Virus record (IMG/VR): IMGVR_UViG_3300020465_000007
Reading direction: 5' to 3' (one strand)
DNA from: an uncultured virus (IMG/VR IMGVR_UViG_3300020465_000007)
Lineage: Duplodnaviria; Heunggongvirae; Uroviricota; Caudoviricetes
Length of the DNA: 64,000 bases
Part shown: positions 1-64,000 of the stretch, piece by piece
Numbering within the stretch: position 1 is the stretch's first letter
Layout: every line of letters starts with the position of its first letter
Made by a program: the position numbers and the translations under genes
Notes under the pieces: model-generated
What the model was told of the DNA's origin: nothing
Databases searched by the model: none
Seen by the model: the letters and a program-made list of their open reading frames with translations, nothing else

Positions 1-729
1 TTAATACCTGTTAAAGAATCCATAAAAGAATTCAAAAATATGTCACCAGGACTTAAAAAGGCCTTAGCACAGAAAGGATATGGTCCTCTTTTCTTTACAA
101 TAGACCAGTCTAAAAGACAACTTAAACAAATGAAATACACAAAGGCTGAAATAGAGGATACATTATTTACAATGTTTGGTGACCAAGATCCTAAGATTGT
201 AAAAAAGATAAAAGAATCTAAGATAAAAGAATCTATAAACGAGAAAAAGGGAGCTTGGTTTAATTCTCTATTTCCAAAGAGTAAAGTTCAAAAGGCGATT
301 GAAATAGCTAAAGAAATGGGTGGTAATATGACTGGTGCTACAAAGAAGATTGAAAAGTTCTTTCCTGGTATGATATTAAATACTGATGTTCAAGATGCAC
401 TTAGAAAATATAATGAATCCATAAATGAAATGACTAAAAGACAGGCAGCAGAAACACTAAAACAATTGGGTGGTAATAAATTTATCGTGATGACTGGAGC
501 TAAAAGGTTTGCATTTAGTGATAAGGGTTTAGGATTTAAAATTGGTAGAAATGCTAAAGCTGTTAATTATGTACATATTAGTTTAAATGGTAAAGACTTG
601 TATGATATGAAATTTCAAAAAGGTACAAGAGTATTAAAGAAAGTAGATGATGTTTATGGTGACCAACTACAAAAGATGTTTACTAAGTATACTGGAATGT
701 ATACCAGTCTAGGTACTATGGGAAGATAG
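1..729 (+). CDS. Hypothetical modular protein, probably 5'-truncated by the window; putative head-internal protein
   Basis: Frame is open from base 1 (LIPVKESIKEFKN-M40). Small domains are separated by ESI[KN]E linkers. Lies upstream of scaffold/capsid genes. Confidence 0.6.
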   Translation, partial: LIPVKESIKEFKNMSPGLKKALAQKGYGPLFFTIDQSKRQLKQMKYTKAEIEDTLFTMFGDQDPKIVKKIKESKIKESINEKKGAWFNSLFPKSKVQKAIEIAKEMGGNMTGATKKIEKFFPGMILNTDVQDALRKYNESINEMTKRQAAETLKQLGGNKFIVMTGAKRFAFSDKGLGFKIGRNAKAVNYVHISLNGKDLYDMKFQKGTRVLKKVDDVYGDQLQKMFTKYTGMYTSLGTMGR

Positions 730-731
730 TA

Positions 732-1010
732 ATGATTAGTTTAAAAAGTTTAATGAGAAACATCAAAGAGATGAAACTTACTAAACCAAGAGTAGGTAAA
801 GAAACTCCAATGGATGCAAATGTTCAAATACCAGGATATGGTGTATTGACAAGAAAGCAAATGAGGGGTAGTATTTTAAGGTATATGAAAGAAGTATCAA
901 CTTATATTAGAAAAGGTGATATGGAACAGGCTTATAGTTCTCTATATAAAAGGGGAGTATTGAAAGGATTTTTGGAAACAGAAATACAACATCAAGGGAA
1001 AAAACTATGA
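732..1010 (+). CDS. Hypothetical protein (head region)
   Basis: 92 aa ORF tightly packed with its neighbours; N-terminus MISLKSLMRNIKE resembles the local shared leader. Confidence 0.7.
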   Translation: MISLKSLMRNIKEMKLTKPRVGKETPMDANVQIPGYGVLTRKQMRGSILRYMKEVSTYIRKGDMEQAYSSLYKRGVLKGFLETEIQHQGKKL

Positions 1011-1420
1011 TTAAGTTAAAAGAATTAATAAAAGACCAATGTAATTGTGATGGTGATTGTTGTTCTAAAGTTAATGAAAATCAAATGCAATTGGGTAAAA
1101 TATTTACTGGTAATGGATTTGCATTTAGAAAAGAATTTGACAAAATACCACTTACAGAAAAAGTAGATTTAGACCAAAAAATAATTGATAAGATAGCTAA
1201 ACTTACTGATTACAATAATCATAATGAAGCTAGAATTGTGTTGGCTAAAGAAATGGGTTTGAAAAATTTAATAAAGGGATATGAAGCAATTATGGTATTG
1301 CATGATATGTTTAGACAAATGAATGAAATGATGGCCGCTAGAACAAAATTAGATGGTTGGTTAATGGATGGTGCTAAAAGAAAGTATGGTAATTTCAAAG
1401 ACATTTATGGGGCATACTAA
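1007..1420 (+). CDS. Hypothetical protein with MIKLKEL leader (putative internal head protein)
   Basis: 137 aa, ATGA overlap with the previous gene, leader shared with 1691 and 2377. Confidence 0.7.
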   Translation: MIKLKELIKDQCNCDGDCCSKVNENQMQLGKIFTGNGFAFRKEFDKIPLTEKVDLDQKIIDKIAKLTDYNNHNEARIVLAKEMGLKNLIKGYEAIMVLHDMFRQMNEMMAARTKLDGWLMDGAKRKYGNFKDIYGAY

Positions 1421-1641
1421 TGAATCATAAAATGTGGGCACAATGGAAAGACTTTAGGTTAAATGAAGAAGAGGTAGAACCAGCACTTGAAATGGTGAGG
1501 GCATTAAATACTTTAAAGTATGAAATTGGTGAATTGGATTATAAAAAACAAATGGCTTGGGGTGAAAAGAATCCAAAAAAAGCAAAACAGATAATGGACA
1601 CCGCAAATACTCTAATGCAGAAAATAAAAAAAATTAGATAA
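1420..1641 (+). CDS. Hypothetical protein
   Basis: 73 aa, TAATG overlap with the previous gene. Confidence 0.65.
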   Translation: MNHKMWAQWKDFRLNEEEVEPALEMVRALNTLKYEIGELDYKKQMAWGEKNPKKAKQIMDTANTLMQKIKKIR

Positions 1642-1665
1642 TATTACTTAAAATATTCAATATAG

Positions 1666-1673
1666 ATATTTAT
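1666..1673 (+). promoter_or_regulatory. ATATTTAT putative late-promoter motif
   Basis: Motif recurs in most intergenic gaps; here followed by SD AAGGAG and ATG at 1691. Confidence 0.45.
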
Positions 1674-1690
1674 ATCTAAGGAGACACAAA

Positions 1691-2374
1691 ATGGCAAAAT
1701 TAAAAGATTTATTAGAAGAAAGTTTTTCAATGTTGGGTGGAGTAGTATCTACACCAGTAGTTGGTGGTAGTCCATTTGAAAGAGAAGATAGTTCCCTAAC
1801 TGATATTGTAGAAGATTTATATGGTGAAAAACCAACTAAAATATCTGCTAAAGAGGTATTGGAAGCAATTAGAACTTTTAATTCTATTGGTAAACACATG
1901 AGAAGTGAAGCTAATTTGAAAAGTATTGCAAAGTCTCTTAGTGAAATTGCAAGTAAAGCAAAAACTCATACTGTACAAGAAACAGAAGATTGGTTTGATA
2001 AAGTTACTGTAAATCGTAACATGAAAGATTTAACAACATTATCTAAATCTTTTAATAAGATTGCTGGTGAGGCTCACACATTACAAGAAAGAATGGGTGC
2101 ATTATATGAGGATATGGGATATATTCTAAATAGATATTATGAAATGGAAGGTGATGATAGTGAAAATCCACAGGCAGACCAAGAAGATGATATGGTTAAA
2201 GCTGGGTTGAAAAATGTAAAGGGTGCAGATATTAAAGAGGGTGATTATGATGCATTTTTTAAATCAGCGATGAAAAAATTTGGTATATCTTCACCAGATG
2301 AATTAGATGATGAAAAGAAAAAGAAATTTTTTAACTATGTAGATAATAACTATTCTGCTAAAGATGAGGGATAA
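1691..2374 (+). CDS. Putative prohead core/internal protein
   Basis: 227 aa, SD AAGGAG, MAKLKDLLEE leader, helical and acidic, near scaffold and capsid genes. Confidence 0.65.
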   Translation: MAKLKDLLEESFSMLGGVVSTPVVGGSPFEREDSSLTDIVEDLYGEKPTKISAKEVLEAIRTFNSIGKHMRSEANLKSIAKSLSEIASKAKTHTVQETEDWFDKVTVNRNMKDLTTLSKSFNKIAGEAHTLQERMGALYEDMGYILNRYYEMEGDDSENPQADQEDDMVKAGLKNVKGADIKEGDYDAFFKSAMKKFGISSPDELDDEKKKKFFNYVDNNYSAKDEG

Positions 2375-2376
2375 TA

Positions 2377-2859
2377 ATGATTAAGTTAAAAGATTTGATT
2401 ATTGAAAGACCACAAAGTGAAAAATCACATAAAACAGAAGTGATGAAAAAATATGTTACTCCAATAGTGGCAGATATTCTTAAAAAACAGAATTTACCTG
2501 TTGTGGGTACGGTTACAAGTAAACATGGACATGCTGAAGATATTAGTGATTATTATTGGGATGAAGATAGGGCGGACAAACCATTAGATAAAAAATATGA
2601 ATGGGCTGTGGGTTGGAATAAAGCAGCAGGTTGGATACAATTTTATAATAGAGACACCAATGGTGATACTTGGAAGAAATATTGGAAACCAAAAAAACCT
2701 ACAAGGAAATTATATTTCGCATTAAGGAGAGCATTTAAAGACCTCCCAAGAATGGAGTTGTATGATGACAATGGTACAATTAAGTACAGAAGTGTCTTGA
2801 CTTGGCTGCCATTTATGAAAACAATAGGGTATAAATACGCATTTCCAGATTCAAAATAA
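2377..2859 (+). CDS. Hypothetical protein with MIKLKDL leader
   Basis: 160 aa; first 17 nt (ATGATTAAGTTAAAAGA) identical to the start of ORF 1007. Confidence 0.7.
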   Translation: MIKLKDLIIERPQSEKSHKTEVMKKYVTPIVADILKKQNLPVVGTVTSKHGHAEDISDYYWDEDRADKPLDKKYEWAVGWNKAAGWIQFYNRDTNGDTWKKYWKPKKPTRKLYFALRRAFKDLPRMELYDDNGTIKYRSVLTWLPFMKTIGYKYAFPDSK

Positions 2860-2874
2860 ATAAAGAGGTAACAA

Positions 2875-3072
2875 ATGTTATATGTAAAAGTTGGTAAAAA
2901 TAAATCTATTGAAAAAGCAATAAGCATTTTCAAGAGAAAGGTAAAAGAAAGTGGTTTGATGTTGGAGTTGAGAGAAAGAGCATTTTACAAGAAGCCATCA
3001 GCAGACCGTAGAGAAAAGAAAAATAAAGCAAAATTGAGAAATAAATACAAGGTATTAAGAGAAAAAGATTAA
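2875..3072 (+). CDS. rpsU: Phage-encoded ribosomal protein bS21
   Basis: 65 aa basic protein, VKV..NKSIEKAI..FKRKVKESG.M.ELRER.FY.KPS..RR, matching the bS21 family pattern; SD GAGG. Confidence 0.92.
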   Translation: MLYVKVGKNKSIEKAISIFKRKVKESGLMLELRERAFYKKPSADRREKKNKAKLRNKYKVLREKD

Positions 3073-3227
3073 AATATACACACTTTTTATACACTTTTTT
3101 TTACTTTTTAATACTTATTATTAAACAAATACACTATCGTATAATCCTATACATCATATAGTGTACCTTATATTAATCATATTGTAGTTCAAAATAACTA
3201 TATTAAATCCTATTTGGAGAAATAATA

Positions 3228-4313
3228 ATGGATGACTTATTAAAAGAAGCAATTGCTGACGCTAAAGCAGTTCGTGAAACAGCTCTAGCTAATGCAAAGA
3301 TTGCTCTTGAAGAGGCATTTACTCCACGATTGACATCAATGCTATCTCAGAAAATTCAACATGAAGTTGAAGGTGATGAAGTAGAAGATGCAGAAGAAAC
3401 TTATGAAGAAGATGAAGAAGCTCCTGTTGAACCAGAAGTAGAAGCACCTGCTGAAGATGAAGAAGAACCTGTAGCTCATGATGAAGAAGAAGAAGCTGAA
3501 GAAGCACCAGAAGAAATGATGGATGCTGAAGAAGGTGAAGAAGATTCTGTACCTCATGATGAAGAAGAAGATGATGTTGTTGAAATCAATGGTGTAAAAT
3601 ACGCTCCTGTCGTTTCCGAAGAAGAAGATGAAGAAGAAGTTGAAGAAGGTGAAGGACATGAAGATGCTGAAGAAGCTGATGAACTTGACCTTGAAGCTAT
3701 ACTTCGTGAATTGGAAGATGCTGAGGAAGAGGAAGAAGAACCAGTTGCTGAAGGTGAAGAGGAAGAAGAAGTTGACGAATCTGTAACCGAAGGTGAAGAG
3801 GAAGATGAAGTTGAAGAATCTGCTAAAATCAAAGAAGAAGAAGATGCTGATGGTGAAGAAGTAGATGAAGATGTTGACCTTGAAGAAGTTCTTAAAGCTC
3901 TTTCCGAAGAAGAGGAAGGCGAAGAGGAAGTAGAGGAAGTTGCCAAACTTCAAACTGAATTAAAAGAGCACAGAGATGTAGTAAAATTCTTGCGTGCTAA
4001 ACTTAACGAAGTTAATTTATTAAACGCAAAACTATTGTTTTCAAACAAACTTTTCCGTACATTTGGTTTAACAAATGAACAGAAGATGAAAGTAGTAGAA
4101 ACTTTTGACAGAACAAAGAATCTTAGAGAGATTAAGTTGGTTTATTCAACTCTTGCTGAGTCCTTTGGTCAAGTTAAAGCTTCTCCTATCAAAGAATCTG
4201 TTAGGAAAGGTTCAAGTTCTAAAGCAGTAGCTTCAACAAAACCTAAGAAAAAAGTAATTTCTGAAGGTGATGATTTGAAGGCTAGGTTTAAGAAATTAGC
4301 TAACATAATTTAA
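3228..4313 (+). CDS. Prohead core scaffolding protein (T4 gp22-like role)
   Basis: Very Glu/Asp-rich centre, conserved-looking termini (DLLKEAIADAKAVRETALANAK; LNEVNLLNAKLLF), directly upstream of the capsid gene; SD GGAG. Confidence 0.85.
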   Translation: MDDLLKEAIADAKAVRETALANAKIALEEAFTPRLTSMLSQKIQHEVEGDEVEDAEETYEEDEEAPVEPEVEAPAEDEEEPVAHDEEEEAEEAPEEMMDAEEGEEDSVPHDEEEDDVVEINGVKYAPVVSEEEDEEEVEEGEGHEDAEEADELDLEAILRELEDAEEEEEEPVAEGEEEEEVDESVTEGEEEDEVEESAKIKEEEDADGEEVDEDVDLEEVLKALSEEEEGEEEVEEVAKLQTELKEHRDVVKFLRAKLNEVNLLNAKLLFSNKLFRTFGLTNEQKMKVVETFDRTKNLREIKLVYSTLAESFGQVKASPIKESVRKGSSSKAVASTKPKKKVISEGDDLKARFKKLANII

Positions 4314-4335
4314 ACCCTTAATTGGAGACTTAAAA

Positions 4336-5997
4336 ATGAGTAACAATACAAAAACAATTGAAGGCTTGATGGATGGATATAATCCACAAAGACAATTGTT
4401 AGAACAAACTCGTAAATTAGTCAAGAAGTGGGAGCCAACAGGTCTTTTAGAAGGTTTGAATAAAGAACATGAAGTCAATGGAATGAGTGTTCTTTTGGAA
4501 AACCAAGCTCGTCAGTTAATTGATGAGGCTTCAAGAACTGGAACTTCTGCAAATTCAGAAGAATGGTCAGGTGTTGCACTTCCATTGGTTCGTAGAATCT
4601 TTGGTGAGTTAGCAGCTCAGGAATTCGTTTCTGTTCAGCCTATGAACCTACCTTCTGGACTTATTTTCTATCTTGATTTTAAATACGGAACTGCACAAAA
4701 CGGACAGCATACAGACGGAGCAGATGTACATGGTAACACAAGTGGATCTGGTGATGCTACTGGCGGTCTTTATGGTGCTGGTAAATATGGATATTCTATT
4801 AACGATAAGTCAACTGCTGCACAGGCATTACATGCAAGTGCGATTGCTAGTGGTACATATACAACAGGTTCAGTTTCTTGGGCTGATGTTGATTTTGAAC
4901 CATCACTATCTGCTTCTGTTGCATTAGGTAACTTAGTAGACAATGGTCTTATCAAATTGAATATCTCTTCATTGGCACTTGATGCTGTTGCAACACACGA
5001 TCCTGATGGAATCCGTGCGTTTTCAGTAACAACTGCAACTGGTACAGATGAGTTCTTTCCAGCATACACAAAGAAAGTAGGTAACACTATTTCCTTTATT
5101 GCTAAGAAAAGTGCTGTTGGTGCACCAGGTGCTGCTACAGTAAAATTCCATTCAGTATCTGCTACAGATTATAACAGAACTGATTTTGAAGCTACTGCAG
5201 CACAGATTGATGCTAATCCTGAAACAGACATTGACATTCCAGAACTTGATATAGCTCTAAAGAGCATTCCAATCATTGCTAAAACTCGTAAGTTGAAAGC
5301 TGTTTGGACTCCTGAGCTAGCTCAAGACTTGAATGCTTATCACTCTGTTGATGCTGAAGCTGAATTAACTGCACTATTAAGTGAGTACATTTCAATGGAA
5401 ATTGATTTGGAAATCCTTGATATGTTGATGAGTAATGCTTCTGCTAAAACTGAAAAGTGGTCAGCTAAAGTTGGATATGAAATCAATGATGCTGGTACTC
5501 TTTTTGTAGAAACAGCTGCTAATGCTTCTGCTTACACAAAAGGAACTTGGTTCCAGACACTTGGAAACAAGATACAATCAGTATCTAATGCAATCCATCA
5601 AAAGACTCTTCGTGGTGGTGCAAACTTTATGGTGGTTTCACCTGAAGTTGCTACAATCATTGAGTCTATTCCTGGATATGCTTCAGACGCTAGTGGTGAT
5701 GCTACACAAGGTAAATTTGCTATGGGTGTACAGAAAGTCGGTGCTTTAAACAACCGATATAATGTGTACAAAAACCCTTACATGCAAGAGAACACAATAC
5801 TTGTCGGTTTCCGCGGAAGTAACTTCCTAGAAACTGGTGCTGTATATGCTCCTTATGTACCATTAATCATGACACCTCTTGTTTATGATCCAAAGAACTT
5901 TACACCTCGTAAAGGCGTCATGACAAGATATGCTAAGAAGATTGTTAGACCAGAATATTACGGAAAAGTAATAGTTGCTGATAGTAACTTAGTGTAA
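4336..5997 (+). CDS. gp23: Major capsid protein (T4 gp23 family)
   Basis: gp23 motifs LPLVRR, VQPMNLPSGLIFYL, AKTRKLKAVWTPELAQDLNAYH, YAPYVPL, P..F.P..GVMTRY; SD GGAG. Confidence 0.96.
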   Translation: MSNNTKTIEGLMDGYNPQRQLLEQTRKLVKKWEPTGLLEGLNKEHEVNGMSVLLENQARQLIDEASRTGTSANSEEWSGVALPLVRRIFGELAAQEFVSVQPMNLPSGLIFYLDFKYGTAQNGQHTDGADVHGNTSGSGDATGGLYGAGKYGYSINDKSTAAQALHASAIASGTYTTGSVSWADVDFEPSLSASVALGNLVDNGLIKLNISSLALDAVATHDPDGIRAFSVTTATGTDEFFPAYTKKVGNTISFIAKKSAVGAPGAATVKFHSVSATDYNRTDFEATAAQIDANPETDIDIPELDIALKSIPIIAKTRKLKAVWTPELAQDLNAYHSVDAEAELTALLSEYISMEIDLEILDMLMSNASAKTEKWSAKVGYEINDAGTLFVETAANASAYTKGTWFQTLGNKIQSVSNAIHQKTLRGGANFMVVSPEVATIIESIPGYASDASGDATQGKFAMGVQKVGALNNRYNVYKNPYMQENTILVGFRGSNFLETGAVYAPYVPLIMTPLVYDPKNFTPRKGVMTRYAKKIVRPEYYGKVIVADSNLV

Positions 5998-6024
5998 GTT
6001 TAAGTATTTATACTTAATCTAATT

Positions 6025-6058
6025 AAAATGGGGAGCTTTTTAGTTCCCCATTTTTTTT
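6025..6058 (+). terminator. Intrinsic terminator after the capsid gene
   Basis: Stem AAAATGGGGAGCT / AGTTCCCCATTTT running into a T tract. Confidence 0.88.
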
Positions 6059-6077
6059 ATCTATTTTTCATTTCTTG

Positions 6078-6085
6078 ATATTTAT
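6078..6085 (+). promoter_or_regulatory. ATATTTAT putative late-promoter motif
   Basis: Immediately after the terminator and before SD AGGAG of ORF 6126. Confidence 0.5.
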
Positions 6086-6125
6086 TTATAGATATATCTA
6101 ACAAATTCTAATTAGGAGAAAACCT

Positions 6126-7277
6126 ATGGCTCAAGAACCAATCTGGCCAGGTAGTGGTTCTGCAGTAAGTGGAACAACACCATTTGGTTTCTATGATGAG
6201 GATACGGTATTTCAATCTGATGCACCTAAATTTGCTAAGTGGTGTGCAAAAAGAATGGGATATCCTATAACAGCAATAGAACTACAAGACACACAATTTT
6301 ATGCCTGTTTTGAGGAAAGTATTACTGAATATTCATCTCATGTAAATCAATTCAATATAAAAGACAATTTATTAAGTTTAAAAGGACAATCAACAAGTTC
6401 TAATTTAACTCATAAAAGAATTACTCATACTATGGGTGAACAAATATTTTTATCAGAAACTTATGGAAGTGAAGCTCATGTTGGTGGAACTGTACCTGTA
6501 TATAAAGATAAGATAAAAGTTCAAAGTGGTTCACAAGATTATAATTTAAATACCTTAATTGCAGATCCAAGTGGAAGTGGTGCAATTGAAATTAAAAAAG
6601 TATTTTATGAGGCAGCACCAGCTGTATCAAGATACTTTGATCCATACGCTGGTACAGGAAATACAACTAATAATTTATTAGATGGATTTGGATTTGGTGG
6701 TGCTTCACCAGCAATTACATTTGTATTACAACCAGTATATGCGGACGTTTTAAAAACACAGGCAATTGAATTTAATGACCAAATAAGAAAATCTGGTTAT
6801 TCATTTGAATTAAAAAATAATAGTTTAAGATTATTTCCACCACCAGCAGCAACTGGTTCAATTTGGATAGAATACAGTAAAGTTACTGAAAAAGAAAATG
6901 TATTAAGAACAAGATATAGTGGTTCGGTTGATACAATTTCTGATATTAGTAATGCTCCATTTGATAATATGGTTTATAAACAGATTAATGATGTTGGTAA
7001 ACAATGGGTTAGAAAATATGGATTAGCTTTATCAAAGGAATTATTGGGTATGGTTAGGAGTAAATATGGAACTATTCCAATTCCTAATTCAGATGTAACT
7101 TTAGATGGAGATACATTGAGGGCAGAGGCAACTGCTGAAAAGGAAACACTAATAGAACAATTGAGAGAAATGTTAGACCAAACAAGTAACAAGGCATTAT
7201 TGGAAGCAGATAGAGAGTCAAGTGATTCATTACAAGAAAAGATGAAGAAAGTTCCAATGCCTATATTCATAGGATAA
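6126..7277 (+). CDS. Neck / head-tail connector protein (gp13-like)
   Basis: Follows the capsid gene; motifs MGYP...IEL and WVRKY.LAL.KE.LG.VRSKY..IP.P...VTLDG resemble T4 gp13-type neck proteins. Confidence 0.75.
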   Translation: MAQEPIWPGSGSAVSGTTPFGFYDEDTVFQSDAPKFAKWCAKRMGYPITAIELQDTQFYACFEESITEYSSHVNQFNIKDNLLSLKGQSTSSNLTHKRITHTMGEQIFLSETYGSEAHVGGTVPVYKDKIKVQSGSQDYNLNTLIADPSGSGAIEIKKVFYEAAPAVSRYFDPYAGTGNTTNNLLDGFGFGGASPAITFVLQPVYADVLKTQAIEFNDQIRKSGYSFELKNNSLRLFPPPAATGSIWIEYSKVTEKENVLRTRYSGSVDTISDISNAPFDNMVYKQINDVGKQWVRKYGLALSKELLGMVRSKYGTIPIPNSDVTLDGDTLRAEATAEKETLIEQLREMLDQTSNKALLEADRESSDSLQEKMKKVPMPIFIG

Positions 7278-7281
7278 GAAA

Positions 7282-7767
7282 ATGGCAAGTAGATTTTGGC
7301 CAGTAAGAGATGCAGAATTAGCCAAGAGGTTCAATGATGAGTTAGTTGGAAATCTTAAAGATGGAAAGTGTGGAATCATTGGCCAAGAGGTAATTTTATA
7401 TAGAGTATCAGTATATGATACATCAACTAATATGTATGGTGAGGCAGACAAAGGTAAGGTATATGAGGCAGGTGTAAAGTTATCTTGTATTATAGAAGCC
7501 GATGATATCAATTGGAATAATGATGAGTTTGGTGCAGATACTAGACAAGAAGCACAATTTCATTTCCAAAGAGATATGTTGATTGATGTAAATTTTAGAC
7601 CAGATATCGGTGATATTGTAAGTTGGAATAATGGTTATTTTGAAATCAATGGAACAAATGAAAATCAATTAGTTGGTGGAGATTATAATAAAAATTGGAC
7701 AATAAGTTGTACTGCATTCTTAACAAGAGTAAGTAATTTAAATATTGAAGAAACAAGGGCATTTTAA
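7282..7767 (+). CDS. Head-closure / neck protein (gp14-like)
   Basis: Position after the gp13-like gene; N.YGE and P.IGD.V.W....FEI patterns typical of head-closure proteins. Confidence 0.6.
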   Translation: MASRFWPVRDAELAKRFNDELVGNLKDGKCGIIGQEVILYRVSVYDTSTNMYGEADKGKVYEAGVKLSCIIEADDINWNNDEFGADTRQEAQFHFQRDMLIDVNFRPDIGDIVSWNNGYFEINGTNENQLVGGDYNKNWTISCTAFLTRVSNLNIEETRAF

Positions 7768-9473
7768 TGGCAAATAAACCAATATCAAGAAAGGCTAGAG
7801 TAGAATCTCACGCATTATCGGTACGGCCAGATTTTAATAGAGGTAATCAGTTACGGAGAGATAATGATACACAGGCAAATATATCTGTAAGTATTCAGGA
7901 TGTAGATGCTGCTATTATGTATTACTTTAATGAAGTAATACGGCCAAATGTAAATGAAAATAAAGAAGTTGTAAAAGTACCAGTTATGTATGCATCACCT
8001 GAAAGATGGGTAAGTATACAAAAGCGTGGTTTTATGAGAGATAAAAGACAACAATTAGTTGTTCCTGCAATTATATTTAGAAGAACTGGTATTGCAAAAA
8101 ATGACCAAGTTCCAATATCTAAAATAGATGCAAATACTCCACAAAATTTTGTAACCTTTGAACAAAAATATACAAGTCAAAATAGATATGACCAATTTTC
8201 TAAACAAATTGGAATAACACCATCAAGAGAATTGTATAATGTAGTTGTTCCTGATTATATAACATTGAGTTATGAATTTACTATTTGGACATCATTGATT
8301 GAACAAATGAATAAAATTGTAGAAAGGGTAAATTATACAAATGGTTCTTATTGGGGAGAACCTGGTAAGATGAGATTTAAGTCTCAAATAGATTCATTTA
8401 GTGATGCGAGTGAAATGGACGCTGGAGAGAGATTGGTAAAAACTAATTTTTCTGTTACTATGTATGGTTATATAATACCGAAAGAATTTAATAGAATGGT
8501 AAATACTAAAAAACAACTTACACCTAAGAAGTTAATTTTTAGTATGGATGTGGATAAGAGTTCAGCTGAATTTTTACCAAAAGATGAAGATGGAAATGTA
8601 GTTGAAGGTGGAACTTTACCCTCACCAGTAACAGAAGTTTATGGTATAAAAACATCAAAGAGTTTTACATTACAGGCTGGAAATAGTATTGTTATCTCAA
8701 ATAGTGGAGTTTCATTTAATGGTAGTGAAACATTAACACAAACAATATCCACTATACAACCTATATTACCAACTTCAAATGTTCAGTTTGCATCATTGGT
8801 AACTAATACTTTAGGGGTAGGAAGTGGTACATTTAGTCCACTTAATTATACTGGTAATTTAAATATAACAGGCTCTGTTAATGTCACACAAGATATAACG
8901 GTTAGTGGTGATGTAAATATAACTGGTATATTAACTGCAAAAGAATATCATACTCAATTTGTATCCTCATCTGTTATATTTCAAAGTGGTAGTACAAAAT
9001 TTGGCGATACCTTAGATGACACACATCAGTTTACTGGTAGTTATTCTGTTACAGGTTCTTGGACATTAAATAATACTGAAATAGTTGGGGTATCAAATGA
9101 TACAAGTTTAACTGATTCAAGTCAAACAGAATTGGTTACAGAACATGCTGTAAAGGTGTTTGCTGCTAGTGCTACTGGTAGTGTGGCAAATGAACAAACA
9201 TATTTAAGAAAGAATTTTTATAAATTAACTAATTCTATAACAGTTCCATCTACCGCAAGTTTTAATGCAGTAACTGCTTCTGCACCAAGTCCATTGAGTG
9301 CTACAAATAAAAATGATTTTATATTTTTTATCAATGGTCAATATATGGAACATGATGCACTTACAATTCAACAGGCAGGAGCAAATTTACTATTGAAGGT
9401 AGCTACTGGATCAATCGGATATAATTTAGAAACAGATGATGAGATAGTAGCGTTAGGTAAATTTAACTCATAA
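7767..9473 (+). CDS. Tail completion/terminator (gp15-like) domain fused to a fibre-like C-terminal extension
   Basis: N-terminal VPVMYASPERW, P.Y.TL.YE.TIWT...EQMN.IVE; C-terminal half is S/T/G-rich and paralogous to ORF 9473. Confidence 0.65.
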   Translation: MANKPISRKARVESHALSVRPDFNRGNQLRRDNDTQANISVSIQDVDAAIMYYFNEVIRPNVNENKEVVKVPVMYASPERWVSIQKRGFMRDKRQQLVVPAIIFRRTGIAKNDQVPISKIDANTPQNFVTFEQKYTSQNRYDQFSKQIGITPSRELYNVVVPDYITLSYEFTIWTSLIEQMNKIVERVNYTNGSYWGEPGKMRFKSQIDSFSDASEMDAGERLVKTNFSVTMYGYIIPKEFNRMVNTKKQLTPKKLIFSMDVDKSSAEFLPKDEDGNVVEGGTLPSPVTEVYGIKTSKSFTLQAGNSIVISNSGVSFNGSETLTQTISTIQPILPTSNVQFASLVTNTLGVGSGTFSPLNYTGNLNITGSVNVTQDITVSGDVNITGILTAKEYHTQFVSSSVIFQSGSTKFGDTLDDTHQFTGSYSVTGSWTLNNTEIVGVSNDTSLTDSSQTELVTEHAVKVFAASATGSVANEQTYLRKNFYKLTNSITVPSTASFNAVTASAPSPLSATNKNDFIFFINGQYMEHDALTIQQAGANLLLKVATGSIGYNLETDDEIVALGKFNS

Positions 9474-10339
9474 TGAAGGGTTTAAAATTATCTCATCCAC
9501 TAATTCTAAGTGGTTCAGATGGTGTAAGTGCATGGCCAAAATATTTAGATAATAGTGCAAATGTAACAGCTTCAGTATTTACCGACCAAAATATCACAAC
9601 TACTGGTAGTGTTAGATTTAATGATACACAAATTACAGGAAGTATCAATGTTGGTAGTAATAAATTTTTACTACAACCATCAGGCTCTGGTGTAGAATTA
9701 ATACCATCTGGTAATTTAGATATAGTTGGAACTTTTGGTGTTAGGGGAAATATAACTGTACCTACAACAATGAGTATTGAAGGTAATTTGACATATAAAG
9801 AGTTACAAACTACTAAGACAAGTTCTTCAATAGTATATCCAAGTGGAAGTCATAAGTTTGGTGATAGTATGGATGATAATCATAGGACAACAGGAAGTCT
9901 TTTGATGAATAGTAATGCCTTTACTTTTAATGATACAACAATTACTGGTTTTAGAAATGATAAATTTGCATCTGGTAGTAGTCAAACCAATCCCGTAACG
10001 GAATATGCAGCTAGAAAAATAATACAATCCTGGGAAGATAATCAAACATATCTAAGAAAAAAATCAACAAAAATAGGAACTTATATATCAAATAACAGTG
10101 CTAGTTTTACCGCAACTACAGCATCAGCACCATCCGAACAAAATGCCTTGTATACTTATTTAACTAAAACACAAAAAGATGATTTTATGTTTTTTAGAAA
10201 TGGCATGATAATGGAATATGATGCTTTAGATATTCAACAATCTGGTTCTATATTTTTACTGAAAATAGACCATGATAGTTTAGGTTATGGATTCACTAAT
10301 ACAGATGAAATAATTGCCTGGGGCAAATTTAATTCCTAA
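9473..10339 (+). CDS. Virion structural protein, paralog of the C-terminal half of ORF 7767
   Basis: Shared QTYLRK...SASF.A.TASAPS...DF.FF.NG..ME.DAL.IQQ.G...DEI.A.GKFNS. Confidence 0.75.
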   Translation: MKGLKLSHPLILSGSDGVSAWPKYLDNSANVTASVFTDQNITTTGSVRFNDTQITGSINVGSNKFLLQPSGSGVELIPSGNLDIVGTFGVRGNITVPTTMSIEGNLTYKELQTTKTSSSIVYPSGSHKFGDSMDDNHRTTGSLLMNSNAFTFNDTTITGFRNDKFASGSSQTNPVTEYAARKIIQSWEDNQTYLRKKSTKIGTYISNNSASFTATTASAPSEQNALYTYLTKTQKDDFMFFRNGMIMEYDALDIQQSGSIFLLKIDHDSLGYGFTNTDEIIAWGKFNS

Positions 10340-10366
10340 ATACCACTTTTCTTTTACCATTTCTTT

Positions 10367-10374
10367 ATATTTAT
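10367..10374 (+). promoter_or_regulatory. ATATTTAT putative late-promoter motif
   Basis: 4 nt before ATG 10379, after a pyrimidine tract; no SD is visible. Confidence 0.45.
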
Positions 10375-10378
10375 TATT

Positions 10379-10651
10379 ATGAGAAAAAGACATTGGAAAA
10401 ATAGAAAAAATAGGCCTTGTCCTGATTGTGGTAAAATATTAACTTATACAAGAAAGGACACTTTTGATAGGGCTATGGGAAATAATTCTGTTTGTAAATC
10501 CTGTGCTCAATTGGATAGACAAGTAACATTGGAAACCATTGAAAAAATGAAACAACCTAAATCAACTCAACATAAAAGAGAGATTTCAAAATCAATCACT
10601 AATTGGTGGGTAGATAAAAAAGAGAAACAGTATGGCTTTGATTCAAAGTAA
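10379..10651 (+). CDS. Small zinc-ribbon protein with a NUMOD3-like basic tail
   Basis: CPDC...CKSC followed by TLETIEKMKQPKSTQHKREISKS; no nuclease motif seen. Confidence 0.6.
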   Translation: MRKRHWKNRKNRPCPDCGKILTYTRKDTFDRAMGNNSVCKSCAQLDRQVTLETIEKMKQPKSTQHKREISKSITNWWVDKKEKQYGFDSK

Positions 10652-11879
10652 ACAATTTAATCCTAAATTTACAGGTTCTTTTGTAATATCTGGTTCAAAA
10701 CCAAGTGATGGTTCATATAGAGCAAATTTAGAAGTTATTGGTGGATTGAAAAGTGATGATGTGGTATTAAATGAAGTGACCGCCAGTGGTGATATAAATG
10801 TTGGTGGAGACTTAAATGTTAGTCAATACATCAAACATAAAGATGATTCTAACACTTATCTTAATTTTACAGATGATAGACTTAGATTTAATATTGGTGG
10901 AATATCATACATAGATTTAAATGATTCAACTGCTGCTCCACATGATATTACATTCAATGATGGTGGTAATAATGTAGATTTAACCATCAAAGGTACTTCT
11001 AATAATCCTTTATTCAAAACTGATGCTTCTGCAGGTAGAATAGGAACTAATGGTATAGGTACACCATTAGCTGGTTTACATCTTGGTGATACCTTATTAG
11101 TAAATTCACACATAACTGCCAGTGCAAATATAAGTTCAAGTGCAACTATAACAGCACTCCAATATGGTGGGAATGTAAGTGGTTCAGCTACTTCCACAGG
11201 TTCGTTTGGAAAAATTAAATTAAATGATGATACTCACTTAAATGCTGGTACATTTGCAATTAGTGGTTCATCTGTTTCTACTGCATCATTTGGTATGGTC
11301 AAAATACATGCCATTGAGGGTGCTAGTCCTATTACATTCAATGATACAATTATAGAAAATAAAAATTTAGAAGTTGTAGGTCAAATAACTGCAAGTTCAC
11401 ATATAAGTGCTAGTGGTAATTTATCTGTAACTGGTAATGTAGATTTTGATGGAAATTTAGATGTAGATGGAATTAGTAATTTAGACAACACCGATATTGA
11501 TGGTACATTAACAGTAAATGGAACAAACACCACAATCACCTCACCAATAATAAGTATGGTTGGTGCAGTTACTGCTTCTTCACATATAAGTGCTAGTGGT
11601 AATTTAAATATTGGTGGTAATATTGTTACCGTAGGTGATATTACTACACAAGGTAATATAGTAGCAAAAACTTTTATAGTGAGTTCAAGTGTATCACATT
11701 TTACTCAATCATTTTCAAGTGGTTCAACAATCTTCGGTGATGATAGTGGCGACACTCATGAGGTGACAGGTTCACTATTAGTAACTGGAAGTTTGAATGT
11801 CCAAAAGGGAAGAATTTTTGAACAAGGTACAAGTGTCATAGACCATGCAACGGCTATGGCAATAGTATTCGGAGGATAA
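10632..11879 (+). CDS. Fibre-like virion structural protein
   Basis: Beta-strand repeats (GNLxVxG, ITASSHISASG twice) and the SSGSTIFGD..DTH module shared with the fibres. Confidence 0.7.
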   Translation: MALIQSKQFNPKFTGSFVISGSKPSDGSYRANLEVIGGLKSDDVVLNEVTASGDINVGGDLNVSQYIKHKDDSNTYLNFTDDRLRFNIGGISYIDLNDSTAAPHDITFNDGGNNVDLTIKGTSNNPLFKTDASAGRIGTNGIGTPLAGLHLGDTLLVNSHITASANISSSATITALQYGGNVSGSATSTGSFGKIKLNDDTHLNAGTFAISGSSVSTASFGMVKIHAIEGASPITFNDTIIENKNLEVVGQITASSHISASGNLSVTGNVDFDGNLDVDGISNLDNTDIDGTLTVNGTNTTITSPIISMVGAVTASSHISASGNLNIGGNIVTVGDITTQGNIVAKTFIVSSSVSHFTQSFSSGSTIFGDDSGDTHEVTGSLLVTGSLNVQKGRIFEQGTSVIDHATAMAIVFGG

Positions 11880-11880
11880 T

Positions 11881-12204
11881 ATGGCAAATACTTTTAAAAA
11901 TGCAGCAGTAGCAATCGGAACAAGTGCTACAACTCTTTACACTGCTCCAGCATCAACAACTGGAATTATTCATGCAATCTATATTAGTAATGTGGATGGA
12001 ACTAATGATGCTTCTGTAGATATTACTGTAACGGATACAAGTGCTAGTGCTACTTTTCATATAATGAAAACAGTTTTAGTTCCAGCAGATTCAACTTTGG
12101 TAATTGAAAAACCAATTAATTTAGAACCTACAGATGTATTGAAAGTAAAGGCTTCTGCCGCTGGAGATTTAGAAGCATTTGTAAGTGTGTTGGAAATGAC
12201 TTAA
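11881..12204 (+). CDS. Small beta-rich virion-associated protein
   Basis: 107 aa, SD GGAGG; MANTFKN...TTLYTAPAST...I..I.I.N pattern recalled from fibre-adjacent phage genes. Confidence 0.7.
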   Translation: MANTFKNAAVAIGTSATTLYTAPASTTGIIHAIYISNVDGTNDASVDITVTDTSASATFHIMKTVLVPADSTLVIEKPINLEPTDVLKVKASAAGDLEAFVSVLEMT

Positions 12205-12205
12205 T

Positions 12206-14584
12206 ATGAAGTATTACGGAAAAGATATACAGAAACATGACACAGTAATTACTGGTTCAACATTAACTGTTGATTTGGGTGCAAGTAGTGGTTCAACCGC
12301 TATCACAACAAATAATATTACTGTTGGGTATCCTACCGCTAATAGGTGGAAAGATAATTTAGTTGGTTCTTATTTAAATTTTTATGACCACAATACTAAT
12401 GTTTCAGAAATGTTGAGATTTATGGCAGGAGTGTTGAGTCATTCTTTAGATACTGCAGCACCTACCGCAAATACAAAAACATGGAATAATATAAGTACAA
12501 ATTATAGTGGTCAAAGTACTACAACTAAAAGTGCTTTATTTAGTAATGGAGTCTTGGGTAATTCAAGTTACAGATTATCTCAACATTGGACATCATCTGC
12601 TTATGTTCAAATGAATGAAACACAATCTTTTATAGAAGCAGAAAATTATTTTATAGCTAAGGGATTTATGAATAGTAATGAAAGGGGAACATTTGGTAAT
12701 CATACTGGTATAAATCCATTTAATAGTAGTTATTGTGCAAATATACCAAATACTGTTTTACAATCTGGACAATTTAGTGGTTTGACATTTACCAACACAT
12801 CACAGGCTGGTGGTTCTACCACTGTATCTTCAAGTGTAGATTCACAAAAATTTGGCTTAGGTTCATTAACTAATGGTGGTGCTACATCATATACAGTAAG
12901 AGTTATAGCATCACAATCATTTAGTGATACACAAACAGATACTACACCAGATGCGAATTCTACTTATCATACAAAATCATTTGTAGATTATACTCAAACT
13001 TCTTTTGGTACTACTGGTGATGGATTAACTTTAGCTAAATTAATTACTGGACAACCAGCGGTTATTCCATCTGCTTTTCAAGATGGTAAATTTGTAAATG
13101 TTGATGCACCAATAACTGGTAGAAAGAGACATGCTGGTTCTACCAATAATACATCTATAAGTTCAAGTGGATATTATCAAATGCATGATACAAAAGTTGG
13201 TTTGAAGTCAGGTTCGCAATCAGATGCTGATATGGTTTATAAAAATGCTTCTAATAGTAATAATGTATTTTTTATGCCAAGTCCATATCAGAATGCTTAT
13301 ACATCACAAGGTGCTATGTCATCAAATATTTTAAGTGGAAGTCCAACAGCCACCATATCAAATGCTACATTGACCGAAACAGGATTTACTGCAACATCAA
13401 GAAGTTTGAGTGGTGCTCCTTATTTATTAACTGCTACTTATGCATTTGCATATTCCGCGGAATCAACTAATCATTTCAATCCTGTATATGGTAGATATAC
13501 TACACCATTACAAAATTCAATATCAACTAATGGTTGGAATAGTATTGGTAGTTCTAATTTATCTAATACTTCTGTAACGGTTAGTACAAGTGGAGTTCAA
13601 ACTAATAGTGGGACAGCTGGAGTTAGGTCAAGTGATAAGGCTACACAAAGAACAAATGGAACAATACCACATATTACAGATGGAACATTTTTATCATCTT
13701 CTTATAGTTTTTCATTAAGTAGTAATTATGAGAATGTAGGTCAAAATAGAACTTCAAATAATAGTTTAAATTATAGTTTGGCATTGAGAACTACTTCAAG
13801 AAATTATAGTGGTGGTAGTCAAACAAGTACAAGTGCTACACAAACATTTTACAATGCTGCAAAATTTAAACAACATAGTAATAGTGGTAGTTTAGCTATT
13901 TATAGTAGAGCTCAAGGATATGATAATGGTTCATTAACAGGAACAAGTGAAGCGTTCTTGGGTGAAGATCACAGAATAAAAATAAACAATAATGTTACAG
14001 CTTTTAATGGTGATGCATTTACTACAAATACATTCCAAACAAATGATGAGGGTGATGCTGTATTGGGAAATTATGATTTACAAGTTAAACCAGGTTACTT
14101 AGTGGATCCAGGTGGAAGTTATGGGTATTGGTTTGCTAGTAATTTTGGTAGTGGAACTTACAAATATTATATAAGAAGATTTCAAACAAGTGGTGTTAAA
14201 GGTTCAATGACTGTTAATTGTGGAAAGTCATTAAATGCTTGGGCATCAACAAGTGATGGTGTTTCATTAGTAGTGATATTAAAAAGTGGAACAAGTGCTG
14301 GTTCAAACACATCTATAACAAATTGTAGATTGTATGATCCAACACAAACCGTTAGTAACTTGATAGAAAGTGGTATTACTACTGATAATCATAAAAATCC
14401 ATTTAGTTCTGCAGTGGATTTATATGGTAATACTGGTGGTTCAAGTAGTGGAACAACATTTACTTTACCAATGAGAAACGCTGATGGTATGTTTTTGGAT
14501 AATAGTGATAATGGAATTTATGTGGTGATTAGATACAAAGGGGATCCATCACCAGTAACAAGTATAAGTATTTCAACTTCATAA
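12206..14584 (+). CDS. Large S/T/G/N-rich virion structural protein
   Basis: 792 aa beta-rich ORF coupled to its neighbours within the structural block. Confidence 0.7.
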   Translation: MKYYGKDIQKHDTVITGSTLTVDLGASSGSTAITTNNITVGYPTANRWKDNLVGSYLNFYDHNTNVSEMLRFMAGVLSHSLDTAAPTANTKTWNNISTNYSGQSTTTKSALFSNGVLGNSSYRLSQHWTSSAYVQMNETQSFIEAENYFIAKGFMNSNERGTFGNHTGINPFNSSYCANIPNTVLQSGQFSGLTFTNTSQAGGSTTVSSSVDSQKFGLGSLTNGGATSYTVRVIASQSFSDTQTDTTPDANSTYHTKSFVDYTQTSFGTTGDGLTLAKLITGQPAVIPSAFQDGKFVNVDAPITGRKRHAGSTNNTSISSSGYYQMHDTKVGLKSGSQSDADMVYKNASNSNNVFFMPSPYQNAYTSQGAMSSNILSGSPTATISNATLTETGFTATSRSLSGAPYLLTATYAFAYSAESTNHFNPVYGRYTTPLQNSISTNGWNSIGSSNLSNTSVTVSTSGVQTNSGTAGVRSSDKATQRTNGTIPHITDGTFLSSSYSFSLSSNYENVGQNRTSNNSLNYSLALRTTSRNYSGGSQTSTSATQTFYNAAKFKQHSNSGSLAIYSRAQGYDNGSLTGTSEAFLGEDHRIKINNNVTAFNGDAFTTNTFQTNDEGDAVLGNYDLQVKPGYLVDPGGSYGYWFASNFGSGTYKYYIRRFQTSGVKGSMTVNCGKSLNAWASTSDGVSLVVILKSGTSAGSNTSITNCRLYDPTQTVSNLIESGITTDNHKNPFSSAVDLYGNTGGSSSGTTFTLPMRNADGMFLDNSDNGIYVVIRYKGDPSPVTSISISTS

Positions 14585-14594
14585 GAGAGAGACT

Positions 14595-15605
14595 ATGGGA
14601 TTTATAGATAATGCATTAAAAGCTTTAAGATTATTAGGTGGTCGTAGATACACTAACGATAGTTTAAACACTGCTCAAGAGGCATTTGCTAGAACTATTG
14701 ATATTGGTAGTGCAGATGTATTTTCACAAGATAATTTAATACCAACAAGTTCATTACCATTTAGTGGTAGTACATCACAACAGGCTAATTACCAAGTAAA
14801 TGGTAAAAACATTATGAAATATTGGTTTAGACAAAGATTAACTAAATCAAATACCTCTACTGAAACTTGGTTTTTTATGTCACCAATCGGTGCAGCAAAT
14901 GGTGTTACACCACAGTTGATACAAACTGGTCAACAGAATAATTTCATATCACCAAAGTATTCTGTATCATCATTGGCAAACGCTAATACAGAAGATGGTA
15001 CTCCTGGTTATGGTGTAAAAGTTTTTAAATCCACTTCAACAAATAGTGGTTCATTTGGTAATAGTGAAGTAGTTTCCACAAATGATTATCAGTTTGATTA
15101 TAAAACAGGTGTGGTACAATTTGACCAAAATGCACCAAGTTCAAATCAGATAATTTATATGACTGCTTATCAATATGTCGGTGAAACATTGGCAACTGGT
15201 ATTACAATAGGTGGTGATGCTACATTAAATAATATATTACCTAATGCAGATGATACCTATGATATTGGTGCGGTTGGTAATGAATTTAATGATTTATTTA
15301 TAGATGGTACTGCTAATATAGATACACTTTCATTAACAGATGATTTTACTTATGGTGGAGTCACATTTAATGAAGATAGTTCTATGTTGAGTATCACAGG
15401 TTCAAAATTTAGATTAAAATCTACAAGTGGTACTGATTTATTCACATTGTATAATAATAGTGATGAATTAACATTTCAAGTAGATGATAAAGTAGTAGTG
15501 TTGGGTGCAAGGTCATCAACACCAACTGCAGTGGCGGGTGGATTATTTTATTCAGGTTCAGACCAATGGTTTTTGGGATATGATCAAAATACACCACCAC
15601 AATAA
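14595..15605 (+). CDS. Virion structural protein
   Basis: 336 aa; FDYKTGVVQF...IYMTAYQYVG domain followed by a fibre-type NILP.ADDTYDIG motif. Confidence 0.7.
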   Translation: MGFIDNALKALRLLGGRRYTNDSLNTAQEAFARTIDIGSADVFSQDNLIPTSSLPFSGSTSQQANYQVNGKNIMKYWFRQRLTKSNTSTETWFFMSPIGAANGVTPQLIQTGQQNNFISPKYSVSSLANANTEDGTPGYGVKVFKSTSTNSGSFGNSEVVSTNDYQFDYKTGVVQFDQNAPSSNQIIYMTAYQYVGETLATGITIGGDATLNNILPNADDTYDIGAVGNEFNDLFIDGTANIDTLSLTDDFTYGGVTFNEDSSMLSITGSKFRLKSTSGTDLFTLYNNSDELTFQVDDKVVVLGARSSTPTAVAGGLFYSGSDQWFLGYDQNTPPQ

Positions 15606-15625
15606 TGGTAAAAATAAAAAGTTTA

Positions 15626-15633
15626 ATATTTAT
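15626..15633 (+). promoter_or_regulatory. ATATTTAT putative late-promoter motif
   Basis: Intergenic, before SD GGAG and ATG at 15669. Confidence 0.5.
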
Positions 15634-15668
15634 TAGTAACATGACTGTAAGTCAATTGGAGAAATAAA

Positions 15669-17006
15669 ATGGCAAATTGGAGAAAAGTAATAGTTTCGGG
15701 AAGTAAGGCCGAACTAAACGACATATCATCATCTGGTGATTTCGTGATGTCCAAAGATGGGGCAGCAGTGAAATTCGGAAATGATAATGAAGTTACCTTA
15801 ACCCATGTACATGATAATGGATTATTGTTATCGGATGCGAGTGGTATAGGAACTACAAAACTTAATTTTGGTGATAGTGGTACATTTGTACAACAATCAG
15901 CTGATGGAATTTTAAATGTACAGGCTGATACTAGAGTTGATATCACTGGTAATGTCAGTATGTCCGCTAACTTAAATGTTGTGGGTAATATACATGCTGT
16001 TGGTGATATAAAATTTGAAGGTGGTTCTTCTGGTACAATCACTATGGGTTCAGGTGCAGATGATAATGTTGTATTTTCAGCTGATGTTAATTCTCACATT
16101 ATACCAAACACAGACGCTACTTTTGACTTAGGTTCAACTGCACAAGGATGGAATGATTTACATTTAGGTAGTGGTGGTGTTATCAACTTAGATGGTGGTG
16201 ATGTTACACTAACACATTCTGCAGGTAAAGTTACTTTAGGTGGTGATGGTGCAGTAGAAGTTGATTTTGCTAATCATGAAATGACAAATGTAGATATTAA
16301 TAGTGGGGCTATTGATGGTACAATAGTAGGTGCTGCCACACCTGCTGCTGGTACTTTTACTGCTATAGTAGGTACTTCTTTAGACATGAACGGAAATGTT
16401 GATATTGATAATGCTACAACTGCAATAGATTCTTCAGGTACTATATCCATTGATGGTGGTGGTAATGTTAACTTAGATACCACAAGTGGAGTTGTTAGTG
16501 TTGGAACATCCACAAGTGGAATTGCAGTTAGTATAGGTCATGCTACATCAGAAGTTTCAATCGGTGATAACTTAAATGTTGCTGGTAATGCTACTATCGC
16601 AGGTAATTTAGATGTTAATGGAACACTTACTACCATTGATACAACTAACTTACAAATTACAGACGCATTTGTTCAGTTGGCAAAAGGTTCAACATCACAA
16701 ACAAATGCTGGTATAATTGCAAATACCACAGCAGACGCTTCTGGTTCAGCTTTCTATTATGACGGAACAACCAATTATAATAGATGGGCATTAACGGGAC
16801 CAGGTGATACTGGACACAATCAAACAGATGTTATTGCACCAAGACAATATGTTGTTTCGGTTTCCGCATCTGCCGCACCACCAACTGGAACACCAGGTGA
16901 TTTTGGTGGTAGTGCTGGTAATTCAAGAGTTGGTATGATGTATGTTCAGACATCAGATGATGCAGGTACAAAATCGGTTGATGGAGATATTTGGATTTAT
17001 TCATAA
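15669..17006 (+). CDS. Fibre-like structural protein (MANWRKVIVSGS N-terminus)
   Basis: SHIIP.TD.TFDLGS and GNL.V.GT.TTIDTTNL.I.D fibre motifs; N-terminus shared with 17412. Confidence 0.72.
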   Translation: MANWRKVIVSGSKAELNDISSSGDFVMSKDGAAVKFGNDNEVTLTHVHDNGLLLSDASGIGTTKLNFGDSGTFVQQSADGILNVQADTRVDITGNVSMSANLNVVGNIHAVGDIKFEGGSSGTITMGSGADDNVVFSADVNSHIIPNTDATFDLGSTAQGWNDLHLGSGGVINLDGGDVTLTHSAGKVTLGGDGAVEVDFANHEMTNVDINSGAIDGTIVGAATPAAGTFTAIVGTSLDMNGNVDIDNATTAIDSSGTISIDGGGNVNLDTTSGVVSVGTSTSGIAVSIGHATSEVSIGDNLNVAGNATIAGNLDVNGTLTTIDTTNLQITDAFVQLAKGSTSQTNAGIIANTTADASGSAFYYDGTTNYNRWALTGPGDTGHNQTDVIAPRQYVVSVSASAAPPTGTPGDFGGSAGNSRVGMMYVQTSDDAGTKSVDGDIWIYS

Positions 17007-17025
17007 AAATTAAAGAGGTTACATT

Positions 17026-17337
17026 ATGGCTATAAAGGCTAAAAAAACTAATGTTATTGTTGAGGAGATGGCAAAATTAACTCAACAGGAAGTAGCATTT
17101 TTATTTGAGTTAATAAAAAACTCAATGATACCTGGCAAACATATTCACATTGCTATGCAAATTGTGGATAAGTTAAAAAGTCAGTATAAACTTTGGGAAA
17201 AGACGGACCTGGTAATTACTAAGGAACAGAAAATCCAAGAAGCGTTGAAAGACCAAGTTAAAAAGGCACAACAAGAAACTGTTAAAAGAGTAAAACAGAC
17301 GGATGGTGAGATTTGGATAAAAGACGAAGAAAATTAA
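17026..17337 (+). CDS. Small helical hypothetical protein (possible fibre chaperone)
   Basis: 103 aa, SD GAGG, coiled-coil-like, between two fibre genes. Confidence 0.65.
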   Translation: MAIKAKKTNVIVEEMAKLTQQEVAFLFELIKNSMIPGKHIHIAMQIVDKLKSQYKLWEKTDLVITKEQKIQEALKDQVKKAQQETVKRVKQTDGEIWIKDEEN

Positions 17338-17340
17338 CTT

Positions 17341-17402
17341 TATTGGCCTAATGTTTGGCGACATTAGGAAGTGGGCTCGAAAGAGTAACCAACCATAGGG
17401 AG
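17341..17402 (+). ncRNA. Candidate structured cis-regulatory RNA
   Basis: Perfect 8-bp stem CCTAATGT/ACATTAGG, a GCTC-GAAA-GAGT tetraloop hairpin, and possible closing helices abutting SD AGGGAG; GC-rich in an AT-rich context. Confidence 0.5.
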
Positions 17403-17411
17403 AATAACTAA

Positions 17412-19166
17412 ATGCCAAATTGGAAAAAAGTCATTGTTTCAGGCAGTGACGCTAGGATAAATTCATTATTTACAGCAGGCCATGTAACCGCTAGTGGGAA
17501 TGTTAGCGGTTCTTCTGCATCTACGGCATCCTTTGGTAGAGTTCAGGCAAGTGTTATAGGTGGTAATAGTCCTTTAAAAATAGAAGCAGATAATTTCAAT
17601 GTATCATCAGATGGTACAGTAAGTGGTTCATCAACCTCAACTGGTTCTTTTGGACACATGGAATCTACACAGGCTATAATTGGTGGTAGACAAGCTGTAC
17701 CCAACTTAATAATAAAAAATAATTATGGTAATATTAATACTTCTTTTGGTAGTGGTGATACTTATCAATTATCATTATATGGTAATGGTGGAAGTAGTGG
17801 AAACTTTGAAGTAAAATATGGTGTTGGAACAACCTACAATCATTGGATGAAGATAATGGGTAATGGTGGTAATGATGGTACTTTAGACATTCATGCTGGT
17901 AGTGATAGTAATGGTTTAGGAAAAGTTTCTATAATGAGAACTGGTGTAAGTGGTTCATCAATCTCAACTGGTTCATTTGGAATTGCTAGAGTAGATGGTC
18001 ATGATTTAAAACCAAGTGGTGTTGCTAGAGATCAAGTTTTAAAGTGGAATGGAAATCAATTTGTGGCAGCCAATTATGATGATACTTTTGTATTTACAAT
18101 AGCAGATTTTGATATGAATTTTTCTTCTTCACCACAATTGATTGGTTCTGGAATTTGGAAAGCAATTAATGCTCTTACTTTTACTGCTACTTATAATAAT
18201 GGACCACCAGATGGTTGGAATGGTAGTGCTGAAGGTGCACCAAAAATTCAAGCTTTTGTTGCTAGTTCCGCGAGTGGTTCTGATATGTTTCCATTAAGTT
18301 CAAGTTTTGCTAGTGGAACAAATAATATTGCTATAGCTTATCCACCAAATACTGGTAATGATATAAGATTTAGATTATACGCTTCAGCGGGAAGTGATAC
18401 TAGTAATAGTTATACAGACCAAAGAATATATTTTAGAAATTATTTTGTTTATAGTGATTCAGCTAAAAATAATGGTTTTACTCATAATGATATTGCAAAT
18501 TTAGCTTCAGCAAATGCTATAATATCTAATGATACATCAAGGACAATTACACAATCAATTGGTGCTAATAATTACTTAGTTTTTGCTCATAGAACTGCAG
18601 ATACTAATGTGGCACAAGTAAGATGTGGTACTGGTAATAATGTATTAACAGTAGCTATGGATAGAACAGATGCCACAACCATAACACCATTAAAAGAAAC
18701 TGTGAGTCATACAAATACCGCTGGTAAAGTAGAAAATTTTTATGTGTATGCGAGTAAATTACAAAATATAGATGCACATTCAACAACATTTACCACAGTA
18801 ACATCTACACAAAAGAAAAATTATATTTTTTGGGGTACTGAAAGTTCTTGGGTGAATAATGAAGGTAATGTTGAGGCATTGACAAATAAAAATTCAAGTC
18901 TTGATGATGGTTCTATAACTGGAAATACACTTTCAGTAGGTAGTTTTACAAGTAAGTATGTTATAATTGCTATACCTGCTAGATATGGTGATAATGATAC
19001 AAATTATCAATTTAAAGATAATTCAACAAATTTACCTTTCAGTTTCAACCAACAATCAGATGTAACTATTACAAATGCTGTAGGATTTCAAGAAGATTAT
19101 AGTGTGTATAGGTCTACAAATTTATTAACCATGAATAACGCTATAGTTTTGATAGCCACGGTATAG
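17412..19166 (+). CDS. Fibre/virion structural protein (MPNWKKVIVSGS N-terminus)
   Basis: VSGSS.STGSFG repeats, QVLKWNG motif, beta-rich C-terminal domains. Confidence 0.75.
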   Translation: MPNWKKVIVSGSDARINSLFTAGHVTASGNVSGSSASTASFGRVQASVIGGNSPLKIEADNFNVSSDGTVSGSSTSTGSFGHMESTQAIIGGRQAVPNLIIKNNYGNINTSFGSGDTYQLSLYGNGGSSGNFEVKYGVGTTYNHWMKIMGNGGNDGTLDIHAGSDSNGLGKVSIMRTGVSGSSISTGSFGIARVDGHDLKPSGVARDQVLKWNGNQFVAANYDDTFVFTIADFDMNFSSSPQLIGSGIWKAINALTFTATYNNGPPDGWNGSAEGAPKIQAFVASSASGSDMFPLSSSFASGTNNIAIAYPPNTGNDIRFRLYASAGSDTSNSYTDQRIYFRNYFVYSDSAKNNGFTHNDIANLASANAIISNDTSRTITQSIGANNYLVFAHRTADTNVAQVRCGTGNNVLTVAMDRTDATTITPLKETVSHTNTAGKVENFYVYASKLQNIDAHSTTFTTVTSTQKKNYIFWGTESSWVNNEGNVEALTNKNSSLDDGSITGNTLSVGSFTSKYVIIAIPARYGDNDTNYQFKDNSTNLPFSFNQQSDVTITNAVGFQEDYSVYRSTNLLTMNNAIVLIATV

Positions 19167-19175
19167 GAGTAAGGA

Positions 19176-22100
19176 ATGGGTGTAAAAGTAACAGGACAAT
19201 TTGAACCAGCAGGTGCTTTTTCAATAGTAGATGGAAAAGATGTCTCTGGTCATATTACTGGTAGTAATATTAGTGGTTCTGCAACTGGAACTGGTTCATT
19301 TGGTAAATTATTAGGTGATGGTAGTAGTTTAACTGGTATAGCAGGTTATACAGTAGCAAATAGTTCTAATAATAGAATTTTGACTTCCGTAGATTCAATT
19401 AATGCAAATGCTGAAGCCAATTTAACATTTGATGGTTCAACATTAGGAGTTACTGGAGATTTAAATATAGGTAGTGGAGATTTCTTTGTTGATGACAGCA
19501 CAGGCCATATTGGTTTTGGAACGACAAGTCCAAATATAAGTAGTATTACTGGTAGAGCCATGACATTAAATGCACCAGCTGGTGGATATGCTATATTTGA
19601 GTTTGCTGAGAACGGAGCAAGACAAGGTAATATAAATCACTACGGTGATGACTTGACAATATACAATAATGTTAATGGTAAATTAGAATTAGGAACTAAT
19701 AATTCAATACGATTATCAATAGCTGCTGGTGGTGATGTTACATTAACTCATGATTTAGCTGCTGCAAATTTAAGTGTTGCTGGAAACATAACCCATACAG
19801 ATAATGCCACTACTAAGATAGCATTTGATACTAATGAAGTTCAAATGTTTTCTAATAATAACGAAAGACTAAAGGTTGCTGATGGTGTGGTGAATGTTAT
19901 TGCTATGTTAAGTGGTAGTGGTGAGGCAGAGTTTAGACAAAATTTATTAGTGGATGGTAATATAACTGGTAGTAGTAACTTAAAAATAGCTGGAAACATA
20001 AGTGGTTCTTCAACTTCAACTGGTTCATTTGCTCATGTTCATATACCAGATGGTACTTCTGGACTTGGCATTGGAAATGATAGTGATTTATTATTATATC
20101 ATAATGGAAATCATAGTTACATAAAAGATAATGGAACAGGAAACCTATATGTTCAAGGTGGTACTCAAACATTTCAAAATGCGGCCGCTAATAAAACAAT
20201 GATGGTATTAAATGCTGCTAATTCAGTAGATTTACATTATAATAATAGTAAGAAATTTGAAACTACAAATACTGGTGTAAGTGTAACTGGTGGAATGGTA
20301 GTATCAGGTGATTCTATTTTTCAAGGTTCATTAACTGCTAAAGAATTAATAGTTAGTTCCTCTGTTTTAAATGTTACACAAAGTTTTTCAAGTGGTTCAA
20401 CCATATTTGGTAATTCAACGGATGATACTCATTTATTTACTGGTTCTGTAAATATAACTGGTAGTGCAACTGCTACTTCATTTATAGGTGATGGTTCACA
20501 ATTAACAGGTTTAACACCAGCATCTATTACTACATATAATAGTGCAGCTGATAATAGAATTATAACCTCGGTAAATTCAACAACCGTACAAGGTGAATCA
20601 AATTTAACATTTGATGGTTCAACATTGGTAGTTAATGGTGCTATTGATTTGAGTGGTGATATAGATGTAGACGGTACATTAGAGGCCGATGCAATTACCG
20701 TCAATGGATCAACATTATCAAGTGTTATTCAAGGAACTACTGTTAATTTGGCATCAAAAGTCACTATAAATAATGATACTACTTCTAATCTTGCTTGGCC
20801 AGTTGTATTTCATATAAGAACTGGTGGAATAGGTACTGAAAATGCACTTGGAGATGATACTGGAGTACTTACATATACACCAGGATTTCAAACATTAACA
20901 GTTCCAAAAATAGCTGCAAATCTAACAGGTGCTGTTACTGCTGATAATAATTTTACCGTAACTGGTCAAACTGGTTCATTTTCAAACACACTTGAAGTAA
21001 AGAAATATAGAACTGTTACTAATAGTACATCAAATTTCGGTGATATTGCTAATTTTGCAAATGGTGCTGATGCCATCGCATCAATAGAATCTTGGAATGC
21101 TCACAATGCTTCAAACGCTGTAGCGAGATTATCATTAAAAAGTAGTCGTTCTAATAATGATACTCATTATCACATAGCGAGAGGTAGTTATAGGTCATAC
21201 ACATCCAATGGTAATCCAGCTCTTGAACTTGTAGTAGGAACTGCACTTGGGTATAATATTACACATGGTACATCTCCAAGATTAACTATGGATACAAGTG
21301 GTAATATTGATATACATCAAAATTTAGAAGTATTGGGAAACATAAGTGGTTCATCAACCTCAACAGGTTCGTTTGGAAAACTATTAGGTGATGGTAGTAG
21401 TTTAACTGGATTATCAAGTTTTACTGTAGCAAATAGTTCTAATAATAGAATTTTGACTTCCGTAGATTCTTCAAATGGTAATGCTGAAGCAAATTTAACA
21501 TTTGATGGTTCTACATTAGGAGTTACTGGTGCGATAACTTCAACCACAACTGGTTCATTTAGTAGAGTAGAAATAGGTGGTGGTGGTAGTAAAGCTGGTT
21601 GGGATACAAAACTTTGGTTAAAGGGAACAACAAGTGCCGCTACAACACTACATATAGAAAGTACTAATATTAGTGCAGTATCTGCACTTAGATTTGAAAC
21701 TAACGGTAATGATTGGTATTGGGCTGCTGGTGGTTCTTCACAAGGATATTATCCAAATAAAATGTATCTTTATAATGAATCAACTGGAATTGCCCCAATA
21801 ACTTTTACAAATGATGGTAAAGTAGGTATAGGAAATAACAATAGAAGTCCATCATATCAGTTAGATAATAATGGTACATTTAGAACTGCTGGTAAGGCAT
21901 ATTTTGAAAATTTTGTTTCAATAACTCCAAATTGGGGTAGATTTGGTGTTGGTATGGATGGATTTAATGATCCACAATACACAATACATGCAAAAATACC
22001 TAATGGTGTAGGTGGTAATACTGTCAGTAGTGCTAATCTAATGAATAACAATACTATGGGTATAGTTGTAGAAAATGCTAACAATGCTGCAAATACTGGT

Positions 22101-23684
22101 ATGAAACTTGGATTTAGAAGTACTGGAACTTATACTGGTGATACTTTTATATGGCATGAAAATACTGGAACTGATGGTCAAGGTAGAATGGCATTTTGGA
22201 CAGAAACAGGTGGTACTGCTTATGAGAGAATGAGAATTGATCATAATGGTAATATCGGCATCGGCACCTCATCACCAAATACACCACTTCATACATATCA
22301 AGCAACAGCTGGTAGTAAAGTTGCAGTATTTCAAACTGCTGCAAGTGGTCATACACAAGGTATTACAATTGGTAGTGGTACTAATGGTAGTAATGGGAAA
22401 GGACTTCATGTAGGTTATGGTCAGGGAATTAATAGCGGATACCTTGATGCTTACGATTGGGATGGTGGTGCTTATCAAAAACTTAAAATAAATGACTATT
22501 TTACTTTTAATGCACAATCTGGATTTGGTATTAACCAAGCAACTCCAGCTTATAAATTAGATGTAACTGGAGATGGTAGATTTACTACTAATTTACTAGT
22601 AAACGGAAACATAAGTGGTTCATCATCTTCAACTGGTTCGTTTAGTAGTTTAAGAGTTGATAGTTTTGATTTTGTAGGTACACATGCAAATCAAGATAGT
22701 ACAATTGTTCTTGGAAATGGTGCTGGTGCTAATTTAGCTGCCACAGCTACTTATGATAGTAATAATGGTATTATAATTGGAACTAATGCCGCTGCTACCT
22801 TACAAAGAACTCATGGTTCTATTATAATAGGGTATGGTCCATTAAGTGAATATAGTGGTGGTACTGGTACATTTAATCGTAGTGTTGTAATTGGATATGA
22901 GGCAGGTAAAAAAGTTTCCAATGGTAGTGATAATGTATATATAGGTAGTCTTGTAGCTTCTGTTGGAACTGCAGCCGTACTTCGTAATGTAGCTATTGGT
23001 TCAGAAGCTTTACAAAAGGCCGCCTCATCATATAATACTGCTGTAGGTATGAGTGCAGGTAAGAATGCTACTGGAGATGGTGGTACATATTTTGGTGCTT
23101 TTTCAGGTAATGCTGGTGGAGGTGCTAGAAATACCTCAATTGGATATAGTGCGGGAACTAATATTAGTAGTAATACTTCTAATGAATCTGTATTTGTTGG
23201 TTATATGGCTGGACAATATGATTCAGCAGGTTCAAATTTAACACATACTGCACATTCTGTAATCTTAGGTCATGATGCACGACCAGTTGCTAATCAAAAT
23301 AATCAAATTTTAGTAGGTGCGGATGTAGTTGGAACAGGAGCTAATCACACCGTAATAGGTAATTCATCTCAAACTCAAGTTACATTTGGTGGAAATGCTT
23401 TAATAAGTGGTTCTGTTGCTTCAACTGGTTCGTTTGGAAGAATTGAAACCGCTGGAAACCTTGTACCTAAAGTGCATAACACATCAAACTTAGGTTCAGA
23501 ATCAAATAGATGGGCTAACATATATTCTGCTGACCTTCAATTAAGTAATATGGATAATGATATAGGAAATGAAATTGATGGCACAAAAGGTTCCTGGACC
23601 ATACAGGAAGGTAGCGATGACTTATATTTATTGAATAGAAAGAATGGAAAAAAATACAAGTTTAAACTTGAGGAGATAACTTAA
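19176..23684 (+). CDS. Long tail fibre/adhesin protein (1502 aa)
   Basis: GxxGIG and ISGSSTSTGSF repeats; N.AIG/NTAVG beta-roll-type repeats near the C-terminus; terminal RWANIYSADLQLSN...WTIQEG..DLYLLN domain recalled from phage fibres. Confidence 0.82.
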   Translation: MGVKVTGQFEPAGAFSIVDGKDVSGHITGSNISGSATGTGSFGKLLGDGSSLTGIAGYTVANSSNNRILTSVDSINANAEANLTFDGSTLGVTGDLNIGSGDFFVDDSTGHIGFGTTSPNISSITGRAMTLNAPAGGYAIFEFAENGARQGNINHYGDDLTIYNNVNGKLELGTNNSIRLSIAAGGDVTLTHDLAAANLSVAGNITHTDNATTKIAFDTNEVQMFSNNNERLKVADGVVNVIAMLSGSGEAEFRQNLLVDGNITGSSNLKIAGNISGSSTSTGSFAHVHIPDGTSGLGIGNDSDLLLYHNGNHSYIKDNGTGNLYVQGGTQTFQNAAANKTMMVLNAANSVDLHYNNSKKFETTNTGVSVTGGMVVSGDSIFQGSLTAKELIVSSSVLNVTQSFSSGSTIFGNSTDDTHLFTGSVNITGSATATSFIGDGSQLTGLTPASITTYNSAADNRIITSVNSTTVQGESNLTFDGSTLVVNGAIDLSGDIDVDGTLEADAITVNGSTLSSVIQGTTVNLASKVTINNDTTSNLAWPVVFHIRTGGIGTENALGDDTGVLTYTPGFQTLTVPKIAANLTGAVTADNNFTVTGQTGSFSNTLEVKKYRTVTNSTSNFGDIANFANGADAIASIESWNAHNASNAVARLSLKSSRSNNDTHYHIARGSYRSYTSNGNPALELVVGTALGYNITHGTSPRLTMDTSGNIDIHQNLEVLGNISGSSTSTGSFGKLLGDGSSLTGLSSFTVANSSNNRILTSVDSSNGNAEANLTFDGSTLGVTGAITSTTTGSFSRVEIGGGGSKAGWDTKLWLKGTTSAATTLHIESTNISAVSALRFETNGNDWYWAAGGSSQGYYPNKMYLYNESTGIAPITFTNDGKVGIGNNNRSPSYQLDNNGTFRTAGKAYFENFVSITPNWGRFGVGMDGFNDPQYTIHAKIPNGVGGNTVSSANLMNNNTMGIVVENANNAANTGMKLGFRSTGTYTGDTFIWHENTGTDGQGRMAFWTETGGTAYERMRIDHNGNIGIGTSSPNTPLHTYQATAGSKVAVFQTAASGHTQGITIGSGTNGSNGKGLHVGYGQGINSGYLDAYDWDGGAYQKLKINDYFTFNAQSGFGINQATPAYKLDVTGDGRFTTNLLVNGNISGSSSSTGSFSSLRVDSFDFVGTHANQDSTIVLGNGAGANLAATATYDSNNGIIIGTNAAATLQRTHGSIIIGYGPLSEYSGGTGTFNRSVVIGYEAGKKVSNGSDNVYIGSLVASVGTAAVLRNVAIGSEALQKAASSYNTAVGMSAGKNATGDGGTYFGAFSGNAGGGARNTSIGYSAGTNISSNTSNESVFVGYMAGQYDSAGSNLTHTAHSVILGHDARPVANQNNQILVGADVVGTGANHTVIGNSSQTQVTFGGNALISGSVASTGSFGRIETAGNLVPKVHNTSNLGSESNRWANIYSADLQLSNMDNDIGNEIDGTKGSWTIQEGSDDLYLLNRKNGKKYKFKLEEIT
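19293..21529 (+). repeat. Intragenic ~164-nt direct repeat (19293-19456 and 21366-21529)
   Basis: Includes a 44-nt identical stretch GTAGCAAATAGTTCTAATAATAGAATTTTGACTTCCGTAGATTC at 19353 and 21426. Confidence 0.9.
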
Positions 23685-25248
23685 TGGCAATTCACGCAGC
23701 GGGTGGAGTTACAGGTTCCGCCACTTCAACTGGATCCTTTGGTAATATTGATATTACTGGTGATGCGATAATTCACGGCACACTTACTGCTCGTGAGATG
23801 GCGATTAGTTCATCTGTTACTAATGTTACTACTTTAGCTATAAGTGGTTCTTCAAAATTTGGTGATAGTATTGATGATAAACATCAAATGACTGGTTCTT
23901 TGTTGGTAACTGGTTCAATGGGTATAAATCAAACATCTCCAGCAGCTCTAATTCATGTAAAGGCAAAAACAACTTCTGATGATGCAGGAATAACCTGGTC
24001 ATCAGCACATCCTTATAATTGGTCAATAGGTTTAGACGCTGGAGCTGGTCATTATTTTAAAATAACAAATTCAGATACACCAGGTGGTGGAACTGATTAT
24101 ATGAGTTTTGGTGGTCAAAGTGTTACTTTCCCAAGTGGAGTAACTCAAATTAATATGTTGGCCGACAATATTTATATCGGTAATGCAATTAGACATTATG
24201 GCGAGGCAGATGTTTCAATAGAAATGACATCAAATCAAATAGAATTTCAAGCTGATGATCAATCTATGATACTTACCCCAAATCATTTAAGTGGTTCATC
24301 TACCAATCCTAAAGGTTTTAGTGGTTCATTTAATCATGTAATTGTTGCTAATAAAATAACAGGTTCAGCAATTTCAACTGGTTCGTTTGGTAAATTATTG
24401 GGTGATGGTAGTAGTTTAACTGGTATATCAACATCACCATTTCCATTCACAGGTTCTGCTAATATTAGTGGAAGTTTAAATGTAAAACATCAAGGTAGAG
24501 AATTATTTAACATACAAGATAATTTCAATAGTGCAAATAGTGGTTCAGACCAAATATTATTTTCTATAAATAATATTGCAGGTGCACCAGTTTTACAAGC
24601 AGAAGCTTCAAGAAGTAGAGTATTAATAGGTGGTGTAAGTGGTTTAGAAACATTCTTCAAACCAAACGGTGATTATGTAGTACAAAGTAGTAGTCCTACT
24701 TCTGCATCTTTTGAAGATATAGTTTTAAATGGTACTAATATACATAGTGTATTTGTCAATGAGGGTGATATTGTGGGATTTCCATTTACAGCTTCACATG
24801 CTGGTGGTCCTGCTAAGGCTGGTATTCAAGGACCAGTAGAAATTTCAGGTAGTATACTCATTGAAACTGATTCAGCCAATAGTGGTTCAAGTTTATTTAG
24901 AGTAAAGGGTAATCATGGTAATTTATTAGAAGCAATTGATGATAAAAACATTGGATTATTTAGAGTTCCAAACCTTATTGGTTTTGATGCATTACATATT
25001 GATAAGAATTCCAATATTACATTTGATAATGGTGTAAATCCACAAGTAATAAGTGGTTCACTATATTCAACTGGTTCATTTGGTAGAGTGGTAGCCACTA
25101 AATTAGTAGGTGATGGTAGTGGAATTACAGGACTTACTTCAGCAGCTATTTCTACATATAATAGTGCCGCAGATAATAGAATTATAACTTCCGTTAACTC
25201 TACAACGGTACAAGGTGAATCAAATTTAACCTTTGATGGAACAACATT
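20524..25248 (+). repeat. ~100-nt repeat shared between two fibre genes (20524-20626 and 25146-25248)
   Basis: Both encode TYNSAADNRIITSVNSTTVQGESNLTFDG with mostly synonymous differences. Confidence 0.85.
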
Positions 25249-28200
25249 AGGTGTAACTGGAAATATACAAGCTACTAAAATAGGTTTAGGTCACTCTAAT
25301 ACATCAAATAGTGCAGCTGCCACTATATTAAATAAACAGTTAGAATTTTTACAATCAAGTGGCAATGATGGAAATACTGGTATTATTTTTAGTGAAGCAA
25401 GTCTTGGTGATAATTCATTTACTATCCAACACAATGGTGCACCAGCTGGAAGATTAAATTCATTAAAATTTAAGGTATATGGTGGAAGTACAGCCATGGA
25501 GTTATTTAGAGATAAAGCCTTAGTAATTAGTGGTAATATAACTGGTAGTAATTATAGTGGTTCAGCAACCTCAACTGGTTCGTTTGGCATGGTAGATGGT
25601 AGTGGTGGAGTAACAAGTGTATTCGGACCAGAAGTTGGAGTAAACTTATCGGCTGCAAATGTTGGAACAGGATTATCAGGTGGTAACACTAGTAATACTG
25701 GTCTTGTCCAAATATACGGTTCAGCTAATGCACAATTAAGACTCCAAGTTGCGGGTACATATCAAGGTGGAATGTACTATAATAGTAGTACAGCAATTGC
25801 AACATTTTTTAACGGTGCTATAGAACCAAATACTGGTGTTGGTGGTTTTAACTGGAGATCTGGTGGTGGTGCCACAGATTCAGGCGGTACGGAGTATATG
25901 AGATTGTGGGGTGGTAGACTTGGTATCATGAATAGTCATCCACCAAAAACCTTAACCGTTGGTGGTGATATAAGTGGTAGTGGTGCTCTTGAGATTGTAG
26001 GAAATATAACAGGTAGTGGAAATTTCAAAATAGCTGGAAACATAAGTGGTTCATCAACTTCAACTGGTTCATTTGGTAGAATAGAATCTACAAATGCAGA
26101 ATTTACTCATGGAAATGGTTTAACATTAACAAATAGCTCACAATTAAATTACATAAAGTTTAAGGATTCAACCGATAGAGCTCATTTAGGATTTTCTCAT
26201 GGTTCTAATGATGAATTTAATATTTGGATGCAAGAAAACGGTGCTATGAGATTTGCTACAAACAATACTCAAAGGATGGCAATAACTGCAACTGGCAATG
26301 TCGGCATCGGACACTCATCAGCACCAAACAATAGTGCAAAATTAGGAGTTGCTGGAAACATTAATGTAGGAAACGGACAAGCCTCATCAATAGTATATTT
26401 TGAAAATTCTGGTACAGATATGTACATTGAGGGAAATGCTAATAAATTAAATATCGGTAGTGTAGGTAATACACAAGCTGTAACATTTCCAGCAGGTGGT
26501 GGTATGCAAATGGATGCTGGAAATGTTAGTGGTTCAGCAACATCAACTGGTTCGTTTGGTAGGGTAACAGTTCCAACTGCTAAAAATGGTGTCAATATAG
26601 GTGCGATTCCTTCAAATTGGACATCTGAATTAAATATATTAGGTACACAATCCACAACTGGTATTAAAATTCAAGCACCATCAAGTGGAAATGCGCAAAT
26701 AAAAATGTATTCTAATGCTGGTGGTTCAAATAATGATTTTTGGTTCATACAAGCTACTAATGGTGGAACATTTGATATAGTAAATTACGGACCTGGTAGT
26801 TTTACCAATATGGTTTCAATTGCTGCGAATACAGGTAATACGACAATTAAGGGTAATCTAGAAGTTCAAGGAAGCTTGACTGCTAAAGAATTGATAGTAT
26901 CATCTTCTGTAACCAACATGGTTATTGCTGAAAAAAGTGGTTCAACAATATTTGGTGATGATATAGCTGATAAACATCAATTTACAGGTTCTTTAAATAC
27001 AAGTGGTTCTGCTAATGTATTAGGTCACTTACAATTGGGTGGAAATACAGAACCAACAGGTTTAACTGGTGAATATTTTTATAATTTACTTTCTTTAAAA
27101 AATGCATCTAATGCAGGAATGACATTTGAAAGACTCGGTAGTTCTCCAAAGAAAATACAAATTGGATTACATTCAAGTGGAGATTTTAGAATTGTTGATA
27201 CACAAGGGACAGATGCAATAAGATTTGCTATAAAAGATGGTGGCAATGTCGGCATCGGAACAGATAATCCTTCATCAACATTGCATGTTCTTGGTTCATC
27301 TTCAAGTGGAGTATCAACACCATTTAAGATTGTAGGGGGAACGAGTACATCAGCAGGTGGACTTAAATTTGGAGCATATAATGGTTCATTTGGTGGTATA
27401 TGGAGTGGAGAGATTGCTACTCCTGCAACTAGCAATTATGCTTTAGTTGCTAATTCTACAAGAACAGCATTAAATGCTGTTACGGATATTGCATTTTATA
27501 TTGGTGATTCTGGTAATAATTTTTATATGAATAGTAGTGGTATTGGCATTGGAAATACAAATCCAAGTACAAAACTTCAGGTAACGGGTACAGTAACCGC
27601 TACCGCTTTTGCAGGTGATGGTAGTAGTTTAACTAATTTACCTGCTTCACCAGCATTTCCATTTACAGGTTCCGCGGGTTTAAGTGGTAGTATAGCTATC
27701 AAAGATTTAACTGCTGCTACTGGTTCTACCATGTTATCTGTACAAGGTTCAGAAGGTACATTATTCAGCGTAGTTAATAGTATGACAGGTTCAATATTCT
27801 CAGCCAATACCGTTGCTGGTATTCCTGTAATAGAAGCTTTCAGTAATGGGGATGTTCATATAGGTCCTTCAGGTTCTTCATTTGCAAAATTATATTATAA
27901 TGGTCATTTACAATCATCTGGTAGTAGTGGTGGTGGTGGTGGAAGTGGAACTGGATTTCCATTTACAGGTTCTGCTGGATTGAGTGGTAGTTTAGAAGTA
28001 AAACATTTAACAGTAGCAACTGGTTCAACATTGTTATCCGTACTAGGTTCAGAAGGAAATTTATTTAGTGTAGTGAATAGTATGACAGGAAGTATATTTA
28101 GTGCAAATACAACTGCTGGAATTCCTGTAATAGAAGCTTTTAGTGATGGTGATGTTACATTTGGACCATTAACTTCTAAAATAAGTGGTTCATCAACCTC

Positions 28201-30085
28201 AACGGGTTCGTTTGGTGATTTAATTGTCGCTGGTAATACAATAACACTTGGTTCACAAGCGGATTCATTTATTTTCTTAGATGGTAGTGGTGGAAACACA
28301 TACTTTCATTATAATCACAATGATATAATTGATGTTTATACTGGCGGCGACATCGCTATGAGAATAAAAGATGATGATGTGGAGTTTAATGGTGGTATTA
28401 ATGTTGACAATGATATAATATCTACGGGTGCTAATAAAGTCATAAGTGGTTCATCAACTTCAACTGGTTCGTTTGGTAATGTAAAAGCACTATCAGAATA
28501 TAGTATGGAAGTTGCTGAATACATTACTCATTTTGAGGATGCAGATACTCACATTCGTTTTCAAAATAACAATCTTGATTTAACCGCAGGTGGTAATATG
28601 GTTAGATTAAATACTACAGGTTTAGGCATCGGGACCACATCTCCTTCAAATAAATTAACCGTAGAAGATGTTATTGGAATTAAAAGAAGTGGTGTTGCAG
28701 CTATAACTACCTTACAGATGACAGGTGCTGGATTGACTGTAAATGGAGCAAGTGGTTATCATGCTTTAATTATACAAGGAAATGGAACAGAATTTGTTAG
28801 AGTTAAAAGTGATGGCAAAGTCGGCATCGGAACTGCAACTCCGATGGCTATGTTAGATATTCGTGGAGTAAATTCTATAGGTCCATCTAATGGAAACGGT
28901 GGAAATCATACAGTACAAATTAATGATGAAACTACTGGTGGTGGTGCAGGTGTAGGTGGTGGAATAGGATTTGGTGGAATATTCCATGCAACAAATAATA
29001 CTTATAATACTATATTTTCAGAAATTAGAGGAATTAAAGAAAATGCTACTTCAAATAATTATGCAAGTGCTCTAACACTTCATACACGCGCTAATGGTGG
29101 TAATATTACTGAAAGATTGCGTATAGACAGTAATGGTAAAGTCGGCATCGGGACTAATAACCCATCTCAAAAACTTCATCTTCATGGTGGCCATATGTAT
29201 ATGCAAACTGGTTATGGAATAACTTGGAATAATGGTGATGCAAGTATTAATGCTAGAAGTGGTTATAATATTGCATTCAATACATATAATGGTTCAAATA
29301 ATACTGAAAAAATGGTCATACAGGGTAATGGTAATGTCGGCATCGGAGTCGCAAGTCCTGTAGATAAACTTCATGTTATTGGTAATATAAGAGCAACTGG
29401 TGATATAATTGCACAGAATTACATTGTAAGTTCATCAGTAACTCACATGACACAATCATTTAGTAGTGGTTCAACTATCTTTGGTGATACTTTAACCGAT
29501 ACACATAAATTTACTGGTTCATTAGATATTGTGATGAGTGGTTCAGATGCATTAACCATTGAGGGTAATACAGGACCATTATTTTCAGTTAGTGATGATG
29601 CAAGTGGTTCATTATTTACCGTAACAGATACCGCTGGCGTTCCTGCATTTGATATTGATAATCAATATAATATCACAATGGGTAATCCAGCAGAACCATT
29701 ACTGATTACAAAGGATAGTAGTGGAAATACAATAATAAGTGGTTCATCAACCTCAACTGCTAAGTTTGGTCAGTTTACAGAGGCCTCATCAATAGCATTT
29801 AAGACTAATGTTGAAACATTACAAAATCCATTGGATAAGATTTCACAATTAAGGGGTGTTACTTATAATTTAAAATCAAATAATGAACCAAGTATTGGTA
29901 TGATTGCTGAAGAGGTCAATGAGGTATTCCCAGAGTTGGTGGATAGAGATGATAGTGGCAACCCACAAGCAATGTCTTATACAAGAATGACAGCAGTATT
30001 GTTGGAAGCTGTTAAGGAATTAACAGAAGAAGTGAAAGAACTTAAAAAATCTAATATTTATAATAAATACAAGGATAAAGAATAA
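23684..30085 (+). CDS. Long tail fibre protein (2133 aa) with C-terminal S74-type intramolecular chaperone
   Basis: GNVGIG modules; C-terminal SSIAFKTNVE.L...LDKI.QLRGV.Y...IGMIAEEV..VFPELV...coiled coil. Confidence 0.85.
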   Translation: MAIHAAGGVTGSATSTGSFGNIDITGDAIIHGTLTAREMAISSSVTNVTTLAISGSSKFGDSIDDKHQMTGSLLVTGSMGINQTSPAALIHVKAKTTSDDAGITWSSAHPYNWSIGLDAGAGHYFKITNSDTPGGGTDYMSFGGQSVTFPSGVTQINMLADNIYIGNAIRHYGEADVSIEMTSNQIEFQADDQSMILTPNHLSGSSTNPKGFSGSFNHVIVANKITGSAISTGSFGKLLGDGSSLTGISTSPFPFTGSANISGSLNVKHQGRELFNIQDNFNSANSGSDQILFSINNIAGAPVLQAEASRSRVLIGGVSGLETFFKPNGDYVVQSSSPTSASFEDIVLNGTNIHSVFVNEGDIVGFPFTASHAGGPAKAGIQGPVEISGSILIETDSANSGSSLFRVKGNHGNLLEAIDDKNIGLFRVPNLIGFDALHIDKNSNITFDNGVNPQVISGSLYSTGSFGRVVATKLVGDGSGITGLTSAAISTYNSAADNRIITSVNSTTVQGESNLTFDGTTLGVTGNIQATKIGLGHSNTSNSAAATILNKQLEFLQSSGNDGNTGIIFSEASLGDNSFTIQHNGAPAGRLNSLKFKVYGGSTAMELFRDKALVISGNITGSNYSGSATSTGSFGMVDGSGGVTSVFGPEVGVNLSAANVGTGLSGGNTSNTGLVQIYGSANAQLRLQVAGTYQGGMYYNSSTAIATFFNGAIEPNTGVGGFNWRSGGGATDSGGTEYMRLWGGRLGIMNSHPPKTLTVGGDISGSGALEIVGNITGSGNFKIAGNISGSSTSTGSFGRIESTNAEFTHGNGLTLTNSSQLNYIKFKDSTDRAHLGFSHGSNDEFNIWMQENGAMRFATNNTQRMAITATGNVGIGHSSAPNNSAKLGVAGNINVGNGQASSIVYFENSGTDMYIEGNANKLNIGSVGNTQAVTFPAGGGMQMDAGNVSGSATSTGSFGRVTVPTAKNGVNIGAIPSNWTSELNILGTQSTTGIKIQAPSSGNAQIKMYSNAGGSNNDFWFIQATNGGTFDIVNYGPGSFTNMVSIAANTGNTTIKGNLEVQGSLTAKELIVSSSVTNMVIAEKSGSTIFGDDIADKHQFTGSLNTSGSANVLGHLQLGGNTEPTGLTGEYFYNLLSLKNASNAGMTFERLGSSPKKIQIGLHSSGDFRIVDTQGTDAIRFAIKDGGNVGIGTDNPSSTLHVLGSSSSGVSTPFKIVGGTSTSAGGLKFGAYNGSFGGIWSGEIATPATSNYALVANSTRTALNAVTDIAFYIGDSGNNFYMNSSGIGIGNTNPSTKLQVTGTVTATAFAGDGSSLTNLPASPAFPFTGSAGLSGSIAIKDLTAATGSTMLSVQGSEGTLFSVVNSMTGSIFSANTVAGIPVIEAFSNGDVHIGPSGSSFAKLYYNGHLQSSGSSGGGGGSGTGFPFTGSAGLSGSLEVKHLTVATGSTLLSVLGSEGNLFSVVNSMTGSIFSANTTAGIPVIEAFSDGDVTFGPLTSKISGSSTSTGSFGDLIVAGNTITLGSQADSFIFLDGSGGNTYFHYNHNDIIDVYTGGDIAMRIKDDDVEFNGGINVDNDIISTGANKVISGSSTSTGSFGNVKALSEYSMEVAEYITHFEDADTHIRFQNNNLDLTAGGNMVRLNTTGLGIGTTSPSNKLTVEDVIGIKRSGVAAITTLQMTGAGLTVNGASGYHALIIQGNGTEFVRVKSDGKVGIGTATPMAMLDIRGVNSIGPSNGNGGNHTVQINDETTGGGAGVGGGIGFGGIFHATNNTYNTIFSEIRGIKENATSNNYASALTLHTRANGGNITERLRIDSNGKVGIGTNNPSQKLHLHGGHMYMQTGYGITWNNGDASINARSGYNIAFNTYNGSNNTEKMVIQGNGNVGIGVASPVDKLHVIGNIRATGDIIAQNYIVSSSVTHMTQSFSSGSTIFGDTLTDTHKFTGSLDIVMSGSDALTIEGNTGPLFSVSDDASGSLFTVTDTAGVPAFDIDNQYNITMGNPAEPLLITKDSSGNTIISGSSTSTAKFGQFTEASSIAFKTNVETLQNPLDKISQLRGVTYNLKSNNEPSIGMIAEEVNEVFPELVDRDDSGNPQAMSYTRMTAVLLEAVKELTEEVKELKKSNIYNKYKDKE
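27655..28156 (+). repeat. Tandem ~200-nt duplication with 300-nt period
   Basis: FPFTGSAGLSGS...GSEG.LFSVVNSMTGSIFSANT.AGIPVIEAFS.GDV is encoded twice (27655, 27955). Confidence 0.9.
30054..30061 (+). promoter_or_regulatory. ATATTTAT putative late-promoter motif inside the 3' end of ORF 23684
   Basis: 23 nt before ATG 30085, followed by AAGGA. Confidence 0.35.
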
Positions 30086-33000
30086 TGGCAGATTATATCA
30101 TATCAGGTTCCGCGGTATCAACAGGTTCGTTTGGACATGGATATTTTAACAGTAAAGTCGGCATCGGAGAAACAAGTCCTGATGAATTATTACATATTAA
30201 ATCAGCCGTAGATGCTAAACCAGTAATAAAATTGGAAAACTCAGGAAATAATTCAAATAGTCCACAATTAGTATTTTTTAATAGTAGTACTGCAAACGAT
30301 AATGATATTACAGGAACTATAAGACTTAAATTAAATAATGATGCCTCCGAGGAAACAGAGTATGCGACAATTTATGGTAGGGCTATAGATGTTTCAAATG
30401 GTACGGAGGATGGAGAATTACATTTTAGAACGATAAATGGTGGTAATTTAAATACTACAATGCTTTTACAATCAGGTAATGTCGGCATCGGGACCACAAA
30501 CCCTGGTGCTAAACTTCACATTAACGGTGGAGCTTGGAATACTTCATTAATAATACAATCAAATGCAGGTTCAGGTGGAATAAAATTTTTAGATAGTGAT
30601 AATAATTTTGACGGAGCTGTTTATGCCGTCAGTAGTATGATAGGTTTCTTAGATCCAGGTGGTGACTGGATGTTAAAGGCTGTTAATGATAGTCATATAA
30701 GTTTTCATACAAACGGTGCAACTGAGCACATGAGAATTACAAGTACAGGCAATGTCGGCATCGGAACAAATAATCCTGATGGAACACTTCATGTTCATAC
30801 TGCAACTGCAGGTTCTATTACTGCTAATACTACTTATGATGATTTAGTTATAGAAAATAGCACACATGCTGGTATATCAATTTTAACACCCAATAATGCA
30901 CATGGTGGTATTTTATTTGGTGATCCACAAGATGATGATATTGGAAATATAAAGTACGATCACTCTACAAATAAATTAATGTTTACTGCTGCTGCGACTT
31001 CAAATCCTGGTTTTTCAATGACTAGTAATACTGTAGAATTTGGGGCTGATATATTAAAGGTGAGTGGTTCATTAACCTCAACTGGTTCGTTTGGAAGAAT
31101 TTATGCAGGTGGAAATATAGTATTTAATGGTGCTTCAAACAAAATATACACATATCATTTAAATAATGCTAACTATATTGATGCTAAAAACTTTCAAGCT
31201 AATACCTCATCAGACATAAATTTTCAAAATGCCGTAGGTCCTGCTAATATAGTTTCTGTTGGAAATGTTGTAAGGTTAAAATCAAAAGGTTCTACTCCGT
31301 TAGTTGCTAGTGGAAGTTTTATTGGCATAGGAATAGCGACACCTACTCACACACTCCACTCAATTTCTACTGATAATAAAGGATTCTTTTTCTATAAAAA
31401 TCTTGGAAATAACGCCGATACATTAAACGAGTTTAGTTCGTATTACTCTCTGTCTATTTTAAACAGAAATGCTGGTTCATATCTTAATTTTGGTGGTGAT
31501 GCTAATAGAACAGATATACAAGCTACAGATGGAGCTGGTTCAGCTACAGCAAAAATATTAGCTTTAAATCCATTTGGTGGCAATGTCGGCATCGGAGTTA
31601 CAAATCCAGATGATTATAATGAATATGGACATAGGTTGGTTGTTAAAGATTCTGTAAATGCTGGTATTTCAATAATTTCAGATACAAATGGTGATGGTAG
31701 TTTATATTTTGGTGATGGAACTGGAGCAGCTACTTATAGAGGTTGGTTGGGATATAATCATGCTAACGATTCAATGTCAGTTGGTACTGCAGCTGCTGAA
31801 AGAATTAGAATTACTAATGGAGGCAATGTCGGCATCGGTGGTACAACTCCAGGTGCAAAATTAGAAGTTTATGGTGATGGTGCTGCACTAAATCAAATAA
31901 GATTAAGGCATAATGGTTCAGGAACTAATGGAGTGTTAGACCTTAGTGCTACTTCCACAGCTGCAAATATAATAGCAAATTACTCAAGCACAGCGATTCC
32001 ACTAAGATTTTTTACAGGTGCCGCAGAAAAGATGCAAATATCTGCTACAGGAAAAGTTGGCATCGGGGAAACCAGTCCAGACAAAGAGCTTCATTTAAAA
32101 GCAAGTGAACCAACCTTTAGAATTGAACAAACAGCAGAGGCTAATAAATATTTTGATATGCAAGTTAATACAGGTGGTGGAACAAGTAGATTAAAATTTA
32201 GTTCTGAAGCACAATCCAATACACTTGTTATTAGTAATAATGCGAGGGTGGGTATAAATCAAGTCTCAGCAGCAGAAGCCTTAGATGTGGTTGGTAATAG
32301 TTTAATATCAGGAAACTTAACTGTAGGTGGTAATTTAACTGCAAAACAATTAATAGTAAGTTCTTCTGTAACCAATATGACAGTTGCTCAAGCAAGTGGT
32401 AGTACAAAATTTGGTGATACTGTTTCTCTTGATACACACCAATTTAGTGGTTCACTAAAAGTTACTGGTTCAATAACATTAAATGGAAGTGCTGTAACCT
32501 CTGGTGGTGGTGGTGGTTCAAGTGTTTGGTCAGAAGCTTCAAGTGAGGCATATTATACTGGAAGAGTGGGTATTGGTACAAATAATCCAGATAATTCCAG
32601 AAGATTACATATTCGTAATACGGATGATACTCGTGGAATATTAATTGAAAATACAAGTGCTACAAGTTATTCTGAATTACATTTGAAGGCCAATAGAGAA
32701 TATAGAATAGGTACAGGTGGTTCTAGTGCAGCTGCTGCAGCAGTAGATAGATTTTATATATATGATGCTACAGCTGCAGCTCATAGATTTACAATAATGA
32801 GTTCAGGCAATGTCGGCATCGGAAGTACAACTCCAGGTTATCCTTTAGATGTTAATGGTGTAATTGCTTCAACAGCTGCAGTTGGTGTATTTAGATTAGT
32901 TGGTACATCAAGTGGAAGAGTTTATGACATAAAATCAAATGCTGGTCGTTTTGAAATTAGAGATGTGGATAATGGTCAAGATAGGTTAATTGTTGGTACA

Positions 33001-34791
33001 AATGGAAATGTCGGGATAGGTGATGGTTTATTAACACCAGCTGGAAAATTAGATGTTAGAGGAACTGTTACAGCTAGTATGTTCCATGCAAATGCAAGTG
33101 CTGATGCTGGTTCACCTGAATATTCATTTGGAACTGATCCAGATACAGGTATGTATTGGGGTGGTGCAAATGTTCTTGCATTCTCAACTGCTGGAACGGT
33201 AAGGTTTACATTAAATTCTTCAGCATTATCATCACAGGTAACTGGTGGTGCTAGAATGGTGCCTGCGAACGGAAGTGCAGCTGCTGCTACATTTACATTT
33301 AATGATGATCCAGATACAGGTATGTATAGGGCAGGTGCAAATGATATTGGATTTACAACTGGTGGAACTGAAAGATTTAGAATAGATAGTAGTGGTAATT
33401 TAATAATACGAGCTAATGATAAACATTTATATGGATTGACAAGTGGTAATGCCACAATACAGCTAATCGGTGTCAGAGGTGACAATTATGTTGAAATAGG
33501 TCATAGTGGTTATGGTGTAGTAACTGGTACTGGTAATTGGGCATTAGATGGTTCTGATAATATGACTGTTAATGCAAATGCATATTTTGCTCAATATCTA
33601 TATCATAGTGGAGATACCGACACATATATGCAATTTTTAGATGATAGGTTGTTATTATACGCTGGTGGTGATGAAATACTTGATTACGAAGAAGGAGCAA
33701 GTAGTATATTACAGATAGCAAATGGTGGGGAAGCTGATATAAGTATCGGTGGTGGTAATATGTTTATCGGTGGTTCACAAGGAAGTTACGATGCTAAAGT
33801 CGGTATCGGAAATTCAAGTCCTGGTTCTACATTAGATGTTACTGGTGAAGTAAGAGGTCAAAAATACGCATTTAACGATGATACAAACACACATATAGAT
33901 ACATTTGCCGCAGACCAAATAGGATTTACATTGGGTGGAAATAGTGCAGTAAGATGGGCATTTGTTGCTGGTGCAGTAACACAACAATTTATGTATGGAG
34001 CATCTGCTACTTATCCAAGCTATACATTCCAAAGTGACCAAGATACTGGAATGTTTAATGCCACCTCAAATACTATTGGATTTTCAACAGGTGGTAGTGA
34101 AAAAATGCGTATTGATGCTTCAGGTAATGTCGGCATCGGAAATTCAAGTCCTGATGTAAAACTTCATGTTAATGGTATAATTCGTTCTTATGGTGGAAGT
34201 GGTGGTGTTCATATTTATGGTGCTGGTATGTTTTATTTAGAAAATTCTAATCGTATCCAATGGGGAAATACTGTTAGGATTGAATCAAATGGACAAGGTA
34301 CAGTAAGAGTCTATGGTCATACAGATGCTACTAAAGGAGAAGTACAATATGGTAATGGTGGGGCTTATATTGCTGCAAATGGAGCTAATCTCGGTGTGGG
34401 TACAAGAACTGCGAGTACAACTTTAGCTGTTAATGGTTCATTTTCCGCAACATCTAAATCATTTTTAATTGACCATCCAACCAAAGAAGGTAAAAAACTA
34501 CAATATGGTTCATTGGAGGGACCTGAAAATGGTGTTTATGTAAGAGGTAAATTTCAAGGTGGAAAATACCAAGATAATATTATTGATTTACCAGATTATT
34601 GGGTTGGATTAGTTGATGAGGATACCATAACAATTAATTTAACACCAGTTGGTAAATTCCAACAACTTTATGTAGAAGATATAAAAGATAATCAAATATT
34701 TATCAAATCCGCCGATGATAGTGAAATAAAATGTTTCTATACTATTTATGGTGAGAGAAAAGATATTGAAAAATTAGAAGTGGAGTTTTAA
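30085..34791 (+). CDS. Long tail fibre protein (1568 aa)
   Basis: About a dozen GxVGIG modules, DPDTGMY repeats, and a terminal KSFLIDHP...L.YGSLEGPENGVY.RG...LPDYW domain recalled from phage fibre C-termini. Confidence 0.83.
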   Translation: MADYIISGSAVSTGSFGHGYFNSKVGIGETSPDELLHIKSAVDAKPVIKLENSGNNSNSPQLVFFNSSTANDNDITGTIRLKLNNDASEETEYATIYGRAIDVSNGTEDGELHFRTINGGNLNTTMLLQSGNVGIGTTNPGAKLHINGGAWNTSLIIQSNAGSGGIKFLDSDNNFDGAVYAVSSMIGFLDPGGDWMLKAVNDSHISFHTNGATEHMRITSTGNVGIGTNNPDGTLHVHTATAGSITANTTYDDLVIENSTHAGISILTPNNAHGGILFGDPQDDDIGNIKYDHSTNKLMFTAAATSNPGFSMTSNTVEFGADILKVSGSLTSTGSFGRIYAGGNIVFNGASNKIYTYHLNNANYIDAKNFQANTSSDINFQNAVGPANIVSVGNVVRLKSKGSTPLVASGSFIGIGIATPTHTLHSISTDNKGFFFYKNLGNNADTLNEFSSYYSLSILNRNAGSYLNFGGDANRTDIQATDGAGSATAKILALNPFGGNVGIGVTNPDDYNEYGHRLVVKDSVNAGISIISDTNGDGSLYFGDGTGAATYRGWLGYNHANDSMSVGTAAAERIRITNGGNVGIGGTTPGAKLEVYGDGAALNQIRLRHNGSGTNGVLDLSATSTAANIIANYSSTAIPLRFFTGAAEKMQISATGKVGIGETSPDKELHLKASEPTFRIEQTAEANKYFDMQVNTGGGTSRLKFSSEAQSNTLVISNNARVGINQVSAAEALDVVGNSLISGNLTVGGNLTAKQLIVSSSVTNMTVAQASGSTKFGDTVSLDTHQFSGSLKVTGSITLNGSAVTSGGGGGSSVWSEASSEAYYTGRVGIGTNNPDNSRRLHIRNTDDTRGILIENTSATSYSELHLKANREYRIGTGGSSAAAAAVDRFYIYDATAAAHRFTIMSSGNVGIGSTTPGYPLDVNGVIASTAAVGVFRLVGTSSGRVYDIKSNAGRFEIRDVDNGQDRLIVGTNGNVGIGDGLLTPAGKLDVRGTVTASMFHANASADAGSPEYSFGTDPDTGMYWGGANVLAFSTAGTVRFTLNSSALSSQVTGGARMVPANGSAAAATFTFNDDPDTGMYRAGANDIGFTTGGTERFRIDSSGNLIIRANDKHLYGLTSGNATIQLIGVRGDNYVEIGHSGYGVVTGTGNWALDGSDNMTVNANAYFAQYLYHSGDTDTYMQFLDDRLLLYAGGDEILDYEEGASSILQIANGGEADISIGGGNMFIGGSQGSYDAKVGIGNSSPGSTLDVTGEVRGQKYAFNDDTNTHIDTFAADQIGFTLGGNSAVRWAFVAGAVTQQFMYGASATYPSYTFQSDQDTGMFNATSNTIGFSTGGSEKMRIDASGNVGIGNSSPDVKLHVNGIIRSYGGSGGVHIYGAGMFYLENSNRIQWGNTVRIESNGQGTVRVYGHTDATKGEVQYGNGGAYIAANGANLGVGTRTASTTLAVNGSFSATSKSFLIDHPTKEGKKLQYGSLEGPENGVYVRGKFQGGKYQDNIIDLPDYWVGLVDEDTITINLTPVGKFQQLYVEDIKDNQIFIKSADDSEIKCFYTIYGERKDIEKLEVEF

Positions 34792-34792
34792 T

Positions 34793-35461
34793 ATGGGAAT
34801 TTTAGTAGGAGAAAAGAAAATAGTTGGTAAAGGATTAGTATTTTGTGTAGATGCAAAAAATAAAAGAAGTTATGTTGGTAGTGGAACTAGTTGGTTTGAT
34901 TTAATTGGTTCTAACAATGGTACATTAACAAATGGTGCTGCATATAATAGTAACGGATATATGACCTTTGATGGAACTAATGATTTTTCCACACATGGTA
35001 ATAATAGTTCGGTTCAATTTACCAATAACTTTTCTGCAGAAATTTGGGTAAGACCACATGCTGTAGATCAAGATACTACGATTTTTAGTAGAGATAATGG
35101 TTCAAATAGACAATGGTGGATTTTCTTACAAAATAATGAATCAATTTGGTTTAGTGTAGAAGATGTGGGAAATGCACAATCACCAACAGGACTGTATACT
35201 GCTAATACTTGGTTTCACATCTGTGGAACTTACAATGGTTCTTCTGTTATAAACTATGTAAATGGCACTGCAAGAACAACCACTAATGGTGTGAGTGGTA
35301 ATGTAAATAGTGGGGCAGCAGCATTAAATATTGGAAATAGAGACAATAACGATAGACACCTTGATGGTGATGTTGGATGTGCTCGTCTTTATAATAGGGC
35401 ATTATCTGCAGCAGAAGTATTACAAAATTTTAATGCTCAAAGAGCAAGATTCGGAATATAA
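34793..35461 (+). CDS. LamG/concanavalin A-like domain protein 1
   Basis: GLVFCVDA, FDGTND, W.HI.GTY.G, LYNRALSAAEV.QNF pattern. Confidence 0.82.
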   Translation: MGILVGEKKIVGKGLVFCVDAKNKRSYVGSGTSWFDLIGSNNGTLTNGAAYNSNGYMTFDGTNDFSTHGNNSSVQFTNNFSAEIWVRPHAVDQDTTIFSRDNGSNRQWWIFLQNNESIWFSVEDVGNAQSPTGLYTANTWFHICGTYNGSSVINYVNGTARTTTNGVSGNVNSGAAALNIGNRDNNDRHLDGDVGCARLYNRALSAAEVLQNFNAQRARFGI

Positions 35462-35462
35462 T

Positions 35463-36152
35463 ATGGGAATAAATTACGGACCACCACCAATAGTAGTAAA
35501 TGGATTATATTTTTGTGTAGATTTCTCGGATACACATTGTTATCCTGGTAGTGGAACAACTGCAAATGATTTGATAAGTGGAACAGCTGGTACTCTTTAT
35601 AATGGAGCATCAGTTGTTGATGGATGTGCGGTATTTGATGGAACTAATGATTATTTCGGTAATGGTGTTACAGTAACCACTGCACAATTATCAGCTGGAT
35701 ATACATTTGAGTTATGGGGTTTATGGGAAAATATTGAAGGTGGTAATGAAGATATGCACGGATTTCATACTGGTGGTACAGGTGGTAGGATGTATTTAGG
35801 TTGGTATCAAAATAAAATGATGTCGGGTACTGGCAGTAGTTATCAACAAATAAATTCCGTCACAGGAACAGATAATGCTTGGTGTCACATGGCACATACT
35901 CATGATGGTAGTGGTAATGTTGCAACATATTATAATGGAAGTTCAGTAGCTACTGCATCAGGAAGGTCTTATAGTTTAGGTCAAAGTCCTGCACCTTTAA
36001 CATTCGGTGGATATTTAGGTGGTAGTGGTCATGCTCCAAGCGGTGCTCAGGTTGATGGTAAGTTGGCTTGTTCTCATTGGTACACTAGAGCATTATCAGC
36101 ATCAGAAATATCACAAAACTTTAACGCTAAAAGAGGTAGGTTCGGAGTATAG
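35463..36152 (+). CDS. LamG/concanavalin A-like domain protein 2
   Basis: Start reassigned to ATG 35463 (MGINYG), which is paralogous to its neighbours and avoids overlap; YTRALSASEI.QNF. Confidence 0.8.
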   Translation: MGINYGPPPIVVNGLYFCVDFSDTHCYPGSGTTANDLISGTAGTLYNGASVVDGCAVFDGTNDYFGNGVTVTTAQLSAGYTFELWGLWENIEGGNEDMHGFHTGGTGGRMYLGWYQNKMMSGTGSSYQQINSVTGTDNAWCHMAHTHDGSGNVATYYNGSSVATASGRSYSLGQSPAPLTFGGYLGGSGHAPSGAQVDGKLACSHWYTRALSASEISQNFNAKRGRFGV

Positions 36153-36153
36153 T

Positions 36154-36858
36154 ATGGGAACACATTATTCACCACCAATAATACATGATGGATTAGTTTT
36201 TTGTGTAGATGCAGGAAATAGAAAAAGTTATCCTGGAAGTGGAACAACTTGGACTGATTTAGCTGGAACTAATGATGGAACAATATCTGGTGCTACATTT
36301 AGTGCAAATTTTGGTGGTATACTTAATTTTGATGGTACTAATGATATAGTTACTATTTCACCATCATCCTTTACTACACTTAACCAATTAAGTGTTTCAA
36401 TATGGTGTAGAGTTGAGTCATCTGGAGGTGGTTATCCTTGTTTAATAAGTGCTAGAAATGCCAGTACAGCTAATGACTATTCAACAGGCTTTAATATAGA
36501 TTTGGGTTCCGCTTCACAAACTAGTTTTAAGTTTCTTGCTGTTGAGGGTGCTGGTCAAGGTGGTTCTAGTGACCAAATGACAGATGATATAGCGTTTAAT
36601 AATTGGACACATATAATGGTCACAATAAGTGCAGATACCATAACAATGAAAATAAATAATAATGTACAAACTGATAGAAGTAGAACCAATTCAGCTATGG
36701 GGTTACAATATATAAATATAGGTGCTAGGTATTATAGTGGTACTAATAGGGGATATTTTGATGGAGATATTGCACTTATTCATCTTTACAATAGAGCTTT
36801 GACAGAGAGTGAACAATCACAAAATTTTAACGCACATAGAACAAGATTCGGAGTATAA
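36154..36858 (+). CDS. LamG/concanavalin A-like domain protein 3
   Basis: Start reassigned to ATG 36154 (MGTHYS) after SD GGAG; DGLVFCVDAGN..SYPGSGTTW.DL; LYNRALT. Confidence 0.82.
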   Translation: MGTHYSPPIIHDGLVFCVDAGNRKSYPGSGTTWTDLAGTNDGTISGATFSANFGGILNFDGTNDIVTISPSSFTTLNQLSVSIWCRVESSGGGYPCLISARNASTANDYSTGFNIDLGSASQTSFKFLAVEGAGQGGSSDQMTDDIAFNNWTHIMVTISADTITMKINNNVQTDRSRTNSAMGLQYINIGARYYSGTNRGYFDGDIALIHLYNRALTESEQSQNFNAHRTRFGV

Positions 36859-36860
36859 TT

Positions 36861-37547
36861 ATGGCTGGATTTAGTGGTGGTAGTATTCCTAGTCTTGGTT
36901 TAGAACAAATTTATGATAGGGATAATCACCTAAATGGTGCTGGTAGTAGTGGATATGGTAAATGTAGAGTTACATCATTAAGTTTACCTGGAAATCCATC
37001 TAGTTGGGCAGATAATATTACTGCATTGACTATTATTACTGTAATAAAAATTAACGGAAATGATAATGGTTATGCTTATCATCCTATTAACAAATGGAAT
37101 AGCTCACATGCAAATAATGCAAGTTTTATTTTATATCATTTTCAAAATTATCAAGGAACTAATCCAAATAGTGCAAACAGAATGACTTGGTATGGAAATA
37201 ATACAGCAAATGATGGAACTGGTTGGGGTGGTTTATGTGGTTCAGGTAACTATCATGCAACTCAAGGAAAAACACACATGATTATAGCACAATTTAACTC
37301 AACAGATGGTGGACAAATGTGGACAGGAACAGATGGTTCAATAAGTAAACATGGTGGAAGAGGTAGTAGTGGTGCTAGAGGTCAAACCACTTCAAACTCA
37401 ACTAGTTCAGCTTTAAATGTTTATGGACCAACCACTATTAATTCTATACAAGAACAATTATTTACTGCATTTTGGAGTAGAGAATTAACCGATACTGAAA
37501 TAGAACAAGTTTTTTTTGATAGCAAAAGAAGATTTAATATGGAATGA
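36861..37547 (+). CDS. Divergent LamG-like protein 4
   Basis: 228 aa, same size as neighbours; C-terminal FWSRELTDTEIEQVF...KRRF matches the family terminus. Confidence 0.6.
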   Translation: MAGFSGGSIPSLGLEQIYDRDNHLNGAGSSGYGKCRVTSLSLPGNPSSWADNITALTIITVIKINGNDNGYAYHPINKWNSSHANNASFILYHFQNYQGTNPNSANRMTWYGNNTANDGTGWGGLCGSGNYHATQGKTHMIIAQFNSTDGGQMWTGTDGSISKHGGRGSSGARGQTTSNSTSSALNVYGPTTINSIQEQLFTAFWSRELTDTEIEQVFFDSKRRFNME

Positions 37548-37562
37548 TTATTTGAAAATCAA

Positions 37563-37570
37563 ATATTTAT
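37563..37570 (+). promoter_or_regulatory. ATATTTAT putative late-promoter motif
   Basis: Intergenic, before the 3104 aa fibre gene. Confidence 0.5.
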
Positions 37571-37602
37571 TTATAACAATATAATAGTTTTGGAAGAAAA
37601 AT

Positions 37603-40600
37603 ATGGCTAAAGACATTCTAATTGTACCAGGTTCCTCTAATATACATTTTAGTGGATCAGCGGTCAATGATATAAAATTAGAAACACAAGATAGTGGAAG
37701 TGTTGCATTTACCTCTAATAGTGGTTCAATATTAACACTTACCAATAGTTTTACTGGTTCATTATTTAGTGTTGGCGATGTTAGTGGTGTGCCTATATTA
37801 GATGTCAATAGTGATGATACCGTTACATTAGGTCAATTTTCCTCTCCATTAAAAGTCTTTACAAATGCAAGTAGTCATACCATTATAAGTGGTTCAAGTA
37901 CTTCTACTGGTTCTTTTGGTAGGTTACAAGCAACCACAATAGCTGGTAATAGTCCATTAAATATAGAATCTCCAAATTTAACAGGCAATGTCGGCATCGG
38001 AGCAACTAGTCCTGCGACAGAGCTTCAAATTGGGGATTATACTGATGCAGCAGAAACAATAACAATTGCCACTTCAAATGAAGGAACAGGTAGAATAAAC
38101 TTTTACGATAACAACGCTACCGAAGGTGGTAGTATAAGGGTAGTTGGTGCAAGCTTAGGTTCTAAAATGCATTTTGCTAATCGTTGGAATGTAGATGTGG
38201 ATAGAGTTACATTTGACTTAATAACAGGTAAAGTCGGAATCGGGACCGCAAGTCCTTCATCAACCTTGCATGTAAAAAGTACATCTGCAGATGGATACAT
38301 TATTGCTGAATCATCTCATGCGGCTTCAAGTGGAATATTAGAAGCTAGGTCGGTTGCTAATAGAGATAGTTATGTGATGTTTAGAGAAGGAACATCTGTA
38401 AAGGCTCAAATATTCAATGATTCAAGTAATGATGCCTTAGTATTGACAGATGGTTCTAATTCAAATGTTATGCATATTAAAGGTGGAAAAATTGGTATTG
38501 GAACAGTAAGCCCAGCTACTAATTTTCATATCCACAATGCTAGTAGTTATGCACACATGCAACTTAGTAGACCTACAGATACAACAACAATTGGGTTTAT
38601 AGGATTTAAAAATAATACTGGTAATAATATTGCGATGATAGAGGGATTTAGTCATAATGCGACTGCTGGTAAGTTAATAATGGGTGTAAATGGCACAGCT
38701 AATGCTATAACAGTAGAGACAAGTGGTAATGTAACAATGCCGAAAAATTTAACTGTACTAGGTTCATTAACTGCACAAGAATTTATAACAGAATTGAACA
38801 CAACAACCATAATTGCCACAAGTGGTTCAACCAAATTTGGTAATACAAGTGATGATACACATCAAATGACTGGTTCATTAAAGGTAAGTGGTTCACTTAC
38901 TCTCCAAAATGGATTTAGTCTTACTCCAACTACAAGTAATTATGCACAATTAGGTGGTTGGTTGAATGTTGGTACTATTGGACTTTTTAGTGGTACAAAT
39001 GGTGCACACATATATCCAAATACTGCATCCGATTACGGTGCTTGGAGAATAAACGGATCTAAAGGTGGTTGGGGTGGTATAACATTTGAAGTGGGTGGTG
39101 TATATAATACATTAATGTCCAACGCATCTACTATGGGTTTTTACAATGATACAGATAATGAATGGATGATTTCTGCAAATAGAAATACTGATGTTAAGCT
39201 TTATTATAATGGAGTACAAAAACTTGCAACTTCAAGTACTGGAGCAACTGTTTCTGGAAATCTTAGGTTAGATGGTGGTGGAAACGCAAGTGATCCACTA
39301 CTCACAACTTTGTCCGATACAAATACAGGAATATACTTTCCAGGTTCTGGTAAGACTGGTGTAGGTGGTACTGGTGGTTTAGTAGTTGAAAATGGTGGTA
39401 CTTTTGGTGGCAATGTCGGCATCGGGACCGCAAGCCCAGCACAAAAATTTCATGTTTACGGAGCATCAGATACATTTCACAGAACCGACGCAGGTGCATC
39501 AAGTGGTATTCAATATCAATTGTGGCATGGTGGGACACAAACAGCAACTATTAATTCTAATACAACCAATATTTTTTCAATCCATGATGGTGCATTTGGT
39601 GGAACAAATGTTTTTAATATAAAAGACGGAGGCAATGTCGGTATCGGAGATGCCACACCAACAGAAGGAAAATTAGTAGTAGCTGGAACAGGTGCTTACA
39701 ATACTCCACCACTTCATATATCAATGACGGACTCGAGTGAGTGGAATCATTTTGTAAATATGGTTGATAGTAATCTTACTGCTGGTGAAAATGGAATTAT
39801 AGTTTTTGGACAAGAATTAGATAGTAAAAATGCAGCTTGGATTGGTTACAAACATAGGTCAGATCATGGTAATGATAATCAATTAACATTGGGATTTTGG
39901 GGTGCTAATAATTTAGTTAATATACTTCCTACTGGAAGAATGGGCATTGGAACAGAAACTCCTTCACAAGCACTTCATGTGGTGGGTAATATTGCAGTTG
40001 GTACTGGTGGAATTAAGCTATTAACCAATGGTCAACTCTTAGAATTTGGAGATGGTAATGTTCATATAGATAGGGCTGGTAATTCAATGAATCTTCATGC
40101 ATATGCAGGACACATTTTTTCAATAAATGGTAGTACTGCAATGACGATAGACAATTCTGGCCATCTTGGCATCGGGGCAACTCCATCAAACTTACTACAA
40201 GTAGGTTCTCATGTTCATGTAACAAGTGCAGGATTGGTTGGTATTGGTTTAGCCGCACCAGAAACAGATTTACACATTTCAAATACCTCACCAGCAGTAA
40301 GATTTACGGATGAAAATGTATCAAATCTAAAACATCAAATTATAGGTGGTGGAGATGCTGGATTAGAATATTCTGCAGACTTTAATAATGTAGCTGCTGG
40401 TTATCATAGATGGGATATTAGTGGTGCTGAAAAAATGAGATTGATTGAAAGTGGGGATCTTGGCATTGGAACAAGTGTACCATTAAACTGGTTACACATG
40501 GCACAATCAACTGGTGGTAGTCATTTTAATGAGGGTATTAGAATAGTTAGGGGTGAATTTGCAGGAAATGCTACACAATACTCTATAATAAACAATTATA

Positions 40601-43600
40601 ATGGAACTTTGAACCTTATCAACAGAGGTGGTTCTAATCATGGTTATTTCAATTTCTACTCTACTGCTGATGGTTCAAATTTAAAAACTATGTTACACAT
40701 CGATGCTCGTGAAGATCAATACATAACACCAACTGGTAGTGCGATATCATATAATGTTAAGGGTGCAGGTGTTGCTTCATTATCAAATTCAAATACCCAA
40801 ATGACAGTTTCAGGCAGTTATGTAATTTACCAAGATTTACAAGAAAAGACTGTTGTTCATAGTGGAAATGATGATTATCAATTGATGAAAACTTTCACAC
40901 CATCAAAAGGTGGTAGAGTAACTTTACAATTTGAGGCATATATTACATCTGGTACATATTATTGGGCATTTAGAATTGGTAGAAATGGTGATGGTAGAAA
41001 TGACAGTAATACTGGTGCCTATCAATCATACGATACACATTTTCAGGCATTACATAATAAACCATTTAGTGGTTATTTAGATCCATCAAATGCATCCTCT
41101 GTTCATGCATATAGAAAATATAATTTAAATATTAGAAATCTTCGTGCTGGTGAAACTGTTGATTTATATATGGTTTCATCTACATCTGGTGGTACACCAC
41201 AAACTGGTAATGGTCAAACATTATATTTGAAAAATTTTAAAGTTTTAAATGATGCTCCATCAGCTGAAATAAATCCAATTCACAGTTTGGGAAAATATGT
41301 TGGTATTGGGATCACAACCCCATCTTCTGAATTAACTGTAAAGTCTACACATAATGACCATCATCAAGTTTTTGAAGTATTAGATTATAGTGGAGATGGT
41401 TTATTTAATATTAGACAAAGTGCAAATGATGCTTTATTACGAGCATATGCAGATGGTGGAGTACAAAAAGTACAAATTCATACAGGTGGAGTTTCATATT
41501 TTACTGGTGGTAATGTCGGCATCGGAAATACAAGTCCTCCAAAAGCCTTAACCGTGGCTGGTGAGATTAGTTCAAGTCTATCTGGTAATAATAATTCAAC
41601 CTTTAGGTCTACGAGTGGTGGTGCTAGAATTATTTTAGACTCTACTACAAATGAAACTACAACTGGTATTAGGTTTGCAGAAGCTGGTGCAATAGAGGGT
41701 AGTATAATTTACGACCACTCTGATGATTCATTAGATTTTAGAACTGGCGGTGCTGATGCAACAAGAATGACAATTGATAATGCAGGCAATGTCGGCATCA
41801 ACAATACAGATCCTCAAGGTAGACTTCATATTGATGGTGCTACAAATGGTATAAACTTTGGTCAGATGGCTAGTTGGAATAGGTCATTTATGGGAATGAA
41901 TGTAAAGGCTAGTTCTACTAATGGAAGATTAACAAGGATTGCATCATCCACTACTGATTATCCTGTAGCGATTGCCTTTGGTTATCAAGATGTAGCTGGT
42001 TTTGGTAGTGAAGATAGTAAGGGTGGAATAAACTTTATAACGGTTGGAAGTAATTTAAGTGGTGATATTGATCCTGATACATATTCAAGAATGTATATAC
42101 ATAAGGGTGGTAATATTGGCATAAATGATACAACACCATCATATAAATTAGATGTAAATGGAAATGGTAGATTTACTGGCAAACTTTTCTTAAATGCTGC
42201 TGAGGCATTAGAAACAGGTGGAATAAGAGGACAGGCTTTTGGTGATCAAACTGGTGACTTTATACAATTATATGAAAGAGTAAATATAGGTTATCCAGGA
42301 GGATGGGGAGCAGCCGCTGCATCAGCCCCAGCACAGGGATTATCAGTATATGGAAGTGTTCAGGTAGGAAGAAATGGTAGTGGTGTTTTACAAATGAACG
42401 GAACTACCGTTATTGATGCTAGTAGAAATATAACAAATGCTGGAACATACAATGGTATTAATATTAGTACTTTGAATACTTCAGCTGTAAAAACAACTGG
42501 AGTTCAAACAATAGCTGGTTCAAAAACATTTTCAGGAATAATCAATTCTAATAGTCATTTAATTATGGCAGATGGATTTTCTATTAAGGGTGGTTCTGGT
42601 CAAGAACAAATTATTAATATGAGCGGCACTACTGTTAATATCGCAGGTGAAGGTAATGCTACTACAGTTGGTGGAAATTTAACTGTTGCTGGAACAATAA
42701 CTGCACAACAATTTATTACTGAATATACAACTGATACCGTTATTGCAACAAGTGGTTCAACAAACTTCGGTAATTCATCAGATGATAGACATGACTTTAG
42801 TGGTTCTTTAGCTGTAAGTGGAAGTGGTGGATTAACAGTTACTTCTGCACCATCAAACAATCATTTAAAGCTCGTTAGTGCTGGTACTGGTGGTAATGTT
42901 GCTATAAGATTTGATGTAGAAAAGACTGCAACAAATTATGTTGATTGGCAAATAGGAGCTCAAGGAATAGCGGCAAATGCATTCACAATAGGACATTCAA
43001 CTGGTAATGGTAATTTAACATTTAATGCGGCCAACACCGATTTAACCATATTATCTTCAGGAAATGTCGGCATCGGGACCACAAGTCCTGGCTCAAAGTT
43101 AGAAATTTGGCAAGGTGTTGGAAATGGAAGTTCTTATGATGTAATAAAGATAGATGGTAATACTGGTAACTATGGTGGAATGTGGATTGCTGGACAATGG
43201 GCTAATAGTCAACAAGGTCGAATTGGATTTTGGGGTTCAAGTACAGCTGCAGGGACTAGAGGTGTAGCATTAATAGGTGATGGTGGCACCACACCGCATG
43301 TATTTTTAAATAGTGGAGGGCAGCTTGGCCTCAACACTACAAGTCCAGTAGATAACTTCCATGTTATGGGAGCTAGTGCTGAAGGTGCTGTAGGAAGTAC
43401 TCATGCTGATAGTATTGCATTATTCCAAAATAATGTTAATGCTTCCGACCAATGTTTTATCACAATAGTTGGCGGTACAACTGGTGGAGCTGGTATACAT
43501 TTCGGTGATAAAGATGATAGTGATGCTGGTGTTCTAAAATATGACCTTTACACTGCTGGTGGTGGTGGATTTGAATTTTGGGCAGAAGGTAGTGAGAGAA

Positions 43601-46600
43601 TGTCTATATTGGCTAACGGAAATGTTGGCATCGGGACCACAAATCCTGGTAGAAAATTTGTTGTATCAACTGGTAGTGATACTTATGCACAGATAGAAAC
43701 TACTTCAGCAACAAATGATGCTTGGTTGAGATTTCATAATGTAGGTGATAATAATGAAGCTCTTAATTATAGAATAGGTAGAACACATGATGGAAGGCTT
43801 GACTTTGGTTTAGGAAATGGTACACATTTGATGTCACTTATATCAACAGGATTGGGTATCCATACACACCAACCCTCTTTTCCATTAAGTGTTGGTAGTA
43901 ATACAAATGAAGCAAGAGTAGAAATTGGAACTTCTGGCCAGACAACTTGGCAATCTAATGTTTATTCAGTACTTACAGTAGGTGTAAGTGGAAGTCATGC
44001 AATTACACAAGATGGTAGTGGAAATTCACAACAATGGTTTAATGTTTATGATACTGGTAATAAATACCGAGCTCATGCTGGATATGGTGCAAATTGGATG
44101 TATAATGTTAGTACTGGAACATTAGCTTTTAGAAATACAGACACAACTTCTACCGCAGGTTCACAAATTACAGATTTAACACCAAAATTTAGTATAGATA
44201 AAATTGGTAAAGTAGGCATTGGAACAGATACTCCTGTTGAAGCTATTACAATTCGTGGAACTAGTTCTGGTACTGATGGATTTCATTATCCTGCAATTGC
44301 TGGTTATACTACAACTACAAAACTATGGGCTTTGGAACAACATTTTGGAAATGAAGGAAGATTAGGGTTGTATTATGATGGTAATTTAAAAGTATTGATG
44401 AGGGCATCTGGATCTTCATATATTAATAGTGGTGCTACAATGAATTTTGGTGTTGGCACAGCTTCACCATCATATAAATTGCATGTTGTTGGTAGTGCAT
44501 TTGCAAAAAATCTTACATTAAGTGGTTGGAGTAGTGGAGATGCACTAACATTGAATTATGGTAATGCGACTGGTACAGTAGAGGCTGTAACATTTAGGTC
44601 TAATGGTGGTGTAAGTGGTAATATTAAAAATGTTCTTGTATCTGCAAATAGTGGAGATTTAATTCTTAATTCATCTACTAATACAAACCAATTAACTCTT
44701 TATCGTGACGGCAATGTCGGCATCGGAGATACAACTCCTACATACAAATTAGATGTTGCAGGAACTGGTAGATTTGTAGGTGATGTTACAATCGGTACTG
44801 GTTCTGATTCAAGACTAAAGTTTGTTAGTGGAACATCAAGAGCACACATCGGACCTGACCAAAATGTTGAACTACGATTTGGTTATGCAAACGCCTCTGA
44901 TAAGAATTTTTACCATAACACAACAAATGTTGCAAAAATAAATGGAAGTGGTATAACAGTTCCTAGTGGTAATATAAGTGGTTCATCAACTTCAACTGGT
45001 TCGTTTGGTAGAGTAGACCTACATCAAGGATTATATTTCAATAGAGAGGCTGCTGGTAATGCTATTTTTGAAGGCCGTGCTCATTATCAATCACCATTTG
45101 TAAAATTTGATGCATACAATAGAGGTAGGATAGCATTTGGTGCTGATGTTTCTAGTCAAGCATTCTTTTTACTTGATGGAGAAATGACTCATACATGGAC
45201 AGGTGCTGAACTATATGGTGTTCACATTAACACTAAAATGTGGCCAAATGTAAGTAGAGATGGGGTTGTTTTAAGAGTACAAGGAGAAATAGAAAAAAAT
45301 AGTAATGCTGGTGTTCATAATTGGTTTAAGGGAACAGATTTTAGGGCACCAACTGTAGGTAATGCTACTGCTACAGTTACAAATACTGCCACGGTTCATA
45401 TAGATGGTGCTATGACCGTTGGAACAACAAATAATTATTCATTGTATAATGCCAGTACCGCTGATTCATATTTTAACGGTAATGTCGGCATCGGTTCAAC
45501 AAATCCATATTCAGCTTTAAATGTCCGCGGAGCTAATGGTGCAAATGGTAATGCTAAAAGATTAGTTGCATTTTTTGATACAACTTCAGCCGCAGCAGGA
45601 ACTGGAGCTGGAATAGCATTAGGTGGATATACCAACGGAACTAGTGGGGATATAAATGATTTTGCTAATATTCAAGGTATAAAGGAAAATGGAACTGCTG
45701 GTAACTATGCGAGTGCTTTAACTTTTCAAACTCGTGCAAATGGAGCAGGTACTCAAGAACAGCTGAGAATTTCAAGTGCGGGTAATGTCGGCATCGGGAC
45801 AACAAGTCCTGGTTCAACACTTCATGTTCATAAAGCATCGGGTCCAACTTATTTAAGAATATCAGATGAAGCTGCAGCAAATGGTTTAGAATTTGGATAT
45901 GAAAATGGTGGTTTTACAAATGCTAGTATTTATAATAGATATTCAAGTAATGCTGCATCCGCAATATCTTTTGGATTTGGAACACCGAGTTCTGGTAATG
46001 TAGTGGCGACAATGCTACAAAGTGGCAATGTCGGCATCGGAACAAATAGTCCTGATACTGATTTTCATTTAGAAAGAACCTCAAACTGTACTATGCAAGT
46101 TGAAGCTGGTGGTTCAAATCAAACATCATTAATATTAAGAAGTGGTGGATTGAGAACCAATACCGATACAAGTAGAATATGGTTTCAAGGTGGTTCAAAT
46201 ACTCAAGCATTAATAGAAGCTCAATCTGGTGGTTCTTCTGCTATAGGTTCTTTAGCATTTCATACAAATGATGGTACGAGTTTGACGGAAAGAATGCGAA
46301 TTAGTAGTGTAGGTGATGTCGGCATTGGAGTAGCTCCAAATGCAAATTTCAAAACATATATTTATGATAATACTAGTGATGCTAATGCTTGGGTAATGAA
46401 TGTCTATCAAGATGGTGCTGCTGGTAATGGTGTAAGAATAGATGTTGATAGTACGGATACAACTGATTTTATTTTACAATGTGGCGCTAATGGTGGTTCA
46501 ACAGAAGTTCTTAATGTGATGGCAGATGGCCAAGTTGGTATTATGGATACAACACCATCATATCCATTAGATGTAACTGGTACAATAAGAGCAACTTCTG

Positions 46601-46917
46601 ATGTAATTGCATATTCTGATGAAAGAGTCAAAGATAATATTGAAACAATTGAAAATCCATTAGATAAAATAAAAGAATTAAGAGGTGTTTCATATAATAG
46701 AAATGACATTGAGGATAAATCCAAAAAGATTGGTGTTATTGCTCAAGAAGTAGAAAAAATATTACCAGAAGTTGTTGAACAAGATGATGAAGGTAAATAT
46801 TCAGTTGCGTATGGTAATATGGTTGGATTATTGATTGAAAGTGTTAAAGAACAACAGAAACAAATAGAGGAGTTGAAATCTGAAATACAGGAGTTGAAAG
46901 ATGGCAGTTCCAAGTAG
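37603..46917 (+). CDS. Giant tail fibre protein (3104 aa) with C-terminal peptidase S74 chaperone domain
   Basis: Many GNVGIG modules; YSDERVKDNI..I..PLDKI..LRGV.Y...IGVIAQEVEKILPEVV...VAYGNMVGLLIE + coiled coil. Confidence 0.88.
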   Translation: MAKDILIVPGSSNIHFSGSAVNDIKLETQDSGSVAFTSNSGSILTLTNSFTGSLFSVGDVSGVPILDVNSDDTVTLGQFSSPLKVFTNASSHTIISGSSTSTGSFGRLQATTIAGNSPLNIESPNLTGNVGIGATSPATELQIGDYTDAAETITIATSNEGTGRINFYDNNATEGGSIRVVGASLGSKMHFANRWNVDVDRVTFDLITGKVGIGTASPSSTLHVKSTSADGYIIAESSHAASSGILEARSVANRDSYVMFREGTSVKAQIFNDSSNDALVLTDGSNSNVMHIKGGKIGIGTVSPATNFHIHNASSYAHMQLSRPTDTTTIGFIGFKNNTGNNIAMIEGFSHNATAGKLIMGVNGTANAITVETSGNVTMPKNLTVLGSLTAQEFITELNTTTIIATSGSTKFGNTSDDTHQMTGSLKVSGSLTLQNGFSLTPTTSNYAQLGGWLNVGTIGLFSGTNGAHIYPNTASDYGAWRINGSKGGWGGITFEVGGVYNTLMSNASTMGFYNDTDNEWMISANRNTDVKLYYNGVQKLATSSTGATVSGNLRLDGGGNASDPLLTTLSDTNTGIYFPGSGKTGVGGTGGLVVENGGTFGGNVGIGTASPAQKFHVYGASDTFHRTDAGASSGIQYQLWHGGTQTATINSNTTNIFSIHDGAFGGTNVFNIKDGGNVGIGDATPTEGKLVVAGTGAYNTPPLHISMTDSSEWNHFVNMVDSNLTAGENGIIVFGQELDSKNAAWIGYKHRSDHGNDNQLTLGFWGANNLVNILPTGRMGIGTETPSQALHVVGNIAVGTGGIKLLTNGQLLEFGDGNVHIDRAGNSMNLHAYAGHIFSINGSTAMTIDNSGHLGIGATPSNLLQVGSHVHVTSAGLVGIGLAAPETDLHISNTSPAVRFTDENVSNLKHQIIGGGDAGLEYSADFNNVAAGYHRWDISGAEKMRLIESGDLGIGTSVPLNWLHMAQSTGGSHFNEGIRIVRGEFAGNATQYSIINNYNGTLNLINRGGSNHGYFNFYSTADGSNLKTMLHIDAREDQYITPTGSAISYNVKGAGVASLSNSNTQMTVSGSYVIYQDLQEKTVVHSGNDDYQLMKTFTPSKGGRVTLQFEAYITSGTYYWAFRIGRNGDGRNDSNTGAYQSYDTHFQALHNKPFSGYLDPSNASSVHAYRKYNLNIRNLRAGETVDLYMVSSTSGGTPQTGNGQTLYLKNFKVLNDAPSAEINPIHSLGKYVGIGITTPSSELTVKSTHNDHHQVFEVLDYSGDGLFNIRQSANDALLRAYADGGVQKVQIHTGGVSYFTGGNVGIGNTSPPKALTVAGEISSSLSGNNNSTFRSTSGGARIILDSTTNETTTGIRFAEAGAIEGSIIYDHSDDSLDFRTGGADATRMTIDNAGNVGINNTDPQGRLHIDGATNGINFGQMASWNRSFMGMNVKASSTNGRLTRIASSTTDYPVAIAFGYQDVAGFGSEDSKGGINFITVGSNLSGDIDPDTYSRMYIHKGGNIGINDTTPSYKLDVNGNGRFTGKLFLNAAEALETGGIRGQAFGDQTGDFIQLYERVNIGYPGGWGAAAASAPAQGLSVYGSVQVGRNGSGVLQMNGTTVIDASRNITNAGTYNGINISTLNTSAVKTTGVQTIAGSKTFSGIINSNSHLIMADGFSIKGGSGQEQIINMSGTTVNIAGEGNATTVGGNLTVAGTITAQQFITEYTTDTVIATSGSTNFGNSSDDRHDFSGSLAVSGSGGLTVTSAPSNNHLKLVSAGTGGNVAIRFDVEKTATNYVDWQIGAQGIAANAFTIGHSTGNGNLTFNAANTDLTILSSGNVGIGTTSPGSKLEIWQGVGNGSSYDVIKIDGNTGNYGGMWIAGQWANSQQGRIGFWGSSTAAGTRGVALIGDGGTTPHVFLNSGGQLGLNTTSPVDNFHVMGASAEGAVGSTHADSIALFQNNVNASDQCFITIVGGTTGGAGIHFGDKDDSDAGVLKYDLYTAGGGGFEFWAEGSERMSILANGNVGIGTTNPGRKFVVSTGSDTYAQIETTSATNDAWLRFHNVGDNNEALNYRIGRTHDGRLDFGLGNGTHLMSLISTGLGIHTHQPSFPLSVGSNTNEARVEIGTSGQTTWQSNVYSVLTVGVSGSHAITQDGSGNSQQWFNVYDTGNKYRAHAGYGANWMYNVSTGTLAFRNTDTTSTAGSQITDLTPKFSIDKIGKVGIGTDTPVEAITIRGTSSGTDGFHYPAIAGYTTTTKLWALEQHFGNEGRLGLYYDGNLKVLMRASGSSYINSGATMNFGVGTASPSYKLHVVGSAFAKNLTLSGWSSGDALTLNYGNATGTVEAVTFRSNGGVSGNIKNVLVSANSGDLILNSSTNTNQLTLYRDGNVGIGDTTPTYKLDVAGTGRFVGDVTIGTGSDSRLKFVSGTSRAHIGPDQNVELRFGYANASDKNFYHNTTNVAKINGSGITVPSGNISGSSTSTGSFGRVDLHQGLYFNREAAGNAIFEGRAHYQSPFVKFDAYNRGRIAFGADVSSQAFFLLDGEMTHTWTGAELYGVHINTKMWPNVSRDGVVLRVQGEIEKNSNAGVHNWFKGTDFRAPTVGNATATVTNTATVHIDGAMTVGTTNNYSLYNASTADSYFNGNVGIGSTNPYSALNVRGANGANGNAKRLVAFFDTTSAAAGTGAGIALGGYTNGTSGDINDFANIQGIKENGTAGNYASALTFQTRANGAGTQEQLRISSAGNVGIGTTSPGSTLHVHKASGPTYLRISDEAAANGLEFGYENGGFTNASIYNRYSSNAASAISFGFGTPSSGNVVATMLQSGNVGIGTNSPDTDFHLERTSNCTMQVEAGGSNQTSLILRSGGLRTNTDTSRIWFQGGSNTQALIEAQSGGSSAIGSLAFHTNDGTSLTERMRISSVGDVGIGVAPNANFKTYIYDNTSDANAWVMNVYQDGAAGNGVRIDVDSTDTTDFILQCGANGGSTEVLNVMADGQVGIMDTTPSYPLDVTGTIRATSDVIAYSDERVKDNIETIENPLDKIKELRGVSYNRNDIEDKSKKIGVIAQEVEKILPEVVEQDDEGKYSVAYGNMVGLLIESVKEQQKQIEELKSEIQELKDGSSK

Positions 46918-47884
46918 TGGAGAAATAAGTTTATTGGGTATTTGGTCAGAAAAAAATGAAAGCGATTATACTGCAATGAGTGCAGATGGTGAGAATGCTT
47001 TTAGTTTAAGAGGTTTATCTGATGATGGAGAAGATGATAGTCTTTCAATGGGACAAATAAATTTAAATCCAAGAAACATTTCTGCTAATAGACCAAACCA
47101 ATCTGCTCCACACGCTATGAGTGAATTTTATAGTTATGATCATGATGAGGCCAGTATTGCTGGATTTATGGTAGATGACTTTAAAGGAACACCAACATCA
47201 ACAAGAGCTAATTTTAATTCCACTACTTTATCAGATAGTTTAACTTCTGGTGATGCAAGTGGTGATGCAAATGGACATAGTACATCAACAAGACCATTGT
47301 GGACAACATTAGGTGCTGCTACAGCTCATACAAGTGATGACTATATAAGAATGGGTTCTACATCAAATAGTAATCATTCACAATGGAGAACTACACAGGT
47401 AGACCAAAGAGATGGTGCTAGTGCTTCAAGTATTAGTGTTGGTAGTGTACAATTTGTATGGGAATTTAGTTTTTATATTGCCAGTGGTGGTAATAAGGAT
47501 TTAAGATTTGTATTAGAGGCTGGTTCAAGTGTTCCTACGGGTACTTGGAATAGTGGTGGCAGTAATTTTAAAATATATGCATTTACATTTGATGATGCTA
47601 GTGGATATATAAGATGGCAAAGGTGGTCTACTTCTGGTACACAAACAACTGTTAATCAGACAGCAAATAGTGTATTTTCATATGATGCCTATCAAACTTG
47701 TAAGATAACAAGACTTACAAGTGGTAGGTGGAAATTAGAAATAGATGGTAGTACTGCTATTAATGGTGTTTCAGAAGGAACTAATAATTATACACAATTC
47801 TATGGATACAGATTTTGGACAGCAAAAAGTGGTAATGCTAGTACTGAAAATAGAGTTGATTATTTTAAAACTTATACCGAATAG
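46901..47884 (+). CDS. Fibre-associated protein (MAVPSSGEISL N-terminus, possible lectin-like C-terminal domain)
   Basis: Overlaps the S74 gene; N-terminal PSSG.ISL...P.AMSEFYSY pattern recalled from genes following S74 fibres. Confidence 0.7.
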   Translation: MAVPSSGEISLLGIWSEKNESDYTAMSADGENAFSLRGLSDDGEDDSLSMGQINLNPRNISANRPNQSAPHAMSEFYSYDHDEASIAGFMVDDFKGTPTSTRANFNSTTLSDSLTSGDASGDANGHSTSTRPLWTTLGAATAHTSDDYIRMGSTSNSNHSQWRTTQVDQRDGASASSISVGSVQFVWEFSFYIASGGNKDLRFVLEAGSSVPTGTWNSGGSNFKIYAFTFDDASGYIRWQRWSTSGTQTTVNQTANSVFSYDAYQTCKITRLTSGRWKLEIDGSTAINGVSEGTNNYTQFYGYRFWTAKSGNASTENRVDYFKTYTE

Positions 47885-47892
47885 GAAATACA

Positions 47893-48141
47893 ATGCCTTA
47901 TACAGATAATTATGAAGAACATTTTGGTAAAGGAGTTTTAGCAAGAGTTCAATATAAAGAAATTGATGAAGATTATGAAATCAACATAGGACATGAGATA
48001 AACTTTGGTTGTGCTTCACGGTTATTGAATGATATAGATAGTGATAAGATTGGTTTGGTATTTTTTGAAACATCAGATACAACTATGATAAATCAAATAA
48101 AAAATCATAGTGATTTGATAGAACACATTAAAACTTATTAA
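47893..48141 (+). CDS. Hypothetical protein
   Basis: 82 aa ORF with AGGA upstream, filling the gap between neighbours. Confidence 0.6.
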   Translation: MPYTDNYEEHFGKGVLARVQYKEIDEDYEINIGHEINFGCASRLLNDIDSDKIGLVFFETSDTTMINQIKNHSDLIEHIKTY

Positions 48142-48155
48142 AATAAGGGATTATA

Positions 48156-48848
48156 ATGGCATTTCATAACGGTAATAAAAAAGAAATCGTAAAAACAGGA
48201 TTAGTATTTTATTTTGATCCATTAGATGCTCTTGCATATCCAAGTGGTACATCTGTTAAGGCATATCAACCATTTGAATCAACAGATGTGATTGCTGGAA
48301 CAATGACCAATACACCAATTCATAAGAGTTCTATTGGTTATTATGAATATGATGATGTTGATCATACTACATGGACAAATGTCCAAAATTTACCAATAGG
48401 TAGTGAAGCAAGAACATTAGAACATTGGATTAGACCACATAGTTTAACTAATTATCCACAAGGTATAAATTATGGTAGTCTTAGTAGTAATCAATGGTGT
48501 GCTTTATATTTTTATCAAAGTAAAATATATTCTGCTTTTTATTCTAATGATATACAAGGTACTACAACACTTTCTACAAATACTTGGTATCATATAGCTA
48601 TGACTTATGAGGGTGGAACTGGTGCAAGAAAAGTATATTTAAATGGAGCTGTAGACCAAACACAAAATAGTATAACTGCAACTAATACAGCATCAACAAC
48701 GACAGTTAGGATTGCTGCCAGAGTAGATGATGATACTAATTCAAGACTTGATGGTGATATTGGTTGTTCAAGAATTTATAATAGGGCTCTAAGTGCAGCA
48801 GAGATATTAAAAAATTTTACAAAAGAAAGAAGTAGGTTCGGAGTATAA
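48156..48848 (+). CDS. LamG/concanavalin A-like domain protein 5
   Basis: GLVFYFD, WYHIAMTY, YLNG, IYNRALSAAEI..NF...RFGV. Confidence 0.82.
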   Translation: MAFHNGNKKEIVKTGLVFYFDPLDALAYPSGTSVKAYQPFESTDVIAGTMTNTPIHKSSIGYYEYDDVDHTTWTNVQNLPIGSEARTLEHWIRPHSLTNYPQGINYGSLSSNQWCALYFYQSKIYSAFYSNDIQGTTTLSTNTWYHIAMTYEGGTGARKVYLNGAVDQTQNSITATNTASTTTVRIAARVDDDTNSRLDGDIGCSRIYNRALSAAEILKNFTKERSRFGV

Positions 48849-48850
48849 TT

Positions 48851-49537
48851 ATGGCAGTGATAGGCGGAACAAATATAGAAGGTGATGGTTTAACTTTTGC
48901 AGTAGATGTTTTAAGTGAAAATTGTTATCCTGGTAGTGGAACTACCGTTACAGATTTGATGGGTAGTAGAAGTGGTACATTGACTAATGGTCCAACAATA
49001 GGAACTTCTCCAACTAAACATATAAACTTTGATGGTAGTAATGATTATCTTCTTTATAGTAATTACATACCATCAGAACTAACAACTAATTCATATTCTT
49101 TGGAATTTTGGTTTACAAATAATGCTGGTGGTGGATATGAAGGAATTTTTGGAATACCATCTGGTTTTCAAATATATTCTAGAGGTAGTAAATTAGAAAT
49201 TTATCAAAGTAATAATGGTGGTGGTACTTATAATGTAGTAAATGGTAGTACAAACAGTACATCTTTAGGTTCAGAGGGAGACTGGAATTGTGCTGTTTTA
49301 CATAGAAGTGGAACAACTATTACTTTTTTTATAAATGGTGCAGCTGACGGTCAAGTAACAAGTGTGAGTGATAATATGGGAGTAGGTAGTGCAACTGATA
49401 TGTTAATTGGATCGTATTCTACGACTGCATATCGTTATGGTGGATTATTAGGACCAGTTCGTATATACAATAGAGCTTTAACAGTAGCTGAGATAAATCA
49501 AAATTTCAATCAACAAAGAAGAAGATTTGGAATATAA
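48851..49537 (+). CDS. LamG/concanavalin A-like domain protein 6
   Basis: DGL.FAVD, CYPGSGTT..DL, FDGSNDY, IYNRALT.AEI.QNF...RFGI. Confidence 0.82.
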   Translation: MAVIGGTNIEGDGLTFAVDVLSENCYPGSGTTVTDLMGSRSGTLTNGPTIGTSPTKHINFDGSNDYLLYSNYIPSELTTNSYSLEFWFTNNAGGGYEGIFGIPSGFQIYSRGSKLEIYQSNNGGGTYNVVNGSTNSTSLGSEGDWNCAVLHRSGTTITFFINGAADGQVTSVSDNMGVGSATDMLIGSYSTTAYRYGGLLGPVRIYNRALTVAEINQNFNQQRRRFGI

Positions 49538-49551
49538 AAATTAAAACTTTT

Positions 49552-49559
49552 ATATTTAT
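49552..49559 (+). promoter_or_regulatory. ATATTTAT putative late-promoter motif
   Basis: Intergenic, before SD AAGGAG and ATG at 49581. Confidence 0.5.
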
Positions 49560-49580
49560 TAGTAATAAGGAGATTTAACA

Positions 49581-49760
49581 ATGCCTAAATTCAGAGTAGT
49601 AAAACAACAATATACAGGATCAGATGCAGTTTATGTTGCACAATTGAGTGGCAGTAATGACCAATTGTATGAATATAATGTTGAGGACACCGCATATAGA
49701 AAAATGATAGAATTAGAGGCTGCTGATACAAATAGAAAGTATAAAGTTATAGAAATTTAA
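49581..49760 (+). CDS. 59-aa protein missing from the ORF track
   Basis: MPKFRVVKQQYTGSDAVYVAQLSGSNDQLYEYNVEDTAYRKMIELEAADTNRKYKVIEI, with SD AAGGAG and its own promoter-like motif. Confidence 0.75.
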   Translation: MPKFRVVKQQYTGSDAVYVAQLSGSNDQLYEYNVEDTAYRKMIELEAADTNRKYKVIEI

Positions 49761-49800
49761 AAAAAAGTCTTAAAAAAATACATTTTGGGATTTTTAAGTT

Positions 49801-49808
49801 ATATTTAT
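49801..49808 (+). promoter_or_regulatory. ATATTTAT putative late-promoter motif
   Basis: Context CATTTTGGGATTTTTAAGTTATATTTAT, similar to the context before thyX. Confidence 0.5.
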
Positions 49809-49855
49809 TAAAGTAATTCACAATAACATAATAACAAAATTATAGGAGTTATATT

Positions 49856-50164
49856 ATGGCAGAAGAAATTAAATTCACCGAAGATGAACTAAAGTCTCTT
49901 GGAGAGTTAAGAGATACATACGGAAAAGTTCAACAAGATTTTGGTGCATTGAAAGTTAGACGCTTGGTTTTAGATCAACAATTAGAAGAGTTGGATAATG
50001 CTGATGATGCTGTTCACAAAGCTTATACGGACAACCAAGAAACCGAAAGGAAATTGGTAGAGGAGTTGAATGAAAAATATGGTCCAGGTTCATTGAATCC
50101 TGAGACAGGAGTTTTCACACCAGCACCACAACCAGAAGCTGAGGAAGCACCAGCAGAATCATAA
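49856..50164 (+). CDS. Acidic coiled-coil protein upstream of the sheath
   Basis: 102 aa, SD AGGAG, C-terminal KYG.GSLNPETGVF. Confidence 0.75.
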   Translation: MAEEIKFTEDELKSLGELRDTYGKVQQDFGALKVRRLVLDQQLEELDNADDAVHKAYTDNQETERKLVEELNEKYGPGSLNPETGVFTPAPQPEAEEAPAES

Positions 50165-50226
50165 ACTTCTCTCGTTGTTGTGTGATTAACACACAAAATT
50201 TTAATTAATTTAATTGGGAGAATAAC

Positions 50227-52545
50227 ATGAGTGAAAGAATAGTAAGTCCTGGTGTATTTACACGAGAAAAGGACTTATCATTTCTACCACAAGGTATTGC
50301 TGAAATTGGAGCAGCGATAATAGGACCTACATCTAAAGGACCTGCTTTCGTACCTACTCAAGTAACGAGTTTTGCACAATTTGAGAATATTTTTGGTGGA
50401 TTAACAACTGATTACTATGTACCTTATACAGTACAAGAGTATATCAAAAATGCACCGACAGTAACTATTGTTCGTGTAATGGGATTGGGTGGTTATCAAC
50501 ACGAATCCGTTTCATTAGTAATGGATGGTGAGGTTGCCGCAGTAATCAAACCAAGTGCTGGTGCTCAAGCACAAGACTTTTCTGCTGCTTCTGTAACTGC
50601 TGCTACCAAAGCATCATTAGTAATATCACTTACAGATGGTGGTGGGGCAACAGGATATAGTGCTTCTTTAGATCCAACATCAGATAGCTATATTACTAAA
50701 GTATTTGGAACTGATCCTAAAAGTTCAAACGCTAAAGGATATGTTTATAAAAACTTTAGATCCTTTCAAGGTTCACAGGCATCAAATTCTGTAGTTACTG
50801 TAGCTTTCAATAACAGTATTGGTGAGAATTTTAAGTTTGATTATAATAATGCAGCTACACCATATATCATTTCACAGAAAGTTGGTGGAACTGCTAAAAA
50901 TCTATTTAAGATTAAAACTCGTTCACATGGTGAAGATGTAAATACTAAATTTAAGATTGCTGTTTCTGATTTAGCTGCTGCAGGTACTGTTCCTGGTAGT
51001 GATTATTCTTCTTTCTCATTGAAAGTATTAAGAAATAATCCAGGTCAAACCAATGATGGTGAAGTATTAGAACAATGGGCTAACTTGAATTTTGATGAAG
51101 ATTCTGTAAATTATCTACCAAGAGCCATTGGTGATAGATATGTAACAATAGATTCAGAAGGTAAATTAACCTATAATGGTGATTGGCCAAATAAATCAGT
51201 TCATATTTATGTAAGTGATTATAGTACAAATTTACAAGGTGTTGATGAAGCAATAGTACCTCATGGTTTTTCTGCTGTATCACATCCTGTAACAGGTTCA
51301 GCAATTCCAACTGCTAGTTTTGTAACTGCACAGACCAATACATTAGGTGTATTTGACCAAAATGTATATTATGGTTGGAATTTCAGTGCAACTGCTTATG
51401 ATAACCAACAATATCTTGCACCTATTCCAAGTAATGTAAGTGCTGGTGCGAATGTTGCTTTCTCATTAGAAAATATGTTAGGTGATGCTGGTGCTAGTGC
51501 AATTGGTGCTGATACATTTTCTGATGCAGCTGAAGCTATTACACTAACACTATCTGCAAAACAACAGAGAAAATTTGTTGTTCCATTTCAAGGTGGATTT
51601 GATGGAGTTGATCCAACAGTATTGAAGAAAACTGGTGGTGATATAGCTGCAAATAATACACAAGGATTGGATTGTAGTGGTGCTAATAATAGTGGTTCAA
51701 TTGGATACAAAAGAGCTATAAATGCTGTTTCAAATCCAGATGAATTTGATATTAATCTATTAGTAACACCTGGTATTATACATGAATATCATAGTGGAGT
51801 TTCTAAACATGCTATATCAAAAGTTGAACAGAGAGCAGATGCTTTCTATGTGATGGATGGTTCAAGATGGGGTAGAAGTGTAACAAATGCAGTTGCAGAT
51901 GTAAATGGTATTGATACCAATTATGCTGCTGTATATTATCCCTGGGTTAAAATACTTGATTCAGTAAAAAATAAACCAATGTGGGTTCCGCCTTCTGTTG
52001 TATTACCTGGTGTAATATCTTTTACAGATAGTGTAGCACATGAGTGGTTTGCACCTGCTGGTTTGAATCGTGGTGGTTTAGGTTCAGTATTAGAAGCTAA
52101 AACAAGATTGACACATACCGAAAGAGATGATTTGTATGAAGGTAGAGTTAATCCAATTGCTTCATTTCCTGGACAAGGTGTTGTTGTTTTCGGACAAAAA
52201 ACACTACAAGGTAAACCATCTGCATTGGATAGAATCAATGTAAGAAGATTGTTAATTAGACTTCGTAAGTTTATTGCAAGTTCTTCAAGATTCTTAGTCT
52301 TTGAACAAAACACTGCTGCTACTCGTAACAGATTCTTAGGAATAGTTAATCCATTCTTAGAATCAGTTCAAGCAAATAGTGGTTTGTCAGCATTTAAAGT
52401 GGTAATGGATGATTCCAATAACACTCCAGATGTTGTAGATAGAAACCAATTGGTCGGACAAATCTTTATTCAACCTACAAGAACTGCTGAGTTCATTGTG
52501 TTGGATTTTGTAATCTTACCTACTGGAGCTGCGTTCCCAGAGTAA
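50227..52545 (+). CDS. gp18: Contractile tail sheath protein
   Basis: SPGVFTREKD, YYPWVK, WFAPAGLNRG, VVFGQKTL, LDRINVRRL, FEQN, IQPTRTAEFI.LDF motifs. Confidence 0.96.
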   Translation: MSERIVSPGVFTREKDLSFLPQGIAEIGAAIIGPTSKGPAFVPTQVTSFAQFENIFGGLTTDYYVPYTVQEYIKNAPTVTIVRVMGLGGYQHESVSLVMDGEVAAVIKPSAGAQAQDFSAASVTAATKASLVISLTDGGGATGYSASLDPTSDSYITKVFGTDPKSSNAKGYVYKNFRSFQGSQASNSVVTVAFNNSIGENFKFDYNNAATPYIISQKVGGTAKNLFKIKTRSHGEDVNTKFKIAVSDLAAAGTVPGSDYSSFSLKVLRNNPGQTNDGEVLEQWANLNFDEDSVNYLPRAIGDRYVTIDSEGKLTYNGDWPNKSVHIYVSDYSTNLQGVDEAIVPHGFSAVSHPVTGSAIPTASFVTAQTNTLGVFDQNVYYGWNFSATAYDNQQYLAPIPSNVSAGANVAFSLENMLGDAGASAIGADTFSDAAEAITLTLSAKQQRKFVVPFQGGFDGVDPTVLKKTGGDIAANNTQGLDCSGANNSGSIGYKRAINAVSNPDEFDINLLVTPGIIHEYHSGVSKHAISKVEQRADAFYVMDGSRWGRSVTNAVADVNGIDTNYAAVYYPWVKILDSVKNKPMWVPPSVVLPGVISFTDSVAHEWFAPAGLNRGGLGSVLEAKTRLTHTERDDLYEGRVNPIASFPGQGVVVFGQKTLQGKPSALDRINVRRLLIRLRKFIASSSRFLVFEQNTAATRNRFLGIVNPFLESVQANSGLSAFKVVMDDSNNTPDVVDRNQLVGQIFIQPTRTAEFIVLDFVILPTGAAFPE

Positions 52546-52574
52546 GTCTAACTTATACATATAAACGCATTGAG

Positions 52575-52604
52575 AAGCCCCACTTTTTAGTGGGGTTTTT
52601 CTTT
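52575..52604 (+). terminator. Intrinsic terminator after the sheath gene
   Basis: AAGCCCCACT-TTTT-AGTGGGGTTT followed by TTCTTT. Confidence 0.88.
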
Positions 52605-52673
52605 ATATAAAATAACTTCAAAAAAACTTCTAATAATGATGTAAAACCACTATTCATTTTTTTTTAAAATCTT

Positions 52674-52681
52674 ATATTTAT
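52674..52681 (+). promoter_or_regulatory. ATATTTAT putative late-promoter motif
   Basis: After the terminator and before the tube gene SD GGAG. Confidence 0.55.
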
Positions 52682-52716
52682 TATTGTATAATATAACCAA
52701 ACTTTTGGAGAATATA

Positions 52717-53208
52717 ATGGCTGATATTTTAAATGCAGACGAAATCTTTTTTACCCCGTTTGAACCGAAAACAAAAAATCGGTTCGTTATGTACATTGAG
52801 GGTATTCCATCTTATTTTGTAAAAACAATGGCCAGACCATCTATTACTTTTGAAGAAATAGCGTTAAACCATATCAATACTACAAGATATATTAAAGGTA
52901 AGGGAACATGGGAAACAATGGAAGTATCATTGTATGATCCAATCGTTCCAAGTGGTGCTCAAGCAGTAATGGAATGGGTAAGACTACATAAAGAATCTGT
53001 TACAGGTCGTGATGGATATAGTGACTTTTACAAGAAAGAAATTAAATTTAATCTTTTAGGTCCAGTTGGTGATAAGGTTGAGGAATGGGTATTGAAAGGT
53101 GCTTTCTTAACTGCTGCTAACTTTAATGACTTATCTATGGATGATGGTGCAGCTGTAGCGGATATATCATTAACTATCCGTTATGATTATGCTATCCTAT
53201 CTTTCTAA
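52717..53208 (+). CDS. gp19: Tail tube protein (gp19-like)
   Basis: Start reassigned to ATG 52717 after GGAG; NRF, RP..TFEEI, W....V.LYDP, YKK.I....L.P.GD.VEEW.LKGAF, LTIRYD; follows the sheath. Confidence 0.9.
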   Translation: MADILNADEIFFTPFEPKTKNRFVMYIEGIPSYFVKTMARPSITFEEIALNHINTTRYIKGKGTWETMEVSLYDPIVPSGAQAVMEWVRLHKESVTGRDGYSDFYKKEIKFNLLGPVGDKVEEWVLKGAFLTAANFNDLSMDDGAAVADISLTIRYDYAILSF

Positions 53209-53217
53209 GAGGTAAGT

Positions 53218-53427
53218 ATGAGTTTTATAAGAGAAATGTTGTCAAGCGATGCGAAGGTGTCATCCAAAAGGGCTGTCGGGTTCGCATCGTTTTTCATGTT
53301 AATATGTTGTTGGGGTGCAGATACCTTTACAGCATTTGAGGTCAAAGACAAAATATTAGAATGTTTTATGTATATATCCGTTGTCGGATTAGGAGTAACA
53401 GCTGCAGAAAAGTTTGGTAAAAAATAG
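53218..53427 (+). CDS. Small two-transmembrane protein (holin-like)
   Basis: 69 aa, SD GAGG, SSKR followed by two hydrophobic segments and a basic C-terminus. Confidence 0.55.
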   Translation: MSFIREMLSSDAKVSSKRAVGFASFFMLICCWGADTFTAFEVKDKILECFMYISVVGLGVTAAEKFGKK

Positions 53428-53495
53428 AAGTTCTTTCTATTTATTAATATAGTTATAAATTAAAATAGGTTTTAACACTCACAAGGAGAATACAA

Positions 53496-54272
53496 ATGTC
53501 AGAACAAAAGTACGCATTTCCAACGGAAGTGCTATCATTGCCGTCTAAAGGTTTATTATACCCAAAAGACCACCCACTATCATCTGGTGAAATAGATGTA
53601 AAATACATGACCGCTAAAGAAGAAGATATATTAACATCATCAAATCTAATTGAAAAGGGTTTAGTGATTGATAGATTATTGGAATCAGTTATTGCAGATC
53701 CAAAAGTTAAATTAGGTGACTTATTAATTGGAGATAAGAATGCTTTAATGGTTGGAACAAGAGTATTGGGTTATGGTAAAGACTATGTAGTTAATATGAC
53801 AGATCCAGATACTACATTAGAAGTTGAACATTCATTTGATTTAACTAAATTAAATCACAAAAAGGTTGATGAAAAATTATTCAAAAGTGGCGAGAATAAA
53901 TTTGAATTTGAATTACCTAATACTAAAAGAAAACTTGAATTCAAACTTTTAACACATAATGATGAAAAGAATATTGATAAAGAATTAAAGGCTTTAACTA
54001 AATTATCAAAAGTTACTGGTATTGATAATACATTAACTACAAGATTAAAAACTCAAATAATTTCAGTAGATGGTGAAACTGATAGGGAAAAAATTAATGA
54101 TTTTGTTGATAATCAATTTTTAGCATTAGATACTCGTGCATTCCGTAAATATATAGAAAAAATTACACCTGATATAAATTTCAAAGTAGAATATGAAAGT
54201 CAAATAGGAGAAACCCACACGGTAGAAGTACCGATAGGGATTCGATTTTTTTGGCCTGACTCCGAGCTATAA
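53496..54272 (+). CDS. Baseplate hub assembly / tail assembly chaperone (gp26-like)
   Basis: LPSKG..Y, MTAKEEDIL, L.IGD..AL....R..GYG, terminal FFWP; lies between tube and tape measure. Confidence 0.8.
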   Translation: MSEQKYAFPTEVLSLPSKGLLYPKDHPLSSGEIDVKYMTAKEEDILTSSNLIEKGLVIDRLLESVIADPKVKLGDLLIGDKNALMVGTRVLGYGKDYVVNMTDPDTTLEVEHSFDLTKLNHKKVDEKLFKSGENKFEFELPNTKRKLEFKLLTHNDEKNIDKELKALTKLSKVTGIDNTLTTRLKTQIISVDGETDREKINDFVDNQFLALDTRAFRKYIEKITPDINFKVEYESQIGETHTVEVPIGIRFFWPDSEL

Positions 54273-54447
54273 GAAAGTAGTTCATGAGGAGATTTTTCTC
54301 CTCTGCCATCATTCAAATGGGTTTATACAATCTGATGTATACAACCTACCAGTTTATTTAAGAAAATTCTATTTAAAACAATTAGTTGATTTAAAGGAAA
54401 AAGAAAATAAGGCACATCAAGACGCTCAAAAGAAATCTCGCAGATAG
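54247..54447 (+). CDS. Start-less +1-frame extension of the tail chaperone (probable frameshift product)
   Basis: FFGLTPSYKKVVHEEIFLLCHHSNGFIQSDVYNLPVYLRKFYLKQL...RR*; frame opens after TAG 54235-54237, has no ATG, and overlaps the T7 run at 54246-54252. Confidence 0.7.
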   Translation, partial: FFGLTPSYKKVVHEEIFLLCHHSNGFIQSDVYNLPVYLRKFYLKQLVDLKEKENKAHQDAQKKSRR

Positions 54448-54474
54448 ATTACTTGTGTAAAATTATGATTTTTG

Positions 54475-54482
54475 ATATTTAT
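54475..54482 (+). promoter_or_regulatory. ATATTTAT putative late-promoter motif
   Basis: Intergenic, upstream of ORF 54519 and the tape measure gene. Confidence 0.5.
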
Positions 54483-54518
54483 TATTGAATACTTCCATTC
54501 AATTAAAAGGACAATATT

Positions 54519-54704
54519 ATGAGTAAATTACAAGAAAATATGAAAAAATTACAAAAAGAAGGTATTTTAGATAAAGTTCTTAAAGCTATCACCAAACAGT
54601 TAAATAAAATGAGTGATGCACAATTTCAAAAGGCTAAAGCAAAATATAATAGAGAGACAGCTGGATTTTTAAAAACACTTAGAGATGCAGGTCATGACAT
54701 CTAG
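54519..54704 (+). CDS. Small basic helical hypothetical protein
   Basis: 61 aa, AAGGA upstream, just before the tape measure gene. Confidence 0.6.
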   Translation: MSKLQENMKKLQKEGILDKVLKAITKQLNKMSDAQFQKAKAKYNRETAGFLKTLRDAGHDI

Positions 54705-54721
54705 TAAATTAGAGATATTAA

Positions 54722-57520
54722 ATGGCTAAAAAACCTGGAGATGGTAGAAAAGATAATTGGGATGATATCAGATTACGCCGTATACAAGATGAAAGAAAAG
54801 AAGAGGAAAGACTTGCAAAGGAAAAAGAATCTGCTGATAAAAGTAGAGAACAAAGAGCTAAAACCTATGAAAGACTTGAGTCAGAGGTAACTAAACAAAA
54901 AAAAGAACAAGCTAAACTAGACGATATACTTGTAGGTAATGCTAAAGAAAAATTTGCCATAGATCAAAAAATAGCAATTGTAGCAGCTGAACTAAAAAGA
55001 TTAAATGAATTAGGAGAAAAGGCAAGTCAAACAGATATACTGAATGTTAAGAAAAGACTAGCTGAATTAAAAGAATCTAAAAAGGTAGTGGATTCCATAA
55101 ACAATGCTCAATTAGAAAGTTTAGAACATGCGGATAAAGAAGCGGTATTGTTATATGATATAAAGTCTAATAAGAAACAAGTACAAAAAATAGATAAACA
55201 TATTAATGATTTAAAATCTGGTAGACTAGATTTATCAAAAGAAGAGACAAAAAAATTATTAAAACAGGCAGAAGCTCAAAAAGGATTATTAGAAAGTAAT
55301 ATAGAGTTAGCTAATGTTACTCAACAAAATCAGAAGATTTTAGATAAGGGTTTAGGAGTATTAAACTTATCGGTGGGTGCCTTACAAGGTATGGTTGCTA
55401 GTGCTAAAGCATTTACAACCGCTATGGCGGCAAATCCAATAATGTTTGCATTAACTATTGCTTTGGCGGGAGCATTATTACTATTTGGAGATATTGTAGG
55501 TAGGGCTAAAGATTTACAAGATAATATGGGTGGTAGTGCAACTCAATCTGTTAAAATGTCAAATGAATTAAAGGTTACTGATAAATATTTAAAAATGATT
55601 GGGGTTAATTCTGGTAATGTTGCTAATGCTATTGGTGAAAATTTTGGTACATTGAGTAATGTAACAGCTGATAATGTAAAGAATATTGGAGAAATGGAAC
55701 GGACATTAGGTATTGCCTCTACCGACACCGCTAAGTTTGCAAAATTATTTTCATCATTAACTGGTGAAACTTTGAATGCGGGTGTAAATACTGCTAAGAT
55801 GGCAGCTAGTTTAGCTCAATCAAATGATGTTGCACCAGGAAAAGTAATGGCTGATATAGCTTCAAGTACAGAAGAATTTGCTGCATATGGAAAAGATGGT
55901 GGTAAGAATATAATTGATGCAGCTATTGCGGCTAGAAAATTGGGATTAGAACTTAAAACTCTAACTAGAATTTCAGATACTTTATTAGACTTTGAATCTT
56001 CCATACAAAGTGAAATGGAAGCCTCAATGTTAATTGGTAAACAATTAAATTATAATAAGGCTAGGGAACTTGCTTTACAAGGTGATATTGCTGGAGCTGC
56101 AAAAGATGTTATGAAACAGATTGGTGGGGCAGCAGAATTCCAAAAATTAAATGTAGTACAAAGAAAGAAACTTGCTGCATCTATTGGGGTATCAGTAGAT
56201 GAAATGAGTAAATTAGCCAGTGGTGAATTGAAGATAAAAGATGATAAAACTGATTTATCAAAAAATACAGATCAGTTAATGGAATCAATTGGTGCTATGG
56301 GTAAGTTGACTATTGCAATAGGAGTATTGACTGCAGCAATGGCTGTTAAGGCGGGAATGGATTTCTTTGGTGGTAGAGGTGGTAGAGGTAGTAGATTACC
56401 TAGAGGTGCACCTCAATCTGGAGTTAGAGGTAGTAGACTTAATCCTATGAATTGGGGAAAAACTAGAAATTCAGGTGGTAACATAAGAGTTAATAGTAAA
56501 GCTGGTTACTTACAAAGAGGTTTTACTGCAATAAAAGAAATGAAAAATCCATTAGCTGGTTCTGGTGGTAGAATAATGGATAGTATAAGAAATATAAAAA
56601 ATCCATTAGCTGGTATGAAAAATCCATTATCTGGTGGTGGAGCAAAAGCAATGGATTTTGCTGGTGATATGTTTTCAATGAAAAATATGAAAGGTTTACT
56701 AAGTAAGGGTAAATTTAGTATTGGTGGTTTGGCAGCGGGTTTATTAATAGATCCAATTAAAAACGCATTTACGGAAGAAGGAAGTGTTATGAATAAAATG
56801 TTGTCAGTTGCAGATAAGACTGCGACTTACGCTGGATTAGGTGGAATGGGTGGTGCTGCAGTTGGTTCAGTAGTTCCTGTTGCTGGTAATATTTCTGCTG
56901 GAGCTATTGGTGCTATAGGTGGTGGTCTAACTGGTTTTGGTATTGGTATGTGGGAAGAATTTGGTGGAGAACTTAAAAATTGGTGGAGTGGTGAGTCTAA
57001 AACAGTAGAGGCAGCATCTAAGGCAAATCAAGAAGTTATTAAAAAAGTAGCACAAGTAGTACAAACAGGTCCTATGCAAGGTCCTCCAGTACCACCTGCA
57101 GAATTGACAGAAGTACAAAAAGCACAAGCTGCTATTGCTGAAAAACAAGCAATTTTTGAGGCAGAACAAAAAGCTATTGCGGCAGAAGAAGAAAAGAGAC
57201 TTCTGGAGGAAAGGGCAAGACTTGAAGAAGAAAGACAGGCGACACTTGCAGCAGAAAAAGCAATATTAGAACAACAATTACAACTTCAAGATTTAAACAG
57301 TAAATTAGAACAAGCAAGAGCTAATGAAGCTAATGCTGCAGCTTCAATAGCTAAATATTCAGACCCTGAAACTAAACAAGTTCTTTCTGAGAAAAGTCAA
57401 AAACAAAGAATGAAAATGTTTGAAAGACAACTAGAACAATCACAAAGGAATCAGGATCAATTAATAGCTGCGATAGAAAAATTAAATAAAACAACCGCAA
57501 ATTTAGCAGATAACTCATAA
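54722..57520 (+). CDS. Tape measure protein
   Basis: 932 aa helical, Ala/Lys/Gly-rich with hydrophobic stretches; LLDFESSI..EMEAS.L.G.QLN..KARELAL.GD; located after tube and chaperone. Confidence 0.82.
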   Translation: MAKKPGDGRKDNWDDIRLRRIQDERKEEERLAKEKESADKSREQRAKTYERLESEVTKQKKEQAKLDDILVGNAKEKFAIDQKIAIVAAELKRLNELGEKASQTDILNVKKRLAELKESKKVVDSINNAQLESLEHADKEAVLLYDIKSNKKQVQKIDKHINDLKSGRLDLSKEETKKLLKQAEAQKGLLESNIELANVTQQNQKILDKGLGVLNLSVGALQGMVASAKAFTTAMAANPIMFALTIALAGALLLFGDIVGRAKDLQDNMGGSATQSVKMSNELKVTDKYLKMIGVNSGNVANAIGENFGTLSNVTADNVKNIGEMERTLGIASTDTAKFAKLFSSLTGETLNAGVNTAKMAASLAQSNDVAPGKVMADIASSTEEFAAYGKDGGKNIIDAAIAARKLGLELKTLTRISDTLLDFESSIQSEMEASMLIGKQLNYNKARELALQGDIAGAAKDVMKQIGGAAEFQKLNVVQRKKLAASIGVSVDEMSKLASGELKIKDDKTDLSKNTDQLMESIGAMGKLTIAIGVLTAAMAVKAGMDFFGGRGGRGSRLPRGAPQSGVRGSRLNPMNWGKTRNSGGNIRVNSKAGYLQRGFTAIKEMKNPLAGSGGRIMDSIRNIKNPLAGMKNPLSGGGAKAMDFAGDMFSMKNMKGLLSKGKFSIGGLAAGLLIDPIKNAFTEEGSVMNKMLSVADKTATYAGLGGMGGAAVGSVVPVAGNISAGAIGAIGGGLTGFGIGMWEEFGGELKNWWSGESKTVEAASKANQEVIKKVAQVVQTGPMQGPPVPPAELTEVQKAQAAIAEKQAIFEAEQKAIAAEEEKRLLEERARLEEERQATLAAEKAILEQQLQLQDLNSKLEQARANEANAAASIAKYSDPETKQVLSEKSQKQRMKMFERQLEQSQRNQDQLIAAIEKLNKTTANLADNS

Positions 57521-57530
57521 GGAAATTAAA

Positions 57531-60500
57531 ATGGCATTAATAGATATGTTAACCGATATAAAAAGTTTCAACTACAATAAAGTAGGTAAGAAACATGATG
57601 AGTATTTTGGTGAGGATAATGCTACTGGATTTACAACTAATAGAGATACAAAAAATCCTACTGAATTTGGAGGTGTTAATGGTGAAAAATTCAATAGTAA
57701 TTCTTCTGTATATAGTAAGATAAAAGGTGTTGATTTTTTTACAAATACAAATAGACCTGGTTTCTTATTTGATATGACAACCGATTTTGATGAAAGTAAG
57801 ACTTCATTGTATATTATTGGTAGTGGTAATGATTTTAATTTTACAGAAAAGAGAGGATTTTCAACATTTAATGTTTCAACACCATATACAATAGATAGAG
57901 ATACTGGTGATGAAACCGAACTACCTGATGGTGGTGGTAGTCTTTATAGTAAAAAGATTAATGATTTTAGGGCTGGATTAAGTCGTGTAGATTTCTTTGG
58001 TAATGAACATAGACCAGGATTTTTACCCAATTTACAAAATTTGTTAAAAGTAACATTTTTCACTGGTCTTACATCAACTGAATTTGATACAAATAGTAGT
58101 TTATATAGTACTGGATTGGATGGACAACAACTAACTGGTGTTGATTTTATTTTTAACACAAACGCTACAGGATTTACTCCAAATAGAAAAACACAAGACT
58201 TAGGACCAGGGTTAGGTGAAAGGGGTTTTACGGAACTTGCAACTGGTGAAAAGGCTGGTGAATATTTAATCGGTGGAACTGAATATGGTTTTCCAACACC
58301 AGGTAAAAACTTTGGTGGTGAAATATTTTTTAGTGATATACACGCTACAGGATTTACTCCGAATAGAACCACTAAAGATTTAGGACCAGGTTTAGGTCAA
58401 AGGGGGTTTTCAATAGTTGGTAATGGTGAAAAGGCTGGTGAATATAAAATTGGTTCAAGTGATTATGACAAGATAGTTCGTTCTTATGAAAATTTTCCAG
58501 TATTATCAACAGCAGTTTTTGAGAATAGTGATATACCACTTAGAGATTCATTGTCTATGCAAAGTGATGGTACATTTAGTCTTAAACAATATTCGGTATT
58601 AAATACAAGTTATGGTCAAATAAGGGTAGCAAGAAGTGTTGATAATAGAAATATGGGTATTAATTTAGGTAATGAAGTACCAAAAGAATCTAAAGATTAT
58701 ATTACATCAAAACCAAATATACCAACTGTACCTGATTTTAGTGAAGGTCATGTATATGGTGCTCCAATATCAAGACTAGCATTAGAAGATAGAAAGGGTG
58801 ATGTAGATAATCAATATATCAAATTCGGTGGTGGAAATGCTGGATTGAGACCTGGTTATGCTAGTAATGCTAATCAAGGTGTTTTTGGTTTTGATTCACC
58901 ATATATTATAAAAGAGATTGGGGATAGATATGATTCTTTAGATTGGGCAGTAGATAGTGCTATTACAATTTTACCATTTAAAATAGTTAGAACCGCAGAA
59001 GATGTAATTAGAATAGGTAAGTGGAATTTGACTGCTAAAGGTATTATGTGGAATGCTAATCAATTTTTACTAACAAATCAAGGTGCTAGACAAGAAACTA
59101 AACTTTTTAATCCATTAGGAACTTTGGGATCAATAGTTCCTCATGTACATTTACCAAGACATACTGATGGTACATTTAAAGATTTTGAAGAACCAGACAA
59201 ATATCCAGATAAAATTACTGGTACTTCTACTATATTTGCACACAAACTACATCAACCTCTTTTTGGTGAAAGTGGACAGAGAATACCAGACGATCCTACT
59301 GGTTTAGCACAAGAGGCCTTAGATAGAACAGATGCATCGTTTAAAGGTATGGGAATAAATTATACTAATAGGATGGAAAATTTAAGATACTATAGGGTTG
59401 AAGAAAATAAAGGTCCAGTTCCAAATTTACATCCACTTACAGCTTTAGGGTTGGGCAATAAAGAATTTGTAGATCCAACTCATCATGTAAAGAGTACAAA
59501 AGGTCCTTTTGGCGAAAATTTAGGTAATAAAACAGAAGATGGTGAAAAAATAGAAGATAAACATAGTAGTCTAATTACAAATTATAAAAACTTAGAAAAC
59601 TTTCCAGCATCTACAGGTCAAGGAGGAGTAAGGGGAATTGACAGTTCATTAAAAAATATGGAACAGATGAATTTAGCTGGTGATGATGTTGAAAAAATTA
59701 ATATAAAACAATCAACAGGTGCTGTTCTTGCTAGTGAAGTTAGTAAGAAAAAAGGTCCTGTTAAAAAGAAAGAATTAGCCACTAAATATAATTTGGGTAG
59801 AGGTTTAATATCTAAAGGTGATAAGTTATATGAAGTTGGAACTTCAAATATGTTACAAGTTCCTTATGGTGGAGTATTTAATAAATTAAAATCAAGTATA
59901 GGTGATTTACCAAAAGATTTTATAAATTTTAGAATTAGAGATGCAGTTAATGGAAAATGGTTAATATTTCCAGCACATTTAGGAGCAATAACAGATACCA
60001 TTAGTCCAGAATGGACAAAAGAGGCCTATATTGGTAGGCCTGATGAAGTACATATTTATACAAAGACTTCAAGAACAGTAGGTTTTGATTTTAAAGTGGC
60101 TGCATTTACAAAACAAGAAATTCCAATTATACAAGAAAAGATGAATTATTTGGTTGGTTTGGGTTATCCAACATTTAAGAAAATGTTACCTACTGATGTA
60201 GAAGAAAGACCAGTTTCACCCTATATCTATTTGACCATTGGAGATTTGTTTAATAATACTCCAGGATACTTTGATAGTATTACAATTTCTACCGAAGAAA
60301 ATTATACATGGGAAATTGATGAGGGATTTCAAACACCAATGATGTATAATGTTAGTGTTAATTTTGTTTATATTGGTAGACATTTACCACAAACATTAGG
60401 TAAACATTATGATGTGCCTTGGTTAAAGGATGTTGGTGCTGGACCTAATAAATATGGTACATTTGGTAGTCAAGATCCAAGAGATGAAAGTCCAAAAAGT

Positions 60501-60575
60501 ATTAGACCATTTATAGAAGGTGGGGATGTTGAAGATCATTGGTCTAAAAATGTACAACCACATGGGACAAGTTAA
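57531..60575 (+). CDS. Baseplate/tube-initiator-like protein with long repetitive N-terminal extension
   Basis: C-terminal F.A.L..ITD..SPEW....YIGR.D.V.IY....R.V.FDFKV...LTIGDL....PG....I motif of tube-fold baseplate proteins; follows the tape measure gene. Confidence 0.65.
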   Translation: MALIDMLTDIKSFNYNKVGKKHDEYFGEDNATGFTTNRDTKNPTEFGGVNGEKFNSNSSVYSKIKGVDFFTNTNRPGFLFDMTTDFDESKTSLYIIGSGNDFNFTEKRGFSTFNVSTPYTIDRDTGDETELPDGGGSLYSKKINDFRAGLSRVDFFGNEHRPGFLPNLQNLLKVTFFTGLTSTEFDTNSSLYSTGLDGQQLTGVDFIFNTNATGFTPNRKTQDLGPGLGERGFTELATGEKAGEYLIGGTEYGFPTPGKNFGGEIFFSDIHATGFTPNRTTKDLGPGLGQRGFSIVGNGEKAGEYKIGSSDYDKIVRSYENFPVLSTAVFENSDIPLRDSLSMQSDGTFSLKQYSVLNTSYGQIRVARSVDNRNMGINLGNEVPKESKDYITSKPNIPTVPDFSEGHVYGAPISRLALEDRKGDVDNQYIKFGGGNAGLRPGYASNANQGVFGFDSPYIIKEIGDRYDSLDWAVDSAITILPFKIVRTAEDVIRIGKWNLTAKGIMWNANQFLLTNQGARQETKLFNPLGTLGSIVPHVHLPRHTDGTFKDFEEPDKYPDKITGTSTIFAHKLHQPLFGESGQRIPDDPTGLAQEALDRTDASFKGMGINYTNRMENLRYYRVEENKGPVPNLHPLTALGLGNKEFVDPTHHVKSTKGPFGENLGNKTEDGEKIEDKHSSLITNYKNLENFPASTGQGGVRGIDSSLKNMEQMNLAGDDVEKINIKQSTGAVLASEVSKKKGPVKKKELATKYNLGRGLISKGDKLYEVGTSNMLQVPYGGVFNKLKSSIGDLPKDFINFRIRDAVNGKWLIFPAHLGAITDTISPEWTKEAYIGRPDEVHIYTKTSRTVGFDFKVAAFTKQEIPIIQEKMNYLVGLGYPTFKKMLPTDVEERPVSPYIYLTIGDLFNNTPGYFDSITISTEENYTWEIDEGFQTPMMYNVSVNFVYIGRHLPQTLGKHYDVPWLKDVGAGPNKYGTFGSQDPRDESPKSIRPFIEGGDVEDHWSKNVQPHGTS
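58162..58445 (+). repeat. Tandem ~100-nt repeat with 180-nt period
   Basis: ATGFTPNR.T.DLGPGLG.RGF....GEKAGEY is encoded at 58162 and 58342. Confidence 0.88.
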
Positions 60576-60898
60576 TGAGTAGATATAAAAATACAAAAAT
60601 AAAAAATGATATATATTCTAATAATCGTGTATTAAGAGTTACTGAATATCCAAAAATAACACCTAAAGAAAGTGATATAGTATATTATACTAGATTTGAT
60701 GATTCTTATATGAGTCTAGCTCATAGATATTATAAAGACCAATCATTATGGTGGGTTATTGCTAGAGCCAATTCACCCTTTAAAGGTAAATTTAAATTTG
60801 AAGCAGGTACTAAACTCATCATACCAACTGATATTTCAGATGTGATGAGTGAGATGTATTTATTAAATTCAACAAGAGAAATATCAGATCCTAAATAA
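60575..60898 (+). CDS. LysM-like baseplate wedge protein (gp53/gpX-like)
   Basis: D....LAHRYYKDQSLWWVIARAN...GTKLIIP. Confidence 0.82.
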   Translation: MSRYKNTKIKNDIYSNNRVLRVTEYPKITPKESDIVYYTRFDDSYMSLAHRYYKDQSLWWVIARANSPFKGKFKFEAGTKLIIPTDISDVMSEMYLLNSTREISDPK

Positions 60899-60900
60899 TT

Positions 60901-63438
60901 ATGTTTGAGAAAAATAATATAGAGACAAAAATTCAAGAAAAACTATTTCAAAGAATTAGAGCTATGAATAGAGAAGGGGTGGAGTTTGATCCATTAGCAC
61001 CTGCTAGTGATGGTGTTCAGGACCAGGCCGTTCAAGCTTGGTTAGCTAAATCTTGTTGGGCAAGGGTTATTTCCGCTGTAGTTTATACACCAGATAGTTT
61101 AGATGGTGAAATGGCAGGTCCACCAGCACCAAATTCTAAAGCTAAATTGATGAGAATGTCTAGTGCTTTTAATACAGAGGGTGAAGGTGGTTATAGTCCA
61201 ATAAATAAACCTATAACATCACAACAAAGTCTTTTTACATCTGATTCTTCAGCAACATTTAGACCACATAGTGGTATTACAAGTATTAATACAAGTTTTA
61301 TGTCACAAACAGTACAATCGGTAGATATAAGTTGGAAGTTATGGGATATTAAACAATTTGAAACATATCAAAATGCATTTTTAACACATGGTAGAATTAT
61401 TACAGTAGAATTTGGTTGGTCAACACCACAAGTAGCTACGGATAAACTTGATGTATCCACGGTTGATGGTATGAGGGCTATTTATAAAAAACAACAAGAA
61501 CATATTTTAAATATGGGTGGTGATTATTTTGTAACTACTGGTAAGATAGTAAGTTTTGATTTTACTGTTGGTCAAAATGGAGAATATATTTGTAGTACTA
61601 AATTAAGCTCTATGGGAAATGATGTCTTTGCTGGACAAATAAGTGAAAATGAAAATGACGCACCAATAAAAATAAGAACAGATAGTGAAGATATGGAGAG
61701 AGCAATAAAAATATCTCAAAATACATTCACTAATTATATTAAGAGTTTAGAGTTACATTTAGCAGAGGCTAAGGATGAAGAAGGTGTATATTGTGATGAA
61801 GATACTGGAAGAACTTGGTGTACTTGGGGATATTTTGAAGATAAGGTATTAAATACCTATTTTGCATTTTCTAGTGATTGGGCAAAGGATATACCAACTC
61901 TTGGTGACCATGACAATTCATCTTTATTGATGTATATTAGGTCAAAGCACTTTCCAAACAATTCTGTACAAGTAAATGAACTTGAAAATGTTTGTAGATA
62001 CCATAGTGAAATTACAACAAAATCATTAGATATATATTTACCAGGTAGTGTTATTGATTTACCTAGCTCAGATCAACCTGTTTTAAAAAATCAATCAGAT
62101 AAGGCAAGGGTAAACTATGCAAATCTCCGTAGAATTATGAAAGGATTAAAAAATAAATTTGCTAATAATAAATTTCATGATGAAACTTTAAATAAAGGTA
62201 TAATAAGAAATTTTGTATTTAGTGATGATTTTTTAAAAGGTATATGGGGTAGTGGTATTAGTACAGTTCAAAGTGGTTTAGATTCACATTGGAATTCAGT
62301 TACTTCTCAATATGGTGGGTTTTGGAACTTCAAAGCTCGTTCTGATGTTTGGGATACAAGTAGAGTAGGTGTTTTTGAGAAATATACAGAAGGACCTACT
62401 GATATAAATGTTATAAATCCATTTAAAGATTCTACTCAAAAAACTGATTTTAGTAATATAGTAAAGGATAAGTGTTTTGTATTTTCAGTATATGGTAGGC
62501 ATTCACTAATTACTAATTTTAATGTTAGTGTCATTATGAGTTCTGATATGGCAACTATGGTAACTTATCATACCAATAATTCATCAGGACAATCACTTCC
62601 TGGTCCAGATGAAGTTGCAATAAAAGCAATGGCTGCATTTCAATTTCAAAAACCACCTAATGCTGCAGATTCTTATCCAGGTGCACAAAGTAGTGATGAT
62701 TTAGTTTTAAAAGACATGACATTTCCGTTTATGGTAAATAAATATATTGATAGAAATGGTCCAGACGATCCTTATGTAATAAAAGATTTAACTGGAGACG
62801 GTCAATCTTTTATGGCAGATCCTACAGCAACTTTAGAAAATAAGACAACAATTATTAAGGAAATTGACCAAATAGATGAAAGTGAACAAAGACAAGAAGA
62901 ATTGGATAAGGATGCTAAGGATAAAAATTATTGGTATAAAAAAGATGGTGAGGTAATGGATGATAAACTTATATATGACCAAAATGGAAAAATGTTAGAT
63001 ATATATAGTAGAACTATGATTGGTATAATTAATCAGAATTTAATTGATCCTAAAACTAACACCGCAACTGCTGATCCAAATATACCTTTTAATGTATCAT
63101 TTACTATTCCAGGAATAGCTGGAATAAAACCATTTGATATGTTTCATATTGATTATTTACCAGAGTGGCATAGAAAAAATTGTATGTTTCAAATTACTAA
63201 AATATCACATAAGTTGGAATTATCTGGTTGGACAACTGATATTGAATCTCAAATGAGAGTTGATGGTAAAGAAGTAGAAACAGAAAAGTATAAAAATCCT
63301 GATATGGATATATTAGATAATGAAAAACAGGCAAAGTGGTTTAAGCAAGTTAATACAATAGAAAATGAAGATAAACCAAGAGAACCAGAAGATAAACAAG
63401 ATTGGTGGAATCCCTGGGACTGGTTTGATGGAAAATAA
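60901..63438 (+). CDS. Putative baseplate hub protein
   Basis: Follows the LysM gene; GITSI, VEFGWS, C-terminal FTIPGIAGI..FD.F.IDYLP....FQIT.ISH......WTT.I. Confidence 0.62.
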   Translation: MFEKNNIETKIQEKLFQRIRAMNREGVEFDPLAPASDGVQDQAVQAWLAKSCWARVISAVVYTPDSLDGEMAGPPAPNSKAKLMRMSSAFNTEGEGGYSPINKPITSQQSLFTSDSSATFRPHSGITSINTSFMSQTVQSVDISWKLWDIKQFETYQNAFLTHGRIITVEFGWSTPQVATDKLDVSTVDGMRAIYKKQQEHILNMGGDYFVTTGKIVSFDFTVGQNGEYICSTKLSSMGNDVFAGQISENENDAPIKIRTDSEDMERAIKISQNTFTNYIKSLELHLAEAKDEEGVYCDEDTGRTWCTWGYFEDKVLNTYFAFSSDWAKDIPTLGDHDNSSLLMYIRSKHFPNNSVQVNELENVCRYHSEITTKSLDIYLPGSVIDLPSSDQPVLKNQSDKARVNYANLRRIMKGLKNKFANNKFHDETLNKGIIRNFVFSDDFLKGIWGSGISTVQSGLDSHWNSVTSQYGGFWNFKARSDVWDTSRVGVFEKYTEGPTDINVINPFKDSTQKTDFSNIVKDKCFVFSVYGRHSLITNFNVSVIMSSDMATMVTYHTNNSSGQSLPGPDEVAIKAMAAFQFQKPPNAADSYPGAQSSDDLVLKDMTFPFMVNKYIDRNGPDDPYVIKDLTGDGQSFMADPTATLENKTTIIKEIDQIDESEQRQEELDKDAKDKNYWYKKDGEVMDDKLIYDQNGKMLDIYSRTMIGIINQNLIDPKTNTATADPNIPFNVSFTIPGIAGIKPFDMFHIDYLPEWHRKNCMFQITKISHKLELSGWTTDIESQMRVDGKEVETEKYKNPDMDILDNEKQAKWFKQVNTIENEDKPREPEDKQDWWNPWDWFDGK

Positions 63439-63462
63439 ATTACATTTTGAGAAAATAGTTAT

Positions 63463-63470
63463 ATATTTAT
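63463..63470 (+). promoter_or_regulatory. ATATTTAT putative promoter motif before thyX
   Basis: Context CATTTTGAGAAAATAGTTATATATTTAT, followed by AAGG and ATG at 63491. Confidence 0.5.
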
Positions 63471-63490
63471 AATAAATCAAGGTTATAGTT

Positions 63491-64000
63491 ATGTTAAAAT
63501 CCCAAGTATTAGACAAAGGTTTTATCGAGGTTGTAGACTCGCTCGGTAATGACCTTACAGTAGTAAACTCCGCTCGTGTATCATTCGGTAAAAGAAAAAC
63601 CAAGTTTGATAAATCAGATGAAAGATTGGTTCGCTATCTTGCCAAATATAAACACTATTCACCATTTAGACATTTACAAGTACAATTCCATGTAAAGGCA
63701 CCAGAGTTTGTTATGAGACAATGGTACAAGCATGTAGTGGGAATTGAAACTACTTCCAACTCATCTACCAAAGACCATGCTTGGAATGAGATAAGTGGTA
63801 GGTATGTACCAGTAGAAGAATTCTATGTACCAGAGGTTTGGAGAAAACAAAGTGAAGATAATAAACAAGCTTCAGATGGTGTATTGGATGATTTACAACA
63901 AAAAAGAATGAGTATGAATTATAGTGTATTTATGAACCAAGTTGAGATGGCTTATGAAACTATGATAAATACTGGAGTCGCTAAAGAACAAGCAAGAATC
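63491..64000 (+). CDS. thyX: FAD-dependent thymidylate synthase, 3'-truncated by the window (not in the ORF track)
   Basis: MLKSQVLDKGFIEVVDSLGNDLTVVNSARVSF...YLAKYKHYSPF..VKAPEFVMRQW.KH...WNEISGRY...GVAKEQAR. Confidence 0.93.
   Translation, partial: MLKSQVLDKGFIEVVDSLGNDLTVVNSARVSFGKRKTKFDKSDERLVRYLAKYKHYSPFRHLQVQFHVKAPEFVMRQWYKHVVGIETTSNSSTKDHAWNEISGRYVPVEEFYVPEVWRKQSEDNKQASDGVLDDLQQKRMSMNYSVFMNQVEMAYETMINTGVAKEQARI

Follow-up and report, generated by a model that had tools for sequence, protein, structure and literature searches.

Recombination between conserved motifs has been described for the fibre and adhesin genes of T-even phages, where it takes place between the His boxes of gp37 and between the glycine-rich motifs of gp38 (Tetart 1996/1998, cited in Trojet et al. 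2011, PMC3157838). From the available part of that account it appears to be the closest precedent for the locus described here, so the route is not new in kind, contrary to what an earlier note on this DNA had proposed. In both systems, host-recognition proteins are built of variable segments with short conserved motifs between them; the motif here is GNVGIGT..P, whereas that account gives GxHxH and the gp38 glycine-rich motifs. In shufflons and invertons, too, the alternative C-terminal or module segments of an adhesin are bordered by short DNA repeats. Their repeats are inverted and require a dedicated recombinase gene nearby. Diversity-generating retroelements likewise diversify phage receptor-binding proteins; these depend on a reverse transcriptase with a template repeat, and alter adenine-templated positions instead of swapping modules. 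The locus further resembles concerted evolution in that silent sites agree better between paralogous copies of one genome than between copies taken from different genomes, but the uniform stretch spans only about 20–27 nt per repeat and the remainder of the unit diverges freely. A literature search on concerted evolution of repeats by gene conversion returned eukaryotic and bacterial gene families only.

The DNA analysed (the window) is a stretch of 64,000 nucleotides from an uncultured virus (IMG/VR record IMGVR_UViG_3300020465_000007). Its capsid and sheath give low-identity matches to thousands of T4-type records, which places the source phage in the wider T4-like structural group, like the T-even phages; it is probably a marine T4-superfamily-like myovirus. 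Four giant fibre ORFs of about 1500–3100 aa (Table 1) hold 38 core or core-like joints with divergent bodies in between, and these tens of joints in four giant genes are a further difference from the T-even case. The only Pfam match in these ORFs was Peptidase_S74, C-terminal in ORFs 2 and 4, and they are best taken as functional analogues of the T-even genes for gp37 and gp38.

All 20 exact copies of the 11-mer GTCGGCATCGG that had been reported in these genes are present at the positions claimed, on the + strand, in frame 0 and within V-G-I-G. The 11-mer, which contains an internal TCGG..TCGG repeat, gave no copies in 100 dinucleotide-preserving shuffles; with up to one mismatch allowed, the window holds 27 copies (27/27 on the + strand) against 0.03 expected. 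Seven of the near copies that had been listed hold at this threshold, whereas the one at 41791 has two mismatches. The cores had been assigned to all four fibre genes, but exact ones are found in ORFs 2, 3 and 4 only, and ORF 1 has a single near core. Adjacent cores are 195–330 nt apart in 19 of 37 intervals, much as the earlier note had it. Base 43626 is a C, giving an exact core, in contigs from three of the four runs compared. Outside the fibre genes, the 64-kb window contains no core 7-mer or 8-mer except one CGGCATC at 17524. A Chi-like genome-wide signal was rejected, as core sub-words are, with that one exception, confined to the fibre genes within the window.

Table 1 Fibre genes and cores in the window.
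Feature	Position	Strand	Remarks
Giant fibre ORF 1, 1502 aa	19176..23684	+	STGSFG-type repeats; near core 22254; ordinary-codon VGIG 21822
Giant fibre ORF 2, 2133 aa	23684..30085	+	C-terminal Peptidase_S74 chaperone domain; 5 exact cores
Giant fibre ORF 3, 1568 aa	30085..34791	+	7 exact cores
Giant fibre ORF 4, 3104 aa	37603..46917	+	Peptidase_S74 at aa 3005-3058; 8 exact cores
Near core ATCGGCATCGG	22254..22264	+	peptide IGIG; sole near core in ORF 1
Exact core GTCGGCATCGG	26300..26310	+	exact match, VGIG frame
Exact core	27248..27258	+	exact match, VGIG frame
Exact core	28820..28830	+	exact match, VGIG frame
Exact core	29141..29151	+	exact match, VGIG frame
Exact core	29336..29346	+	exact match, VGIG frame
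Exact core	30157..30167	+	homology of a run X13 contig begins exactly here
Exact core	30481..30491	+	exact match, VGIG frame
Exact core	30754..30764	+	inside 69-nt tract 30731-30799, 84% identical to 45764-45832 (ORF 4)
Exact core	31585..31595	+	exact match, VGIG frame
Exact core	31828..31838	+	exact match, VGIG frame
Near core GTTGGCATCGG	32056..32066	+	<=1 mismatch
Exact core	32812..32822	+	exact match, VGIG frame
Near core GTCGGTATCGG	33799..33809	+	left edge of module 83% identical to G005 13404-13705
Exact core	34129..34139	+	exact match, VGIG frame
Exact core	37990..38000	+	left edge of module common to L539 (78%) and L542 (76%)
Near core GTCGGAATCGG	38233..38243	+	right edge of L539/L542 module (left edge 37990)
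Exact core	39415..39425	+	exact match, VGIG frame
Near core GTCGGTATCGG	39637..39647	+	<=1 mismatch
Exact core	41515..41525	+	last base is the end of an X13 contig's homology
Decayed core GTCGGCATCAA	41791..41801	+	peptide VGIN, 2 mismatches; left edge of module 82% identical in 3300012953_000719
Exact core	43066..43076	+	exact match, VGIG frame
Near core GTTGGCATCGG	43624..43634	+	left edge of module 79% identical to one in 3300012953_000719
Exact core	44716..44726	+	exact match, VGIG frame
Exact core	45484..45494	+	left edge of module 89.5% identical to one in 3300012953_000719
Exact core	45787..45797	+	right edge of 89.5% module shared with 3300012953_000719 (left edge 45484)
Exact core	46030..46040	+	exact match, VGIG frame
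Near core GTCGGCATTGG	46318..46328	+	<=1 mismatch

The spelling of the core contradicts the codon bias of the phage, as had been claimed. In the non-fibre ORFs, GTC makes up 3.2% of Val, GGC 2.1% of Gly and ATC 7.8% of Ile codons (by arithmetic from this usage, a product of about 5e-5 per motif), and GTC GGC ATC spells 20 of the 32 VGIG motifs. The conservation at the DNA level goes beyond what the protein needs: ordinary GTA/GTT GGT ATA/ATT spellings are found among the remaining VGIG copies, including GTA GGT ATA at 21822 in ORF 1, and the silent-site excess is limited to three core codons. Across 37 repeats, the rare C-ending codons (GTC 24/30, GGC 30/37, ATC 28/37) are restricted to the V, G and I columns, which have the largest excess in pairwise synonymous identity (0.61–0.68 vs 0.40–0.53 expected); in the Pro +7, Leu +11 and Val +13 columns identity is at or below expectation. 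Recent duplication was thus ruled out as the cause, because the flanking conserved columns sit at background synonymous identity. Neighbouring synonymous variants are linked (GGG with ACC, GGA with ACA), and core-centred tracts of 33–69 nt with 84–97% identity connect ORF 3 and ORF 4. A joint locked at silent sites in rare codons and uniform within a lineage is absent from the T-even description in the available part of PMC3157838.

The same GNVGIGT repeat was found in other phages, where each contig has a uniform spelling of its own. All six repeats of one locus (L222) carry GGCAACGTCGGTATCGGGACG, and further uniform spellings are GTCGGTATC, GTCGGGATT and GTAGGTATT. For 43 loci with 127 repeats, picked regardless of codons and compared with GC-matched pairs from different loci, synonymous identity over G-N-V-G-I-G-T was 0.56–0.87 within and 0.31–0.52 between loci, while Pro, Leu and Gly drop to the between-locus level and Val comes close to it (0.30–0.43 vs 0.28–0.37). 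Since other phages have their own uniform spelling, this points to concerted evolution at the joint and not to a universal recognition site. A second motif of the window's fibre genes, STGSFG, has no sequence likeness to the core and is also codon-locked; its Ser is the rare TCG (1.9% of Ser codons) in 11 of 19 copies.

That three consecutive rare codons open each structural repeat, and that the motif in other phages uses GTC, ATC, AAC and GGC more often than the ORF around it, would suit a translational explanation, in which rare codons provide a pause for co-translational folding of the modules or C-ending codons ensure accurate decoding of critical residues. We consider this very unlikely. 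The middle Gly of the core is GGC in 30/37 repeats but the next, equally invariant Gly in only 1/37 (GGA 21, GGG 11), and the Asn preceding the core is AAT in 20/20 copies; the spelling is therefore position-specific and not codon-specific, and a rare-codon pause cluster, in which choice acts on codons, was rejected on the two Gly and the Asn. The three Gly positions of L222 similarly use GGC, GGT and GGG in fixed order in 5/6 repeats (the sixth has Asp first). By the wobble rules, the G34 tRNAs that decode the abundant GGT and ATT also decode GGC and ATC, which need not be slow. Predicted RNA pairing of the core is unchanged under an AT-ending spelling (0.67 vs 0.65), and neither version of the explanation predicts mosaic boundaries at the core. 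No tRNA genes were found in the window.

The cross-phage spellings also bear on the proposal that TCGG-CA-TCGG is a specific recognition site, used by a site-specific recombinase or nuclease, encoded by phage or host outside the window, to excise, insert or swap cassettes. Exact copies on one strand, the internal repeat, module boundaries coinciding with the core and the dominance of the same 11-mer in contigs whose nucleotide sequence shows no detectable likeness to the fibre region of the window, with 20/22 repeats in L427, are what such an enzyme would leave. The single orientation is, however, explained by the reading frame; the same protein repeat takes different uniform spellings in other phages, the pattern is general over 43 loci and the dissimilar STGSFG is locked too, all of which make a dedicated site very improbable and speak against the specific site of the earlier note. 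A scan of 28 window ORFs gave no recombinase family, in line with the earlier note. A site-specific cassette system of the shufflon, inverton or integron-like kind was rejected on the direct copies, the lack of a recombinase among these ORFs and the variable spellings elsewhere; the first two are also what sets the locus apart from shufflons and invertons. Self-comparison of the window gave no long repeat pair beside the fibre genes, and RVT_1 (reverse transcriptase) was found in 0/4 capsid-relative records. A RecA/UvsX-like protein, which would suit general recombination, is encoded by both complete capsid relatives (G002 and G010); the capsid relatives with RecA have only 0 and 1 copies of the core.

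Mosaic boundaries between related contigs fall at the cores. In keeping with the module swapping that had been proposed, relatives hold single modules that start, and mostly end, at a core, reordered or in a different fibre gene. The sample comprises about seven or eight patches, 76–90% identical, in five contigs (G005, L429, which is contig 3300012953_000719, L535, L539 and L542). As at the T-even motifs, junctions lie at the motif: in this small sample the left ends are -9 to +3 nt from the core start in 7/7 cases, and only 2.4% of ORF 2–4 positions are that near a core (binomial P ~4e-12, with a range of distances that was set once the data had been seen). In ungapped views, identity upstream of the core is no better than random, and on the right the patches stop at or close to the following core or a decayed one. 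Module order is not fixed: L429 has it scrambled (45478, 38765, 43618, 41785 in window coordinates), and an ORF 3 module occurs in G005 within the gene positioned where the window has ORF 4. G005 has 13 exact cores, all forward. In the sheath region, L400 and L401 match the window at 88–91% identity; the fibre sequence they have in common with it begins only at 46614, and they hold 6 and 3 exact cores, respectively, despite replaced modules. None of the 15 joints listed in assembled contigs of public runs (a further 82 were unlisted) runs from core to core, which is a further point against a dedicated site; most of those listed sit at STGSFG, and resemble multi-mapping of a shared 40–50-nt motif and not rearrangements. 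Module exchange at the cores is the most likely reading, and is drawn from contig mosaics, not from directly observed recombination events.

Such boundaries could also be a passive by-product, with crossovers at random or at any similarity, selection retaining chimeras joined at domain borders, and the spelling a frozen accident, maintained by occasional conversion, that does nothing to promote exchange. In favour of this, the structural repeat starts at the core, where folding selection would place surviving junctions, and spellings differ between lineages as accidents would. Frozen accidents should nevertheless decay at silent sites, as the neighbouring conserved columns did, yet the core is kept in relatives whose flanking genes differ by 10–35% and whose modules are replaced. 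In phage contigs of three GC classes, the motif is also spelt with more GC than the background of its ORF, which suggests a directional process. On this evidence we regard a passive origin as unlikely.

We propose, with a probability of roughly 0.6, that the core is a short homology patch through which general recombination reshuffles fibre modules. The 11-mer is how the DNA spells V-G-I-G, the heart of the GNVGIGT..P repeat found at the start of each shaft module (about 65–330 aa), and with its flanks may form an unusually GC-rich, in-frame patch of up to 17–22 nt. Modules may be joined there by homologous or short-homology recombination, gene conversion or template switching, within a gene, between paralogous fibre genes or between co-infecting relatives; because all copies are direct and in the same frame, any core-to-core crossover would leave the chimeric fibre intact. 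Exchange that recurs at the patch would keep silent sites uniform in each lineage, as in concerted evolution, while module bodies diverge. The GC-ending spelling could have arisen because repair favours GC or because the GC-rich version anneals better; the core 17-mer is predicted to melt at 53 °C, where the median is 40 °C, and ranks among the highest 0.5% of 17-mers in the fibre genes. The core may be the joint because it is conserved, or conserved because it is the joint. Several points count against the homology patch: 11–22 nt is short for RecA-type recombination, the constant AAT of the Asn is not predicted by simple GC-biased conversion, the core is lacking in the capsid relatives that encode RecA, and boundaries at module edges could reflect random crossovers with selection for chimeras that fold.

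On a bolder but unlikely reading, selection maintains the core as a standard interface that propagates itself, either as a GC-rich microhomology or as the target of a putative nuclease, and its lineage 'dialects' decide exchange partners. If true, it would add to invertons and diversity-generating retroelements a third, programmed way of diversifying receptor-binding proteins, and many environmental phages would keep such an interface in their GNVGIGT fibre repeats.

The present data do not establish a new kind of enzyme system. What we rate as new is a silent-site-locked, lineage-uniform joint, as a variant of the known T-even-type motif recombination. Tail fibres determine which bacteria a phage can infect, and the locus gives unusually direct sequence evidence that the joints of fibre modules are constrained or homogenised as DNA and not as protein alone, and that relatives probably exchange whole modules there. 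The lineage-specific spelling in 43 loci of unrelated phage contigs suggests a widespread, simple rule for rebuilding giant fibres, which may be of use for predicting the exchangeable units of fibre genes and for reading recombination history from metagenomes.

The earlier note had listed 20 exact copies of an 11-mer core, all direct and in the V-G-I-G frame, and all of these were found at the coordinates given: the window has 20 exact copies of GTCGGCATCGG, and the core is always on the + strand and in 20/20 copies lies in frame 0 of its host ORF and encodes the peptide V-G-I-G. The 11-mer had 0 copies in dinucleotide-preserving shuffles (n = 100), and with up to one mismatch there are 27 copies, 27/27 on the + strand, against 0.03 expected. 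The core is a real feature of this DNA, far beyond chance. The claim that cores occur only in the four giant fibre genes stood as regards fibre genes; the exact copies are confined to three of the four (ORFs 2, 3 and 4), and ORF 1 has solely the near copy at 22254 and a VGIG with ordinary codons at 21822. The near copy at 41791, with two mismatches to the core, encodes VGIN. At the near core GTTGGCATCGG, position 43626 (third base of the Val codon) is C in contigs of three of the four public metagenome runs compared, giving an exact core; the fourth, X5, has no coverage there, and in run X4 the C is accompanied by five further changes (43579-43590).

The window is a structural block on one strand of a large marine myovirus, with a GC content of 30-38%, and also encodes a baseplate hub and the four fibre ORFs, two of which (ORFs 2 and 4) carry a Peptidase_S74 chaperone domain at the C-terminus; no tRNA genes were found in it. 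The capsid protein shares 55% identity with its counterpart in Microcystis phage Mel-JY01 and 52% with the one in Flavobacterium phage immuto, and has low-identity matches to over 2500 T4-type records; the tail sheath gives a similar picture. Public runs containing ORF 4 carry marine, seawater or marine-plankton metagenome labels, with two exceptions that bear a coded organism name. ORF 4 gave no megablast match among GenBank phages, and a metagenome scan with it returned one identical and one distant contig and nothing else; the gene downstream of ORF 4 as query returned three loci. A further contig (G001) is the same phage, 99.9% identical to 43919-64000, and holds no information on variation.

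Features of the window and fibre modules shared with other viral contigs
Feature	Window coordinates	Contig sharing the module	Nucleotide identity
Major head protein	4336-5997		
ORF 1 (giant fibre)	19176-23684		
ORF 2 (giant fibre)	23684-30085		
ORF 3 (giant fibre)	30085-34791		
ORF 4 (giant fibre)	37603-46917		
Small paralogous gene	34793-35461		
Small paralogous gene (overlapping ORF)	35331-36152		
Small paralogous gene (overlapping ORF)	36019-36858		
Small paralogous gene	36861-37547		
Small paralogous gene	48156-48848		
Small paralogous gene	48851-49537		
Tail sheath	50227-52545		
Shared module	28625-28803	L535	84%
Shared module	33795-34096	G005	83%
Shared module	37981-38249	L539	78%
Shared module	37984-38255	L542	76%
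Shared module	40178-40472	G005	88%
Shared module	41785-42122	3300012953_000719 (L429)	82%
Shared module	43618-43845	3300012953_000719 (L429)	79%
Shared module	45478-45831	3300012953_000719 (L429)	89.5%

Small paralogous genes of about 225 amino acids follow the fibre genes. Three of them match PHROG 8510 ('virion structural protein'); between 35361-35572 and 36052-36260 identity is 75%. The products could serve as tips or adaptors of the fibres or as assembly factors. Within ORF 4, part of the module region (45976-46632, residues 192-410 of a 504-residue query) weakly resembles in sequence (E = 1e-4) the chain 8ond_A (bd2133), whose structure is solved, and the C-terminal S74 part matches the long tail fibre distal subunit 6f45_A (E = 5e-9).

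The spelling of the core exceeds what the protein needs. The 28 ORFs contain 32 VGIG motifs, all within fibre genes, and 20 of these use GTC GGC ATC, codons that make up 3.2% (GTC), 2.1% (GGC) and 7.8% (ATC) of their families in the non-fibre ORFs; by arithmetic from those shares the chance of the triple in any one motif is about 5e-5, so that 0.002 would be expected in a set of 32. A codon-by-codon alignment of 37 repeats matching the looser pattern [VILA]G[IVL]G..P restricted the rare C-ending conservation to three columns (GTC 24/30, GGC 30/37, ATC 28/37), and pairwise synonymous identity in the V, G and I columns was 0.61-0.68 against 0.40-0.53 expected. Recent duplication, in which the flanks would be equally conserved, is ruled out, since the conserved Pro (+7), Leu (+11) and Val (+13) have synonymous identity at or below expectation. 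A tandem duplication is present in ORF 2 (27655-27856 and 27955-28156, period 300 nt, 80% over 202 nt); it has no VGIG cores at its borders.

A general bias towards accurate codons, or towards codons ending in C, is likewise ruled out: the Gly following the core Ile is invariant as an amino acid, yet is GGC in 1/37 repeats (GGA in 21, GGG in 11), and the Asn preceding the core Val is AAT in 20/20. The constraint is therefore on specific bases at specific positions and not on a class of codon, which speaks against selection for codons that are read accurately or slowly. Further codons are GC-enriched, namely the first Gly (GGC 13/31), the third Gly (GGG 11/37) and the following Thr (ACC 7/17). 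The synonymous variants are linked, GGG with ACC and GGA with ACA, the pattern expected from short tracts copied as DNA, and ORFs 3 and 4 are joined by core-centred tracts of 33-69 nt with 84-97% identity. A role in RNA structure is unsupported, the predicted mean pairing probability of the core being 0.67 compared with 0.65 for an AT-ending spelling in identical flanks. A Chi-type signal is ruled out within the window, where the 7-mers and 8-mers of the core were not found outside the fibre genes except for one CGGCATC at 17524. The 17-mer GGCAATGTCGGCATCGG is predicted to melt at 53 °C (median of fibre 17-mers, 40 °C), placing it in the top 0.5%.

The boundaries of modules shared with related contigs lie at or near cores. 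Between the window and the core-bearing contigs, nucleotide similarity in the fibre body is restricted to isolated single modules. Leaving aside modules truncated by the end of a contig, all seven left module ends are placed -9 to +3 nt from the start of a core, as are 2.4% of all positions in ORFs 2-4 (binomial P about 4e-12; with L539 and L542 counted as one event, 2e-10; distance window picked after seeing the data). In ungapped views identity is at chance level up to GGNAAT-GTCGGCAT and high beyond it. On the right, modules stop at the next core or at a decayed one (for instance IGIN at about 42113), or no more than about 45 nt away from it, and the module at 45478-45831 runs from core to core. 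Module reordering among relatives, for which the earlier note had proposed looking, is evident: the shared modules of L429 follow the order 45478, 38765, 43618, 41785, which is not that of the window, and the gene of the related contig G005 that takes the place of ORF 4 contains a module of ORF 3.

Assembled contigs of four public runs were also compared with the region (15 of 97 joints and 32 of 1326 pieces listed). Among the pieces listed for run X13, one contig is homologous from exactly 30157 and another ends at 41525. Most of the 15 joints listed are at the STGSFG motif and resemble multi-mapping, so that they neither show nor exclude rearrangement at cores.

No core was found in seven capsid relatives (G002-G004 and G006-G009; capsid relatives are 54-79% identical) and the eighth, G010, has one; in the complete 216-kb genome G002, VGIG..P repeats were not found in the 60 kb after the capsid gene. 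Contigs that share fibre sequence with the window carry the core, including G005 (23.7 kb, 37% GC), which has 13, all forward, and L539, which has six. The contigs L400 and L401, with six and three cores, are 88-91% identical to the window in the sheath region (compared over 46614-54533) and share ORF 4 only from 46614 on, that is, the S74 domain. The entire upstream module array has been replaced in them and the core spelling kept.

A codon-blind sample of viral contigs, taken by a degenerate GNVGIGT pattern, gave 206 true GNVGIGT..P repeats. A universal spelling of the motif is ruled out, since GTCGGCATC was found in 19 of the 206, as often as GTAGGTATT (19), and in just 1/65 repeats from contigs below 38% GC. 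The silent sites of the motif are GC-enriched relative to the background of their own ORF; in the 38-45% GC class the values for motif and background are 0.37 and 0.12 for GTC, 0.35 and 0.15 for ATC, 0.46 and 0.15 for GGC at the first Gly, 0.32 and 0.09 for GGG at the third Gly, and 0.108 and 0.0024 for the codon triple. Each contig has a uniform spelling of its own: L222 has GGCAACGTCGGTATCGGGACG in 5/6 repeats (the first two codons differ in the sixth), L181 has GTCGGGATT, L207 has GTAGGTATT or GTAGGTATA, and L237 has GTCGGCATT. Contigs picked by, and thus ascertained for, the 17-mer are dominated by the window spelling (20/22 in L427, 9/15 in L447). In a formal test on 43 loci and 127 repeats, with GC-matched pairs from different loci as control, synonymous identity across G-N-V-G-I-G-T was 0.56-0.87 within a locus and 0.31-0.52 between loci, while Pro, Leu and Gly were at the between-locus level and Val close to it (0.30-0.43 against 0.28-0.37). 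These comparisons suggest concerted evolution of the joint limited to about 20-27 nt. The contig-specific spellings and the locus test do not fit a single recognition sequence, and the proposal that the 11-mer is a specific recognition site is not upheld.

A second motif, TGSF, is locked in the same manner. It is mostly ISGSSTSTGSFG and has 19 copies in the fibre genes (window 19290-44995, e.g. 26035-26080, 28441-28487 and 44967-45017), with nucleotide identity of up to 37/37 between genes. In 11/19 copies the Ser of the motif is encoded by the rare TCG; this codon accounts for 1.9% of Ser codons in the fibre genes, where 11 of its 17 occurrences are within the motif. In run X13 many contigs share just the 40-50-nt TGSF stretch and diverge on both sides, with a depth there of 228-553 against about 10 elsewhere. 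That two unrelated motifs share this behaviour is easier to reconcile with a general process than with a specific site.

The claim of a dedicated, distinct diversification system is accordingly probably wrong, given the lineage-specific spellings and the second, unrelated locked motif, and the core is probably not a new kind of system. Among known systems, shufflons, invertons, Chi sites (within the window) and rare-codon pause clusters each differ from the present case in a defining trait. A RecA/UvsX-like protein is encoded by both complete capsid relatives, the capsid relatives being without the core apart from the one copy in G010; a reverse transcriptase, as needed by a diversity-generating retroelement (DGR), was found in 0/4 capsid relatives searched, and self-comparison of the window showed no long repeat pair beside the fibre genes. 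Open-access papers and bioRxiv yielded no paper on nucleotide conservation of the GNVGIGT motif. The closest case (Tetart 1996/1998, as cited in Trojet et al. 2011, PMC3157838) is that of the T-even distal fibre and adhesin genes, where recombination between conserved motifs follows the same logic; the motif, the scale and the locking of silent sites differ here, and the similarity is one of working that does not imply homology.

The claim of a DNA-level joint tied to module exchange is right, given the silent-site conservation and the module boundaries at cores. We favour, with a probability of roughly 0.6, a reading in which the core is a short, GC-rich, in-frame patch of homology where modules join; a simple GC-biased model leaves the Asn AAT unexplained. 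Joining would proceed by general recombination, gene conversion or template switching, and repeated exchange would keep the patch uniform within a gene pool.
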